Shown here: piece by piece, positions 1 through 32,000 of the stretch | Numbering within the stretch: the stretch's first letter is position 1 | How the letters are laid out: every line of letters starts with the position of its first letter | Origin: Patescibacteria group bacterium | Lineage (GTDB): Bacteria > Patescibacteriota > Patescibacteriia > 2-01-FULL-39-33 | Reading direction: 5' to 3' | Assembly: GCA_041662745.1 (NCBI GenBank) | Contig: JBAZRV010000008.1 | Coordinates: 954 to 32,953, forward strand | DNA length: 32,000 nucleotides | Notes under the pieces: model-generated | Databases searched by the model: none | What the model saw: only the letters and a program-made list of their open reading frames with translations | What the model was told of the DNA's origin: nothing | Program-made: the position numbers and the translations under genes

Positions 1-897
1 TTTTTTGGATTCGCCGGGAAAACCGACGATGATATCGGTGGAAATAGCGATATCGGGTCTGGCGCGCCTGAAACGATTAACCAAAGCCAAAAATTTCTTG
101 GCCGTATATCTGCGATTCATGGCTTTCAGAATCACATCGTCGCCTGACTGCAAAGCCAAATGCAAATGTGGCGCGATATGCCGGCCATTGGCCATAACCC
201 TTATCAATTCAGCAGACAGGTCTTTAGGGTGCGAAGTCATAAACCTTAACCGGTAATTTCCGGGCAACTTGTCAATCTTGCTTAATAACTGCGAAAAATC
301 AATTTCGCCGCATAAATAAGAATTAACATTCTGTCCCAACAGAATAATTTCCTTATAACCCCGCTTAATCAAGCTCCGACATTCTTTGATGATGCTGTCA
401 GCCGGCCGATGTTTCTCCCGGCCTCGCGTATGAGGCACGGCGCAATAAGAACAAAAATTATTACAGCCGTTACTAATCGGCACCAGGGCGGAAAATTCCG
501 ATGAAGGCTGGGCCGGCAAACACAGGTAATCTTCCGCCTTAAACGCTTCGCCGCCGCCCAAAATTTCCGGCAAGCGCCAAATTTCCGTAATCGGCATGAT
601 ACTGTCGAAAAATTTCGACAGTTTTTTCCGATCCCTATCCAGAACGCAACCGGTCAAAATAGTCGTCAGCCGACCGGCCTGACGGCGTTTTTGCCACAAT
701 TGCGCCTTGCCCATAACCCGGTCCACGGCCGCTTGCCTGACCGAACAAGCCACGACGACAATCAAGTCGGCCGCACCCTCAGCCTCGCTCGCTCGCCAGC
801 CCGAATCATTAAGCAAACGGCTGATGCGTTCGGCATCAGCCTGGTTCATTTGGCAACCCAAGACAAGAAGATAGTATTTTTTAGCGGATTTTTTCAT
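1..897 (-). CDS. miaB: tRNA methylthiotransferase MiaB, first ~299 codons (3' end runs off the left edge)
   Basis: Absent from the ORF track because there is no stop in the window. Reverse-strand translation from the ATG at 897-895 gives MKKSAKKYYLLVLGCQMNQADAERI (MiaB-type GCQMN N-domain). It gives PISNGCNNFCSYC at about 442-480 (radical-SAM CxxxCxxC). The frame stays open to position 1. Confidence 0.85.
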   Translation of the reverse strand, partial: MKKSAKKYYLLVLGCQMNQADAERISRLLNDSGWRASEAEGAADLIVVVACSVRQAAVDRVMGKAQLWQKRRQAGRLTTILTGCVLDRDRKKLSKFFDSIMPITEIWRLPEILGGGEAFKAEDYLCLPAQPSSEFSALVPISNGCNNFCSYCAVPHTRGREKHRPADSIIKECRSLIKRGYKEIILLGQNVNSYLCGEIDFSQLLSKIDKLPGNYRLRFMTSHPKDLSAELIRVMANGRHIAPHLHLALQSGDDVILKAMNRRYTAKKFLALVNRFRRARPDIAISTDIIVGFPGESKK

Positions 898-904
898 GCA
901 ATTC

Positions 905-933
905 ATTATACAAAAAACACGAAAACAAATCAA
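905..933 (-). promoter_or_regulatory. Candidate sigma70-type promoter for miaB (TTGATT-17 nt-TATAAT)
   Basis: On the minus strand, TTGATT sits at 933-928 and TATAAT at 910-905 with a 17-nt spacer. Only 7 nt separate the -10 box from the miaB ATG. Motif match only. Confidence 0.4.
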
Positions 934-969
934 TGCTTCCGTGCCTCGGCCGATTATCCGATCGGACCG

Positions 970-1104
970 TTAGCTGGTCGCCACCCAAGCCAAGAGAGCG
1001 GAAATAGCCGCCGAACCCAAAAGCATCCAGGCGGTCATAGCGACAACCTTTTTGACAATTGAAGTCTTGACGGCGGTAATAGTTGACGGCTGTTTATAGT
1101 TCAT
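970..1104 (-). CDS. Possible 44-aa single-pass membrane peptide
   Basis: My translation is MNYKQPSTITAVKTSIVKKVVAMTAWMLLGSAAISALLAWVATS*. It has ATG/TAA, one hydrophobic helix, and starts 11 nt after the stop of the upstream gene. It falls below the track length cutoff and has no visible SD. Confidence 0.3.
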   Translation of the reverse strand: MNYKQPSTITAVKTSIVKKVVAMTAWMLLGSAAISALLAWVATS

Positions 1105-1115
1105 AACCGCTATGA

Positions 1116-2213
1116 TTATTTAATGACGATTTTAATGCGTCCGGCATCATCGGGGGTAATATCACGCCAAGACGGAGAAATATCCACTTTGATATCCTTA
1201 ATTACTCCCGTCTTCTGGGCATAATCCATAATCTCATCGGCGGTACGGCCGGTAAAATTTGATTTTTCCAATATGGGGCTGTCGGCGGTTAAATATCCTT
1301 GCAAAGGGTAGTTGATTTTAACCGCTATGTTTTCCGAATTATTGGCATCCAAAACAGTAATTTGTATCAATCGCTGATCAATGTCTTCCACGCTTAAATC
1401 ATTAAAGTTAATTTTCTGAGCCTTGTCTTTTATCAACTCGGCTAAAGCGCCGGTATCCGCGCTGATAGTCTTAAGGCGCACTGTTCCGGTCATGGTGAAA
1501 AAACTCGCCTCGTCGCCCAACTTTTTATCAATCTTATAGCTGACCAATTCGCCCAAAACGATTCCGGCGGTAGTAGAGGCCTGGGCTTCGGCTACGGCTT
1601 GAGCCACGAGTTCCTTTTTGGCGCGATTAATATCGGTTTCGCCGATTACCTTAACGGCACCGGCAGCATTCTGTTGCAACGGACTGATAATCTGCCCAAA
1701 AATCTTGCTTTGCAGAACCGTTGCTAATTTAATTATGGTCAAATTCCCGCTGGTAATCGGCTGGAAAGCAGCCGGATCCTTGGGGAAGACGTTAACCGTT
1801 ACGCTGCCGCCGGCCGGTATGTTGACACCTTCATCAGTCCTGACGATAACCCCATTCTCTCCCTGCAATTGGGTGGTTCTGACCAACTGTTGGCTCTTGC
1901 TGTATTGATTGACTATTTTTACTTGGCCGACTATGTTTGAAGCTTGGGATTTGGTGGATGAAGCCTCAAACATTTTTTCTACGGTTTTATTAGTAATACT
2001 GAGAGTGCCGCCCACCGCTCCTTGCTTGGCGATTTCCGCCGGCGTAGAACTGGTTTTTATTTCCGTATTGAAACTTAAATTAACCACTTGCACCTCGGGC
2101 GTAATCACGATAGTCGCTTGAGAATAAAACAACAAAAACACGGCCGAGATGACAACCGCGGCGCAAATAATGAAAACAATGGCAATATTGCGATAGAGCG
2201 TTATTCTGCCCAT
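1116..2213 (-). CDS. Membrane-anchored hypothetical protein (N-terminal TM helix, large extracytoplasmic beta-rich domain)
   Basis: 365-aa ORF with an ATG start. The N-terminal IAIVFIICAAVVISAVFLLF helix is followed by a T/V/Q/N-rich domain. The start lies 4 nt after the stop of the Clp-like gene. I recognise no motif. Confidence 0.7.
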   Translation of the reverse strand: MGRITLYRNIAIVFIICAAVVISAVFLLFYSQATIVITPEVQVVNLSFNTEIKTSSTPAEIAKQGAVGGTLSITNKTVEKMFEASSTKSQASNIVGQVKIVNQYSKSQQLVRTTQLQGENGVIVRTDEGVNIPAGGSVTVNVFPKDPAAFQPITSGNLTIIKLATVLQSKIFGQIISPLQQNAAGAVKVIGETDINRAKKELVAQAVAEAQASTTAGIVLGELVSYKIDKKLGDEASFFTMTGTVRLKTISADTGALAELIKDKAQKINFNDLSVEDIDQRLIQITVLDANNSENIAVKINYPLQGYLTADSPILEKSNFTGRTADEIMDYAQKTGVIKDIKVDISPSWRDITPDDAGRIKIVIK

Positions 2214-2217
2214 AAGC

Positions 2218-3147
2218 TTAATTGTTTACCAGCCACTCTCTAACCACCTTCCGGATGTCTTGATCGGTAACCCGCAACGGCTTCTTGCCGGCGGCGGCTA
2301 AATTCTCTATGTGAACCCGGCTGCAAGCCTCGTCAATGGCGTCAATGGCCTTATCCGGATAAGAACGCCCCTTGATGGCCTTAGTGGCCGTAACGGCCGT
2401 TTTAATGGCTGAGGGAGTGATAATAACTTTGTGGTACTTCTCGTAAATAGCCTTGATGCCTTGCAGTATCTGTTCGGTTTGAGCCGCTGTCGGTTCGGAG
2501 ACAAACACCGGCTGTAAACGGCGATCCAAAGTCTTGTCCTGCTTGATGAATTTCAAGTATTCGTCTTTGGTGGTGGCGCCTACGACTTGCAATTCGCCAC
2601 GCGCCAAAAGAGGCTTCAAGATATCGGCGGCGTTAATGGCTCCTTCAGCCACTCCGGCTTCGGCCAAAATATGTATCTCATCAATAAATAAAATAATAAC
2701 GCGTTTGGCGGCAATAATCTCATCGGTTATCTTCTTTAATCGCTGTTCAAACTCGCCACGATACTTGGTGCCGGCCAAAATACCGGTCAAATCCAAGGCC
2801 AGAACTTTCTTGCCGTACAGGGAGTTGGGCACTTGTTTGGCAACAATGCGCAAAGCCAAACCCTCCGCCACCGCAGTTTTGCCGACACCGGCAGCGCCGA
2901 CCAAGACGGGATTATTCTTAGTGCGACGGGACAAAATCTCCACCACCCGAGAAATCTCATGATCGCGCCCGATAACCGGATCAAGCTTTTTTTCTACGGC
3001 CAAACGAGTCAGATCTCTGGAATATTTGGCTAAAATAGAACCGGAATTAATGCCGACGCTGCCTCCGCCCCAACCTGATTGGCGATAAAGATAATATAAA
3101 ACGGGGGCCAGAATCAAAACTCCGACAAGCAAAAGAATCTGATCCAT
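2218..3147 (-). CDS. Membrane-tethered AAA+ ATPase, ClpA/B/C D1-module only
   Basis: The N-terminal TM helix (ILLLVGVLILAPVLYYLY) is followed by LDPVIGRDHEISRVVEILSRRTKNNPVLVGAAGVGKTA (Clp D1 signature plus Walker A). Also present are KYRGEFEQRLK, ILFIDEIH (Walker B), LKPLLARGELQVVGATT and YPDKAIDAIDEA. The protein ends after the D1 small domain. Confidence 0.85.
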   Translation of the reverse strand: MDQILLLVGVLILAPVLYYLYRQSGWGGGSVGINSGSILAKYSRDLTRLAVEKKLDPVIGRDHEISRVVEILSRRTKNNPVLVGAAGVGKTAVAEGLALRIVAKQVPNSLYGKKVLALDLTGILAGTKYRGEFEQRLKKITDEIIAAKRVIILFIDEIHILAEAGVAEGAINAADILKPLLARGELQVVGATTKDEYLKFIKQDKTLDRRLQPVFVSEPTAAQTEQILQGIKAIYEKYHKVIITPSAIKTAVTATKAIKGRSYPDKAIDAIDEACSRVHIENLAAAGKKPLRVTDQDIRKVVREWLVNN

Positions 3148-3192
3148 AAAAATTCATTAATTTTAAGACCGCTGACTTATGGTACTGCTTAA

Positions 3193-3222
3193 ATTATAGC
3201 ATAATTGCGGCCTAAGCCACAA
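3193..3222 (-). promoter_or_regulatory. Candidate promoter for the Clp-like gene (TTGTGG-18 nt-TATAAT)
   Basis: On the minus strand, TTGTGG sits at 3222-3217 (inside the dnaE 3' end) and TATAAT at 3198-3193. Motif match only. Confidence 0.3.
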
Positions 3223-6200
3223 CCGTACCCGGCCCCAAAAGCTTTTCTGCGGCTTGCTTGAAAGATTCAGAATAATTAACCCGAAAATTAGTGCGGATCT
3301 TCTCTTTTCCGGCAGTATTGCTTATCATCAACTCAATGATATGATTGCCTGGGTAGGCGAAGATAAGCGCTTTAAGCTGTTTGGTTAAGTCATAATCCAA
3401 GGGCGGATTCAAATTGAAAGTAATAATCTTCTCAATTGTTTTCGGGGCCGAGACCGAAACAGCCGACTGCCGGCTGTTATCATAGCCATTGCCGTTACCC
3501 CACTGCCTCCGTCCGCGACTCGGCTGATCCCTAGAACTGACCAAAAAATTATCCAAAGTTTCCTTTAATCCCTCTTGATTCAATATCGCCGCTAAATCGC
3601 AAAGGATCTTACGCTCACCGTCCTTGTCGGAGACGGTGCCGCTGGCGATGATAATCGTATCCGGTTGCCATAAATGCGGGTTCTGTTCCAAAATTTTGGG
3701 AAAAACCAGAATCTCTATTTCGCCGGACGTATCTTCAACTTTGACAAACAGCATGGCATCGCCTTTTTTGGTATAAATTTTCTTGACGTTAGTAATCACT
3801 CCCGCCACCCTGACTTGAACGCCGTCAACACAGCCCCTTAAGGTGGCGCAAGCGGCGGCATAATTGGAAGTAACAGCCGCATAATCGCTCATAGGATGCT
3901 CGGAGATATACAAACCCAGCGATTCTTTTTCCCATAACAGCTTGGTTTTTTTATCTAACGGCGGAGCCGGTTCCAATTTTAACCGAGGCAAAGCCACTTG
4001 GGGCGACAAATCAAACAGTGAGTCCTGTTTCTCATCGGTGCTTCTGGTTGCTTCCTGAATAAATTTCAACAGTCGCTCCATGTTCTGCAATAATAGATTG
4101 CGTTCGCTTAAAGAATCAGACGCTCCGGCTTTGATTAAAGCCTCCAGTGACCGTTTGTTCAAGTCCTTGCTTTTGACGCGGGACAAGAAATCAACCAAAT
4201 CGGAATAGCGGCCGTTGGCTTTCCTCTCCGCGATTATTTCTTTGACAATATTTTCGCCCAAACCTTTCACCGCCATCAAGCCAAAACGCACGCGAGGCTT
4301 GGCCGTGGCTAAAGTTTGCGCCACCACGCCGAAATCGGCAAACGACTCGTTAATATCGGGAGGCAGAACTTCAATGCCCAATTGGCGGCATTCATCAACC
4401 TCAATGGCGATGCGGTCAAGATTCTGCTGATCGGAAGTCAATAGCGCCGCCATGAACTCGGCCGGATAATTGGCTTTCAGGTAGGCGGTCTGATAAGCGA
4501 TCAAGGCGTAGCAAGCGGCATGAGAACGATTGAAACCGTAAGCGGCAAAAGGCAAAATGAATTCCCAAATCTTCTCGGCCACGCGACGATCAATATTATT
4601 TTTGACCATGCCGTCCACCATTTTGATTTCCTGTTCATGCAATAATTCCTTAATCTTCTTGCCTACGGCCTTGCGCAACACATCGGCTTCGCCATAAGTG
4701 AAACCGGCCAAATCCCGGGCAATACGCAATAATTGTTCCTGATAGACGGCCACGCCGTAAGTGCCTTTAAGAATCGGCTCCAGCTTTGGATGCAGATATT
4801 GAGGCTTCTTACGGCCATGCTTGCCGTTAATGTAATCAGGAATATATTCCATCGGTCCGGGACGATACAGCGCCACCATGGCGATCAAATCTTCCAGATC
4901 TGTCGGGGCCAGTTGCTTTAAGTAACGTTTCATGCCGGCGCTTTCAAACTGAAATACGCCGGTGGTTTTGCCTTCCTGAAAGAGCTTATAGCTTTTCTTG
5001 TCGTCTAAGGGAATACTATCAACATCTATGTCAATGTTATGAATTTTTTTAATGATGCGCAGCGCCTGTTCAATGATAGTCAAATTGGACAGGCCCAAAA
5101 AGTCCATTTTTAACAGCCCCAAATCTTCCACTGAGTGGCCTTCGTACTGGACAACGATTGATTCGCCCGAGCCGTATTGGCGCGGCGCATAATAGTCCAG
5201 CGATTCCGGCGTAATCACTACGCCGCAGGCATGGGTGGAGGCATGACGGCAGACGCCTTCCAACCGTTTGGCCGTGGCAATCAGCTTGGCGCCGTCGCTG
5301 TCATTTAAAATATCCTTCATCTCGGGCACCGCTTCGCAGGCCTCAGTCAAATTCATACCCATGGGTATCAGCTTGGCTACGCGATCGCAATAATTATAAG
5401 GCAGGCTCATTACCCGGCCCACATCGCGAATGGCGTTTCTGGCGGCCATAGTGCCAAAAGTGATAATCTGCGCCACATGATCGCGTCCGTACTTGTCGGC
5501 CACATAGCTTAATACTTCATCACGCCGGCTGTCAGCGAAATCAGTATCAATATCAGGCATGGAAATACGTTCGGGATTTAAGAAACGCTCAAACACCAAA
5601 TCATACTTAACCGGATCAATATTAGTGATCTGCGTCAAATAAGACACCAGGGAACCGGCGGCGGAACCGCGGCCCGGACCGACGACGATATTGCCATCTT
5701 TAGCCCAATTGATAAAATCGGAGACAATCAAAAAGTATCCGGCATAACCGGTTTTAGCGATAACCGAAAGCTCGTAGGACAAACGCTCCCTGATCTCCGG
5801 CGTAATCTGTTCCGGTTTAAATCTCTCCCGTAACCCCTGCTCGCATAATTCCCGCAAATAATCATCGGCGGTCTGGCCTTCGGGCAAAGGGAAATTGGGC
5901 AAGATATTATCGCCCAACTGCAATTCCAAATTGCACATCTCCGCCACCTTCAGCGTATTGGCTATGACTTCAGGATGATCGGCGAAATCAGCGATCATTC
6001 GTTCCTGTGATTTGAACGACAAATCAAAACCGATGTAACTCATGCGATCCTGGTCGCTCAAAGTTTTTTTGGTCTGAATGCAAAGGAGGGCATCCTGGGC
6101 ATACTCGTCTTCCTGTCGCGGATAATGGACATCATTAGTCGCTACCACGGCCGCACCGGTTTCTTCGGCCAAACGGTAGATTTGTTCATTTAGTTTATTC

Positions 6201-6751
6201 TGCTTGTCAAAATTAGGATGGTACTGCGCTTCCAAGAAAAAATTTTCCCGACCCAGCAAATCCTGATAGCGAGCGATCATCTCGCGCGCGCTTTTTAAAT
6301 CATTGTTTAGAATATAACCCGGCAACTCTCCGGCAACGCAAGCGGTCAAGGCTATTAATCCTTCGTGATGTTCCTGCAACAACTCCCAATCAATGCGCGG
6401 CTTATAATAAAATCCCTGCAGATGGGCAATGGTCGTTAGTTTGACTAAATTATGATAACCAATCTTGTCTTTGGCTAACAAAATCAAATGCCAGGGCCGC
6501 TCGTCAATTTTGGGACGTTTATTCAAATGGCCGTTCCTGGCCACATAAGCCTCCACGCCGATAATCGGTTTTATCCCCGCCTTCTTGGCTTTTTTATAAA
6601 ACTCTATCGCTCCGTACATTACGCCATGATCGGTCAAGGCCATGGCCGGCATCTCGTATTGCTTGGCGATTTTTATCAACTCATCAATCTGCCCCAAGCC
6701 GTCAAGCAAAGAGTAATGGGAGTGGACGTGGAGATGGACAAATTGAGACAT
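3212..6751 (-). CDS. dnaE: DNA polymerase III alpha subunit
   Basis: PHP domain start MSQFVHLHVHSHYSLLDG, followed by MPDIDTDF, the polymerase core, and a C-terminal OB-fold region. The track ORF begins at a TTG at 6796. The ATG at 6751 coincides with the conserved N-terminus, so I prefer it. Confidence 0.95.
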   Translation of the reverse strand: MSQFVHLHVHSHYSLLDGLGQIDELIKIAKQYEMPAMALTDHGVMYGAIEFYKKAKKAGIKPIIGVEAYVARNGHLNKRPKIDERPWHLILLAKDKIGYHNLVKLTTIAHLQGFYYKPRIDWELLQEHHEGLIALTACVAGELPGYILNNDLKSAREMIARYQDLLGRENFFLEAQYHPNFDKQNKLNEQIYRLAEETGAAVVATNDVHYPRQEDEYAQDALLCIQTKKTLSDQDRMSYIGFDLSFKSQERMIADFADHPEVIANTLKVAEMCNLELQLGDNILPNFPLPEGQTADDYLRELCEQGLRERFKPEQITPEIRERLSYELSVIAKTGYAGYFLIVSDFINWAKDGNIVVGPGRGSAAGSLVSYLTQITNIDPVKYDLVFERFLNPERISMPDIDTDFADSRRDEVLSYVADKYGRDHVAQIITFGTMAARNAIRDVGRVMSLPYNYCDRVAKLIPMGMNLTEACEAVPEMKDILNDSDGAKLIATAKRLEGVCRHASTHACGVVITPESLDYYAPRQYGSGESIVVQYEGHSVEDLGLLKMDFLGLSNLTIIEQALRIIKKIHNIDIDVDSIPLDDKKSYKLFQEGKTTGVFQFESAGMKRYLKQLAPTDLEDLIAMVALYRPGPMEYIPDYINGKHGRKKPQYLHPKLEPILKGTYGVAVYQEQLLRIARDLAGFTYGEADVLRKAVGKKIKELLHEQEIKMVDGMVKNNIDRRVAEKIWEFILPFAAYGFNRSHAACYALIAYQTAYLKANYPAEFMAALLTSDQQNLDRIAIEVDECRQLGIEVLPPDINESFADFGVVAQTLATAKPRVRFGLMAVKGLGENIVKEIIAERKANGRYSDLVDFLSRVKSKDLNKRSLEALIKAGASDSLSERNLLLQNMERLLKFIQEATRSTDEKQDSLFDLSPQVALPRLKLEPAPPLDKKTKLLWEKESLGLYISEHPMSDYAAVTSNYAAACATLRGCVDGVQVRVAGVITNVKKIYTKKGDAMLFVKVEDTSGEIEILVFPKILEQNPHLWQPDTIIIASGTVSDKDGERKILCDLAAILNQEGLKETLDNFLVSSRDQPSRGRRQWGNGNGYDNSRQSAVSVSAPKTIEKIITFNLNPPLDYDLTKQLKALIFAYPGNHIIELMISNTAGKEKIRTNFRVNYSESFKQAAEKLLGPGTVVA

Positions 6752-6815
6752 GATTAATGGCTTAAATGTTTTTATAATAAGGGGAAAAATAACCAAAAAT
6801 AACCGATTAAAGACA

Positions 6816-6841
6816 AAAACTCCCCGATCAGAGAGAGTTTT
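6816..6841 (-). terminator. Hairpin plus U-rich tract between the HtrA-like gene and dnaE (weak intrinsic terminator or leader structure)
   Basis: The minus-strand RNA is AAAACUCUC-UCUGAUCG-GGGAGUUUU. This is a 9-bp stem including one G-U pair, followed by UGUCUUU. Confidence 0.35.
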
Positions 6842-6873
6842 GTTTAATTAGAAAAAACCTTATCTCAAGTTTT

Positions 6874-6901
6874 ATTATACAAAAAAACAGCGTTTAAACA
6901 A
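6874..6901 (-). promoter_or_regulatory. Candidate promoter (TTGTTT-16 nt-TATAAT) upstream of the hairpin and dnaE
   Basis: On the minus strand, TTGTTT sits at 6901-6896 and TATAAT at 6879-6874. Motif match only. Confidence 0.35.
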
Positions 6902-6914
6902 AATTAACAGCCGC

Positions 6915-7997
6915 CTATTTTAGAACGGCCGCAACTGTCAGATCTTGGCCGCCGCGGGACAAAACAATCTCTATCTTATCGCCCATCTTAAAATTATTAA
7001 TCGCATCGGCTAAACCCTGATAAACATTAAGTTCAAAATCGTTTATTTTTTTAATAATATCGCCCTTCTTAACTAAGCCGAAGGCCGCACTCCCGCGTAC
7101 CGGCTCGGCAATGACATAAGCGCCTTTATCACCCCAATCAGCCAAACCGTCAGCCTGAGCCAAATCAATGTAATCCACTCCCAGGGCCGCTCGAACAATT
7201 TTCTTGTTATTCAATAATCCGGCAATCAACTGGGAAAAATAATCAACGGGAATGGCTGAGCCATTATCAATTACGCCGATTACCTCTCCCTTAAAATTAA
7301 CCAGCAGACCGCCGTTATAGCTATCGGCTAAAACCCGATCCAGATAAATTCTTTTTTGCGGATAATCCGAGTTAAGCTTCAAATCGCTGGCGGTGGAAAA
7401 AATATAGCCGATCTTGGTTATATGATTCACTTCCAAGCGGTTATGTCCGGAAACAATCACGACCGTCTGGCCCAGTGATAAACTGCTGGATTTGCCGATT
7501 TTAGCAACTGGCAAATTATTAGCCGGCATTTTGCCAAAAACCATCCCAGTAGCCTGATCATCAATAAAGTCAGACAGCGCATATTGCTTATTCTGATAAC
7601 CCACAGCCGCATAAGTCCCCTTGAGGTTGCCAATAACGGCGCGAGAACTGACTACCCAACCGTCGGCAGTCAAAACAAAACCGTGACCCAAAGCTTCGCT
7701 GGCGGTGAAAGCGGCGCTCAGGGGCTCGGTTGATTTTTTGCTATGGTAAATATTGACGATAGCGGGCAAGAGGTCGTTTTCTATCTGTTTCATTTGCGTA
7801 TCCTGCTCAATCACCACGCTGCGCGGTTGCTGAATGACGATTCTATCAGTTAAGGCCGCCGAAGAAAAATTCAGTTGATTAAGAATCGGGATTTGCAACG
7901 AGGAGGAGCTGATAATGACAAAACCCAAGAAACCGGACAACAAGCCGAAACAGATTGATAAAATGATGACCAAAAATGTCTGTGATGGTTTAAACAT
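6915..7997 (-). CDS. HtrA/DegP-like trypsin-fold plus PDZ protein, membrane-anchored, catalytic triad apparently lost
   Basis: N-terminal TM helix. ALGHGFVLTADGWVV matches the HtrA GSGF..DG.vvTN block. The C-terminal PDZ-like segment is GAYVIAEPVRGSAAFGLVKKGDIIKKIND. At the triad positions I read SSRAV instead of TNNHV, ATGMV instead of SDIAL, and SYNGG instead of GNSGG. Confidence 0.8.
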   Translation of the reverse strand: MFKPSQTFLVIILSICFGLLSGFLGFVIISSSSLQIPILNQLNFSSAALTDRIVIQQPRSVVIEQDTQMKQIENDLLPAIVNIYHSKKSTEPLSAAFTASEALGHGFVLTADGWVVSSRAVIGNLKGTYAAVGYQNKQYALSDFIDDQATGMVFGKMPANNLPVAKIGKSSSLSLGQTVVIVSGHNRLEVNHITKIGYIFSTASDLKLNSDYPQKRIYLDRVLADSYNGGLLVNFKGEVIGVIDNGSAIPVDYFSQLIAGLLNNKKIVRAALGVDYIDLAQADGLADWGDKGAYVIAEPVRGSAAFGLVKKGDIIKKINDFELNVYQGLADAINNFKMGDKIEIVLSRGGQDLTVAAVLK

Positions 7998-8010
7998 AAA
8001 AAATATTATT

Positions 8011-8784
8011 TTAAAGCCAGATAGCGGTGATAAGAGTTAAAACGACCACCAAGGAGAAAATAAAGATTGCCCTTAAACCAGAGCCGCCTTTATTGCCTTT
8101 TGTTAAGCGGGCTGGGGATGATAAAGACAGAGACAGCATTAAATAATAGGTGGCGGACAACAAGATGGCTAACACATAAAAACTAACCGGCCAAAACAAC
8201 AACAAAAACAGCAATTCCGTTAATACTATAGCCTGTATTAAAGCATAAATCAAGGCGTTACGCCGGCCGGATAAATATTTAAGGTAAAGCCAATAATAAA
8301 GGACAAAATAAACCAAGCTCAAAATCGGGACAATCACCACCGCCGGCCAATTCAAAAAAATAGAAAAATTAACCAGAGCGGCCGTCAAGAAAAAAATTAT
8401 CAGAATATCAAAGTATGAATGTAAATTATTCAAATTGGCCACGCTAACCTTGGCGGTTTCATAAAAATCATGGAACACCACCTCCAGATAAAGCCAGAAT
8501 AAAAAAGCCCAGGAGAGCAGGAACAGGTTAAGAACATAAAAACTTTCCAAAATCAATAAAAAAACAAAACCGGCAATAACGAAAATCAAACTGTAAAGAT
8601 AGGCAAAAGTAACCGATTTGGTCTTGTGGTTAGATTTAATTAAAAAAAAATAAATACTGGGAACTGCTAAGATGACAATAAAAAACCACGACCAATAACC
8701 GGGCCAATAAAAAAGCGCTTGGCAAAGAAGAAAAAAGGCTACCGCCGCCAGATAAGGAAAAATTCGTAAAAGAAGCAAGATCAT
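8011..8784 (-). CDS. Polytopic integral membrane protein (about 8 TM helices), unknown function
   Basis: 257-aa ORF with an ATG start. It is almost entirely hydrophobic and rich in F/L/Y/W. Confidence 0.65.
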   Translation of the reverse strand: MILLLLRIFPYLAAVAFFLLCQALFYWPGYWSWFFIVILAVPSIYFFLIKSNHKTKSVTFAYLYSLIFVIAGFVFLLILESFYVLNLFLLSWAFLFWLYLEVVFHDFYETAKVSVANLNNLHSYFDILIIFFLTAALVNFSIFLNWPAVVIVPILSLVYFVLYYWLYLKYLSGRRNALIYALIQAIVLTELLFLLLFWPVSFYVLAILLSATYYLMLSLSLSSPARLTKGNKGGSGLRAIFIFSLVVVLTLITAIWL

Positions 8785-8789
8785 AATCC

Positions 8790-9251
8790 TTATTTCTGAT
8801 TGATTATGCTTTTCAATTCTGCCAGCTTCTTGCTAACCGCCGCTTGCTGGCCGGAAACTGACAACTCGCCAATTTCGCCTAAAGTCAGAATGACGGCCAG
8901 ATGCTTAGCTTTATCATTGGGCGGGACCTTGAGCGCCAACAATTTATCTTGAGCGGAGCGAGCCAAAACCGCCAAGTCATCACTGACCGCCACTTGATTC
9001 AAAAACTCACCGGTAATAGCGCTAAAATTATCGGCATAATCGGCGTCTAATTTAATCAGGTCAACCGGCTGGCTGGGTTGATCCAAATTAGCCGTTACCT
9101 GTTTGATCTGGCCGGGTGGAAGTCCGATACTGTTAACGGCCCCATAAAATTTATAAACCAAGAACGCCGAACCGCATAAAACAACCAACCCAATCAAAAA
9201 ACCGATCAGTATTTGCTGATTTAATTCCAACTTCAAACTGTTTTTGATCAT
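8790..9251 (-). CDS. Single-pass membrane-anchored hypothetical protein
   Basis: 153-aa ORF with one N-terminal helix (ILIGFLIGLVVLCGSAFLVY) followed by a helical soluble domain. Confidence 0.6.
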   Translation of the reverse strand: MIKNSLKLELNQQILIGFLIGLVVLCGSAFLVYKFYGAVNSIGLPPGQIKQVTANLDQPSQPVDLIKLDADYADNFSAITGEFLNQVAVSDDLAVLARSAQDKLLALKVPPNDKAKHLAVILTLGEIGELSVSGQQAAVSKKLAELKSIINQK

Positions 9252-9266
9252 ATAACTGAATTTTAA

Positions 9267-9623
9267 TTAGATGGCGCTGAATAAGGCTAAACCGATAAAG
9301 ATAACGGCGAAGATAACAAACATCGTAGCGACCGTAGAAATAAACGCGGTTAGGGATTCCTTGTAGCGTTTATCTAAAAAATAACGCACCGGCCAAATAA
9401 AAACGATTACGCCGGACACGGCGACTGACAAAACCAATAAGGCAAGAAAAGCCACAATACCAAAAACCGCTGTCCAGGGCCGGGGCGTGGCAAAAAATGT
9501 CTGCGTGCCGACTATGAATATCGCCACTAAAGCGATGTAGCACACTTCCATAATGCCAGCCACCAAGCCTTGGCCGGCCGGAGTGGAAAAACGATCGCGC
9601 TTGAAAGGATTGAGTTTGAGCAT
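9267..9623 (-). CDS. Small integral membrane protein (3 TM helices)
   Basis: 118-aa ORF with an ATG start and three long hydrophobic segments. Confidence 0.6.
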   Translation of the reverse strand: MLKLNPFKRDRFSTPAGQGLVAGIMEVCYIALVAIFIVGTQTFFATPRPWTAVFGIVAFLALLVLSVAVSGVIVFIWPVRYFLDKRYKESLTAFISTVATMFVIFAVIFIGLALFSAI

Positions 9624-9670
9624 ATGATTAAAAATTAATTATTGATTATTGGCCGATGGTTTTGATTCTG

Positions 9671-10021
9671 CTACAAAGAAAAATTATCCTTAAGATTTAT
9701 TTCTATCCAATCAACCAAGGCGTCATCCCATTTATAGGCCTTAATCAGGTGGGTGAAATCGGTTTCCGAATAAACATATTCTACTTCATGATGGCTGCCG
9801 ATACGCCGGCTGCCGTGAGTCTGCTTGTCCAATATTACCGGCCGGGTGATAAAATCTATCTTCATCCTGCCCAAAGGACCGGTAAAACACAGCGTTTCTT
9901 TTTCACCGACCTCCGGTTCAGGCAATTCCTCCGCGGTTATTTGAACGTCGGGAAAATTATCCTGAATCATGCCTTTGATTTGCTGCCATTTTTGCGGGGT
10001 CATATAATTATATCTTACCAT
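9671..10021 (-). CDS. Hypothetical cytoplasmic protein
   Basis: 116-aa ORF. The ATG at 10021 overlaps the queH 3' end by 14 nt. An alternative ATG at 10003 starts 4 nt after the queH stop. I recognise no motif. Confidence 0.55.
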   Translation of the reverse strand: MVRYNYMTPQKWQQIKGMIQDNFPDVQITAEELPEPEVGEKETLCFTGPLGRMKIDFITRPVILDKQTHGSRRIGSHHEVEYVYSETDFTHLIKAYKWDDALVDWIEINLKDNFSL

Positions 10022-10556
10022 TTTTTAGGCTGTATTCGCAACCGCAATATTTCTGACGATAAAATCCTTGATCTTTGGCGAATGAGAGGGCGGCGGCATA
10101 ACCGGGATTAGCTTTAAAATCAAGATCTAAATATTCCAAGCCGTATTTGCGGGCCAATGCTTTACCCAGCTGGCGAATGATTTTGTCATCTTTATGCGGC
10201 GAGATGCTAAGCGAGGTAACAAAGCAATTGAATCCATGGTCAGCCGCATAATCGGCGGCGTTATTAAGACGCAAGTTATAACAGATTCGGCAACGTTTGC
10301 CCCGTTCCGGTTCCCGCTCCAAACTCCGAATTGATCTTAGCCAGCGATCATGATCCCGATCAACTGAAATGAAGTCAACGCCTTGGCCGGTAAAATATTT
10401 CCCGGCTTCTTCGGCGCGTTTATGGAATTCCTCTTCCGGCCAAATATTGGGGTTATCAAAATAAACAGTGAGATCGTATTTTTCGATCAATTGTTGCGAC
10501 AAAAGGCCGCTGCAAGGCGCGCAGCAGACATGAAATAATAGTTTTTCCTTGATCAT
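10008..10556 (-). CDS. queH: Epoxyqueuosine reductase QueH (DUF208 family)
   Basis: LLFHVCCAPCS near the N-terminus and YRQKYCGCEYS near the C-terminus match the conserved Cys motifs of QueH. Confidence 0.85.
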   Translation of the reverse strand: MIKEKLLFHVCCAPCSGLLSQQLIEKYDLTVYFDNPNIWPEEEFHKRAEEAGKYFTGQGVDFISVDRDHDRWLRSIRSLEREPERGKRCRICYNLRLNNAADYAADHGFNCFVTSLSISPHKDDKIIRQLGKALARKYGLEYLDLDFKANPGYAAALSFAKDQGFYRQKYCGCEYSLKNGKI

Positions 10557-10808
10557 TTAGGCCAGCTTAAAAACTTCATCGCCCTCTTTTACCGGCTGAT
10601 CAACCTTAAAGCCGACGGCTTGGCCGACATTAGCCATAGACACTTCTGCGCGATCAATCTGCAAAGAATTAACGGCCTGCTCAAACTCTCTGTCTCCCCC
10701 CTTGACTTTAATGGTATCGCCAACGGCCAGTTGACCGTCACTCAGTTCAATCACGCCGACCCCGATCTTGCCGAAGTAGTGAGTGATTTTACCGATTTTT
10801 TCTTCCAT
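10557..10808 (-). CDS. Small beta-barrel protein, translation elongation factor-like (EF-Tu domain-2-like) family
   Basis: 83 aa, with IGKITHYFGKIGVGVIELSDGQLAVGDTIKVKG and EGDEVFK. The pattern resembles small proteins usually annotated as elongation factor-like. Its stop abuts the queH start. Confidence 0.55.
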   Translation of the reverse strand: MEEKIGKITHYFGKIGVGVIELSDGQLAVGDTIKVKGGDREFEQAVNSLQIDRAEVSMANVGQAVGFKVDQPVKEGDEVFKLA

Positions 10809-10812
10809 ATGT

Positions 10813-11253
10813 TTAATTTTTTAATGTTTTGATCAAATTATCAGCTTCCGCCAGAATTTCTTTCGGCTGTTTAAAACGCACTAATTTCTGGGCGGTCGTC
10901 AGATCAAACCAACCATAACCGTTATGTTCGTGGGAAATTTTCGGTTCGGTGCCGGGCGGAACTTCAGCCAAATAAATCACAAAATCCTTTTTAATCAGGT
11001 CGTTTCCCCCATGATGCGTTTCCCGAAACATAAACTCCGTCTGTTCTCTAAAACCGTCAATTACTTTAATATCTTTTAAGCCGGCTTCTTCGTACAGTTC
11101 GCGCAAACCGGTTTCTAACTCGCTCTCTCCTTCCTCCATTTTGCCTTTAGGAAAATTCCAATAACTGCCCCGGTGATACAATACCAAATATTGCAAGCCT
11201 TCTTTAGGATGGCGGCGAAAAATAATAAAACCGACTGATTTTTGTCTGATCAT
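10813..11253 (-). CDS. Nudix hydrolase
   Basis: The Nudix box GKMEEGESELETGLRELYEEAG fits Gx5Ex7REUxEExGU. Confidence 0.85.
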   Translation of the reverse strand: MIRQKSVGFIIFRRHPKEGLQYLVLYHRGSYWNFPKGKMEEGESELETGLRELYEEAGLKDIKVIDGFREQTEFMFRETHHGGNDLIKKDFVIYLAEVPPGTEPKISHEHNGYGWFDLTTAQKLVRFKQPKEILAEADNLIKTLKN

Positions 11254-11261
11254 ATTGGTAA

Positions 11262-12512
11262 TTATTTCAGATATTTCTTTCCTTTTAATTTTTCCGGCAG
11301 ATATTCCTGCTCTTCTTGATAAGCAAAATCAGGCGAATACTTGTAATCTTTGCCATAACCCAACTCCCTCATCAGTTTAGTCGGGGCATTGCGCAAATGG
11401 ATCGGTACTGGCTCATCAGCCGTCTCCTTAACATCAAGCTGGACTTTAAGGTAAGCCTCGTAAAGGTCGTTTGATTTTTTACATTTAGCCAGATAAACAG
11501 CCACTTGAGCCAGAATCACATTACATTCAGGCATACCTAAATAATGGCAGGCCGTATAGCCGGCGACGGCTTGTTCTAATGCCCGTGAATTGGCCAGGCC
11601 GACATCTTCGCTGGCAAACCGTATCAAACGCCGGGCGATATACAAAGGATCTTCTCCCGCCTCCAGCATCCGGGCCAGCCAATACAGCGCGGCATCGGCA
11701 TCCGAACCGCGCAAGGATTTATGCAAGGCGGAAATAATATTATAATGCTGCTCGCCGGACTTATCGTATAAATGGGCATTACGCTGTAAAGAATCCTTGA
11801 TTTTATTTTTATCCAACTTAATTATACCAGATTTACCGGGTTTGGTCGCTGTTACTGCTAATTCCAAAACATTCAAAGCGGTACGAGCATCGCCATTAGC
11901 TAATAAGGATAAGTATTCTAAAACTTCATCGCCGTAAGCTATCTTATAATTTCCCAATCCCCGGTCCTTATCCGCCAAAGCTTTGAGGATTATCGCTTTA
12001 ATATCAGCTGGCGCCAATTGTTCCAAAATAAAAACTCGCGAACGCGATAATAAAGCTGAATTAATCTCAAAAGACGGATTTTCCGTAGTGGCGCCGATCA
12101 AAATAACGATGCCGCTTTCCACATGCGGCAATAAAGCATCCTGCTGGGATTTATTCCAACGATGAATTTCGTCAATAAACAAAATAGTCCGCTGCCCGGA
12201 AAATTTCAACCGTTCTTGCGCTTCTCCGATTATTTTTTTTAATTCTTTGACGCCGCAACTGACAGCGGAAAAGGAGACGAAAAACGAACCGCTCATGCCA
12301 GCGACGATCTTCGCTAAAGTAGTTTTGCCTGTGCCTGGCGGACCCCAAAAAACCAAAGAGGGCAGTTGGTCGCTTTCCATCAGCCGGCGAAGCAGTTTAC
12401 CCTTGCCCACCAAATCATTCTGACCCACAAATTCCTCCAAATTACGCGGGCGGAGGCGATCGGCTAAAGGCGCATTAGCGCTGAGTTTTGAATCAAATAA
12501 ATCCATAGCCAT
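11262..12512 (-). CDS. rarA: Replication-associated recombination protein A (AAA+ ATPase RarA/MgsA)
   Basis: LRPRNLEEFVGQ, the Walker A motif GPPGTGKTT, the Walker B motif ILFIDEIHRWNK, and the MgsA C-terminal region (HYNIISALHKSLRGSDADAALYWLARML, DIGLA-like EDVGLA). Confidence 0.9.
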   Translation of the reverse strand: MAMDLFDSKLSANAPLADRLRPRNLEEFVGQNDLVGKGKLLRRLMESDQLPSLVFWGPPGTGKTTLAKIVAGMSGSFFVSFSAVSCGVKELKKIIGEAQERLKFSGQRTILFIDEIHRWNKSQQDALLPHVESGIVILIGATTENPSFEINSALLSRSRVFILEQLAPADIKAIILKALADKDRGLGNYKIAYGDEVLEYLSLLANGDARTALNVLELAVTATKPGKSGIIKLDKNKIKDSLQRNAHLYDKSGEQHYNIISALHKSLRGSDADAALYWLARMLEAGEDPLYIARRLIRFASEDVGLANSRALEQAVAGYTACHYLGMPECNVILAQVAVYLAKCKKSNDLYEAYLKVQLDVKETADEPVPIHLRNAPTKLMRELGYGKDYKYSPDFAYQEEQEYLPEKLKGKKYLK

Positions 12513-12541
12513 ATCTTAGCTGACTTTCCAAACGATTACAA
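12513..12541 (-). promoter_or_regulatory. Candidate promoter for rarA (TTGTAA-17 nt-TAAGAT)
   Basis: On the minus strand, TTGTAA sits at 12541-12536 and TAAGAT at 12518-12513, directly abutting the first ATG. Motif match only. Confidence 0.3.
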
Positions 12542-12611
12542 ACCCCTGATCATTTAATGAGCAATTTTGTGTTCAATGACGCAACTCAGCCTTGGCGCCG
12601 GAAAAATTAAC

Positions 12612-12633
12612 AAAAAAAAGGGGCGATCCCTTT
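12612..12633 (-). terminator. Candidate intrinsic terminator after the dCache histidine kinase
   Basis: The minus-strand RNA is AAAGGG-AUCGC-CCCUUU followed by a total run of 8 U. It begins about 25 nt after the stop at 12657. The stem is short (3 GC plus 3 AU). Confidence 0.45.
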
Positions 12634-12656
12634 GTTGCAGATCTTTCATTAATCGA

Positions 12657-15032
12657 TTAAGCCGGACTTAATTCCTTAGTGCCCACTTTTTTCTTCATGC
12701 CTTTAAGGGGTAAAGAAATATAAAAAGTTGAACCCTTATTTTCTTTGGATGTAAACCATACTTTGCCGCCCGCTTTTTCCACTATAGACTTGACCATATA
12801 CAACCCCAAACCGGTGCCATCGGTTTCTTTATTCCTGACATTATCCGCCCGAAAAAGCTTGGTGAAAATTTTGACTTTAGCGTTCTCCGGTATGCCATAG
12901 CCATTATCAGCAATACTAATCAAGATATTTTCTCCTTGCTTGGATAAAATAACGCTCACCTTGCCCTTGGCCGGCGTATATTTGATTGCATTAGTCAGTA
13001 AATTTTGGATCAAAATCCTAACTAAATTGGGATCGGCCTTGACTAAGGGCAGATCTTTGCTGTAATGTTCTGCCAGTTTAATTTTCTTTTTGACGATTTG
13101 AGGCTTCAGCTCTCCAATAATGCTGCGGGAAATCTTTTTGAAATCAATCAGTTTCGGTTCAATAGCAAAAGTTCCAAGATCAATCCGTGAAACATTGAGG
13201 AAGGCGTTAACCAACGCCACCATTCGCTTATTACTGTTGCGCACCTCGGTTAAGTAACTCTTCTGATCCTTATTAAGCTTGCCGGCAGCGCCTTTCAATA
13301 AGATTTCCGTGTACCAATTGACTGCCGCTAAGGGTGTACGCAACTGATGTGATGCCAAAGAAACGAACTCAGTCTTCGCCTGATCTATTTGTTTTTCCTT
13401 AGTAATATCAATCTGAACGGCGGAAGCGCCTATAATCCGCCCTTGAGAATCTTTGACTGGTGAAACAGACAATGAAATATCCACTAAACTTCCATCTTTC
13501 CTCTTCCTGACGGTCTGAAAATGCTCAATTTCTTTGCCTTCAGAGATTTTCTTCAAAAAATCATCAATTTCTTGATAGCGATCGGGGGGCGCCGTTATCC
13601 TGATGTTTTTTCCAATCGCTTCTTTAGCCGTATAGCCATACAGATTTTCCGCTCCCTTATTCCAACTAGTGATCGTACCAGCCAGGGTTTTACCGATAAT
13701 CGGCTGTTCAGCGCCACGAACAATCGCCGCTAAATCTTCAGCTCTGTTCTTTTCTTCTTCTACGTCTTCTAAAATATTCAAAATCGCTTTCTGCTGTTTG
13801 GCCATGACTTCGGCGCGGCGGGAAATTTCTTTGGTTTGTTGTTTGACTTTTTTTTCTGTTTCTTGCTTGCTATTATTGACGGCTGATAACATTTGATTGA
13901 AAGCCTCGGTCATCGTCTGTAATTCATCGTAATGTTTCAATGGCTGCAAATAAGCCCCCCAATCGCCCCGGCTGATCTTCAGCGCCGCCTCATTTAATTT
14001 TTTGATAGGGCGCAATAGATTGCGTATAAACAAAACAGAAATAAAAATAGCGGAACCGGCGGCCAAAACAACAAATAAAACCAACAATAAGGAGATATTC
14101 AAAGCTGGTCTGATATAGCGCGATGCATCCGCCTCAAAAATCATATAAAAATCAAATTTTCCTACTTTTATCACCCCCAAAAGCTCTCTCCGACCTTCCT
14201 GCCGATCATTAAAGTCAAATAACTTATAACCGGTAATGCCGGCTATGTCGGATTGCAAAAAATCATAAAACAACGGCTTAATAGCCTGATCTTGATAACA
14301 CAGACAGTCGCTAATATTCTTTTGCTGTTCCGCGCTTAATACCCCCAAGCTTTTCAACTTCCTATCCTGGACCGAGGAGGCGATGATTACGCCGTTATCA
14401 TCAACAATCATTAATTTATAACTGGCATCAAAATTAAACCAATTCAGATCATTGACGACAGCATCGGAATTTATTTTTATAACCACCGCACCCAATATCT
14501 GACCTTGATTATCCTTAACCGGCACCGCATAATAAAAACCCAACTCATGCGTGGTGACACCAAAATTGGCTACCATTTTCGCTTGGCCGTCAATGGCATT
14601 ATGGAAATAATTACGGAAACGGTAATCATTGCCGAGTAAAGAAGGATCGGTGGAAACAATGGCGACGCCATTCTTATCCAACAGATAAATAATGGAATAT
14701 TCACCGCCGATATTGGCATCATTCAATCTTTCTACGACAGCCGGATCTTGGATGGCCGGCTGTTCACTGCTAAGAACATTAATTATCGCCGTGCTTTTGG
14801 ATAAATAGTCAGCAGCAGCAATACTGTCGTCAAACAGCTGCTCAACCTGATGGCTGGAACTTTGAAGAGTGGCTGATAGGATATTTTTATTCTCATCGTA
14901 AAAAGAATTTTCTGCCAGCCAAAAAACACTCAGAGCGGCTAAAAAGCCAAAAATAATAATTACTAAAGCGATACTAAGAGTGGCCCTGCTAATCAGACTC
15001 CGATAAGGAATTTTTTTATTTGTTATCGCCAT
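12657..15032 (-). CDS. Sensor histidine kinase: TM, dCache-like periplasmic domain, TM, HAMP, coiled coil, PAS, HisKA, HATPase_c
   Basis: Two TM helices (ALVIIIFGFLAALSVFWLA; LLLVLFVVLAAGSAIFISVLFI) flank a region of about 270 aa with Cache-like blocks (YYAVPV, GAVVIKI). The H-box is EFVSLASHQLRTPL. The G-boxes are DNGYGIP and GTGLGLYMVK. Confidence 0.9.
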   Translation of the reverse strand: MAITNKKIPYRSLISRATLSIALVIIIFGFLAALSVFWLAENSFYDENKNILSATLQSSSHQVEQLFDDSIAAADYLSKSTAIINVLSSEQPAIQDPAVVERLNDANIGGEYSIIYLLDKNGVAIVSTDPSLLGNDYRFRNYFHNAIDGQAKMVANFGVTTHELGFYYAVPVKDNQGQILGAVVIKINSDAVVNDLNWFNFDASYKLMIVDDNGVIIASSVQDRKLKSLGVLSAEQQKNISDCLCYQDQAIKPLFYDFLQSDIAGITGYKLFDFNDRQEGRRELLGVIKVGKFDFYMIFEADASRYIRPALNISLLLVLFVVLAAGSAIFISVLFIRNLLRPIKKLNEAALKISRGDWGAYLQPLKHYDELQTMTEAFNQMLSAVNNSKQETEKKVKQQTKEISRRAEVMAKQQKAILNILEDVEEEKNRAEDLAAIVRGAEQPIIGKTLAGTITSWNKGAENLYGYTAKEAIGKNIRITAPPDRYQEIDDFLKKISEGKEIEHFQTVRKRKDGSLVDISLSVSPVKDSQGRIIGASAVQIDITKEKQIDQAKTEFVSLASHQLRTPLAAVNWYTEILLKGAAGKLNKDQKSYLTEVRNSNKRMVALVNAFLNVSRIDLGTFAIEPKLIDFKKISRSIIGELKPQIVKKKIKLAEHYSKDLPLVKADPNLVRILIQNLLTNAIKYTPAKGKVSVILSKQGENILISIADNGYGIPENAKVKIFTKLFRADNVRNKETDGTGLGLYMVKSIVEKAGGKVWFTSKENKGSTFYISLPLKGMKKKVGTKELSPA

Positions 15033-15048
15033 ACCGCCTCAATGTCAT

Positions 15049-15249
15049 TTAATTAATCAGCTGACTTAACTGTCCGGCAACAGACATATGCTCTATCTCC
15101 TGATCGCGAATAAGCAGTACGGCATCACGTTCAAAAGGATCAGCTAAGCTTTCCAAGAATTCATCATAGAGATTCAAAGCTTGCTTTTCCAGGGCATACA
15201 ATTCAACAAAACTTTCAGCTAGCTCGGCTTTGCTTTTTTTTGTTTTCAT
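15049..15249 (-). CDS. 66-aa all-helical ORF, either independent or the frameshifted C-terminus of the double-PAS protein
   Basis: The ATG at 15249 lies inside the last 35 nt of the upstream ORF. The sequence is helical and acidic and contains EIEH. Confidence 0.45.
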   Translation of the reverse strand: MKTKKSKAELAESFVELYALEKQALNLYDEFLESLADPFERDAVLLIRDQEIEHMSVAGQLSQLIN

Positions 15250-16354
15250 ATTTGATTAATTCTTTAAATTTTTTCTCATGTTCCCGGCTCTCCTCAAGCA
15301 GCTGTTCAAGAAGTTTTTTTATCTTTCTGACCTCAACGGCGCTTAAATCGTAACTGCTTATCTTTGCCAAATAATCAGTAGTTAAGCTCTGCACCAGATC
15401 ATCTTCCAGTTCTACGGCCTCCTGAAATTTTTGCGACCAGCTTTTTTCTGTCGCTGCTGGTTGCTCAACCGAACCCTTCCTAAGTTGTTCTTTAAGCTTG
15501 ATTATCCGCAGTTCCCGTCCGACCATAAGCTCATTCAAACGTTCCAAGTCCCTCATTTTCTCCTTCAAACTATTCTCCGCCAGCCGCCGCTTAGTGATAT
15601 CCAATGTAAAACCGATAACGCCCACGATGTCGCCGGCGGCATCGCGATAAGGGATTTTATCGGTTTGGACCCAGAGAGTTTTATTAGGCAAAACCAAAGT
15701 TTCAATAATATTCCTCTTGGCCTTGCCCATTCTAATTACTTCCTTGTCATCATCCCAATAGGCTTGAGCCTGGTCTTTGCTGAAAAGATCAAACATGGAT
15801 TTGCCCTGAAGCTGTTTCTTAGACATCCCCATTACATCGCTGAAGGCCCGGTTAACGCGGATAAAGCGATTATTTATATCTTTATAAAATATCCAAGCCG
15901 GCACGGAATCAAGAATTACTTCTATCTCCTGCTGCTGCCTGTGCAGAGCGTCTTCTATTTTCTTGCGCTCGGTAATATCACTGATTATACCCACCAAATA
16001 AAAATTTTTATTGCCGCTCTTAAAGACGTTCTTTTTAGTTATGATATTATGCGTGACACCCCTGGCATCAGTGAATAATTCTTCATTGATATTCTCTTTG
16101 CCATTTTTAAACACCATTTCATCTTTACTCCAAAAAACCTTGGCCTCTTTATCCGAAAAAAAATCATAATCGGTTTTACCGATAAGCTTCTGCCGAGGGT
16201 ACCCCATAAAAAGACAGTAAGCATCGTTAAGCAGAATCCAACGATGCTTGCGGTCTTTGACAAAAATCGGATCAGAAACCTTATTAATGATATCCAAAAG
16301 CACTTGCTCATCTTTGATAGAAAAATCAGAAGGCTTTGAAATTGGCGTTAGCAT
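15215..16354 (-). CDS. Double-PAS domain protein with a C-terminal coiled-coil/helical region and no kinase core
   Basis: There are two PAS-like units, ending ISDITERKK and TLDITKRR. No H-box or ATPase motifs are present. Confidence 0.85.
   Translation of the reverse strand: MLTPISKPSDFSIKDEQVLLDIINKVSDPIFVKDRKHRWILLNDAYCLFMGYPRQKLIGKTDYDFFSDKEAKVFWSKDEMVFKNGKENINEELFTDARGVTHNIITKKNVFKSGNKNFYLVGIISDITERKKIEDALHRQQQEIEVILDSVPAWIFYKDINNRFIRVNRAFSDVMGMSKKQLQGKSMFDLFSKDQAQAYWDDDKEVIRMGKAKRNIIETLVLPNKTLWVQTDKIPYRDAAGDIVGVIGFTLDITKRRLAENSLKEKMRDLERLNELMVGRELRIIKLKEQLRKGSVEQPAATEKSWSQKFQEAVELEDDLVQSLTTDYLAKISSYDLSAVEVRKIKKLLEQLLEESREHEKKFKELIKYENKKKQSRAS
15234..15241 (-). other. A8 coding-strand homopolymer at the junction of the double-PAS ORF and the 66-aa ORF
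   Basis: T8 on the plus strand. Deleting one base reads ...YENKK-SKAELAESF... straight through. Confidence 0.6.
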
Positions 16355-16364
16355 AAGGAGGGGG

Positions 16365-16736
16365 TTACTTAATGCCCAATTTTTGCTGGACTTTAACGGC
16401 TACATCGGCGACATTCCAATCCACCTTGACCAAGTATTCAAAAGTTCCCAAGGCCACGGCTTGAGCGACCTTAGCTGAGTCGCTTAAATTACTCAAAATT
16501 ACCACTTCGGCTTTCTTGCCCCACCGATCCTTACGTAACTTGGCTAACATTTCCAAACCGTCCATCTTGGGCATTACCAAATCTAATAGAATTAAATCAG
16601 GTTTCTCTTTCTTGGCTAACCGTAAGCCCTCAACACCGTCTTTGGCAAGTAATACCTTAACCTGCCCGGCGTCAAATTGCGATGACAACGCCTTAAGCAC
16701 GATTGGTTCATCATCAATGATTAACAATTTTTTCAT
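16365..16736 (-). CDS. Stand-alone response regulator receiver (CheY-like, no output domain)
   Basis: 123 aa with the IIDDE acidic pocket, phospho-acceptor LLDLVMPKMDG, ILSNL and YLVK. Confidence 0.9.
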   Translation of the reverse strand: MKKLLIIDDEPIVLKALSSQFDAGQVKVLLAKDGVEGLRLAKKEKPDLILLDLVMPKMDGLEMLAKLRKDRWGKKAEVVILSNLSDSAKVAQAVALGTFEYLVKVDWNVADVAVKVQQKLGIK

Positions 16737-16770
16737 ATTGTATTTTAAATTTATAACCGTTTAACAATGA

Positions 16771-19746
16771 TTATTTAACGGGCAGGGTAAAATAGAAAGT
16801 TGTGCCCTTATTCTCTTTGGAATCAAACCAAATCCTGCCGCCATGCGCTTCAACTATGCCTCGGGCGATATACAGCCCCAAACCTGTGCCTTCCGGCGCC
16901 ACCCCCCTGATGTTATCCGCCCTGAAAAATCTCTCAAAAATACGATGTTGCTGATACTGCGGTATGCCATAACCCTGATCGGTAACGGCTATGGACCAAT
17001 AGTCCCCTTGGCGCTGGCAATCAAAAGTTATTTTAGCTTTATCGGGAGAATACTTAATGGCATTGCTAATCAAATTATTCAGCATTTGGACGATTTTATC
17101 AAAATCAAAAACACAAATAATTTTCCCGTTTAAACCGCAACCAAAAATCATGCTGATTTTCTTTTTATTGGCGGTTAACGTCTGATCTTCTATGGCGCGG
17201 CTAAGGGCTAAACGCAAATCGGCTGGTTTTTTGTTTAAGGTGAATTTTCTTCCCGTCTCAAGATGGGAAACGTCTAACAAATCATTAACCAACTTAATCA
17301 TTCGTTCATTGCTATGATAAATCTGCTCAACAAAATCACGTTGCTCCTGATTCAACTTGCCAATCTTCTCCTTTAACAGCAATTCGCCAAACCATTTAAT
17401 GCCGGTTAAAGGCGTCCGCAACTGATGTGAAGACATGGACACGAATTCTGATTTTAAACGATCAATTTCCTTGGCCTTGCTGATATCGCGCAAAATAGCC
17501 ATGTCGGCCGGTTGACCATTTAAAACAACAACTGAACTATTGGTTTCTACCGGTATGGCTTTGCCGTGCTTATCAATAACGGCGAATTCATAACGAGTAT
17601 CCACCCTCTCCCCCTGCATGCGACGCTTGTAATTGGAAGCGACCAGGCTCTTATATTGCGGAGCGATAAAATCAACCATGGGTTTGCCGATGACGTCTTG
17701 AGGAACCATGCCGGTAATCTTCTCTATGGCCGGATTGGCATATTTAACTATACCCCCCTGAATCAGTATAACGGCATCATTACTGCGTTCCACCAGGATA
17801 CTGTATCTTTCCTCCGATTGCTTGATTTCCCGTTCCCAGATCTTATGCTGAGTAATATCTTCAACAACTGTCAAAAAATATAGCGGCTTATCACTATTGT
17901 TTTTAATTAAAGTAGCGTTAACTCGGCCATAAACAATTTTTTTGTCTTTCCTGATATAACGTTTGTCCACGCTATAAACAGAAATCTTACCTTTAAGCAA
18001 CAATTTGACTTTTTCTATATCCCTTTTGACTTCATCGGGATGCGTAATATCGGCAAAGGTCAGCTTCTCAAGTTGGTCCTCGGAGTAACCCCAAAATTTA
18101 ACAGCAGCCGGATTAGCACTAATGAATTTATTATCCAAGCCGACCAAGACAATGGGTATCGGGCTGTTTTCATAAATCGCTCGCAGGCGATCTTCGCTGT
18201 TAACCAGCTTTGTTTCTGTTTGGTGACGCGCAGTAATATCGCGGATGTTGCACTGAACGACTTTGGTGCGGCCAATATTATAGACATTACTGACAAATTC
18301 CACGCTGATCGGCTTGCCGGACTTGGTTCTTAAAGGCAAATTATCATAATGGACATACTTCTTTTTCTTTAAAATTTCAAAAGATTTCTTGGAAGCCATT
18401 ATGTCCTTAAATAACCCGATTTCCCACAATTTCTTCTGTAAAAATTCGTCTCTTCCATAGCCCAGCATCTCAATTAAATACGGATTAACCTCTTCAATTT
18501 CTCCGGTCTCAACATTAAGAATCAAAATGCCGTCCTTGGCCGCTTCAAACAACCGACGATATTTCTGCTCTGACTTAACTAAACTTTTTTGGATTTTTGT
18601 ATCCTTAGTGACATCAGTGAAGCGCCAAACCCGGCCTACGATCTTACCGTCAATTTTTTGCGGTAAAGACAAACGATCAAAAACCCGGCCATCCTTAAAA
18701 TAAACAGTATCGGAACTTTTATTTGCCGGATGTTTATAAAGGTAGTTTACTTTGGTTAAAAATTCTTTGGCATCGGTAAGCTGGCTCACGACATAAGACA
18801 ACAGCTTCTTGTCATTCTTCGTCTTCGCTAATTTCTGGGGTATTTTCCATAACTCCAAAAATTTTTCATTATAAAATGACACTCTGCCCCGGCGATCAAT
18901 CACCAGGATGCCATCCGATGAAGTATTTGTGATTGAATCCAACAGGGAAACATAATTTTTTACGGTTATTTCATTTTTTTTAGTTTCGGTAATATCGCGG
19001 GAAAAACCCATGACATTGCTTATTCGGCCTGACTGATCCCTGACCGGCGTTAATTGCGTACTCAGCCAAACATCACCATGGGCAAAATGAGAAAGATCTT
19101 CCCGATAAGAGTGTTGACCGCTACGGAATACCTTATTAAGGTTAGCTTTTTGCCGTTTGGCCACGGCGGGCGGAAACAAATCCTTAACGCTTTTACCGAC
19201 AATGTGAATCGGCTGGGCATTAAACTGTTTGGCTCCGAATTCATTAACATAAGTTATCCGACCGCCCCTATCAACCAAGTAAATACTGTCATGAGCCATC
19301 TCAGCTAAGGTTTTATAAAGCACTTCGCTTTCTTTTTTTTCGGTAATATCGCGAAAAAAAGCGATTAAGCAATCGCGAGAATTAATCTTTATTCTGCCAA
19401 AGCCGGCAGAGACGAATTTAATTTTTCCCTTCTTGGTTATTATCTGCAAGTCCGCGCTTTTATCAAAACCCTTGCCTTTAGCCAATTGCGTAAAAACTTT
19501 TAGCGTTTTTTTAATGCTGTTTGCCGGATGCAAATGCCTGATGGACAACTTAAGCAATTCTTTTTTGGCATAACCGAATAAACGGCAGGCGGCCGGATTA
19601 GCATCAATGATCTTGGTTGACAAGTCAGCAATCACAATGGCATCAGCCGTGTTATTAAACAACATCCGATAATTATATTCGCCACCGGCCATCAGTTCGT
19701 CCGGGGTGGGGCAGGATTGTTTTTGATTAAAAATCAGCCAATTCAT
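16771..19746 (-). CDS. Cytoplasmic multi-PAS (about six PAS units) sensor histidine kinase
   Basis: Six repeats end in the characteristic DIT motifs: FRDITEKK, SRDITETK, FTDVTKD, IRDITARH, VEDITQHK and LRDISKAK. The H-box is EFVSMSSHQLRTPL. The ATPase motifs are DQGYGIP and GTGLGLYIAR. No TM helix is present. The track start at 19773 is TTG, and I prefer the ATG at 19746 (MNWLIF). Confidence 0.9.
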   Translation of the reverse strand: MNWLIFNQKQSCPTPDELMAGGEYNYRMLFNNTADAIVIADLSTKIIDANPAACRLFGYAKKELLKLSIRHLHPANSIKKTLKVFTQLAKGKGFDKSADLQIITKKGKIKFVSAGFGRIKINSRDCLIAFFRDITEKKESEVLYKTLAEMAHDSIYLVDRGGRITYVNEFGAKQFNAQPIHIVGKSVKDLFPPAVAKRQKANLNKVFRSGQHSYREDLSHFAHGDVWLSTQLTPVRDQSGRISNVMGFSRDITETKKNEITVKNYVSLLDSITNTSSDGILVIDRRGRVSFYNEKFLELWKIPQKLAKTKNDKKLLSYVVSQLTDAKEFLTKVNYLYKHPANKSSDTVYFKDGRVFDRLSLPQKIDGKIVGRVWRFTDVTKDTKIQKSLVKSEQKYRRLFEAAKDGILILNVETGEIEEVNPYLIEMLGYGRDEFLQKKLWEIGLFKDIMASKKSFEILKKKKYVHYDNLPLRTKSGKPISVEFVSNVYNIGRTKVVQCNIRDITARHQTETKLVNSEDRLRAIYENSPIPIVLVGLDNKFISANPAAVKFWGYSEDQLEKLTFADITHPDEVKRDIEKVKLLLKGKISVYSVDKRYIRKDKKIVYGRVNATLIKNNSDKPLYFLTVVEDITQHKIWEREIKQSEERYSILVERSNDAVILIQGGIVKYANPAIEKITGMVPQDVIGKPMVDFIAPQYKSLVASNYKRRMQGERVDTRYEFAVIDKHGKAIPVETNSSVVVLNGQPADMAILRDISKAKEIDRLKSEFVSMSSHQLRTPLTGIKWFGELLLKEKIGKLNQEQRDFVEQIYHSNERMIKLVNDLLDVSHLETGRKFTLNKKPADLRLALSRAIEDQTLTANKKKISMIFGCGLNGKIICVFDFDKIVQMLNNLISNAIKYSPDKAKITFDCQRQGDYWSIAVTDQGYGIPQYQQHRIFERFFRADNIRGVAPEGTGLGLYIARGIVEAHGGRIWFDSKENKGTTFYFTLPVK

Positions 19747-19769
19747 TATAATATCTAAATATTTATATT

Positions 19770-22700
19770 TCAAACATTAGCTGACTGCCTTTTTCTGACC
19801 CGATACAGCCAGAAAATGACAGCGACTAAGACAATTAAGGTTATAACTGTCGTCTGCCAGTTTAGATAACGATAAATCATTACCCAAAAGTTGCGCTTGA
19901 CCGTAAAGGTGCTGACCGGACTGGGACGGCTCTTGACCTGCGCCGTTGAATCCAGGGTAACGGCAAAAACAGTATGCTGGCCCGGGGCCAGTTCTGTTAT
20001 ATCTTGCGAGTGATCAATACGCCAATTGCCCTGACTGTCAGCGCGCGTACGATAAATCAAAGCCTGATCGCTATGAATATAAATGATAACATCCCGATTG
20101 GGCAAAGAGACGCCGGAGAAACTCAGAGTATCGCCCGTAACCACGGTCTGCACGTTGGTAACTTGCGGTACCGGGATGCCGGCCAATTCTACGGCTTGAG
20201 CGTTCAACTCCACCAACTCTGCCGTTGGAGTCGGTCCAGTGGGGATGGCGGCAGCGGTTATTGCCGGCACAGCCGGCGTCGGCAGAACCACGACCTTATT
20301 AACAGCCACACTGGCTGAATCGCTGGTGTTGCCGGCCTGATCGCGACTGACAGCGCCAATAATATGTTGGCCGTCAACCAGCGCCGAGGCGCTGGGCAAT
20401 CGGAAACTCCAAGCGCCGGACGAATCGGCGGTTACGGTAAAGCTGCTGCGGTTGTCTAAAGTGATAATCACCTCAACGAGCGGTTCAGCTACGCCGGTGA
20501 TTATTGGTGTCGCTTCAATTATGGCTGAATTATTAGCCGGATTTAAAATTATCGGAACCGCCGGCGCCACACTGGTAATTATCAGAACAACCGGATCAGA
20601 AACCTGGCTGATATTCCCCGTTCCGTCAGTCGCCCTGACCGTTAAGGAATGGTTGCCCGGTAAAAAATTAAAAACCTGATTGAATCGGCCGCCATTGTCG
20701 GTAGCATTGCTTAATTGAGCGAACAAAACTCCGTTGTCAAACAAGTCAATACGCGATCCCGGTTCAGCCAAACCGCCGATAATAGTTATTGTGTTGTTGG
20801 TCGGCGAGTCCAGCGGATTCAAAAGCGGCTTAACCGGCGCAGTCGTATCCGGCACCAAAATGGCACCACCGCCGACCACTGGCGGGATGACGGGCGGAAC
20901 AACCGGAGGAGTTACCGGAGCAAAGACGTTAAGCTGGGTAACCGTCGCTTCATTGCCGTAATCGTCTATGGCCCAAATCTTAACATAATAATTGTCAGTG
21001 ATATTCAAACCGGTGATGACCGTGGAGATGGCTAAGGGATTGGACAAGTTAGCATCGTTAACCACGCTCCATTTGCTGGCCGCGCCCGTGCGATTTATGA
21101 CATCGCTTTCCGTTGCGTCATGCCATAACTCGTAGTGATTGAAATTAGCATCGGTTGTCGCTTGCCAATTCACGGTAACAGTCGTGGCGGTTTCCGAAAA
21201 CTTGCTCAAAGAAGAAAGCCCCAAAGGCGCTCCCGTATCAACGGAAAAGTTAGCTGATTCATAATACGCGCTGGCATTGCCAAAACTGTCAGTGCCGCTA
21301 AAACGCACTCGCATATTGGAATTTTCTTGATTGATGAAATCCGCGCCGGCGTTCCAAATAATTGCTTTATTATTGCCCGCCGTTACCGTCCCCAAATCAC
21401 CGGTCGCAGCAACCTTAGTAACCGTCCAAGTCAAACCGCCGTCAGAAGAAATATCCCAAGCAACATCAGCAGTCTCGCCCAAATCATAGCTTATCGCAAC
21501 ATTGTCCGTGCCAATGGTTTGGCCGGCTGAGATGCCGGAGATAATCGGGGCCTTAGTATCCAAAGCAAAATTGCCGGAAGAGTCATAAGCGCCTTGATTG
21601 CCGAAATAATCTTTAGCGCGGACGCGAACTCTCACCGTCGACAGATCTTGACCGGTAAAATCCGTACCGGCGGCCCAAGTGAAGGTCTTAGTCCCGATAG
21701 TCTGGCCGGGACCGATTTGGCCGCTTCTGGTTGTCGTGGGCACCGTCCAAGTAATGCCGCCATCATCGGAAATGCTGAATTCAATCAGATTGCCGGCCGG
21801 CGTAATATCCGTTAAGTTATAATTTATAACCACATCGGTCGTGCCGGCCGATTGGCTGGCAGTAACGTCACTGACTGCCGGGCCTTTAGTGTCAATGGTA
21901 AAATTATCAGAAATAACGATTGAACCGACGTTGCCATAACGATCCGTGCCTTGGAGTTTTATTTTAACGGCAGAATTTTCTTGATTAGGCAGGTCAACTT
22001 GCGGATTCCAACTGATACTCTTGCCGGCGCCGGCCGTAACGTTACTGCCGATATCGCCAGTTGCCGTAGTAAGAGCGACGGTATAAGTTAAACCGCCGTC
22101 AGCGGAAATTAATAAGCTAACGGTGTTGCTGGCACCGGAATTATCAGATAAATCATAAGTGATTGCGGCCAAGCCCGTACCCGGAGCCTGCGTTAAATCA
22201 ATATTGGAAACAACCGGTCCCAGGGTATCCGCATAAAAAGCCGAGGAAGCCGCCAAATTACTGTCAGCCAAAGCATCCGAGGACTTCAAGCGCGCATAGA
22301 CCGTGGAATTCTCCTGATTGGGCAAATCAATCGCTATGTCCCAGGCAAAAACGTAAGCCGTACCGGCGGAAGCGAAAATTAGACTGGAAGTGCCGTTTGA
22401 ACCCACCCCTAATTTTTCGGTCATAGCCTGCCAGTTGACATTATCAATAGAATACTCAAAAACAGTTAAGTCATTAGTGTCATTTTGCGCGTCCGCGCCC
22501 GTATAATTGATTAATACGTAACCGCCGCTGGCCTGCTGAGCTGCGCTTGAGATATTAATTGAGGGGGCGGTATTAGCAATACCGGCCACTGTGGAAAAAT
22601 CGGATTCGGAAGAGACTGAATGCGCGGCATCACTCGGATTGCGGGATTTGATTTTAAAGCTATAGTTAGCCACCGGCGAACTCAAGCCATTAATGGTTAC

Positions 22701-24617
22701 TTGACCGCTGTTACCGCTGGTTTGGCCCCATTGGCCGATGCCGGTGCCCAGTGTCTGCCAAACCGCACTGGCGCCTAAGGTACCATTGCTTTGCACGTAT
22801 TGATCGGTGAAAACTTCATAAATGGCGTACGGCACATCACTGGCCTCGCCAAAAGCCGGATTGATCGTTACATCTACCGCAGTGTTCTGCGGATTATTAA
22901 CTGTGGGCGCTGAGGGCGTATATGGCTTGACATATTTATAACTCGCCGTAGGAGAGGTGTTCTCATTTATCCTGGCGTGGCCGTAATTATCGGTTTCTAT
23001 AATTTTAACCTTGGCAATATAGTCATGGCCGGTGAGCGTACCGCCAGCCGGTACGGCTTGGTTAGCCGGAGTCGCAGTATTACTTTCTCCCGTGGTGGTG
23101 GCCGAATAGGCGTTGCCGCTAAAAGCGACAAAAAACTCATTGGTAATCGGATTAGCCTCGGTAAACGACCCGCTGACAATCGCATCAGTGTCGCCGGCTT
23201 GCGGCTGAGCCGCCAAATCGGCAGTCGCCAAGATCGCCGGAGCCAGGGTGTCCACGCTAAAGACGCCGGCTAAAACGGCATACGCGCTGCTATTGCCATA
23301 GGTATTGGTGCCGCGAATGCGGACTTTCATATTGCTGTTTTGCTGGCTATTGAAATCCACTCCCGGATTCCAAGAAACCGTCTTACCAAGTCCCGGTGCG
23401 ACCCCATAACCGACAGCGCCAGTTAAGGTGGTGGTAACCACACTCCAAGTGACGCCGCCGTCATCGGAAATATCGACACTAATAACCACATTATCGCTAT
23501 CAAATAAATTGTAAGTTATAGTGACATTATCGGAACCGACAACCTGCGCCGCCGTTAGGCCATTAATCACTGGGGCTTGAGTGTTAACGGCAAACAGGTT
23601 GGAAGTGACATTGCCGGTCGCATTGGCGTAAGCGTCAACGGCTCGCAAGCGAACCTGCATATTATTAACCTGCTGATTGGGAAAATTCGCTCCAGCATCC
23701 CAAGTGATGATCTTACCGTTGCCGGTTGTTATGCCCGAGCCAATGGCGCCGCTAACGCTTGAAGAAGCGACATCCCAGGTACTGCCTCCGTCCGAGGATA
23801 TATCCATAGCCACAACAGAACTGTTAGCATCGCTAAAATCGTAACTTATGGACACTAAACTGCTACTGACGACCTGAGCCGCGGCAACATTGGCAAAAAC
23901 CGGGGCCTTGGTATCAACGGAAAAATCAGCAGATGAAACAAGCGTTCCGATATTGCCAAAATTATCCCTGGCTCCCGCTCGCACTCTGACCGTACCCGAT
24001 TCTTGGCCGGAGTAATCAACACCGGGATTCCAGTTGATAGCCTTGCCGCTGCCCGGCACGACATTATCTCGAACATCGCCGGAAGCCGTGGAAGTCGCGA
24101 CAGTCCAAGTTGATCCGCTGTCCGAAGAAACATCAAATTCCACATAAGAATCGGATAAATCGGTCAAATTATAACTTACGGATACATTATTTGAATCGGC
24201 ATCTTGGCTGGCGGTGACCGAGGCCGTTACGGGGTTTTTGGTGTCAATAATAAACGCCGCGGAAGCCGTTATGCCGCCACTGCTGGTGCCGTCGTTAGCC
24301 TGCAATCTGACAAAAACCGTCTCATCTTCGGTGTTAGGCAAATCCGCGCCCGCGTCCCACATAAAATCATGCGCGGTTCCGGAAGAAACAAAAGTTAAAT
24401 CGGTTTTTCCGTCCGAACCCACCCCCGTTTTCTCGGTCATAGCATGCCAAACGGCATTGTCAGTGGAATATTGATAAATGACCAGGGTAGTGGTTTCGCT
24501 TTCCAAATCCGAACCGGTATAATTGATAATCGCATACTTGGTGCCGTCGGCAGTCTGAGCAACCGAATCAATGGCAATGGTCGGCGACTGGTTGACTGAA
24601 GAGGCGCTGCTGGACAA
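19770..24617 (-). CDS. Giant surface protein, C-terminal portion
   Basis: 1615 codons. The contents are Asp-box beta-sandwich repeats, FN3-like modules, a Pro-rich linker, three Ig-like domains and a C-terminal TM anchor. The nominal start is an internal TTG with no signal peptide. The frame is open upstream to 24752 and continues the repeat pattern of the upstream ORF. Landmarks include six Asp-box modules (SSDGGSTW type), an FN3 (TVTVNWQ...YYVKIWAIDDYGNEA), PVTPPVVPPVIPPVV, three Ig-like units (G.H...A.D.AGN type) and the TM helix VITLIVLVAVIFWLY followed by RVRKRQ. Confidence 0.85.
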   Translation of the reverse strand: MSSSASSVNQSPTIAIDSVAQTADGTKYAIINYTGSDLESETTTLVIYQYSTDNAVWHAMTEKTGVGSDGKTDLTFVSSGTAHDFMWDAGADLPNTEDETVFVRLQANDGTSSGGITASAAFIIDTKNPVTASVTASQDADSNNVSVSYNLTDLSDSYVEFDVSSDSGSTWTVATSTASGDVRDNVVPGSGKAINWNPGVDYSGQESGTVRVRAGARDNFGNIGTLVSSADFSVDTKAPVFANVAAAQVVSSSLVSISYDFSDANSSVVAMDISSDGGSTWDVASSSVSGAIGSGITTGNGKIITWDAGANFPNQQVNNMQVRLRAVDAYANATGNVTSNLFAVNTQAPVINGLTAAQVVGSDNVTITYNLFDSDNVVISVDISDDGGVTWSVVTTTLTGAVGYGVAPGLGKTVSWNPGVDFNSQQNSNMKVRIRGTNTYGNSSAYAVLAGVFSVDTLAPAILATADLAAQPQAGDTDAIVSGSFTEANPITNEFFVAFSGNAYSATTTGESNTATPANQAVPAGGTLTGHDYIAKVKIIETDNYGHARINENTSPTASYKYVKPYTPSAPTVNNPQNTAVDVTINPAFGEASDVPYAIYEVFTDQYVQSNGTLGASAVWQTLGTGIGQWGQTSGNSGQVTINGLSSPVANYSFKIKSRNPSDAAHSVSSESDFSTVAGIANTAPSINISSAAQQASGGYVLINYTGADAQNDTNDLTVFEYSIDNVNWQAMTEKLGVGSNGTSSLIFASAGTAYVFAWDIAIDLPNQENSTVYARLKSSDALADSNLAASSAFYADTLGPVVSNIDLTQAPGTGLAAITYDLSDNSGASNTVSLLISADGGLTYTVALTTATGDIGSNVTAGAGKSISWNPQVDLPNQENSAVKIKLQGTDRYGNVGSIVISDNFTIDTKGPAVSDVTASQSAGTTDVVINYNLTDITPAGNLIEFSISDDGGITWTVPTTTRSGQIGPGQTIGTKTFTWAAGTDFTGQDLSTVRVRVRAKDYFGNQGAYDSSGNFALDTKAPIISGISAGQTIGTDNVAISYDLGETADVAWDISSDGGLTWTVTKVAATGDLGTVTAGNNKAIIWNAGADFINQENSNMRVRFSGTDSFGNASAYYESANFSVDTGAPLGLSSLSKFSETATTVTVNWQATTDANFNHYELWHDATESDVINRTGAASKWSVVNDANLSNPLAISTVITGLNITDNYYVKIWAIDDYGNEATVTQLNVFAPVTPPVVPPVIPPVVGGGAILVPDTTAPVKPLLNPLDSPTNNTITIIGGLAEPGSRIDLFDNGVLFAQLSNATDNGGRFNQVFNFLPGNHSLTVRATDGTGNISQVSDPVVLIITSVAPAVPIILNPANNSAIIEATPIITGVAEPLVEVIITLDNRSSFTVTADSSGAWSFRLPSASALVDGQHIIGAVSRDQAGNTSDSASVAVNKVVVLPTPAVPAITAAAIPTGPTPTAELVELNAQAVELAGIPVPQVTNVQTVVTGDTLSFSGVSLPNRDVIIYIHSDQALIYRTRADSQGNWRIDHSQDITELAPGQHTVFAVTLDSTAQVKSRPSPVSTFTVKRNFWVMIYRYLNWQTTVITLIVLVAVIFWLYRVRKRQSANV

Positions 24618-27600
24618 AGCGCTATCACTGGAAGCGGCATGGGCTCCATCACTGCTATTGCGCGATTTAACCTGGAATTGATAATGGTAGGAATCGAGGA
24701 TTAAACCGCTGATATTAACTTTGCCGGCTACGCCTGAATAAAATCCCCACTGAAAAAAAGCCGGTACCGCTCACCTGCCAAACAGGACTGGCGCCTAAAG
24801 TTCCGTCGCTCTGCACATATTTATTCTGGGAACCTTCATAAATCGCGTATTCCAAACCATCGGTTTCTGCCGGATTTTTATTGATTAAAACATCCACCGT
24901 GCCAACGCCGGGATTGTTAACGGTCGGCGCCGACGGCGTGTACGGCTTAACATACTTATAGGCTGAATTAGGCGAGCCATTCTCATTGGTTATAGTCTGG
25001 CCGTAATCATCCGTATGAGTGATTTTGACTTGGGAAATATAATCATTACCGTCCAAAGTGACGCCGACAACCGTAGCCTGATCGGCCGGCGAAGCGGTAT
25101 TGACGCTTCCGGCAGTGGCGGAACCGTAAGAACCGCCGTCAATCGCTACATAAAAATCATTGGTATTGGGGTTGGCCTCGGTAAAAGAACCGCCGATCAA
25201 TGTTGTTGTTGCTCCGGCCAAAGGCTGGGCTGACAAATTAGCTATGACGCTAACGGCCGGCGGCAGAGTATCAAGAGAAAAATCGGCTGAAGGCACATTG
25301 GCCGATTGATTGGCAAAAATATCCAAAGCCCTGACCCGCGCTTGCATCGTACTTAAATTTTGATCGGGAAAATCAACGGCCGCATTCCAGGTGACGGTTT
25401 TGCCCGTTCCCGGGGTTATGTTGGCGCCGATCTCACCACTTAGGGTTGAGGTGGCCACTAACCAAGTTGACCCGCTATTGTTAGAAATATCCAATATTAC
25501 CAAAGAATTGTTCTGATCGGCTAAATCATAAGTAATTGTTACGCTTGTTCCGCCCAAAGGTTGCGTGGCTGAAACATTGGTTAGGCGCGGGGACTTAGTG
25601 TCCAAAGAAAAATCAGAAGAGGCTAAAGCGCTATTATTGCTAAAACTGTCGGTCGCGGTCAAACGGAATTGCATGTTAGTCTTTTCCTGATCATTATAAT
25701 CGGCGCCAGCGTCCCAAGTGATGGTTTTGCCGGATCCGGGTATGACTGCTACGCCCAAATCGCCAGTTGCCGAAGAGGTGGCCACAGTCCAAGTTGATCC
25801 CCCGTCGGCGGAAACAGCCAATAATAGATTAGCATTGCCGGCGTCTTCGGAAACATCATAATGAAAAGTAAAAGTATTGGCATTGCCGTCTTGGCCGGCG
25901 GAAAGATTAGACAATACCGGCGCATGCGTATCAACGGTAAAGATTGCGGAACCGCTATAAGATCCCTGATTGCCAAAGCTGTCCCGAGCTCTAACCCGCA
26001 CCAGGACATTGGTATTATATTGATTGTCATAATCAGCTCCGGCATTCCAAGCAACGCTTTTGCCAACGCCCGGCGTTACCCCTGAACCGACGGCGCCGGT
26101 TAAGCTTGAGGTGGCGACAGTCCAGGTTGACCCGCCATCGCCGGAAATATCTATCTGAATCAAAGAGCTGTTAGCGTCGGTTAAATTATAAGTTATGGCC
26201 ACGGTTCTGGCGCCGGCGTTTTGGCTGGCGGTTACATCCGAGACAACCGGAGCCTTGTTATCCAAAGAAAAATTCGCCGAAGCGACTAAACTGCCGTCAG
26301 TCAAGGTGTCGTTTCCTCTTAAACGAATCTTGGCTGTGGTTGTTTCCAAGCTCGGTAAATCCGCGCCCGAATCCCAAACAAAACTATAAGCGCTGCCGGT
26401 CGGCAAAAATATCAGATTAGCCGTGCCATTACTGCCTGCGCCGGACTTCTCTGTCATGGCCTGCCAACTGGAGCCGTCAACGGAATACTCGTAAGCGGAT
26501 AAATAAGTAACATCGCCCTGGCCATCCGTACCCGTATAAGCAATGGGGCTGTACTGCGAGCCGTCTGTTGTTTGGGCATAACTGTCTAAAACAATGCCGG
26601 GGGCGGTATTGGTGATTTGCGCCGTAGCGGAAAAAGCCGAGTCCGAAGACGCCGCATGGCCGGCATCACTGGGGTTGCGCGACTTAACCTTAAAAATATA
26701 ATTAGCCACCGGCGAAGATAAGCCGGTTATTCTGACCGTACCGGCCGAACCGGTATTATTGCCCCATTGGCCGGAACCGGTGCCGATAATCTGCCAAACC
26801 GGGCTGACGCCTAAAGTGCCGTCGCTCTGCACATATTTGGAAGTCGTGGTTTCAAATAGAGCGTATTGCACATCACCGGCTTCGCCGGCGTGCGAATTAA
26901 TTGTCAAATCCAAACGCGTGGTAACGGGATTGCTCAAGGTCGGGGCTGACGGCGTATAAGGCTTAACATACTTATAAATGGAATTCGGAGTTAAATTTTC
27001 ATTAACTCCCAGGTTGAAGTAATCATCGGTATGAACAATCTTAACCTGAGAAATATAATCATTGCCGTCCAAAGTGGCGCCGACAGCCGTGGCAAGATTA
27101 GACGGAGTAGCCGTATCACTGTCGCCGGCCGTAGATGAGCTGTAACCGCCTCCGTCAATCGCCACATAAAAATGATTGGCATCGGGATTAACCTCGGTAA
27201 ACGATCCGCCGATTAAAACCGCAGTGTCGCCGGCGTTGGGTTGAGCTTGCAAATCAGCCGCGGTTAATGTCGCTGCCGGCAAAGTATCCAAAGAAAAATT
27301 AGCCGAGGCGGAATAAACGCCCTGGTTCTGCCACTTGTCCTTGGCCCGGATGCGCACTCGCATATTGCTTTTCTGTTGGTTGGGATAATCCGCGCCGGCA
27401 GTCCAATAAATTGTCTTGCCATTGCCGGCCGTTACTCCCGCGCCGACAGCGCCGCTAACGCCGGTTGCCGGTACCGTCCAAGTATCTCCGTCATCGCCCG
27501 ATATTTGCATCTCTACCAAAATATTATCGGCGGTATCATCAAATAAATCATAAGTGACGGCCACTGTCGTTGTGCCCAAGGGTTGAGTGGCTAAAACATT

Positions 27601-27966
27601 GGAAACGGTGGAAGAAACATAATCAACGGTGAAAACGGAGGAAGTGGCATAAATGCCATTGCCGATGCCGTCATTAGGCCGTAAACGAACATAAGTGGTG
27701 GTAACGACGTCGCCCAATTGCGAACGGGCGTCCCAAACGAAAGTGTGGGGCGTACCGCCGGAAGAAGCGGGCAAGCCGGAAACTCCGCTATGGGCCGGAT
27801 CGGTGGTGGAGGCGGTCATAGTCACCGCGTCGGCAAAGGTGCCGGATAAGGAATACTCATAAGCCGTCAAACTGGATATATCGTCTTCCGCGTCTTGCAA
27901 ATTATAATTGACATGGACATAACCATAAGTTGTGTCTTGCGCCGGCGCCACAGATTGCACCTGGGG
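21234..27966 (-). repeat. Intragenic coding repeat array of ~110-aa modules nested in a ~2-kb super-repeat
   Basis: There are ten Asp-box modules following the pattern DTxAPv...Y.L.D.....isxDGGxTW.V.....G..G..v..G.GK.i.W.ag.D...Q....m.vR.r..D..gN. There are four copies of an SxDxxxW variant module (YEYS.D...W.AMTEK.G.GS.G). There are three copies of a YKYVKPYTPSAPT / FN3-like block. Approximate super-repeat boundaries are 26617-27966, 24590-26616, 22569-24587 and 21234-22568. The copies are clearly diverged at the DNA level. Confidence 0.85.
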
Positions 27967-29316
27967 TCGCTGATTTTGCGTGTAAGTAATGGTGATATTA
28001 TCCAAAATCACCTGCTGAGTGCCATCGCTCGACAAGTAAGCGCGCCATTTTATTTGATTGGTAGAAGTGGTGAATTTAGAAATATTGGCGTTAACATCGG
28101 TTGCTGTATTATAATCAGTCGTTAAGGTGGTGGTCGCCCAAGCTGAGCCGTTGTAATATTGCCAATTAGACCCGTCATCAGCTGACAATTGATAATAAAT
28201 TTCTCCGCCGTTTTTAGTCGCTGTTTCCACGAAAGAATTCCAACTTACCGTCTTGAGCATCGTCAATGAGGCGACTGGAGTAGTTGTTGGCTTATCGGAA
28301 GCATAAGCATGAGTGGTTTTCGACCAATCCAACTGGATATTGTCAAAACCAACCGTATAAGGACCAATATTAGAACCGCCGGTTTCCAGCCAAACAGCTA
28401 ACTTAAGATAATAAGTGCCAATAGCCGTTACCTTGGAAGAAACATCCAAATTGCTGACCGAAGTCCAACCTTGGGTAGCGGTTATTTCTCCCGACGACCA
28501 GACCTCTTGGCCGATAGTCGGCGCGCCGGTGCCAGTATCAATAAAAGCGTAAACCTTAAAGGTTATGGGCGGATTGGGAGTAGAATCATAAGCTGTAACA
28601 TGATAATCAAAACTTACAGTTGCTGTCGGATCGGTAACAGTGGTGGTAAAGCCCTGCCGCCAATAACCGCCTAATTCATCATCTTTGCCGGACGGCGCGC
28701 TGATATTTACCCAGCCGCCGGGATTGCCGCCAGTCGTAATCCTAGCTCCGGTAATATTAACCTCGCCCCCTCCCTGGCCCCAATCGGCATAAGTCCAACC
28801 GGTGGTATCGCTGTCAAAACCGGGGTTGGTGATGTTGCCACTATCGGTCGTACCATTATCTTTTAATTGAGCTACCCCGCCGGTTACCTCAATTTTGGCA
28901 GGGTCATAAGTGTAATCGCCGGCGTTGTCAAAAGTCCAATCCTGCGTGTCGGCCAAAATCTGAATTGCGCCCAAAAAAATAAAAGATAAGATGCCGACGA
29001 CCAAAATTTTCAAAACAAACAGGCCTCCCGCGCCGCCTGCAGTGGCCAAACTGATGCGCCGCCTGACGGTGTAAACCCGCAGAGGCTTAACGGCTTTCTG
29101 CCGGCTGGGAAAAATCATTCCTTGCTCTTGCAATCGGTCCGGCGGAACCAACAGGTACATGGGCAAGGAGACAACGGCAAACACGACTTCTATCGCCAAT
29201 AATTCTACGGCTAAAGGCAGGACTCTGTACCATTGTCCGGTTTTAACGACTTTTTGACGCAAACCGAAAACATAGCCGGAATAAGAAAAAAATAGATTTA
29301 GCCAGCGCTTAGACAT
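24715..29316 (-). CDS. Giant surface protein, N-terminal portion
   Basis: The contents are an N-terminal membrane module, a CBM-like head and Asp-box repeat modules. The ATG at 29316 (MSKRWLNL) is preferred over the track TTG at 29376, because it starts 2 nt after the upstream stop and aligns with MKNKWLNL of the neighbouring paralog. There are two hydrophobic segments, an NPGFDSDTTGW jelly-roll-like region and four Asp-box modules. The ORF ends in out-of-frame residues (FSVGILFRRSRQS) right after a T7 run. Confidence 0.85.
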   Translation of the reverse strand: MSKRWLNLFFSYSGYVFGLRQKVVKTGQWYRVLPLAVELLAIEVVFAVVSLPMYLLVPPDRLQEQGMIFPSRQKAVKPLRVYTVRRRISLATAGGAGGLFVLKILVVGILSFIFLGAIQILADTQDWTFDNAGDYTYDPAKIEVTGGVAQLKDNGTTDSGNITNPGFDSDTTGWTYADWGQGGGEVNITGARITTGGNPGGWVNISAPSGKDDELGGYWRQGFTTTVTDPTATVSFDYHVTAYDSTPNPPITFKVYAFIDTGTGAPTIGQEVWSSGEITATQGWTSVSNLDVSSKVTAIGTYYLKLAVWLETGGSNIGPYTVGFDNIQLDWSKTTHAYASDKPTTTPVASLTMLKTVSWNSFVETATKNGGEIYYQLSADDGSNWQYYNGSAWATTTLTTDYNTATDVNANISKFTTSTNQIKWRAYLSSDGTQQVILDNITITYTQNQRPQVQSVAPAQDTTYGYVHVNYNLQDAEDDISSLTAYEYSLSGTFADAVTMTASTTDPAHSGVSGLPASSGGTPHTFVWDARSQLGDVVTTTYVRLRPNDGIGNGIYATSSVFTVDYVSSTVSNVLATQPLGTTTVAVTYDLFDDTADNILVEMQISGDDGDTWTVPATGVSGAVGAGVTAGNGKTIYWTAGADYPNQQKSNMRVRIRAKDKWQNQGVYSASANFSLDTLPAATLTAADLQAQPNAGDTAVLIGGSFTEVNPDANHFYVAIDGGGYSSSTAGDSDTATPSNLATAVGATLDGNDYISQVKIVHTDDYFNLGVNENLTPNSIYKYVKPYTPSAPTLSNPVTTRLDLTINSHAGEAGDVQYALFETTTSKYVQSDGTLGVSPVWQIIGTGSGQWGNNTGSAGTVRITGLSSPVANYIFKVKSRNPSDAGHAASSDSAFSATAQITNTAPGIVLDSYAQTTDGSQYSPIAYTGTDGQGDVTYLSAYEYSVDGSSWQAMTEKSGAGSNGTANLIFLPTGSAYSFVWDSGADLPSLETTTAKIRLRGNDTLTDGSLVASANFSLDNKAPVVSDVTASQNAGARTVAITYNLTDANSSLIQIDISGDGGSTWTVATSSLTGAVGSGVTPGVGKSVAWNAGADYDNQYNTNVLVRVRARDSFGNQGSYSGSAIFTVDTHAPVLSNLSAGQDGNANTFTFHYDVSEDAGNANLLLAVSADGGSTWTVATSSATGDLGVAVIPGSGKTITWDAGADYNDQEKTNMQFRLTATDSFSNNSALASSDFSLDTKSPRLTNVSATQPLGGTSVTITYDLADQNNSLVILDISNNSGSTWLVATSTLSGEIGANITPGTGKTVTWNAAVDFPDQNLSTMQARVRALDIFANQSANVPSADFSLDTLPPAVSVIANLSAQPLAGATTTLIGGSFTEANPNTNDFYVAIDGGSYGSATAGSVNTASPADQATVVGVTLDGNDYISQVKITHTDDYGQTITNENGSPNSAYKYVKPYTPSAPTVNNPGVGTVDVLINKNPAETDGLEYAIYEGSQNKYVQSDGTLGASPVWQVSGTGFFSVGILFRRSRQS
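24753..24759 (-). other. 7-nt homopolymer (T7 on the coding strand) causing the frameshift that splits the giant gene
   Basis: With T6 the reading is ...WQVSGTGFFQWGFYSGVAGKVNISGLILDSYHYQFQVKSRNSSDGAHAASSDSALSSSASSVNQSPTIAID. This reproduces the motif series GTGxGQWG / ANYxFKxKSRNPSD / SSxSxFS seen in the two other copies. Confidence 0.85.
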
Positions 29317-29318
29317 AG

Positions 29319-30140
29319 CTAAAGAGTTAATATGGTTAAGAAAATTCCTAATAAGATGATAATAATCACCGACCAATTGGCCAAGGAATCAATATTCTTG
29401 GCGATTAAATCAAACCAAGTGGAAGTTACTTTGAAATATTGGGTCGGCGCAGTCTCGCTCCTGGTCCCCTGCTGTTGATTGTAACTAAAAACCAGCACCG
29501 AATGATTGCCCTCGCTTAAACGAAAATTGCTTTGCAGTTGTTCTATCCGCCAGTTGCCGGCTGAATCCGCATCGGCCGTATAAACCGCCGTCTGCTGATC
29601 CGACAACAATAAAACAACCGTAGCCAGCGGTTGTCCAACGCCTGAGAAGACGTAATTGCCTCCCCTGATTTTTTTGACTTGTCGCAATTCCGGCCTCGCC
29701 ATAGTGTTTACTACGCGAGCCGTCTGGATTCCCGTATCAGCGGCCACCAATTCCTGTTGCGTAATGTCGGCCGGCTGTAAATCGCCTACCGAATAAAGTT
29801 GCAAGGGACCGAAAACGGTCGGTGTCAAAACAATAATCAATAATTTTGCCAGCCAAACCAAAGCGATAACGCCAACGCCGGTAACTGTTAGGATGCGGCG
29901 TAAATTATAATCAAAATTCACTTGGGCATAAGACCCTTGGTCGGCGAAATAAGCCGTAACGTCGCGAGACTTCAAGGTCAGATATAACGGAAGAGAGGTC
30001 ACGGCTAAAAATATCTCCCAGAAAAAAAGTAGGAAAATATTATAAACTGCCTCCAACCCAGTTTGCCCTACGATAAGTTGTTTGCGATTATAGATGCGGT
30101 TGGTTAAAAGCAATACGAGATTTAACCATTTATTCTTCAT
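29319..30140 (-). CDS. 273-aa membrane protein, a miniature paralog of the giant protein
   Basis: It consists of the N-terminal membrane module, one Ig-like domain and the C-terminal TM anchor. MKNKWLNL, AVTSLPLYL and LRRILTVTGVGVIALVWL align with MSKRWLNL, AVVSLPMYL and VRRRISLATAGGAGGLFVL of the giant. FSGVGQP...SDQ...ADSAGNWRIEQ...EGNHSV...YFKVTS...ANWSVIIIILLGIF aligns with the giant C-terminus FSGVSLP...SDQ...ADSQGNWRIDH...PGQHTV...TFTVKR...LNWQTTVITLIVLV. Confidence 0.8.
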   Translation of the reverse strand: MKNKWLNLVLLLTNRIYNRKQLIVGQTGLEAVYNIFLLFFWEIFLAVTSLPLYLTLKSRDVTAYFADQGSYAQVNFDYNLRRILTVTGVGVIALVWLAKLLIIVLTPTVFGPLQLYSVGDLQPADITQQELVAADTGIQTARVVNTMARPELRQVKKIRGGNYVFSGVGQPLATVVLLLSDQQTAVYTADADSAGNWRIEQLQSNFRLSEGNHSVLVFSYNQQQGTRSETAPTQYFKVTSTWFDLIAKNIDSLANWSVIIIILLGIFLTILTL

Positions 30141-30152
30141 CTATTGTAGTAT

Positions 30153-30536
30153 TTAAGTGCTTAAAATTTTCTCAACCTTGTCTTTTAAGACGGATAAGTC
30201 CGTATCAGCCTTAATAAAATAATCCCTGGCGCCCAAATCCTTGGCTTTCTTAATATCTTCTTCATCGCCCAAATTAGACAAAACGATTACCGGCGTGGCT
30301 CGTAAATTAGTATTGGCCTTAATATTCTTAAGAAACTCAAAACCGTTCATTTTCGGCAATAACAGATCAAGCAAAACAACATTCGGCTTGGTTCTTTCCG
30401 CCATGTGCAGGGCGGTTTCACCGTCAGTGGCGGTAGCGATAGTAAAGCCGCCTTCATGAAAAACCAGATACAGCGCTCTTAATAGAATTTCATCGTCTTC
30501 AACTATCAAAACTATTTTTGTTCCTTCTTTCGCCAT
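30153..30536 (-). CDS. Stand-alone response regulator receiver
   Basis: 127 aa with LIVEDDE, VLLDLLLPKMNG, VLSNL and YFIKAD. There is no output domain. Confidence 0.9.
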   Translation of the reverse strand: MAKEGTKIVLIVEDDEILLRALYLVFHEGGFTIATATDGETALHMAERTKPNVVLLDLLLPKMNGFEFLKNIKANTNLRATPVIVLSNLGDEEDIKKAKDLGARDYFIKADTDLSVLKDKVEKILST

Positions 30537-30539
30537 ATT

Positions 30540-30959
30540 TTAATCTTTTAACGACTTTTTAATATAATCGATGATTTTTTTCATCTCCGTATTGGCTTTA
30601 ATGAAATATTCTTCGGCGCCCAAGGCCTTAACCGATTTAACATCGCCAATCTCGTCAAGATTTGACAGGACGACAACGGGGATATTTTTTACTTTGTCAT
30701 CGGCCTTCAACTCCTTAAGCACCGTAAAACCGTCAATGCCGGGAATAACCAAATCCAACAAAATCAGCTGAGGTAAGAATTTTTTGACCATGGCGACGGC
30801 ATCATTGCCGTTATCCACCACCATGACCTCAAAGCCTTCGTTTTTTAAGCTTTCTGCCAACACTTTGGATAACAAAGAATCATCCTCCACAACCAGGACT
30901 TTTCGGGGTTGTTTTTTGGATTGACCTTTCTCTCCAAGGCCAAAAATGGTTTTTAGCAT
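30540..30959 (-). CDS. Stand-alone response regulator receiver
   Basis: 139 aa with LVVEDDS, ILLDLVIPGIDG, VLSNL and YFIKAN. There is no output domain. A 3-nt gap separates it from the next receiver gene. Confidence 0.9.
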   Translation of the reverse strand: MLKTIFGLGEKGQSKKQPRKVLVVEDDSLLSKVLAESLKNEGFEVMVVDNGNDAVAMVKKFLPQLILLDLVIPGIDGFTVLKELKADDKVKNIPVVVLSNLDEIGDVKSVKALGAEEYFIKANTEMKKIIDYIKKSLKD

Positions 30960-30987
30960 AATTTGATTAAGTTGCCCCCCAAATTAG

Positions 30988-31800
30988 TTAAATATAGTAT
31001 ACCACAATATTATACCATAAACAAAATAAATGCGCATCAAGCGCGCTTGATTGGCTAAACAATTTAATAAAGTTAAAAACAAGCCGCTTAATCGCGACTT
31101 GCCGGTTTTCTTTGGGCCAAAATCTGTTCCTCAGCTTAATATAGGCGTTTAACGCTCTGTCCGGCCCGTTTAAATCATCCAAAAACAATTTCCTGATCCA
31201 GGCCAAATCAATCTCGCCGCGCAAATACTTGGCATAAATCCTATCAGCCAAGCCATAACCCTGCTGATAGATAAAGAATTCCTCAAAATCAAGATCCTGG
31301 CCAAGCGTTTTAAGCAATATCCGCCGAATATCTTCTTTGGCTTTGCCGTTTAACAGTAGTAAATCGGGCAAATGTTCATACAGATTCTCCCAATCACTGC
31401 CCAATAGCCTGGCGCCTAACATTCCCAGCAATTCCACCAATACGCCCAAAGCCATATAATCCTTAACATTTCTTCTTTTATTTCCCACCTTGTAAGAAAC
31501 GCCGGAAGACAAAAAATGGAAAGCGTGCGAAGATTCCTCCAGAATAGAATGATTGGTTGACTTAGGGCCGATGATTATTATTTGTTGTTTCAACAGATAA
31601 TAACTTAGACCGCTGGCTATTCTAATTGCAAATTCTTCTTCTAAGGACCTGGGTAATGCCAGATCATTAAACTTGACAGTTTTGCCAATCCACCAAACCT
31701 CGGGGTAACAGCTTAACTCAATTGACAAAATTTCAGACAATTCCGAAAGCGCATCATAAACCAGTTCCTCAATCTGAGCCTGCCTGTCTCGCCATCTCAT
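30988..31800 (-). CDS. Hypothetical protein, first gene of the cluster
   Basis: 270-aa ORF with an ATG start. It is preceded by AGGGAGGGAGGG (31820-31809), 8 nt upstream of the start. I recognise no family. It contains the ExxHxxH-like string EESSHAFH. Confidence 0.65.
   Translation of the reverse strand: MRWRDRQAQIEELVYDALSELSEILSIELSCYPEVWWIGKTVKFNDLALPRSLEEEFAIRIASGLSYYLLKQQIIIIGPKSTNHSILEESSHAFHFLSSGVSYKVGNKRRNVKDYMALGVLVELLGMLGARLLGSDWENLYEHLPDLLLLNGKAKEDIRRILLKTLGQDLDFEEFFIYQQGYGLADRIYAKYLRGEIDLAWIRKLFLDDLNGPDRALNAYIKLRNRFWPKENRQVAIKRLVFNFIKLFSQSSALDAHLFCLWYNIVVYYI
30996..31017 (-). promoter_or_regulatory. Tandem extended -10-like elements (TGGTATAAT, 4 nt, TGGTATACT)
   Basis: On the minus strand, TGGTATAAT sits at 31017-31009 and TGGTATACT at 31004-30996. 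Both lie in the last codons of the 270-aa ORF, about 40-55 nt upstream of the first receiver ATG. Motif match only. Confidence 0.35.
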
Positions 31801-31808
31801 GCTTGTTA

Positions 31809-31820
31809 CCCTCCCTCCCT
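31809..31820 (-). promoter_or_regulatory. Shine-Dalgarno site (GGGAGGGAGGG) for the 270-aa ORF
   Basis: The purine GGAGG-type tract ends 8 nt before the ATG at 31800. It is the strongest SD I could see in the window. Confidence 0.6.
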
Positions 31821-31892
31821 TGGTAATGCTGTAAAGTGCTATTAAAAATTTAATTTTGGATGAACGTCTTGTCTATTCGAAGTTCCTAAACG

Positions 31893-32000
31893 ATGTTAGA
31901 ACCTTCTTTCAAGAAAATTCTTAAGAATTTTCCTAAATTCAAATTCCAAAAATCGAAATTTCAAGGCCGTGGCGGATCAAAGCGGGCAAAAAGGAAGGGG
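31893..32000 (+). CDS. Possible 5' end of a divergently transcribed gene (36 codons, runs off the right edge)
   Basis: The ATG at 31893 opens a frame that stays open to the window end: MLEPSFKKILKNFPKFKFQKSKFQGRGGSKRAKRKG. It is very basic, has no SD, and is too short to identify. Confidence 0.25.
   Translation, partial: MLEPSFKKILKNFPKFKFQKSKFQGRGGSKRAKRKG

What the first reader, a model, noticed from the sequence alone, without database searches (positions are those of the whole stretch)
12612..31820. A 19-kb single-strand cluster coupling a giant surface protein to a two-component network with no output domain: a candidate sensory-controlled attachment system
Eleven ORFs lie head to tail between the strong SD at 31809-31820 and the hairpin plus U8 at 12612-12633. 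In that order they are:
- the 270-aa unknown protein
- REC
- REC
- the mini paralog
- the giant protein (two ORFs)
- the six-PAS histidine kinase
- REC
- the double-PAS protein
- the 66-aa ORF
- the dCache-HAMP-PAS histidine kinase

I saw no internal terminator, and the internal gaps are mostly under 35 nt. The sole exception is the 97-nt gap at 24618-24714, which is actually frameshifted coding sequence.

The cluster therefore pairs one extracellular sensor (dCache) and at least nine PAS units with an adhesin-like giant. It contains no DNA-binding, GGDEF/EAL, CheA/CheW or other effector domain.

My hypothesis is that the phosphorylated single-domain receivers act directly on the machinery. 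Candidate targets are the shared cytoplasmic N-terminal module of the giant and mini proteins, or the 270-aa protein. I do not know of a described system with this composition. The functional link rests on gene order only.
Basis: inference. Interest (0 to 1): 0.75.

Follow-up and report, generated by a model that had tools for sequence, protein, structure and literature searches.

The report
Conserved receiver–kinase cassette around giant surface protein
In these ultrasmall groundwater bacteria, a giant sugar-binding-like surface protein and a small look-alike membrane protein are almost always encoded next to their own phosphorylation-signalling proteins; this gene cassette has no described function and may let the cells switch surface attachment on and off without changing gene expression.

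Summary
The eleven minus-strand ORFs, their domains, the frameshift, the Shine-Dalgarno sequence (SD) and the terminal hairpin are all real. The unit is not the one proposed.

**Conserved core.** Comparison with 37 species-level relatives shows six genes: REC–REC–273-aa "mini" membrane protein–giant (3181 aa once one inserted base is removed)–PAS histidine kinase–REC.
- The REC pair precedes mini in 36/36 loci.
- The giant follows mini in 30/32 loci.
- A PAS/kinase gene is contiguous in 15/17 loci.

**Wider distribution.** Far more distant relatives keep a minimal REC–mini–giant–kinase cassette.

**Gene 1.** The 270-aa gene is a separate transcription unit. A conserved terminator hairpin and a conserved extended −10 promoter lie between it and the first REC gene. 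Its homologues elsewhere are unlinked to the cassette.

**Tail.** I found no counterpart of the PAS–66-aa–dCache-kinase tail at relatives' cassettes; the sister genome's downstream end was not seen.

**Proteins.** Mini and giant share a three-helix N-terminal membrane module, a last Ig domain and a C-terminal anchor. The giant has a CBM-like head.

**Mechanism.** That the receivers dock on the shared N-module is plausible but unproven. The reverse signal direction remains open.

No description of such a system was found in five full-text searches. I class it as a new variant of a known kind, with interest about 0.66.

The parts
31079..31103 (-). Terminator-like hairpin (10-bp stem plus U-rich tail) that ends the upstream 270-aa gene's transcription unit. 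It marks the 5' boundary of the cassette.
   Evidence: Top terminator-like hit. -14.9 kcal/mol, z -3.4. Conserved in L004, where one G-C pair becomes A-U.
31009..31017 (-). Extended -10 promoter element TGGTATAAT inside a non-coding block that is nearly identical in the window, L004 and L013. This is the probable promoter of the cassette.
   Evidence: An exact TGnTAnAAT match lies within about 165 nt upstream of the conserved receiver core in 16 relatives' loci.
30971..30980 (-). Shine-Dalgarno-like GGGGGG(CAAC) ahead of the first REC gene.
30540..30959 (-). REC139-type stand-alone receiver. It has a hydrophobic, Lys-rich N-terminal tail.
   Evidence: Pfam Response_reg 7.4e-22. Phospho-site residues conserved in 35 orthologues. 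Upstream of mini in 36/36 loci.
30153..30536 (-). REC127-type stand-alone receiver, always immediately upstream of mini. This is the ancestral receiver of the cassette.
   Evidence: The single REC of the distant cassettes best matches this type.
29319..30140 (-). Mini: a 273-aa membrane protein made of a three-helix N-module, a linker, one Ig-like domain and a C-terminal TM anchor.
   Evidence: 201 clusters at E<=1e-3, length nearly fixed. Alignment A1. AF2 model. Ig domain resembles adhesin BIg/FN3 domains.
19770..29316 (-). Giant surface protein, 3181 aa after removal of one base. Order of parts: N-module, conserved CBM-like head, Asp-box/Ig-like repeats in three super-repeats, Big_13 domains, C-terminal TM anchor with a basic tail.
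24753..24760 (-). Frameshift site. An extra C (24760) lies 5' of a T7 run and splits the giant into 1533-aa and 1615-aa ORFs.
   Evidence: The same frameshift is in a second assembly, L001.
16771..19773 (-). Soluble six-PAS HisKA histidine kinase, the core kinase directly after the giant. The true start is probably the ATG at 19746.
   Evidence: 993-aa orthologues directly after the giant in L014 and L021.
16365..16736 (-). REC123-type stand-alone receiver, the conserved partner after the core kinase.
   Evidence: A receiver follows the kinase in 6 of the 8 loci that show at least 3.5 kb beyond the giant.
15215..16354 (-). Double-PAS protein with a C-terminal coiled coil. A lineage-specific accessory.
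15049..15249 (-). 66-aa two-helix ORF with ExxH motifs and a weak resemblance to encapsulin ferritin-like proteins. A lineage-specific accessory; whether it is a real gene is uncertain.
   Evidence: No homologue in any fetched locus.
12657..15032 (-). dCache-HAMP-PAS-HisKA histidine kinase with two TM segments. A lineage-specific second sensor added to the 3' end of the operon.
12617..12633 (-). Weak hairpin plus U8 at the 3' end of the cluster.

Best explanation
**What it is (shown by comparison).** The window carries a lineage-expanded copy of a conserved, uncharacterised cassette. In ABY1-type Patescibacteria the cassette is REC-REC-mini-giant-kinase-REC. In distant relatives it is REC-mini-giant-kinase.

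Mini and giant are paralogous membrane proteins. They share:
- a three-helix N-terminal membrane module with invariant WLN, a Glu inside the second helix, SLPxY, YxxRR and Lys;
- a last Ig domain;
- a C-terminal TM anchor.

The giant differs only in a variable ectodomain. It begins with a conserved CBM-like head and continues as Ig/Asp-box repeats, which is the design of a glycan-binding surface fibre.

In this genome the cassette has its own promoter near 31010. It has also picked up extra sensors at its 3' end: the double-PAS protein, the 66-aa ORF and the dCache kinase. The giant gene carries a 1-nt insertion.

**How it most likely works (inferred).**
1. The kinases integrate cytoplasmic (PAS) and extracellular (dCache) cues.
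2. They phosphorylate the stand-alone receivers.
3. The phosphorylated receivers dock on the cytoplasmic face of the shared N-module of mini and/or giant (helix 1 and the loop before helix 3).
4. Docking changes export, retention, oligomerisation or conformation of the fibre.

This would be transcription-independent, inside-out control of attachment.
For: **Synteny**
- The REC pair is upstream of mini in 36/36 loci, and the giant downstream in 30/32.
- A PAS/kinase gene is contiguous in 15/17 loci.
- Housekeeping genes (LeuRS, ComEC) bound the six-gene core.
- Distant cassettes: L072 REC-mini-909-aa giant-kinase; L070 REC-mini-mini-like-CHASE4 kinase; L071 REC-mini-giant; L066 REC-FIST-kinase-mini-giant.

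**REC to mini link**
- The REC127-mini junction is 12 nt here, and 14 nt or overlapping in distant loci.
- The receiver is the invariant neighbour. The position and sensor type of the kinase vary: soluble multi-PAS, 6-8 TM, 2-TM periplasmic, CHASE4 or none. That is the usual pattern of variable input and fixed output.
- No other output domain or gene occurs in the cassette.

**Receivers look functional**
- The acidic pocket, phospho-Asp, Ser/Thr and Lys are conserved in all three orthologue groups.
- The REC139 type carries a hydrophobic, polybasic N-terminal tail, suggesting a location near the membrane (sequences).

**Shared module and surface role**
- Invariant residues shared by mini and giant cluster in the N-module.
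- The mini Ig domain resembles BIg/FN3 domains of SiiE, Bap and MpIBP.
- The giant head resembles CBM61/11/4 and phage receptor-binding domains.

**Precedent**
- A single-domain receiver activates a membrane protein of a surface-polymer pathway: EpsW-EpsZ (abstract of PMC12802240, listed).
Against: - No physical or co-evolutionary evidence for a receiver/N-module contact was obtained.
- No Rosetta-stone fusion of the N-module with REC or kinase domains was found among nine odd-length family members.
- Topology of the N-module is uncertain: pLDDT is about 60-80, and the basic residues after helix 1 fit a 3-TM model poorly.
- In L072 the kinase is a bare, soluble HisKA-HATPase core with no sensor. 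This is easier to explain if the membrane pair supplies the input.
- In L070 the 'giant' is only 259 aa, so the family's general role cannot be adhesion by a long fibre.
- L067 has mini-giant with no signalling genes nearby.
- Kinase plus stand-alone receivers recurs in the loci fetched with the dCache kinase, with no mini or giant nearby.
- In this genome the giant is frameshifted.
Confidence: 0.4

Rival explanations
1. Outside-in signalling. The mini/giant membrane pair is the sensor: it detects contact or glycan binding through the CBM-like head. It controls the adjacent, often soluble kinase through its cytoplasmic parts. The stand-alone receivers are the output and act on targets encoded elsewhere, such as pilus motors, division or other kinases.
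For: - L072's kinase has no sensor and no TM segment.
- The core kinase here and in several relatives is soluble.
- The giant has a conserved ligand-binding-like head.
- The ectodomain can shrink to mini size (L070) while the cassette persists.
- Multi-spanning membrane proteins that modulate histidine kinases are known: SpdC-WalK and Abx1-CovS (abstracts of PMC5854430 and PMC3578759, listed).
Against: - Most cassette kinases carry their own sensor domains: six PAS, CHASE4, 6-8 TM or dCache.
- The kinase is the least fixed member in position and architecture. A conserved sensor-kinase interface would predict the opposite.
- The receiver, not the kinase, is welded to mini.
- No target for the receivers is then encoded in the cassette.
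Confidence: 0.25
2. Co-expression without direct contact. The signalling genes and the surface genes share an operon only so that they are made together, or the receivers serve as phosphate sinks or shuttles in a genome-wide network.
For: - Kinase-plus-stand-alone-receiver clusters without mini/giant are common in the fetched loci.
- Extra kinases and receivers accumulate at the locus in some genomes: L034, L041, L043.
- L067 lacks signalling neighbours.
Against: - Orthologue-specific receivers (E 1e-40 to 1e-55, against about 1e-20 for other receivers) keep the same position next to mini in 36/36 species, and in cassettes at E 1e-31 to 1e-43.
- This holds while the flanking genes change completely. 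Such persistence is hard to explain without a functional dependency.
Confidence: 0.15
3. One reading: one 19-kb, eleven-gene operon starting at the SD at 31820, with the 270-aa protein as a member and possible receiver target.
For: - All genes lie on the same strand with short gaps.
- 270-aa/REC adjacency is also seen in the two closest relatives, L004 and L013.
Against: - A conserved hairpin plus a conserved promoter lie between gene 1 and gene 2.
- The 270-aa homologues at 43-54% identity are unlinked to any REC or giant.
- The gene is absent from 34 of the 37 species-representative loci.
- The tail genes have no counterpart at relatives' cassettes and none was returned from the sister genome.
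Confidence: 0.05
4. In this particular organism the system is decaying. The giant is a fresh pseudogene, as in relatives that have lost it. This is not exclusive of the explanations above.
For: - A 1-nt insertion splits the gene, and the same frameshift is in two assemblies.
- It is an inserted C, not a change in length of the T run.
- There are natural losses elsewhere. L045 has a deletion from mini codon ~218 to kinase residue ~522. L039 has mini followed by unrelated small genes.
Against: - Both halves are otherwise free of stops over 9.5 kb, so the lesion is very recent, an assembly error, or partly rescued.
  - Rescue could be by +1 slippage or transcriptional slippage on UUUUUUU (inference).
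- The two assemblies may derive from the same reads.
Confidence: 0.35

Closest known systems
Lap system (LapA giant adhesin with LapD/LapG; c-di-GMP inside-out control) of Pseudomonas and its relatives (own knowledge; Dvh variant in the abstract of PMC13090378, listed)
   Same: A giant repetitive surface adhesin is encoded beside dedicated signalling proteins. These are thought (here) or known (Lap) to control its surface display post-translationally from the cytoplasm.
   Different: There is no GGDEF/EAL receptor, no periplasmic protease, no type I secretion genes and no RTX repeats. This is a monoderm-type protein with TM anchors, and the signal carrier would be phospho-receivers rather than c-di-GMP.
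Single-domain response regulators that act by protein contact: EpsW-EpsZ (PMC12802240), CheY-FliM, DivK, LovK-LovR control of Caulobacter attachment (the last three from own knowledge)
   Same: Receiver-only proteins with canonical phospho-sites. EpsW targets a membrane protein of a surface-polymer pathway. LovK/LovR couples a PAS kinase and a receiver-only protein to attachment.
   Different: The target here is unknown. The receivers are encoded directly in front of the putative target in a cassette conserved across very distant lineages. They are not orthologues of any named family: all NCBIfam scores are far below the cut-offs.
PorXY two-component system and the type IX secretion motor (own knowledge: PorX binds PorL)
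   Same: A two-component regulator that contacts the cytoplasmic part of an envelope machine that exports giant adhesins.
   Different: PorX has an enzymatic output domain and works with a diderm secretion system. None of those components is present here.
Ebh-type giant surface proteins of monoderms, regulated by ArlRS-MgrA (PMC6548404, PMC4856396)
   Same: A multi-thousand-residue repetitive surface protein held by a C-terminal TM segment with a basic cytoplasmic tail, under two-component control.
   Different: Ebh is controlled transcriptionally through DNA-binding regulators encoded elsewhere and has a cleavable signal peptide. Here there is a conserved 115-aa three-helix N-module, a mini paralogue and adjacent receiver-only regulators.
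Giant membrane proteins of CPR bacteria proposed to mediate host attachment (Vampirococcus lugosii, PMC8080830)
   Same: The same phylum-level group. Very large membrane-anchored proteins with interaction domains are inferred to mediate recognition and attachment.
   Different: No mini paralogue, shared N-module or linkage to two-component genes was reported there ('two-component', 'response regulator' and 'histidine kinase' each occur 0 times).
Accessory membrane proteins that modulate histidine kinases (SpdC-WalK, PMC5854430; Abx1-CovS, PMC3578759)
   Same: Under the rival reading, a polytopic membrane protein encoded with or near a kinase sets kinase activity.
   Different: Those are Abi-domain proteins acting on kinases with DNA-binding partners. 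There is no sequence or fold relation to the N-module.

Membership tests
Two-component phosphotransfer system (HisKA-type kinase plus receiver) | Kinase with a DHp H-box (HisKA) and an HATPase_c catalytic domain. | tested here: met
   Both kinases match: HisKA 4e-19 / 6e-16 and HATPase_c 9e-29 / 2e-28. The H-box SHQLRTPL is visible.
Two-component phosphotransfer system (HisKA-type kinase plus receiver) | Receiver with acidic pocket, phospho-acceptor Asp, conserved Ser/Thr and Lys. | tested here: met
   All are conserved across 35, 38 and 6 aligned sequences (window included) of the three receiver types.
Two-component phosphotransfer system (HisKA-type kinase plus receiver) | Actual phosphotransfer between these kinases and these receivers. 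| not testable with these tools
   Needs phosphotransfer profiling.
Classical transcription-factor response regulators (OmpR/NarL/NtrC types) | DNA-binding or other output domain fused to the receiver. | tested here: not met
   The receivers are 123-139 aa with only Response_reg. No DNA-binding regulator is encoded elsewhere in the window.
Single-domain response regulators acting by protein contact (CheY/DivK/EpsW kind) | Receiver-only architecture. | tested here: met
Single-domain response regulators acting by protein contact (CheY/DivK/EpsW kind) | A defined protein target bound in a phosphorylation-dependent way. | not testable with these tools
Chemosensory (Che) pathway | CheA, CheW and methyl-accepting receptors. 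| tested here: not met
   None in the cluster or the window.
Lap-type adhesin control | LapD-like GGDEF/EAL receptor, LapG-like protease, type I secretion, RTX adhesin. | tested here: not met
   No such Pfam or NCBIfam hits.
Sortase-anchored (LPXTG) surface proteins | C-terminal LPXTG motif before the hydrophobic segment. | tested here: not met
   The giant ends ...FTVKRNFWVMIYRYLNWQTTVITLIVLVAVIFWLYRVRKRQSANV, with no LPXTG.
C-terminally TM-anchored giant surface proteins of monoderms (Ebh-like design) | Repetitive Ig-like ectodomain, C-terminal TM segment and basic cytoplasmic tail. | tested here: met
   TM at 3155-3173 followed by RVRKRQ. Big_13 and Ca_tandemer-like repeats. Ig fold matches to SiiE, Bap and MpIBP.
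C-terminally TM-anchored giant surface proteins of monoderms (Ebh-like design) | Ordinary cleavable N-terminal signal peptide. | tested here: inconclusive
   Instead there is a conserved ~115-aa three-helix module. A possible signal-peptidase site (ILA|DT) follows helix 3 in giants but not in minis, by my reading. Cleavage is untested.
Mini / N-module family (defined here; not in Pfam or NCBIfam) | N-terminal WLN...E(TM)...SLPxY...YxxRR...K module, a last Ig domain and a (L/A)NW C-terminal anchor. | tested here: met
   Alignments of 36 minis and 35 giants. A profile search finds full-length minis down to E 1e-16, and 26 of the long hits (909-5686 aa) also carry the N-module at their N-terminus.
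   A hairpin and a conserved promoter lie between genes 1 and 2. Gene 1 and genes 8-10 are not co-conserved. Transcript structure itself is untested.

The most novel reading that the evidence does not exclude
The cassette REC-mini-giant-kinase is a self-contained, transcription-independent attachment switch. It is widespread in ABY1-type Patescibacteria and present in scattered distant lineages. Phosphorylated stand-alone receivers bind a previously unrecognised three-helix membrane module shared by a giant glycan-binding fibre and its mini paralogue. Binding gates export, retention or conformation of the fibre. If so, ultrasmall episymbionts with few transcription factors would have a direct sensory handle on host attachment, and the N-module would be a new class of response-regulator target.
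Probability: 0.3. Interest if true: 0.85.

Novelty: new variant of a known kind. Interest (0 to 1): 0.66.

Why it matters
How Patescibacteria (CPR) find, hold and release their hosts is a central open question. The reviews and the genetic study I checked never use the terms 'two-component', 'response regulator' or 'histidine kinase'.

This analysis turns a single-genome curiosity into a comparative result:
- a six-gene module is conserved across 37 species-level genomes labelled Buchanan-, Magasanik-, Uhr- or Falkowbacteria, or simply Patescibacteria;
- a four-gene ancestral form exists in far more distant organisms;
- two protein families (mini and the N-module giants) are absent from Pfam and NCBIfam.

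It gives concrete, testable partners: REC127/REC139 against the N-module, and the kinases against the receivers. It also gives clean boundaries for cloning.

If the receivers do act on the membrane module, this would be a new output mechanism for two-component signalling, and a route to sensory control of attachment in organisms with very few transcription factors. If the flow is reversed, the giant would be an unusually large extracellular sensor for a kinase. Either outcome is informative.

Tried and rejected
1. **Co-fold.** I built a fusion of mini(1-125) + REC139 + REC127 with an 18-row paired alignment.
2. **AlphaFold database search.** A fold search of the mini model against afdb50, to map taxonomic spread, failed because the library was not available.
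3. **dCache kinase scan.** A metagenome-contig scan with the dCache kinase, meant to recover the 3' tail in the sister genome, returned only relatives at 38% identity or less over the full length. None lay next to a mini or giant.
4. **PAS2 search.** The last homology search went on PAS2. Apart from near-identical copies of the window's own protein, the best relative is 42% identical and lies in a different cluster.
5. **Rosetta-stone fusions.** Nine odd-length family members showed no fusion of the N-module with REC or kinase domains.
6. **Known folds for the N-module.** Only the Ig domain of mini matched solved structures. The KirBac hit is noise, with rmsd 19 Å.
7. **Sequence matches for the giant.** PDB sequence searches gave one marginal Bap hit. 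NCBIfam gave only sub-threshold adhesin-repeat hits.
8. **RNA elements.** Rfam and tRNA scans of the window found nothing, so no riboswitch or leader.
9. **Horizontal transfer of the giant.** Rejected. Its higher GC comes from the second codon position (0.50 against about 0.3), and GC3 matches the neighbours.
10. **Internal promoter at the giant/kinase junction.** TTGAAA-17-TATAAT at 19773-19745 scores 11/12. Its -10 overlaps the likely kinase ATG, and relatives have only 8 nt at this junction, so I do not rely on it.
11. **Motif counts.** Counts of promoter-like and terminator-like motifs are not above shuffled expectation (41 vs 35.6; 22 vs 25.2; TGNTATAAT 3 vs 1.5). Only position and conservation carry weight.
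12. **Literature.** Five full-text searches found no description of this cassette.

Full report
**1. What is in the window**

All sizeable genes lie on the minus strand. Between 31800 and 12657 there are eleven ORFs, in this order:
- a 270-aa protein with no family match;
- two stand-alone receivers (139 and 127 aa);
- a 273-aa membrane protein ("mini");
- two long ORFs of 1533 and 1615 aa (the giant);
- a soluble kinase with six PAS-like units;
- a 123-aa receiver;
- a 379-aa double-PAS protein;
- a 66-aa ORF;
- a two-TM dCache-HAMP-PAS kinase.

No DNA-binding, GGDEF/EAL, Hpt or Che domain occurs in the cluster. Downstream come housekeeping genes: RarA, NUDIX, QueH, an HtrA-like protease, DnaE and an AAA protein. 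The SD at 31820-31809 and the hairpin plus U8 at 12633-12617 are present. The hairpin is weak, at -8.1 kcal/mol and z -2.0.

**2. The frameshift**

The two long ORFs are one gene. The window reads ACCGGCTTTTTTTCAG where the two closest relatives read ACCGG-TTTTTTTCA. Deleting the C at 24760 yields a 3181-aa ORF. That is exactly the length of the uninterrupted orthologue in the sister genome.

The same lesion is in a second assembly, although that assembly may come from the same reads. It is an inserted C, not a change in the T7 run.

The protein has no cysteine and is rich in Thr, Ala, Ser and Gly. It has ten Asp-box motifs (SxDxGxT[WY]). Its high GC comes from second codon positions only, so it is a native gene.

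**3. Source and relatives**

The exact proteins occur in a Patescibacteria MAG from an aquifer. Every contig that carries the locus breaks 100-325 nt upstream of the 270-aa gene.

Mini belongs to a tight family. There are 201 clusters at E<=1e-3, and the 120 best listed are 51-89% identical with length almost always 273. They come from genomes labelled Buchanan-, Magasanik- and Uhrbacteria or unclassified Patescibacteria; one of the fetched loci is labelled Falkowbacteria. A scan of one genome per GTDB species returned 37 loci. I annotated them with the window's proteins.

**4. The conserved core**

| Feature | Count | Source |
|---|---|---|
| REC139-type then REC127-type receiver directly before mini, where at least 900 nt upstream is visible | 36/36 loci | |
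| A giant with the same N-terminal module (1100-3440 aa) after mini | 30/32 loci | |
| Next gene after a complete giant is a PAS/kinase gene (17 loci show at least 350 nt beyond it) | 13/17 loci | |
| No kinase after the giant, but kinase plus receivers directly upstream of the REC pair | 2 more of the 17 | |
| No kinase seen on either side (L023, L030) | 2/17 loci | |
| A receiver after the kinase (8 loci show at least 3.5 kb beyond the giant) | 6/8 loci | |

The two loci without a giant are informative:
- L045 has a deletion running from mini codon ~218 to kinase residue ~522.
- L039 has unrelated small genes after mini.

In Magasanikbacteria-type loci the module is bounded by LeuRS and ComEC. 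The unit there is therefore REC-REC-mini-giant-kinase-REC.

**5. Deeper conservation**

A profile search of 1.84 billion representatives finds full-length minis down to E 1e-16. It also finds long proteins that match the profile's C-terminal third at their C-terminus. Of these, 26 (909-5686 aa) also carry the N-module at their N-terminus. Five distant loci could be read:

| Locus | Gene order |
|---|---|
| L072 | REC - mini - 909-aa giant - 249-aa kinase (bare HisKA + HATPase, no sensor, no TM) |
| L070 | REC - mini - a second mini-like 259-aa protein - CHASE4/PAS kinase |
| L071 | REC - mini - fragmented giant |
| L066 | REC - FIST - PAS kinase - mini - giant |
| L067 | mini - giant, with no signalling genes nearby |

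- L071 sits in a metabolically rich context. Another member of its 90%-identity cluster is labelled Ca. Humimicrobiaceae (Actinomycetota). That label comes from a 1.8-kb contig, so it is tentative.
- The single receiver in these loci is of the REC127 type, with E 1e-31 to 1e-43.
- The ancestral cassette is thus REC-mini-giant-kinase, and the receiver was duplicated in the ABY1-type clade.

**6.

*The 270-aa gene.*
- Homologues at 43-54% identity are 229-233 aa. The two whose context could be read (49% identical) sit between panD/rRNA-region genes and infB-rbfA, far from any REC or giant.
- Only the two nearest relatives (L004, L013) keep it next to the cassette.
- Between its conserved end and the first REC gene lies the strongest terminator-like hairpin of the region, at 31103-31079 (-14.9 kcal/mol, z -3.4).
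- This hairpin is kept in L004 (-15.1 kcal/mol, z -4.0), where a G-C pair becomes A-U; a second, terminal pair changes on one side only.
- A non-coding block follows that is nearly identical in three genomes. It carries an extended -10 (TGGTATAAT, 31017-31009) and an SD.
- An exact TGnTAnAAT match lies within about 165 nt upstream of the conserved receiver core in 16 relatives' loci.
- The last ~38 codons of the window's ORF therefore read through an intergenic region.

*The 3' tail.*
- No PAS2 relative above 42% identity was returned other than near-identical copies of the window's own protein, so none from the sister genome.
- That 42% relative lies in a separate cluster, REC-PAS-binding protein-dCache/HAMP-dCache kinase-REC-REC, flanked by housekeeping genes.
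- Full-length dCache-kinase relatives are at most 38% identical. They sit with their own stand-alone receivers and no mini or giant.
- The 66-aa ORF has no homologue in any fetched locus.
- The short gaps make it plausible that the tail is co-transcribed here, but it is a local addition.

**7. Anatomy of mini and giant**

AlphaFold models give the same N-module for both proteins (mean pLDDT 69, mean pLDDT 81):
- helix 1 at ~2-25, amphipathic and basic;
- helix 2 at ~29-56, with an invariant Glu and the SLPxY motif;
- a loop;
- a long helix 3 at ~77-115, preceded by YxxRR.

Residues invariant in both families cluster here.

Mini then has a linker, one Ig-like domain (pLDDT ~85) and a C-terminal TM helix. 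The Ig domain resembles the BIg/FN3 domains of the giant adhesins SiiE, Bap and MpIBP.

After helix 3, giants share a conserved juxtamembrane motif and a two-domain head. The head is modelled at pLDDT ~90. Its first domain matches the carbohydrate-binding modules CBM61, CBM11 and CBM4 and phage receptor-binding domains.

The giant ends in Big_13 domains, a TM segment and a basic tail. This places the ectodomain outside the cell. Whether the N-module is cleaved (giants have ILA|DT after helix 3, minis have GP) or stays as a second anchor is unknown.

**8. The signalling proteins**

All three receiver types keep the acidic pocket, the phospho-Asp, the Ser/Thr and the Lys. None reaches the cut-off of any named regulator family. 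The REC139 type has a conserved hydrophobic, Lys-rich N-terminal tail (sequences).

The kinase next to the giant varies in its sensor: soluble multi-PAS, 6-8 TM, periplasmic 2-TM, CHASE4, or none.

**9. Mechanism**

*Shown.* There is a conserved genetic unit, and the receivers look functional. Mini and giant share a membrane module. The giant has a surface-fibre design with a CBM-like head.

*Inferred.* I favour inside-out control (confidence about 0.4): the kinases phosphorylate the receivers, which then dock on the cytoplasmic face of the N-module and alter display of the fibre. The reasons are:
- the receiver, not the kinase, is the invariant and tightly abutting neighbour of mini;
- inputs vary while this neighbour is fixed;
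- no other output is encoded in the cassette;
- there is precedent in EpsW-EpsZ (abstract of PMC12802240).

The main rival (about 0.25) reverses the flow. The sensor-less kinase of L072 and the soluble core kinases would take their input from the membrane pair. Co-expression without contact (about 0.15) fits the general abundance of kinase-plus-receiver clusters, but it does not explain the orthologue-specific, position-specific conservation.

In this genome the giant may be a very recent pseudogene. L045 and L039 are precedents for loss.

**10. Comparison and novelty**

The cassette works like known cases in which signalling controls a giant adhesin (Lap, ArlRS-Ebh, LovKR) and like single-domain regulators that bind non-DNA targets. 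It fails the defining features of each named system (see the membership table). Mini and the N-module have no Pfam or NCBIfam model.

Five literature searches and three targeted look-ups found giant CPR membrane proteins proposed as attachment factors, but no link to two-component genes.

I class it as a new variant of a known kind.

Noticed in passing
window 24753-24760 (- strand): The giant's frameshift is an inserted C directly 5' of a U7 run (GGC UUU UUU UCA). A +1 ribosomal slip or loss of one U by transcriptional slippage would restore the full 3181-aa frame. The split gene might therefore still yield some full-length product.
   Followed up: partly
window 15049-15249 (- strand): The 66-aa ORF overlaps the end of the double-PAS gene by 35 nt. 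It encodes two helices with ExxH-type motifs (LEKQALNLYDEF..., IRDQEIEHM) and weakly matches encapsulin-associated ferritin-like proteins (E 5e-4, far below cut-off). It could be a small metal- or redox-sensing partner in a signalling operon, or not a gene at all. No homologue was found in any fetched locus.
   Followed up: partly
L045:10001-12117 (complete chromosome OW818634.1): A natural deletion joins mini (intact to residue ~218) to the core kinase (from residue ~523 of the window's kinase). It removes the whole giant and four PAS domains. The two receivers are kept.
   Followed up: yes
L039:8921-13038: Here REC-REC-mini is followed by a small antitoxin-like ORF and a 493-aa P-loop (KAP-like?) protein instead of a giant. 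My guess is that mobile or defence genes replaced it. The region upstream of the REC gene in L039 and L048 is an odd purine-only (AG-rich) tract.
   Followed up: partly
window 30986-31017 (- strand); also L004, L013: The conserved promoter block contains two tandem -10-like elements (TGGTATAAT ATTG TGGTATACT) followed by ATATTTAACT, identical in three genomes. This may be more than a promoter, for example an operator. A second intergenic TGCTATAAT lies at 3193-3201, ahead of the AAA-protein gene.
   Followed up: partly
window 30900-30959 (REC139 N-terminus) and orthologues: REC139-type receivers carry a 10-20-aa N-terminal tail of the form M(L/F)xxLF...KKK, hydrophobic then polybasic. The other receivers lack it. 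It looks like a membrane-association or docking peptide.
   Followed up: no
window 30988-31800 and L007-L012: The 270-aa protein belongs to a small family with no family match (eight clusters found; members 229-250 aa, 270 aa here). In Falkowbacteria-like genomes the family sits after panD, near a long stretch with no called genes, and upstream of infB-rbfA. In L009 that stretch carries a LAGLIDADG endonuclease, so it is probably an rRNA operon with an intron.
   Followed up: no
window 15215-15500 (C-terminus of the double-PAS protein); L028:14375-14941: The coiled-coil motif RLNELMVGRELRIIKLKEQL after the PAS domains recurs (LNKLMVGREIEMIELKARI) in the PAS protein that directly follows the giant in the single-cell genome L028. 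PAS-only accessory proteins may therefore be a recurrent add-on to the cassette.
   Followed up: no
L001-L003 and window 31800-32000: Every assembly that carries the locus breaks 100-325 nt upstream of the 270-aa gene. This suggests a repeat, a strain-variable region or a coverage drop just beyond the window's end.
   Followed up: no
window 8011-9623 (- strand): Three small polytopic membrane proteins without family matches (257, 153 and 118 aa) produce the strong AT skew (0.32) of the 8-9 kb interval.
   Followed up: no
L050, L051, L068, L069 and other loci: Kinases followed by one to three stand-alone receivers and no output domain recur in these loci, unlinked to mini or giant. L050/L051 carry a further stand-alone receiver upstream. 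Receiver-only regulators may be the common form of two-component output in these lineages, which would deserve a genome-wide census.
   Followed up: partly

Follow-up and report, generated by a model that had tools for sequence, protein, structure and literature searches.

Few clues exist to how the ultra-small bacteria of the CPR attach to their hosts, and giant surface proteins are one of them. We analysed a stretch of 32,000 nucleotides (the window) from one such bacterium, a member of the Patescibacteria (CPR; Magasanikbacteria/Uhrbacteria-like) with a genome of 1.02 Mb, in which a first-pass annotation had described a run of Asp-box-bearing modules, nested in a higher-order super-repeat, between positions 21234 and 27966. 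The locus raises the question of what these modules are (blades of a propeller, ligand-binding units or the beads of a stalk) and what kind of protein is built from them.

Architecture of the gene and its repeats

All eleven Asp-boxes quoted in the first-pass annotation, which had not stated the strand, are found in the minus-strand reading. In the read-through protein they lie at aa 380 (in the head), 608, 1060, 1171, 1280, 1732, 1842, 1952, 2406, 2518 and 2625, with a spacing of 107-112 aa within blocks and 452-454 aa between blocks. Ten are canonical boxes in modules (0.09 chance matches are predicted from the amino-acid composition). The annotated span corresponds to residues about 453-2696, and 21234-27969 on the minus strand encodes 20 tandem modules of ~110 aa each, linked by short conserved DTxAP stretches (Table 1). 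The proposed four-part unit was borne out: a variant module (var), three Asp-box modules, an Ig-like module and an FN3-like module together make ~673 aa. Two full units are present as described (A, aa 905-1577, and B, aa 1578-2249; 49% identity over 672 aa), along with a shortened first unit, in which var0 is followed by a single Asp-box module and then the Ig-like and FN3-like modules, and an incomplete last one (var3 and three Asp-box modules). The whole chain comprises 21 tandem sandwich modules and Big_13 domains.

Table 1. Positions of the gene, its modules and the frameshift in the window
Feature	Position	Strand	Basis or remark
Whole gene of the giant (putative surface) protein	19770..29322	-	ORF lists and translations; ~3,183 aa with read-through of the frameshift
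N-terminal membrane/signal region, aa 1-125	28948..29322	-	two hydrophobic stretches, read from the translation
Non-repeated head, aa 126-451	27970..28947	-	eleventh Asp-box (LSADDGSNW, aa 380) in second half
var0, divergent Asp-box-module homologue without box	27625..27969	-	module HMM 15 bits; alignment with var1-3
Asp-box module 1 (ISGDDGDTW)	27286..27624	-	
Ig-like module 1 (GSFTEVNP...)	26959..27285	-	three copies aligned, 55-67% aa identity
FN3-like module 1 (YTPSAPT...KSRNPSD)	26611..26958	-	copy alignment
Super-repeat A, aa 905-1577	24591..26610	-	49% identical to B; 'type A' clade
var1 (A)	26263-26610	-	
Asp-box modules 2-4 (A)	25933-26262, 25603-25932, 25273-25602	-	
Ig-like module 2 (A)	24943-25272	-	
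FN3-like module 2 (A)	24591-24942	-	frameshift within
T7 run, one-base frame shift	24753..24759 (plus-strand numbering)	- (coding strand)	read directly; inside FN3-like module 2 (first full unit)
Super-repeat B, aa 1578-2249	22575..24590	-	translation; AlphaFold2 model; 'type B' clade
var2 (B)	24246-24590	-	
Asp-box modules 5-7 (B)	23916-24245, 23586-23915, 23253-23585	-	
Ig-like module 3 (B)	22923-23252	-	
FN3-like module 3 (B)	22575-22922	-	
Incomplete last unit	21240..22574	-	var3 22230-22574; Asp-box modules 8-10 21894-22229, 21561-21893, 21240-21560
Terminal FN3-like module	20922..21239	-	15-24% identity to the three super-repeat FN3-like modules
C-terminal part	19770..20921	-	Pro-rich linker, Big_13/Ca_tandemer-like Ig domains, hydrophobic helix, basic tail, stop codon

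As written, the DNA holds two ORFs (24715-29376 and 19770-24617), because the module region straddles a one-base frameshift at the T7 run, which the first-pass annotation had not mentioned either; read through, the product has roughly 3,180 residues, none of them a cysteine by amino-acid tally. This is the largest gene of the ~1 Mb genome and takes up about 1% of it. The identical T7 frameshift is found in three further assemblies from different samples. The contig is carried by samples SRR18595301, SRR6484324 and ERZ27249449. A same-genus orthologue reads GTGFFQWG in frame at the frameshift site, and the orthologues in three related species of two genera are single open frames of 3,194-3,201 codons.

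The head gave no above-threshold match to an adhesive domain in Pfam or NCBIfam; its second half reaches 20.7 bits against Reelin_subrepeat-B, below the Pfam cut-off of 27. The head as a whole evolves faster than any other part of the protein, with 63% identity to its counterpart in the same genus and a dN/dS of 0.19. At the other end, the C-terminal Ig domains match Pfam Big_13 (PF19077; 39.5 bits, cut-off 27) in three stretches and fall just below the cut-off of NCBIfam Ca_tandemer (NF033510; 47.5 bits, cut-off 50). They are followed in the translation by the hydrophobic helix and then the basic tail, and no sortase motif is seen. By eye, the neighbouring 273-aa ORF has a similar C-terminal motif.

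The Asp-box module family and its predicted fold

The profile searches proposed in the first-pass annotation turned up no described repeat family in Pfam or NCBIfam that covers the Asp-box modules: with the whole protein and 90 single modules as queries, none of the four module types (Asp-box, var, Ig-like, FN3-like) drew a match above threshold. Sub-threshold matches of the Asp-box modules (to BNR, Reelin_subrepeat-B and Mo-co_dimer) are due to the Asp-box itself. The 12-residue BNR motif model gave 14.9 bits (cut-off 27), with matches in 33 of the 90 modules at E of at least 0.006, and Mo-co_dimer, at 16.3-17.4 bits (cut-off 22.7), gave the best domain-spanning Pfam alignment (module residues 25-98). 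CHB_HEX_C was matched by distant relatives only and without a significant single stretch, the best stretch being the box region (profile positions 35-52). Big_13 had no match on the Asp-box modules among the 90 single modules, and fn3 (PF00041) none on the FN3-like modules, which were weakly matched by Fn3_Dep-1_3rd (E 0.27) and CRLF2-like_D2 (E 0.022). The earlier labels 'Ig-like' and 'FN3-like' stand at the level of the fold but not at the level of Pfam, where no model reaches its cut-off. Sequence searches of the PDB with profiles of 10 and 90 rows aligned the Asp-box region alone.

Against the module HMM the ten modules reach 139-156 bits (E from 1e-43 to 1e-49 in the genome search), and a profile search of the 1.02 Mb genome found no copy of the module outside this gene. 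The same profile picks up three of the four var modules at E about 1e-7, and all four are divergent homologues whose box has been shortened or lost. At E <= 1e-3 the 10-sequence profile collects 4,663 protein clusters, made at 50% identity, and one protein can have as many as 30 matched stretches. The family occurs in the CPR and in several other uncultivated phyla, and proteins of Rifleibacterium, Wallbacteria and Gemmatimonadota are among its carriers. Close relatives all come from CPR lineages, family members vary in module number from 4 to about 30, and in distant relatives a single module is fused to FGE-sulfatase-like enzymes. In the broad family, conservation falls on the box (which includes D42, G44 and W47), on a Trp, and on glycines and acidic residues; W72 is invariant in the family, whose overall signature is Y.L.D ... 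YS.DGG.TW ... W.S..D ... R.TP.D. Judged from these profiles, the Asp-box module, which is the chief component of the protein, represents a coherent and widespread domain family without a matching model in Pfam or NCBIfam.

AlphaFold2 predicts super-repeat B as an all-beta chain of six separate 7-strand sandwiches (pLDDT 91.1; the pTM of 0.53 is consistent with independent beads and silent on stiffness), and the single module with a pLDDT of 97.4 and a pTM of 0.88. Foldseek matched the super-repeat to Ig/FN3 strings (contactin-2, leptin receptor, PTP-delta, myosin-filament proteins and the Bap BSP domain), and the single module to generic Ig-like folds only (TMq at most 0.62, E at least 0.0066) among the 50 matches listed. 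For the single module no solved structure in the PDB was found at E <= 0.001, and the comparison with viral structures gave generic FN3/Ig folds only (E at least 0.011).

Ig-like domains with one Asp-box are already known from sulfite oxidase, chitobiase and reelin (PMC2716378), and the modules, by their predicted fold, share the class feature of an Ig-like beta-sandwich with a single Asp-box hairpin. The Mo-co_dimer (PF03404; sulfite oxidase / sulfite dehydrogenase dimerisation) and CHB_HEX_C (PF03174; chitobiase C-terminal) domains are likewise ~100-aa beta-sandwiches of the Ig-like (E-set) kind with one Asp-box hairpin (PMC2716378), but they occur singly at the ends of enzymes, whereas the modules here form tandem arrays; neither is among the 50 Foldseek matches listed for the module, and the modules score below the Pfam cut-off of Mo-co_dimer. 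Reelin, too, groups several Asp-box beta-sandwiches per protein into a repeat of higher order; the repeats form a rod, and the Asp-boxes lie at inter-module interfaces (PMC2716378). It differs in being eukaryotic and in having larger jelly-roll subrepeats and EGF modules (subrepeat A - EGF - subrepeat B), whereas the modules here are 7-strand, Ig-like and cysteine-free; the lack of cysteine rules out a disulphide-bonded EGF module, and the likeness is limited to the box. Since Asp-box Ig-like domains were known before, the novelty is modest: the domain family is new but its kind is ordinary, and no new principle emerges. Stalks of Ig-like domains, Asp-boxes within sandwich folds and repeats arranged in a hierarchy have each been described already. 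The Asp-box module lends itself well to a family model of its own, for which 461 distant and about 200 close modules are available, and to structural work on a small scale with two or three tandem modules.

Age and conservation of the repeats

The first-pass annotation had held that the copies differ too much in DNA to be an assembly duplication, and had called them an old, maintained expansion. An assembly duplication is excluded by the DNA identity of 54-68% between copies (48-49% for var0) and by the separate orthologue that each copy has in other species. Identity among the Asp-box modules is 34-53%, and among copies of the other module types it is 47-67% at the protein level (var0: 32-34%). 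A survey of relatives for module number, also suggested earlier, found the same ten modules in three species of two genera. The modules group by position across species (10 label changes vs 30.4 in shuffles), and dN/dS per module is 0.06-0.15; positional orthology and low dN/dS strongly support the view that the expansion is old and maintained.

In the single-module tree the positions are well supported across species, and the branches joining different positions are not resolved. In the whole-unit tree the 'type A' and 'type B' super-repeats, together with the units of other species, form separate clades (100/100 support each). It is the whole-unit tree, and not the single-module tree, that supports a block duplication of the units. 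The copies show no homogenisation or concerted evolution, and purifying selection holds the ten-module layout fixed across genera.

A putative surface stalk and its alternatives

The region probably makes up the greater part of the stalk, outside the cell, of a single giant surface fibre that is anchored in the membrane and has a putative role in attachment. Independently folding beta-sandwiches of ~110 aa, joined head to tail, would give a rod of roughly 85-100 nm that keeps the fast-evolving N-terminal head off the cell, with the C-terminal helix as the anchor; the architecture suggests attachment to a host cell or surface as the likely purpose. The Asp-box would serve, as in reelin and sulfite oxidase, as a structural hairpin; it would make the sandwich more stable and perhaps also the joint to the neighbouring module. 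The low identity between neighbouring modules may protect the chain from misfolding and recombination.

The fixed higher-order unit, with domains equivalent by position, recalls the Ig/FN3 super-repeats of the eukaryotic titin; hierarchical repeats are also known from the FIVAR-GA units of Embp. In bacterial fibrillar adhesins the stalks are tandem Big, FN3, Rib, CnaB or SdrD-type domains (Monzon et al. 2021, PMC8286594). Our protein resembles these adhesins in its long tandem Ig-like chain, which has a distinct head at one end and a putative anchor (in adhesins, to membrane or wall) at the other, and in the Big_13 domains next to that putative anchor, a listed stalk family; the multiple tandem stalk domains of an elongated chain, by which fibrillar adhesins are recognised (PMC8286594), are present. 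It differs from them in that neither Pfam nor NCBIfam has a model for its main stalk domain, no adhesive domain is recognised in its head by their models, and its putative anchor, read from the translation, is a plain C-terminal helix and not an LPxTG or T1SS signal. Many adhesins, moreover, have near-identical repeats, whereas the copies here have diverged without concerted evolution. Giant proteins of 1,392-4,163 aa have been proposed as host-attachment structures in the CPR episymbiont Vampirococcus lugosii (PMC8080830). In the part of that report that deals with them they are, like the protein proposed here, predicted to be membrane-bound, with interaction or adhesion-type domains and a proposed role in host recognition and attachment; a further likeness is that the gene is the largest in a genome of about 1 Mb. 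They differ in their WD40, PKD, DUF11, integrin and fibronectin domains, and that part describes no Asp-box Ig-like array.

A bolder version of the stalk, in which the family signature builds a defined, possibly Ca2+-dependent rigid joint from one domain to the next and the strictly conserved 1+3+3+3 layout of this CPR lineage acts as a molecular ruler for the distance between episymbiont and host, seems to us rather doubtful. D1, D29, D94 and N98 might form a Ca2+ site; this is conjecture, as is the placement of the Asp-box against the neighbouring module.

Asp-boxes also invite the reading of a sialidase- or Vps10-type beta-propeller, an enzyme or receptor domain: one homologue is named 'exo-alpha-sialidase' by NCBI, and there are the sub-threshold BNR matches. 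Propellers of this class (GH33 sialidases, Vps10/sortilin, GH74) consist of 6 to 10 four-stranded blades, and their boxes recur every 40-70 aa or so. Each blade has a single box, located between its strands 3 and 4 (PMC2716378). But the boxes here are 107-112 aa apart, one per sandwich, and the Pfam profiles of sialidase, BNR_2 and Sortilin-Vps10 are unmatched. The first-pass expectation of beads on a string agrees with the separate sandwiches predicted by AlphaFold2 (pLDDT 91-97) and with the lack of any propeller among the Foldseek matches listed. The propeller is refuted at the level of structure prediction and we give it next to no credence; the boxes are probably not catalytic in the manner of sialidases, and 'exo-alpha-sialidase' names on relatives of the protein are motif artefacts. 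We think it quite unlikely, too, that the modules bind a ligand such as a glycan, which would turn the array from an inert spacer into a multivalent lectin. Asp-boxes, short ones included, do occur in several carbohydrate-binding modules and glycosidases (PMC2716378), Cbm74 weakly matches 12 of the 90 modules, and the lone module on FGE-sulfatase-like enzymes in distant relatives is what one expects of an accessory domain. However, every CBM match is far under threshold, the short Asp-box of CBM32 lies opposite the sugar site and was judged structural (PMC2716378), the residues conserved in the broad family resemble a structural set, and the modules drift freely outside these positions (to 34-53% identity).

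The protein could also be an envelope scaffold tethered to the membrane at both ends (looped, or keeping an outer layer at a distance), its super-repeat being a fixed-length ruler and not an adhesin stalk. Consistent with this are the hydrophobic segments at both termini, the near-constant layout and length of the orthologues (ten modules, 3,194-3,201 codons) across two genera, as for a ruler, and the adjacent 273-aa ORF with its similar C-terminal motif. We nevertheless find it unlikely: the second N-terminal hydrophobic stretch could be a signal sequence, cleaved or uncleaved, the head evolves faster than the stalk, as is usual for distal binding tips, and the range of 4 to about 30 modules means that length is not fixed family-wide. 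Returning to the membrane-anchored stalk, the gene is interrupted by the one-base frameshift, so the full-length fibre would be made in this genome only if slippage at the T7 run restores the frame; slippage at homopolymer runs is a known route of frame rescue. That the gene is instead dead here, so that an unanchored N-terminal fragment of 1,533 aa and a remainder that is not secreted take the place of the stalk, is a distinct possibility, although we lean against it. The T7 frameshift recurs in the three other assemblies, from different samples, while the orthologues of relatives are intact; on the other hand, the frame stays open for 1,666 codons past the frameshift, and dN/dS downstream of it (0.098) is no higher than upstream (0.137), so the break should be either recent or bypassed.

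Gene and module architecture

Two long minus-strand ORFs (24715-29376 and 19770-24617 in the ORF lists), overlapping in different frames, are one gene (the giant gene, 19770..29322) broken by a single extra base: read directly, the coding strand has a T7 run at this point (plus-strand 24753-24759). The read-through product has ~3,183 aa and no further stop. A pattern search for the Asp-box (the sialidase-type hairpin motif S-x-D-x-G-x-T-W) found 11 matches in this protein, with 0.09 expected from its composition, and these are exactly the 11 listed in the first-pass annotation: one in the head (aa 380) and ten in the stalk (aa 608, 1060, 1171, 1280, 1732, 1842, 1952, 2406, 2518 and 2625). Boxes are spaced by 107-112 aa within blocks and by 452-454 aa between blocks, and each of the ten lies in an Ig-like sandwich of ~110 aa (Asp-box modules 1-10). 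This array is far beyond chance, and the original observation is confirmed. The nested higher-order unit described with it was recovered as well: two full copies (units A and B), a short first copy and a shortened last one.

Layout of the read-through giant protein (var, divergent Asp-box-module homologue; Ig-like and FN3-like, labels by fold)
Feature	Residues (aa)	Window	Strand
N-terminal hydrophobic region	1-125		minus
Non-repeated head	126-451	27970-28947	minus
var0, Asp-box module 1, Ig-like 1, FN3-like 1	452-904		minus
Unit A: var, three Asp-box, Ig-like, FN3-like	905-1577		minus
Unit B: order as in unit A	1578-2249		minus
var3 and Asp-box modules 8-10	2250-2694		minus
FN3-like module of a different kind	2695-2800		minus
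Pro-rich linker, Big_13 domains, C-terminal hydrophobic helix with basic tail	2801-3183		minus

Units A and B share 49% identity across 672 aa. Pairwise identity is 34-53% among the Asp-box modules and 47-67% (54-68% for DNA) within the other module types, except for the more divergent var0 (32-34% for protein and 48-49% for DNA). With DNA identities this low, assembly duplication is ruled out for the module copies. The var modules have either lost the box or keep it with one residue missing (S-x-D-x-x-x-W); three of them match the module profile at E ~1e-7 in a genome search (all four score 15-24 bits), and they are genuine, if distant, homologues of the Asp-box module. Big_13 in the C-terminal part scores 39.5 bits in Pfam (cut-off 27). 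G+C is 0.50-0.52 over most of the giant gene (window 20001-28000) and 0.40-0.44 in neighbouring genes; the raised value probably reflects a composition rich in Thr, Ala, Ser and Gly, not a foreign origin.

Predicted fold and family identity

Unit B was modelled by AlphaFold2 with 14 aligned units from the giant protein and related proteins (mean pLDDT 91.1, pTM 0.53). The model is all-beta with six separate sandwiches, and the combination of high local confidence and a modest pTM is the pattern that independent beads on a string would give. Foldseek matches in the PDB are Ig/FN3 chains (contactin-2, leptin receptor, PTP-delta, myosin-filament proteins, the Bap BSP domain and SbsC), with no propeller among the matches listed; prediction and search thus favour the beads on a string proposed earlier over a single propeller. 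A single Asp-box module, modelled with 90 aligned modules (pLDDT 97.4, pTM 0.88), most resembles generic Ig-like domains in the PDB (SrpA adhesin, PapD/FimC chaperones, a titin Ig domain, intimin D00-D0 and an Omp28 domain; Foldseek TM-scores 0.36-0.62), none at E <= 0.001, and a viral structure library gave nothing better.

No Pfam or NCBIfam match above threshold was found for the Asp-box, var, Ig-like or FN3-like modules. When 90 modules were scanned singly, all matches were sub-threshold: BNR (a model of a 12-residue motif) in 33, Reelin_subrepeat-B in 17 and Mo-co_dimer in 15. Only the Mo-co_dimer alignment covers most of the module (residues 25-98), scoring 16-17 bits where the cut-off is 22.7, and in profile searches of the full set of PDB sequences the alignments are confined to the box region (of sialidases, reelin, sulfite oxidase and pullulanase). 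Being below the profile thresholds of all named families, the module is a member of none; the assignment to a well-described adhesin repeat family that would have refuted the first-pass interpretation was not found.

4,663 proteins match a 10-sequence module profile at E <= 1e-3 among 1.84 billion cluster representatives (1,585 at E <= 1e-10); a single protein can have as many as 30 matched stretches. Some carriers are pure arrays with a 107-aa period (e.g. a Candidatus Rifleibacterium protein), some have FG-GAP propeller heads (an array of ~15 copies follows the propeller in P0063-P0065) and others have super-repeats of about 470-485 aa; in single-copy carriers (distant relatives P0164, P0176 and P0186) the module is N-terminal to an FGE-sulfatase-like (formylglycine-generating-enzyme-like) domain. 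Pfam again gave only box fragments for the module in distant carriers. The signature over 461 distant modules is Y.L.D ... YS.DGG.TW ... G ... G ... W (100%).S..D ... R.TP.D. The family is large, yet it is not a named one. Although new as a family, it is of a familiar kind, and its novelty is modest: the nearest described are Ig-like domains that carry one Asp-box (those of sulfite oxidase and chitobiase), reelin repeats, fibrillar-adhesin stalks and hierarchical repeats such as titin super-repeats.

Relatives and age of the layout

In the source genome (1.02 Mb, 98% complete) the Asp-box module is confined to the giant gene. Close relatives are all from CPR bacteria (Magasanikbacteria, Uhrbacteria, Buchananbacteria, Parcubacteria); in the majority of homologues the layout is 1+3 (four Asp-box modules), and about a dozen have 7-11. 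The survey of module number proposed at first reading found the module in five out of 33 same-family genomes (ten copies in three, four in one and one in one) and in two out of 150 genomes of a phylum-wide sample. The ten-module relatives (two from the same genus, one from another) have unbroken frames of 3,201, 3,198 and 3,194 codons.

Modules cluster by position across species in the module tree (10 label changes; the minimum is 9 and shuffles give 30.4), and type A and type B units form separate clades (100/100 support); therefore the whole layout is older than these species. The copies have evolved without homogenisation between one another. Compared with the same-genus orthologue, single modules have dN/dS values of 0.06-0.15, and this, with a layout common to other species, strongly supports the first-pass interpretation of an old, maintained expansion. 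Conservation is lowest in the head (63% identity to that orthologue versus 79-91% for stalk modules; dN/dS 0.19), a fast evolution that would fit a ligand-facing tip. Names given to homologues in public records (P0005 and others) include 'exo-alpha-sialidase', borne by one of the close relatives, and 'Transcriptional regulator'; the predicted structures and the lack of a sialidase profile match indicate that the former name is a motif-driven misannotation.

Frameshift, proposed fibre and genomic context

Contigs from three other samples (ERZ27249449, SRR18595301 and SRR6484324) have an identical T7 run and are split in the same way into 1,533-aa and 1,615-aa genes; these contigs are 99.98% identical to the window with common differences at 25924 and 25954 (and, in one contig, a third at 16972). 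At the break site the same-genus orthologue is in frame (GTGFFQWG), three related species have an intact orthologue, and dN/dS is 0.098 downstream of the break versus 0.137 upstream. As the break recurs in three other samples and dN/dS is not raised downstream, the frameshift is real at the DNA level, and either recent or bypassed. The shared break would also suit a rival reading, that the gene is dead in this strain; the low downstream dN/dS would suit a recent or bypassed one. The positions 25924 and 25954, close to where Asp-box modules 2 and 3 adjoin, are the only in-gene differences from the three mutually agreeing assemblies; they may reflect variation among strains or a consensus artefact that arose between repeats.

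The giant protein is a chain of diverged Ig-like sandwiches whose order is conserved and which purifying selection maintains; a faster-evolving head lies on one side of the chain, and Big_13 domains with a C-terminal helix on the other. We infer a membrane-anchored fibre: one such sandwich domain is roughly 4 nm long, and about 25 end to end would reach about 85-100 nm. By analogy, the Asp-box is probably a structural hairpin here, perhaps also part of the inter-module joint, and a conserved acidic set (D1, D29, D77, D94, N98) might bind Ca2+ like other adhesin stalks. The fibre would present the head for attachment, in agreement with the fibrillar-adhesin scheme (PMC8286594) and with the role proposed for the giant membrane proteins that CPR episymbionts carry (PMC8080830). 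A less likely rival reading takes the stalk itself as a lectin-like array. Another makes the protein, with hydrophobic segments at both termini, a scaffold tethered at both ends.

Directly upstream of the giant gene is a 273-aa ORF (window 29319-30140, minus strand) with hydrophobic ends and no Pfam match, which precedes the giant gene in other assemblies too; its C-terminal motif (GNWRIEQ...GNHSVLVFSY) resembles the last Ig domain of the giant protein (GNWRIDH...GQHTVFAVTL). A stand-alone response-regulator receiver gene lies on one side of the giant gene and multi-PAS histidine kinases (1,000 aa, 379 aa, and 791 aa with dCache/HAMP) on the other, all encoded by the minus strand (12657-19773, 30153-30539).

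Follow-up and report, generated by a model that had tools for sequence, protein, structure and literature searches.

In the small genomes of the host-dependent endosymbionts Buchnera and Blochmannia, single-base insertions or deletions occur at poly(A) tracts within otherwise intact, conserved ORFs, and the runs at which such frameshifts are rescued by transcriptional slippage are about 10 nt or more. In the contingency loci of Neisseria, Haemophilus, Campylobacter, and Helicobacter, a one-base change in an intragenic homopolymer turns off the full-length product of a large surface or adhesin-like gene. The +1 frameshifting of prfB/RF2 and slippage in Thermus dnaX, Shigella mxiE, and IS elements join overlapping frames at a slippery run; these sites are conserved among orthologs and carry stimulators, namely an SD-like element 3 nt upstream together with a slow stop codon, runs of 8–9 or more, or an upstream hairpin. 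Among surface proteins, the adhesins BapA, Bap, and LapF consist of several thousand residues of tandem beta-sandwich domains.

Here we compare these systems with a giant gene of an uncultivated Patescibacteria group bacterium from groundwater that is interrupted at a run of seven T residues. Our preferred reading, to which we give a probability of about 0.7, is that a genuine, recent one-base truncating insertion at GGC-T7 has struck a gene whose usual form is one ORF of about 3,181 codons, and that the allele is a nascent pseudogene or truncation variant.

The interrupted gene and its junction

Merged-frame translation and alignment with orthologs confirm, at the level of sequence, the proposal of an earlier note on this DNA that two giant ORFs in the window (the whole stretch that was analyzed, 32,000 nt) are a single gene of about 3,181 codons, split by one surplus base at a T7 run. 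The features of the locus are as follows:

19770–29316, minus strand: the whole interrupted gene, encoding a giant surface protein of Ig-like/FN3-like repeats; start ATG at 29316–29314, stop at 19772–19770; the merged translation is stop-free and orthologs cover 100% of it
24715–29316, minus strand: encoded upstream fragment, with a length of 1533 aa if read from the ATG or 1553 aa from an upstream TTG at 29376; NCBI record MFA6228504.1, “hypothetical protein”
19770–24617, minus strand: downstream fragment, a 1615-codon ORF listed from an internal TTG; NCBI record MFA6228503.1, “Ig-like domain-containing protein”
24618–24714, minus strand: apparent 97-nt intergenic gap, consisting of conserved coding sequence (…ISGLILDSYHYQFQVKSRNSSDGAHAASSDSA…) that is open in the downstream frame
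24753–24762, minus strand: frameshift site GGC-TTTTTTT, in which T7 corresponds to A7 on the plus strand (24753–24759) and the Gly codon GGC occupies 24760–24762
24715–24717, minus strand: premature TAA, 12 codons beyond the T7 run in the shifted frame
24718–24770, minus strand: overlap of 17 codons in which frame translations are open in both frames

Once one base is deleted, the ORF runs without an internal stop for 3201 codons if begun at the TTG and for 3181 if begun at the ATG (29316). The earlier reconstruction of the frame is sound. At the junction the coding strand reads ACC GGC TTT TTT TCA GTG GGG ATT TTA TTC AGG CGT AGC CGG CAA AGT TAA. VSGTG lies in frame 0 and FFQWGFYSG in frame +1, with the switch confined to GGC-TTTTTTT-CAG. 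Past the run there are 12 out-of-frame codons (GTGFFSVGILFRRSRQS) and then the stop; the junction peptides are GTGFFQWGFYSGVAGK for the read-through form and GTGFFSVGILFR for the truncated tail. The overlap is bounded by a +1-frame TGA at 24771–24773, five codons before the T7 run, and by the 0-frame TAA. A shift of frame at any point within it would give the full-length product, and the T7 run is its sole slippery element.

More than 30 Patescibacteria orthologs (3139–3212 aa) are uninterrupted and cover 100% of the merged query, as expected for a single gene interrupted by a frameshift, and two of these loci (L001 and L004) show synteny identical to that of the window. Against the ortholog, the two ORFs and the gap line up in neighboring frames, and the change of frame falls within a few bases, the pattern of a disrupted ORF. 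The closest ortholog (P0001, whose lineage is represented by the 957-kb contig Ga0265297_10000004) is also 3181 aa, is 82% identical, and matches the reconstructed junction peptide GTGFFQWGFYSG exactly, the next residues being VSGKINIS in the ortholog and VAGKVNIS in the window. Each of the 31 full-length orthologs can be aligned continuously across the 97-nt gap, where the motifs FQVKSRN, SSESALSS, and ASSxNQSP are conserved, and the gap is indeed open in the downstream frame, from 24770 onward. Agreement on this scale is far beyond chance. The ortholog comparison that had been proposed finds relatives reading straight through, with no two-gene arrangement: the junction is open in 23/23 JGI loci and, with the exception of L031, in all GTDB-representative loci that span it. 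The frameshifted arrangement is particular to this population, being conserved in none of more than 50 relatives.

That a single base is surplus relative to all orthologs thus stands, but its identity as a T does not. Since the closest ortholog has an in-frame T7 (ACC GGT TTT TTT CAA), the extra base need not be T, and it could be a C inserted ahead of the T7 run or a T6-to-T7 expansion after GGC.

The merged protein is built on a super-repeat of about 672 aa, in which motif anchors recur every 672–673 aa: KYVKPYTPSAP at merged residues 802, 1474, and 2147; YVQSxGTLG at 848, 1520, and 2193; GTGxxQWG at 865, 1537, and 2210; and MTEK at 974, 1646, and 2318. This register is preserved in the merged frame only, and the block-for-block match between the junction module and its other copies, which had been read from the sequence, holds. 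Three further features define the architecture:

24648–24936, minus strand: FN3-like beta-sandwich in copy 2 of the super-repeat, merged residues about 1461–1556 (AlphaFold2 and Foldseek)
19791–19868, minus strand: C-terminal hydrophobic anchor (…WQTTVITLIVLVAVIFWLYRVRKRQ), merged residues 3150–3175 (hydropathy scan)
28945–29229, minus strand: two conserved N-terminal hydrophobic segments, residues 30–59 and 88–124 (hydropathy scan)

Pfam matched only Big_13 on the two ORFs and gave no fn3 match on the junction module, where the only match was a weak one to CRLF2-like_D2 (E = 0.017). Since Pfam was near-empty, the domain type of this module came from structure prediction. In the AlphaFold2 model of the orthologous segment the core pLDDT is 82–94, and the top 50 Foldseek matches in the PDB are all FN3 domains (probability about 1.0, TM-score on target ≤0.67), in agreement with a seven-stranded FN3-type beta-sandwich. 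The frameshift is located in the long loop between predicted strands five and six, in the middle of the domain, and in the model the truncated product is without the last two strands.

The break also uncouples the N-terminal half of the protein from its transmembrane anchor, which is conserved and lies at the C terminus. The upstream product was correctly said to lack this anchor, a hydrophobic segment with a basic tail that exceeds the hydropathy threshold in 41/45 relatives and is recognizable by eye in the other four, and the downstream ORF was likewise correctly described as without an N-terminal export signal. Both N-terminal hydrophobic segments are retained in the upstream fragment, and the second (88–124), just preceded by RRR, is signal-anchor-like. 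Since these two conserved segments are kept, the upstream fragment may stay membrane-tethered rather than being released.

Reproducibility and age of the break

The identical junction, ACCGGCTTTTTTTCAGTGGGG, is present in three other assemblies, each 99.98% identical to the window with 2–3 mismatches: L011 (ENA ERZ27249449, MEGAHIT), L010 (Logan SRR18595301), and L012 (Logan SRR6484324). The split proteins are also present in NCBI and JGI/IMG. Counting the window contig, four assemblies, drawn from two or more Illumina runs, reproduce the break; the comparison was made at the level of assemblies, which give the majority path only, rather than reads. The four are only partly independent, as ERZ27249449 may be a re-assembly of either SRA run. 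Accession patterns and MAG names suggest that SRR6484324 is a 2016 sample and SRR18595301 a 2017 sample of the same landfill-adjacent groundwater well; the platform of the source study was Illumina HiSeq 2×150 (PMC9723747).

Two controls bear on this comparison. A frameshift in a neighboring gene of L004 is assembly-specific, since the Logan assembly of the same sample does not have it; cross-assembly comparison is therefore able to detect assembly-specific frameshifts. The 32-kb window contains 28 A/T runs of at least 7 nt, and the 25 others of 7–9 nt that lie in its genes, including T9 and A8 runs, are all in frame (about 10,000 codons). Misassembly by repeat collapse was considered and rejected: the super-repeat copies are 43–49% identical and share no 20-mers around variant sites.

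An exact look-up of the merged in-frame 3181-aa protein in a collection of 15 billion proteins returned nothing, and neither this collection nor the JGI contigs contained an in-frame allele of this species. An exact-flank DNA pattern allowing a variable tract length had no match among metagenome and genome contigs, a set in which the window's own contig is seemingly not searchable either. A protein search with the short junction peptide gave one unrelated 68% match and missed P0001 itself, and was thus insensitive.

How old is the lesion? The downstream 1,647 codons contain no stops, and dN/dS against L001 is 0.096 downstream and 0.132 upstream. The signs of decay that follow inactivation, such as added stops, further indels, or a raised downstream dN/dS, were not observed. 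Because these codons remain open and dN/dS is not raised, either the lesion would be recent or the downstream part would still be selected.

Truncation and its alternatives

The earlier note had offered three explanations, a sequencing or assembly error, a real inactivating or phase-variable indel, and slippage, and of these a real inactivating indel fits best. The insertion lies in the FN3-like domain of the second 672-aa super-repeat, and ribosomes on templated mRNA stop 12 codons past it, such that the encoded product is a 1533-aa N-terminal fragment that has a broken domain at its end and is missing the conserved transmembrane anchor of the C terminus. The 1,647 codons that remain would go untranslated save via non-programmed errors, in which RNA polymerase drops one U on U7 or tRNA-Phe re-pairs in the +1 frame on UUU-UUU-U. 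An error-level leak at UUU-UUU-U is plausible, and such rescue would probably amount to 1% or less. In two or more Illumina datasets, apparently from the same landfill-adjacent well in 2016 and 2017, the split allele would be the majority form, the one that is assembled. The gene encodes a large, predicted membrane-anchored, adhesin-like protein that is probably dispensable. Against a nascent pseudogene, the flawless 4.9-kb downstream half is also predicted by continued expression, through recoding or frequent reversion, and the truncated product could itself function.

One form of continued expression is phase variation, in which the T-run would be a contingency tract that switches by slipped-strand mispairing during replication between an in-frame ON form and a T7-after-GGC OFF form, with OFF dominating the sample. 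The intact downstream half and its unrelaxed constraint are what regular switching on would predict, the indel lies at a homopolymer, giant repeat surface proteins are the class most often phase-varied, and the closest ortholog keeps a T7 run in frame at the same site. Nevertheless, we consider phase variation unlikely. The OFF allele is present in 4/4 assemblies and, as described above, the in-frame allele was found in neither the protein collection nor the JGI contigs. In addition, an A/T tract of 6–7 nt is short for a contingency locus and, given the other runs in the window, ordinary for this background. Nor is the tract conserved, as the third-closest lineage (P0003) encodes FF as TTC TTC; the ortholog next closest after P0001 reads TCT TTC TTC CAG at the site.

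More broadly, we entertain as a rather unlikely possibility that the T-run is an ON/OFF or dosage switch of a giant host-contact protein in an episymbiotic Patescibacterium, acting via phase variation or via a savior indel with low-level compensatory slippage that sustains a trickle of anchored full-length protein. If true, this would account for both the flawless 4.9 kb downstream and the persistence of the allele across sampling years, and no contingency-type switch would have been described in the Candidate Phyla Radiation before it. Were reads to show length heterogeneity, the locus could be put forward as possibly phase-variable in an ultra-small episymbiont.

It is improbable that the organism is in frame and that the consensus gained its extra base through a systematic error at the homopolymer or in the GGC context. 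Among consensus errors, indels at homopolymers are the most frequent, and this site comes just after a GGC motif and a short palindrome (CGGTACCG), both of them contexts that are troublesome for Illumina chemistry. The four assemblies possibly come from just two read sets, and an assembly-specific frameshift does occur in a related JGI contig. However, different assemblers (JGI/NCBI contig, MEGAHIT, Logan) gave the same junction from at least two separate runs, no other homopolymer in the genes of the window is out of frame, and Illumina sequence-specific errors are mostly strand-specific substitutions rather than consensus indels.

Could the gene instead rely on recoding, evolved or compensatory, with a sizeable share of full-length protein made at a fixed ratio through +1 tRNA-Phe slippage on UUU-UUU-U or RNA polymerase slippage on U7? 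On UUU-UUU-U the P-site tRNA-Phe can re-pair in the +1 frame without a mismatch, UUU with a pyrimidine after it is reportedly an error-prone +1 context, the frames overlap openly over 17 codons, and the downstream ORF is intact. Moreover, cases in which a savior indel is combined with compensatory frameshifting at a low level have been documented as a class (PMC5009743). An evolved slippage mechanism is nonetheless not supported, and we regard recoding as very improbable. The frameshifted organization lacks the conservation seen for prfB, being absent from more than 50 relatives, and the 0-frame A-site codon, UCA, accounts for 10–13% of Ser codons and is not rare, as a slow codon would be. The only SD-like string, AGGUGA, ends 11 nt ahead of the run, and none lies at the spacing that stimulates +1 shifts. 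Genes in the window make little use of SD sequences. No stimulatory RNA structure was found, the local RNA being less structured than shuffled controls (z = +1.95); Rfam gave no matches, and a scan of the coding strand detected no terminator-like hairpin before the T7 run.

The length of the run also argues against recoding. Productive transcriptional slippage typically requires 8–9 nt or more, or an upstream hairpin shortening the hybrid, and this run has 7 nt; A/T runs typically come under negative selection from 9 nt (PMC1088944). Rescue requires a 1-nt deletion, whereas homopolymer slippage yields mainly insertions, and transcription deletions are reported to be seldom associated with homopolymeric runs (PMC5574713). 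The in-frame T7 is tolerated in the closest ortholog, arguing that such a run has no great tendency to slip in these bacteria, and in E. coli suppression that is not programmed is about 1% (PMC10861913).

Adaptive fission into two genes whose halves are translated independently is scarcely credible: NCBI and JGI annotate two CDSs, a TTG at 24617 is in the downstream frame, and shorter architectures can work, as the number of super-repeats in the family may be one, three, or more, but the predicted FN3-like domain would be cut mid-fold, the 97 nt of “spacer” are conserved and coding, the surroundings of the TTG do not resemble those of a start, the downstream product would have no export signal, and no relative examined has a two-gene arrangement. 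Between the +1-frame stop and this TTG there is no ATG, GTG, or TTG, and the sequence upstream of the candidate starts is GC-rich, unlike the AT-rich sequence upstream of the real starts in the window; the downstream fragment is without a credible start of its own.

Significance and comparison with known systems

For annotation, MFA6228504.1 and MFA6228503.1 are halves of one disrupted gene. The gene belongs to a conserved giant-protein family that is restricted to Patescibacteria (Buchananbacteria, Uhrbacteria, Magasanikbacteria, and Falkowbacteria) and is poorly covered by Pfam; its members combine N-terminal hydrophobic segments, one to five or more 672-aa super-repeats made of beta-sandwich domains, and a TM anchor at the C terminus. 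Two protein entries, P0104 and P0105, are the same protein and differ only in whether the TTG start is written M or L. In L001 and L004, the closest two relatives that were examined, two-component-system genes flank the gene and type IV pilus genes follow immediately downstream, and it is plausible that the family is a host-attachment factor. The truncating allele is seemingly dominant in a natural groundwater population in apparently two consecutive years, which suggests that under such conditions the cells can do without the full-length protein or that selection acts against it. Comparing independent public assemblies provides a cheap stand-in for read mapping on homopolymer frameshifts. A literature search on giant genes gave nothing bearing on frameshifts.

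How does the locus relate to the systems described at the outset? Like BapA, Bap, and LapF, the protein has several thousand residues of tandem beta-sandwich domains, with Big_13 near its C terminus, and distant matches to BapA-type adhesins of Enterobacter and Citrobacter cover 6–17% of the query. However, its repeat is a 672-aa composite super-repeat, and with Big_13 as the only Pfam match there is neither a BapA prefix domain nor a type I secretion (T1SS) signal; instead, the protein has N-terminal hydrophobic segments and a C-terminal TM anchor. With prfB/RF2, dnaX, mxiE, and the IS sites the locus shares overlapping frames joined at a slippery run where +1 re-pairing is possible, but it has neither their conservation nor their stimulators. 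As at contingency loci, the homopolymer is intragenic, the gene is large and adhesin-like, and one base turns off the full-length product, although here 4/4 assemblies are OFF and the tract is short, ordinary for the genome, and not kept in close relatives. The poly(A)-tract frameshifts of Buchnera and Blochmannia differ in that the run here is 7 nt and rescue would need an RNA deletion rather than an insertion. Otherwise the likeness is close: a single-base indel at an A/T homopolymer in an intact conserved ORF, an open downstream frame, and possible rescue by error-level transcriptional slippage, in a small-genome, host-dependent bacterium.

One giant gene interrupted at a T7 run

The break separates two minus-strand ORFs:

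Plus-strand A7, 24753-24759: T7 run on the coding (minus) strand
24715-29376 from TTG, or 24715-29316 from ATG (the start in orthologs and public annotation), minus strand: upstream ORF, stopping 12 codons past the run
19770-24617, minus strand: downstream ORF, beginning at an internal TTG 97 nt beyond the upstream ORF
Minus strand at the site: …TGG CAG GTG AGC GGT ACC GGC TTT TTT TCA GTG GGG ATT TTA TTC AGG CGT AGC CGG CAA AGT TAA

The earlier note had proposed, from sequence alone, that these ORFs are one gene, and its statements about the site, the ORF ends, the 97-nt gap and the open merged frame were all correct on rechecking. The +1 frame is open already from 24770, and deletion of one base at the run gives a single ORF without stops (3201 codons, 3181 from the ATG). 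Four sequence anchors repeat every 672–673 residues in the merged protein; the frameshift falls within copy 2 of this super-repeat, whose register is preserved only in the merged frame.

Super-repeat anchors (merged residues)
KYVKPYTPSAP: 802, 1474, 2147
YVQSxGTLG: 848, 1520, 2193
GTGxxQWG: 865, 1537, 2210
MTEK: 974, 1646, 2318

A protein search with the merged sequence recovered more than 30 proteins of 3139–3212 aa that cover 100% of the query, all from Patescibacteria MAGs (Candidatus Buchananbacteria, Uhrbacteria and Magasanikbacteria); the best match, P0001, has 82% identity and a length of exactly 3181 aa. Relatives are also longer (3.6–4.7 kaa) and shorter (1.76–2.0 kaa), lengths consistent with super-repeats of 672 aa having been gained or lost. 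Length classes in the family (~1.76–2.0, 3.0–3.2, 3.58, 3.88, 4.0–4.08 and 4.66 kaa) lie about one super-repeat apart, and metagenome Ga0172379 alone holds at least seven distinct members.

Each of the 31 full-length orthologs aligns unbroken across the junction and the 97-nt "gap", which encodes conserved motifs (FQVKSRN…SSESALSS…ASSxNQSP). P0001 reads GTGFFQWGFYSG at the junction, the same peptide that the earlier note had reconstructed, with slight differences only in the residues after it (VSGKINIS in P0001 versus VAGKVNIS in the window). The neighborhoods of P0001 and of P0003, a further close ortholog, match the window's gene for gene: a 250/270-aa protein, 139-aa and 127-aa response regulators, a 273-aa protein, the giant gene, a PAS histidine kinase (~1000 aa) and another response regulator. 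Single-ORF orthologs, synteny and the junction alignment thus bear out the one-gene proposal, and comparison with orthologous loci, which the note had suggested, finds one uninterrupted gene in the relatives. Two separate genes can be rejected, since orthologs are continuous through the junction and the break cuts a folded domain.

Among 21 GTDB-species-representative and 23 JGI metagenome loci, every junction-spanning locus is open there except one from Candidatus Uhrbacteria NC_groundwater_421 (JACPHT010000006.1), whose damage sits elsewhere. In this locus, the only other disrupted family member among the 44, the orthologous giant gene (1935-13174) is spread over three frames; in two consecutive super-repeat copies the sequence past KITHTDDYGQTVDNEN skips the expected YKYVKPYTPSAP… stretch and changes frame, and an in-frame TAA lies at the conserved YAIYE motif. 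Either this copy has truly decayed or its repeats are misassembled.

Several features of the surroundings can be added. The giant gene (19770-29316) has 50–52% G+C, versus 40–44% in flanking genes. Its constant companions, conserved proteins of 273 aa (29319-30140) and 270 aa (30988-31800), have no Pfam match; the 273-aa gene ends 2 nt ahead of the giant gene's ATG, which suggests possible translational coupling. Further downstream, after the kinase and response-regulator genes, a type IV pilus cluster (MshE/PilB ATPase, PilC and several N_methyl pilins) follows in the P0001 locus (L001 22586-29363) and in the P0003 contig (L004); at the counterpart position (11262-16736) the window encodes a PAS protein, a dCache histidine kinase and MgsA, and synteny breaks there.

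Authenticity of the extra base

P0001: ACC GGT TTT TTT CAA (in-frame T7)
P0003: ACT TCT TTC TTC CAG
Window: ACC GGC TTT TTT T CAG

Relative to P0001 and P0003, the lesion is one extra base inside GGC-T7. It could have arisen by T6-to-T7 expansion after GGC or by insertion of a C ahead of an ancestral T7; the two origins are indistinguishable from each other and give the same protein. Might the T run vary reversibly in phase? We consider this improbable. No in-frame allele of the window's species was found in a 15-billion-protein collection or in JGI contigs.

That the extra base is a sequencing or assembly error is less probable still. Exact look-up of the window's proteins found the same split (1533 + 1615 aa) in three other assemblies:

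ENA ERZ27249449 contig k141_1534693 (MEGAHIT-style name): 20.9 kb
Logan SRR18595301: 15.2 kb
Logan SRR6484324: 11.7 kb

NCBI and JGI/IMG likewise list the 32,953-bp source contig (MFA6228504.1, MFA6228503.1). The three other assemblies are 99.98% identical to the window, and ACCGGCTTTTTTTCAGTGGGG is identical in all. At 25924 and 25954 (codons 1121 and 1131, 30 nt apart), synonymous third-position differences set the window apart from all three, which agree with each other there; no repeated 20-mers that might explain them occur nearby. The ENA contig has one further difference, at 16972. Judging by MAG names and accession ranges, SRR6484324 and SRR18595301 appear to be the 2016 and 2017 samples of groundwater well GW1/OW334; the Southern Ontario landfill study, source of the JGI datasets with close relatives, used Illumina HiSeq 2x150 (PMC9723747).

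Homopolymers are evidently well resolved, since all 25 A/T runs of 7–9 nt in the window's other genes are in frame, and repeat collapse is no concern because super-repeat copies share only 43–49% identity. Several 8–9-nt A/T runs within intact genes (8642-8650 in gene 8011-8784, 12233-12240, 13848-13855, 15234-15241, 16156-16163, 18974-18981 and 19333-19340) are either tolerated by the organism or handled well by its polymerases. The PAS histidine kinase gene served as a positive control: beside P0003 in the JGI contig (L004 15840-15900) it is split into 685 + 305 aa by a CCCC-to-CCC difference with two nearby SNPs, and in a Logan assembly of the region, its run inferred to be from the same sample, it reads through without that difference. 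Although the kinase frameshift may be assembly-specific or strain-specific, the comparison indicates that assembly-specific frameshifts occur and can be detected; the T7 lesion, common to all assemblies, is not among them.

Slippage and recoding

Could slippage compensate? Restoring the frame requires a +1 ribosomal shift, or mRNA that has lost one U or gained two. UUU-UUU-U permits perfect re-pairing of tRNA-Phe in the +1 frame, and UUU followed by a pyrimidine is reportedly an error-prone context (Fu & Parker 1994, cited in PMC5009743). However, the frameshifted arrangement is conserved in none of the relatives compared, and the codon in the A site of the 0 frame, UCA, is unremarkable (10–13% of Ser codons). 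The single SD-like string, AGGUGA, ends 11 nt ahead of the run, the wrong spacing for +1 stimulation, and the genome makes little use of SD sequences. In ~20 upstream regions of window genes, starts mostly follow AT-rich sequence without the motif, with clear GGAGG-like sites only ahead of 30988-31800 and 12657-15032. Compared with shuffled sequence, RNA around the run folds less well (z = +1.95); the run has no hairpin ahead of it, and the site has no Rfam match. Programmed recoding is therefore not supported: apart from possible tRNA-Phe re-pairing, every hallmark is missing.

Selection against A/T runs in bacterial genomes typically begins at 9 nt (PMC1088944), longer than this 7-nt run. 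Transcriptional insertions at homopolymers climb exponentially with run length, whereas deletions, the RNA error needed here, are seldom associated with such runs (PMC5574713). P0001's in-frame T7 at the same position would be costly were T7 very slippery in these organisms. Frameshift suppression of the non-programmed kind runs at ~1% in E. coli (PMC10861913), and leakage of full-length product would be expected to be of that order at most; slippage yielding meaningful amounts is improbable, slightly more so than artefact.

Consequences and age of the truncation

AlphaFold2 models the orthologous junction module as a beta-sandwich (core pLDDT 82–94), and each of its 50 best PDB matches is a fibronectin type III (FN3) domain. 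The FF dipeptide lies in the long loop joining the fifth and sixth predicted strands, so the frameshift removes the domain's last two strands. Two N-terminal hydrophobic segments (residues ~30–59 and 88–124) are common to all relatives, as is a strikingly conserved C-terminus (…FTVxKNFWVxxFxYLNLQTT, ~18 hydrophobic residues, then WLYRxRKK). The templated product comprises the N-terminal segments, ~1.5 super-repeats, a broken FN3-like domain and a 12-residue out-of-frame tail. It lacks the C-terminal anchor, encoded past the break, as the earlier note had held. The note was equally right that the downstream ORF starts at an internal TTG without a signal: neither start-like context nor export signal was found in this half, which is therefore unlikely to give a functional surface protein alone.

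The 1,647 downstream codons contain no stops, and dN/dS against the P0001 gene (Nei-Gojobori) is 0.096 downstream versus 0.132 upstream; the downstream half thus shows no relaxation, and the lesion therefore probably arose long after the P0001 lineage split off (~80% nucleotide identity). It predates or coincides with the 0.02% variation among assemblies. Pairwise dN among the window, L001 and L004 is lowest for L001–L004 in the upstream half (0.095) and for window–L001 in the downstream half (0.099), which hints at recombination or gene conversion in the giant gene between lineages sharing one well.

We put at roughly 0.7 the probability of a real one-base insertion of recent, non-programmed origin, the majority allele in the groundwater population, truncating a giant and probably dispensable surface protein. 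The insertion at GGC-T7 would shift the frame within the FN3-like domain of super-repeat copy 2, and translation would stop 12 codons on, leaving a protein without its C-terminal anchor. The note's central interpretation, one gene split by a single extra base, thus stands, and the T7 truncation is a fresh case of a familiar type of event.

Follow-up and report, generated by a model that had tools for sequence, protein, structure and literature searches.

A conserved gene set of Patescibacteria joins CheY-like receivers to a small membrane protein and a giant protein that shares its termini

Introduction

Several described systems resemble parts of the locus analysed here. Fibrillar adhesins, such as Ebh of S. 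aureus, are very large proteins with an N-terminal export signal, a head, a stalk of β-sandwich repeats and a C-terminal helix followed by a basic tail. An Ig-like repeat fold is found in LapA, SiiE and MpIBP, and LapA, through LapD and LapG, offers the idea of a cytoplasmic signal deciding on the surface retention of a giant adhesin. A conserved motif at the extreme N terminus, ahead of the signal helix, marks large exported proteins of the ESPR (type V secretion), YSIRK and KxYKxGKxW kinds. In Sulfolobus, a large outer protein, SlaA, and its small membrane-bound partner, SlaB, are encoded side by side, and in integrin-type inside-out signalling paired membrane proteins with large ectodomains are set via their short tails by a cytoplasmic protein.

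The window, a 32,000-nucleotide stretch of a Patescibacteria group bacterium genome, encodes a small protein (mini) beside a very large one (giant), preceded by two CheY-like receivers. Its giant has the layout of Ebh-type adhesins, but the export signal would be the last helix of a ~120-residue two-helix module, neither short nor of the YSIRK type; a mini paralogue and the receivers accompany it, and LPXTG is lacking. The likeness to LapA, SiiE and MpIBP lies in the Ig-like repeats (Foldseek matches to SiiE and MpIBP, sequence matches to Big_13 and Ca_tandemer), whereas RTX repeats and type I secretion genes are missing and anchoring is by a membrane helix; CheY-like receivers take the place of the c-di-GMP receptor and protease of the LapA system. 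These organisms are not known to have an outer membrane. ESPR, YSIRK and KxYKxGKxW signals differ in having no sequence match here, in having no counterpart of the additional hydrophobic helix and its buried Glu, and in that the N-terminal module of this locus is also found on small proteins or alone. SlaA and SlaB, comparable in layout only, are not paralogues, share no termini and have no receivers in their operon, and the parallel with integrins, which holds under the hypothesis below, is one of logic without homology. A literature search found no description of the mini–giant pair or of the cassette.

Results

Gene order of the locus

The gene set occupies the minus strand and comprises the following features, listed in gene order.

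30540..30959, minus strand: RR1, a 139-residue single-domain CheY-like receiver, first gene of the cassette (PF00072, 78.1 bits)
30153..30536, minus strand: RR2, a 127-residue single-domain CheY-like receiver directly upstream of mini (PF00072, 86.1 bits)
29319..30140, minus strand: mini gene, an ORF of 273 residues with an N-terminal module, a linker helix, one Ig-like domain and a C-terminal helix
19770..29316, minus strand: giant gene, 3,181 residues after frameshift repair, with an N-terminal module, a CBM-like head, a long Ig-like stalk, three Big_13-like domains, a C-terminal helix and a basic tail
24753..24759, minus strand: T7 run, read as A7 on the plus strand; its one surplus base splits giant into two ORFs
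16771..19773, minus strand: histidine kinase next downstream of giant, soluble and with several PAS domains (Pfam)

The coordinates of the mini ORF agree with those given in an earlier note on this DNA: the TAG stop is at 29319–29321 and the ATG of giant follows 2 nt further, at 29316. That note had treated giant as one continuous gene, which is not so in the window, where it is found as two ORFs (24715–29376 and 19770–24617) because of an extra base at the T7 run that had gone unnoticed. Deletion of one T from the run restores the 3,181-residue reading frame, and a relative with 89% identity (L001) has an intact 3,181-residue gene with GGT TTT TTT CAA in frame.

Both receivers score above the PF00072 cut-off of 30.2 and belong to that family, with E-D-D, L-L-D-L, L-S-N-L and F-I-K each present in 6/6 aligned orthologues. 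The link to CheY-like receiver genes was absent from the earlier note.

RR1 and RR2 stand ahead of mini in all 37 genome loci with upstream sequence, and a giant of 2,100–4,700 residues with the same termini follows in all but two of the loci with downstream sequence; the scan used an alignment of close minis, that of 46 minis being too divergent, and recovered close relatives only. The RR–RR–mini–giant order occurs in five independent contexts with differing flanks. Three divergent loci have giant (minus) beside RR (plus) and mini (plus), and a fourth has RR–mini–giant. Each fetched locus shows a single copy at a fixed position, as counted per locus. Giant and part of mini have been lost from one complete 896-kb chromosome, and in another genome no giant follows mini; the absence of giant from two genomes means either that the set is dispensable or that the partners are encoded apart. 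The spacing between mini and giant, mostly below 25 nt elsewhere, supports their predicted co-expression. A kinase is also downstream of giant in four other loci (L001, L006, L009 and L050), which makes it a frequent, though not universal, neighbour, and it is likely the phosphodonor for the receivers. Across genomes, the conserved gene set is made up of one or two CheY-like receivers, mini, giant and often a kinase. Transporter, sortase and protease genes are not conserved around mini and giant, and in ten contexts the neighbours include no ABC transporter or adaptor genes of type I secretion. The receiver synteny could also stem from common regulation of some other function.

The shared N-terminal module

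The N-terminal modules (N-modules) of the two proteins are positioned as follows.

29805..30140, minus strand: mini N-module, residues 1–112 (alignments; residue counts over 266 modules)
29976..30056, minus strand: mini hydrophobic helix 1, residues 29–55, with near-invariant Glu42 (hydropathy)
29823..29891, minus strand: mini helix 2, predicted to span the membrane, residues 84–106, followed by P-x-V-[YF]-G-P, without an A-x-A site
28951..29316, minus strand: giant N-module, residues 1–122, last residues G-A-I-Q-I-L-A; signal peptidase I is predicted to cut between Ala122 and Asp123

The mini N-module runs from a basic helix (H1) containing W-L-N, through the hydrophobic helix with Glu42 and S-L-P-x-Y and a basic loop with Arg81-Arg82, to helix 2 with Lys99. 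A match of mini to both ends of giant had been proposed by eye; the motif strings quoted for it are all in the sequences, and formal alignment finds significant similarity at both ends; mini has no counterpart of the ~2,900-residue middle. At the N terminus, BLASTP aligned mini and giant across 56 residues (32% identity, E=6e-4), and the Smith-Waterman score of the first ~110 residues was 79, against 29 ± 5 in 3,000 shuffles (z=10, 0/3,000 as high), a result unchanged by shuffling in 20-residue blocks with the hydrophobic segments kept in place. A hidden Markov model (HMM) built only from minis (112 homologues) matched six giants over residues 1 to ~113 with 25–36 bits, and a giant-only HMM matched minis with 26–53 bits. 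These class-specific models are the independent tests. A profile search with the N-module gave 180 cluster representatives (50% clustering) at E≤1e-3, always matching from residue 1; its profile included two giant sequences (the window giant and one fragment), so that the giant matches are there partly by construction. A word-indexed search with the first 135 residues of giant returned one fragment only and is uninformative on distribution.

Pro51 is present in 266/266 modules, Glu42 in 265 and Arg81 in 254. Searches of Pfam, NCBIfam and the PDB gave no family match to the N-module, which is, judged by its sequence, a distinct and unannotated family. Its constant start at residue 1, its near-invariant residues and its conserved neighbourhood mark it as a dedicated, conserved module, not the generic signal-anchor that the earlier note had kept in view. 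Full-length proteins with an N-module split into two size classes. There are in addition proteins with the N-module alone, with N-modules in tandem, and cargo-less forms of 141–172 residues that join an N-module to a giant-type C-terminal anchor.

Lys and Arg are abundant in the N-tail and in the loop, that is, on both flanks of helix 1, and not in the flanks of the ectodomain. Were helix 1 to span the membrane fully, either the N-tail or the loop would violate the positive-inside rule; this distribution and a parity argument from the tandem forms suggest that helix 1 probably sits in the membrane but does not cross it fully. A simple salt-bridge pair of Glu42 and Lys99 was considered and rejected: Glu is kept in 265/266 modules although Lys is replaced in about 20, so that covariation lends the bridge no support. 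A KirBac-like architecture (slide helix, two helices and Ig domain), listed by Foldseek, was likewise discarded, with an rmsd of 26–28 Å, a TM-score of 0.19–0.20, no T-x-G-[YF]-G filter motif and a loop rich in Lys and Arg.

The C-terminal module

The second region of similarity covers the membrane-proximal end of both proteins.

29421..29693, minus strand: mini Ig-like β-sandwich, residues 150–240, a homologue of the final Ig domain of giant, the one nearest the membrane
29322..29390, minus strand: mini C-terminal anchor, residues 251–273, D-x-x-L-A-N-W and then a helix up to the last residue, without a basic tail
19773..20186, minus strand: giant C-module, last 138 residues, comprising the last Big_13-like Ig domain, Y-L-N-W-Q-T-T, a helix and the tail Y-R-V-R-K-R-Q-S-A-N-V

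BLASTP aligned mini and giant over 116 residues that take in the last Ig-like domain and reach into the final helix (28% identity, E=2e-12); for the mini Ig domain this compares with E=9e-6 to the preceding copy in giant. The mini HMM matched the last ~125 residues of each complete giant with 54–61 bits. The last 35 residues of the window pair, taken alone, are not significantly similar (z=2.1). Family-wide, a (D..)L-N motif precedes the C-terminal helix in both classes, and Asn255 is invariant among 46 diverse minis. The ends are class-specific: minis stop at the helix, and giants add a tail with about four Lys/Arg.

The mini domain scores 17.3 bits against Big_13 (PF19077; gathering cut-off 27 bits), compared with 42.3 for the C-terminal half of giant, and even weak matches are found in only 3/46 diverse minis; its homology to the last copy of giant would make it a divergent Big_13 member by transitivity. 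In the AF2 model of mini (mean pLDDT 76), residues 151–238 form the strands of a β-sandwich with pLDDT 84–90, and Foldseek matched this domain to Bap, SiiE, MpIBP and FN3 (rmsd 3.0–4.7 Å, about 92–109 columns). Motif checks of mini and giant confirmed the earlier observation that neither has a LPXTG, PEP-CTERM or lipobox signal: LP.T[GASN] occurs nowhere in either, giant nevertheless having a helix and basic tail; PEP, PGF and GG are absent from the last 45–60 residues and no NCBIfam signal model matched; and both are cysteine-free and have no lipobox. Neither contains GG.G.D (RTX), and the ESPR and YSIRK Pfam models did not match either at E≤0.1.

The giant protein

Beyond the predicted cleavage site, giant begins with a distinct head.

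27877..28950, minus strand: giant ectodomain head, residues 123–480, jelly-roll, CBM/MAM-like β-sandwiches

The AF2 model of the head has a mean pLDDT of 84, and its Foldseek matches (CBM61, CBM4, MAM, reelin and the Epf adhesin) are weak (E about 1e-4 to 1e-3). The stalk is built of repeated units of ~95–110 residues with nine Asp-box-like motifs, and sequence matches to Ca_tandemer and Big_13 identify Ig-like repeats. A repeat stalk, a distinct putative binding head with weak scores and a predicted surface anchor together give giant the architecture of a fibrillar adhesin. The Big_13, Asp-box and Ig folds, the CBM-like head and the absence of Cys (0 in the 3,454 residues of mini and giant, 23 being expected from the rate in 18 other ORFs of the window) point to an extracellular cargo.

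In giants, helix 2 is followed by a predicted signal-peptidase site of the A-x-A-like kind, which minis lack. The pattern around giant helix 2 is Arg-Arg-Arg, a hydrophobic stretch, G-x-Q, and then L-L-A before D/A. When 54 giants were aligned on the conserved Trp, position -1 was A/S/G/T in 54/54 (three look mis-anchored) and position -3 was L/I/A/V in 52/54. In most close giants -3 is Leu, which is allowed but not ideal, and the preceding hydrophobic stretch is long for a cleaved signal. On this pattern, giant would be cleaved by signal peptidase after helix 2.

Conservation and spread of the family

A Patescibacteria MAG protein is 100% identical to mini, and more than 200 homologues are known, nearly all of 273 residues, with 51–89% identity among the 120 listed. 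A wider set (255–285 residues, 21–30% identity) retains Pro51, Arg81, Gly167, Gly195 and Asn255, and positions conserved specifically in minis include the linker helix G-I-Q-T-A-R and P-x-V-Y-G-P. This conservation indicates that mini is under strong constraint. It also leaves next to no chance to the reading of mini as a miscalled ORF or a decayed remnant of giant after internal deletion, for which the possession of both giant ends with nothing between would speak, and which is ruled out by the many intact homologues of equal length, the numerous invariant positions, some of them mini-specific, and the confidently predicted fold.

The N-modules of mini and giant are about 22–29% identical, compared with 53–89% among close minis and ~21–30% for distant minis, and the two form old, separate clades. 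Alignments thus identify them as ancient paralogues on one membrane scaffold; the recent local event that an adjacent paralogue might suggest is not borne out. The cargo between the modules ranges from nothing in some relatives, through the single Ig domain of mini, to 900 to >5,500 residues in giants, and at least one relative (P0154) carries a quite different cargo. The proposal that mini is an ancestral scaffold that later took up repeats is consistent with the cargo-less forms, which would fit either direction of evolution. Spread beyond Patescibacteria is likely, if weakly supported, since the one taxonomic label for distant members (Ca. Humimicrobiaceae, Actinomycetota) comes from a 1.8-kb contig; the gene content of L008 agrees.

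Discussion

We propose that giant is a fibrillar adhesin linked to the receivers and that mini, built on the same membrane scaffold, is its conserved partner, and consider the chances of this being right about even. The scaffold would consist of the ~110-residue N-module and a C-terminal module (the membrane-proximal Ig-like domain, the L-N motif and the final membrane helix), with the cargo between. In giant, helix 2 would serve as the signal sequence and be cut at the conserved A-x-A-like site, freeing the CBM-like head and its stalk, which, by its length, would have about 28 β-sandwich domains and be held in the membrane by the C-terminal helix and basic tail. In mini, the corresponding position is followed by Pro, a residue that at +1 blocks signal peptidase I, so that mini would stay uncut as an invariant membrane base. 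Asn, Glu and Lys within membrane helices drive helix association, and mini may pair with the homologous anchor parts of giant through helix–helix contacts via the conserved Asn, Glu and Lys and through Ig–Ig contacts. Single-domain CheY-type receivers work by binding target proteins; here the phosphorylated receivers would act on the basic cytoplasmic face of mini, and fibre display or activity would thereby be set from inside the cell. Co-assembly of mini and giant is the arrangement that we infer and favour, and we infer the docking of the receivers as well.

The same termini could instead be read as those of a dedicated sorting system, with the N-module as leader and the C-terminal motif, helix and tail as a sorting signal, both recognised by an export or processing machine; mini and giant would be two substrates that need not touch. 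The invariable position of the N-module at residue 1, the A-x-A-like site in giants and the C-end of giant, laid out as in sortase and exosortase signals, all fit, and ESPR, YSIRK and KxYKxGKxW provide precedents of long, motif-bearing signal peptides on very large surface proteins. The conserved neighbours, however, are receivers and often a kinase, with no transporter, sortase or protease, and neither the cleavage pattern nor the basic tail is found in minis. For the cargo-less proteins and those with the N-module alone or in tandem, a pure leader would have nothing to deliver, and mini is too conserved in length and sequence for a mere second substrate. We regard this reading as unlikely, while giving it real weight. 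The earlier suggestion of an export module for two cargoes fares accordingly: its shared, homologous termini stand, and a common export function fits poorly with neighbours that include no conserved transporter or sortase and with a signal-peptidase-like site confined to giants.

A structural role in the envelope, with giant as a surface-layer or spacer protein, mini as its membrane stalk (compare SlaA/SlaB) and two-component control of expression or assembly only, is improbable in our judgement. It draws on the 53.5% identity, end to end, between the window giant and a 3,178-residue Uhrbacteria protein (3,181 versus 3,178 residues, across candidate phyla), which is uncommon in adhesins that bind hosts and could speak for such a role, as well as on the fixed length of mini and the single copy at a fixed position in each fetched locus. 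Giant length, by contrast, varies among relatives from about 900 to 5,686 residues through gain and loss of repeat blocks, which fits a fibre better than a lattice; the cargo is quite different in at least one relative, giant is missing from two genomes, and the head resembles carbohydrate-binding modules.

That mini and giant share ancestry and regulation and act separately, with mini as a surface protein or sensor of short range and with common termini that serve membrane insertion only, appears quite improbable. Their old and clearly separate clades, which show no sign of gene conversion at 22–29% identity, and the class-specific features kept by each would be expected of independent proteins. 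Yet adjacency, with co-orientation or divergent pairing, survives in very distant lineages and in two gene orders, which argues for a functional link and is hard to explain otherwise, and the polar residues within the helices are conserved in both classes.

Patescibacteria are ultra-small, have tiny genomes and are thought to depend on other organisms. The mini–giant–receiver gene set is conserved and undescribed in these organisms; it keeps the same order across many candidate phyla, and giant alone takes up 9.5 kb of a 958-kb contig in a close relative, about 1% of a ~1-Mb genome. A bolder extension of the receiver-linked adhesin, speculative and unlikely to hold as a whole, would make the N-module and C-terminal helix a new membrane scaffold that lets CheY-like receivers directly control a giant fibre at the protein level, as a bacterial analogue of inside-out signalling, with mini as an obligate signalling subunit and the buried Glu as a switch or a proton- or ion-coupled element; the set would then be central to host contact in one large branch of Patescibacteria and in some other single-membrane bacteria. 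The N-module is an unannotated membrane module that could enter family databases and help to find similar systems, and the small size of mini opens the way to structural and interaction studies that giant does not permit. With its giant protein apparently wired to a two-component system, the output proteins of which lack a DNA-binding domain, the gene set is a concrete, testable candidate for regulated surface attachment in Patescibacteria.

Genomic context

The genes around the 273-aa mini protein and the adjacent giant surface protein all lie on the minus strand, and the mini TAG is separated from the giant ATG by 2 nt.

Genes around mini and giant, in window coordinates
30540-30959, minus strand, RR1, single-domain CheY-like receiver, 139 aa
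30153-30536, minus strand, RR2, single-domain CheY-like receiver, 127 aa
29319-30140, minus strand, mini, 273 aa
29316 (ATG) to 19770, minus strand, giant, 3,181 aa after repair of its frame
16771-19773, minus strand, multi-PAS histidine kinase, 1,000 aa
16365-16736, minus strand, third receiver, 123 aa
15215-16354, minus strand, PAS protein, 379 aa
12657-15032, minus strand, Cache-HAMP-PAS kinase, 791 aa

By Pfam annotation RR1 and RR2 have no DNA-binding part. Upstream of RR1 there is a 270-aa ORF (30988-31800) without a Pfam match; L001, a close relative, has a 250-aa ORF at the corresponding position, also without Pfam hits, and more distant relatives have none there. Downstream of the giant, 12657-19773 is a dense signalling cluster containing a soluble kinase with five PAS domains, a PAS-only protein whose C-terminus is coiled, a single-domain receiver (the third) and the Cache-HAMP-PAS kinase. 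The remaining genes of the window are housekeeping ones (DnaE, an HtrA-like protease, QueH, NUDIX and MgsA).

A T7 run (24753-24759, minus strand) interrupts the giant frame; past it the translation becomes "...GTGFFSVGILFRRSRQS*", and the extra base splits the gene into ORFs of 1,553 and 1,615 aa. Removal of one T brings back the repeat pattern GTGFFQWG...FQVKSRNSSD and leaves a frame of 3,181 aa that has only one stop. In the closest relative, whose mini is 89% identical and lies on a 958-kb contig, the giant gene runs through 3,181 aa without a break and reads GGT TTT TTT CAA in frame at this position. Candidate explanations for the extra base are a mistake in the assembly, a recent mutation and on/off switching at the homopolymer.

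Mini and giant share both ends

Mini and giant have in common an undescribed membrane module, and each class has ends of its own. The earlier note had matched the two proteins at both termini by eye, and pairwise alignment upheld this. The N-module, the first ~110-120 residues, aligns by BLASTP at E=6e-4, with a Smith-Waterman score of 79 against 29 +/- 5 for shuffles (n=3,000), and block-wise shuffles that keep the hydrophobic segments in place give the same result. Six giants of various organisms are matched over residues 1 to ~113 by positions 1-108 of a minis-only profile (112 sequences), with scores of 25-36 bits; reciprocally, a giants-only profile built from six sequences matches minis in 37 loci at 26-53 bits. 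The C-module aligns at E=2e-12 over 116 aa. Within it, the mini Ig domain is closest to the last Ig copy of the giant, both by BLASTP (55.5 bits versus 34.7 for earlier copies) and with the mini profile (54-61 bits versus 12 or less for the preceding copies), so the common unit is the last Ig domain, a short helix and a membrane helix. The final helix alone showed no significant similarity between mini and giant in a single-pair comparison.

In the AF2 model of mini (mean pLDDT 76), helices at 2-24 and 29-55 are followed by a short helix (58-68), a long one (70-110), a disordered stretch leading to a helix at 125-140, a β-sandwich (151-238) and two last helices (242-248 and 250-272). By hydropathy, mini and giant each have three hydrophobic segments, at ~29-55, at ~84-106 and at the C-terminus. 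Across 266 N-modules (mini numbering) Pro51 is invariant and Glu42 is found in 265, followed by Lys20 and Arg81 (254 each), Ser49 and Tyr53 (250 each), Arg82 (248), Lys99 (241) and Trp5 (233). Where the last helix starts, Asn255 is invariant and Asp251 nearly so among 46 diverse minis; giants carry (L/F)(N/D)(L/W)xTT in the region equivalent to Asn255. The N-module had no match in Pfam, NCBIfam or PDB sequence families.

A conserved gene set

One or two receivers, mini and giant form a conserved gene set. A search of other genomes for the module and its neighbours, which the earlier note had proposed, found the order RR-RR-mini-giant in five independent contexts with unrelated flanks, with giants of 3,181, 3,178, 2,140 (after correction of a miscalled start), 4,078 and 4,674 aa. 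The miscalled start belongs to L006 (10822-10945), where the source annotation begins too far downstream; the true start, 32 codons upstream, brings back the M-S-G-R-W-L-N-L motif. In a scan of one genome per species (39 loci), RR1 and RR2 precede mini in 37/37 loci with upstream sequence, and a giant N-module comes next in all but two of the loci whose sequence extends far enough downstream. One is L037 (3820-4700), with RR1-RR2-mini followed by unrelated small ORFs and no giant N-module within 3 kb. The other is L043 (3001-4700; OW818634.1, a complete 895,742-bp chromosome), where RR1 and RR2 are complete and mini breaks off near residue 219, its frame running on into the C-terminal half of a PAS kinase; it looks as if a deletion took the end of mini, the whole giant and the kinase start. 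Two Buchananbacteria genomes (L039 1258-2011 and L041 1285-2070) have two extra receivers upstream of RR1-RR2, making four in a row.

A protein of a Patescibacteria MAG has the same sequence as mini. Homologues of mini, almost always 273 aa long, number more than 200 and come from Buchanan-, Magasanik-, Uhr- and Falkowbacteria and from unnamed Patescibacteria. Eight TPA assembly records titled "uncultured Gammaproteobacteria bacterium" (L015, L019, L021, L030, L032-L035) carry the full Patescibacteria-type cassette, and their labels are probably wrong. In three distant loci (L009, L049 and L050) the giant (826+, 1,410 and 1,459 aa, respectively) lies divergently on the opposite strand, next to a single receiver and mini, with a MASE6 kinase beyond it in two of them. 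A fourth, L008 (ENA contig_309449), has the order RR-mini-giant; its other genes (E1 dehydrogenase, GntR, URO-D, short-chain dehydrogenase) are not Patescibacteria-like, and a protein that shares a 90% cluster with its mini bears the label Ca. Humimicrobiaceae, Actinomycetota. Long-read errors probably explain why the L008 receiver and giant come as several ORFs.

A search of 1.84 billion cluster representatives with an N-module profile returned 180 at E<=1e-3, every one matched from residue 1. The full-length proteins fall into two classes: minis (255-285 aa), which end at the helix, and giants (about 900-5,686 aa), which have a basic tail. Other entries consist of the N-module alone (111-115 aa; P0146, P0162, P0170, P0188, P0207, P0210, P0225, P0237), of the N-module and a giant-type C anchor with no cargo (141-172 aa; P0161, P0172), or of tandem N-modules with an extra helix between them (231-235 aa; P0139, P0142).

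Predicted topology and a candidate cleavage site

Lys and Arg number about 5 in the 28-residue N-tail, 5-6 in the loop of about 27 residues between the two hydrophobic helices, 0.6-0.9 in the 15 residues after helix 2, about 4 in the giant C-tail and 0.06 in the mini C-tail. Because of these counts, the positive-inside rule would place the N-tail, the loop and the giant tail in the cytoplasm and the cargo outside. With N-tail and loop both inside, the first hydrophobic helix must not fully cross the membrane. In the two relatives with tandem N-modules three hydrophobic segments separate the two H1 helices (the basic N-terminal helices), and parity would likewise argue for a non-crossing first helix, unless the repeats are inverted. 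An outside location of the cargo fits its domain types and the total absence of cysteine from mini and giant (19770-30140), with 0 in 3,454 residues where 23 are expected from the 0.67% average over 18 other window ORFs. The L006 giant has 8 cysteines, in C-x-x-x-x-C-like pairs.

The two classes differ at the end of helix 2. Giants have G-x-Q-x-L-L-A, then (D/A)-T-Q-D-W-x-F...Y-x-Y-D..K-I-E. Among the 54/65 giant N-termini that could be anchored on the conserved Trp, five residues ahead of the Trp stands Ala (48), Ser (3), Gly (2) or Thr (1), and seven residues ahead Leu, Ile, Ala or Val (together 52/54); distant giants have A-H-A, A-K-A, A-Q-A or A-Y-A. These two residues make up the -3/-1 pattern of a putative signal peptidase I site. 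The corresponding stretch of minis reads P-x-V-[YF]-G-P, and Pro after a small residue blocks signal peptidase I cleavage. From this difference, the giant would be cut after Ala122 and mini left uncut.

Cargo of the giant

Residues 122-480 are predicted to form jelly-roll sandwiches (pLDDT 84), whose best PDB matches, all weak (E about 1e-4 to 1e-3), are CBM61, CBM4, MAM, reelin repeats and an Epf adhesin domain. Repeat units of ~95-110 aa, many with an Asp-box-like S-x-D-x-G-x-T-W motif, fill the next 2,500 aa or so, and after them come three Big_13 / Ca_tandemer-like domains. This predicted architecture follows the standard fibrillar-adhesin plan, in which the free N-terminus carries the head and a stalk leads to the anchor at the C-terminus.

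The window giant (1-3181) and the Uhrbacteria giant (1-3178; L003 10845-20381) align in one piece with 53.5% identity, about equal to the 55.6% of their minis, so the giant is constrained over its whole length in that lineage. Such even conservation is unusual for so long a repeat protein. Elsewhere giant length shifts by blocks of repeats (L006). P0154 (1,264 aa) has the same N- and C-modules with a different cargo directly after the conserved start, made of many G-D-I-Y-A-I-x-Y-S-G-x-G-x-D-G-F-type repeats that look β-propeller-like.

Proposed function

We propose that the giant would be an exported, clipped fibre, anchored C-terminally, and mini its uncut membrane partner, and that the single-domain receivers may act on the basic cytoplasmic face of the N-module. 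That the set is instead a dedicated sorting system seems unlikely, and a structural role in the envelope somewhat more so; least probable is that mini and giant are paralogues that act independently. Full-text searching of the literature turned up no account of the pair or of the cassette. It is rather unlikely that the mini, giant and receiver set amounts to a new signalling device. Surface proteins of giant size with Ig repeats have been widely described; the terminal scaffold common to both proteins, the mini as an obligate paralogue and the link to receivers have not.
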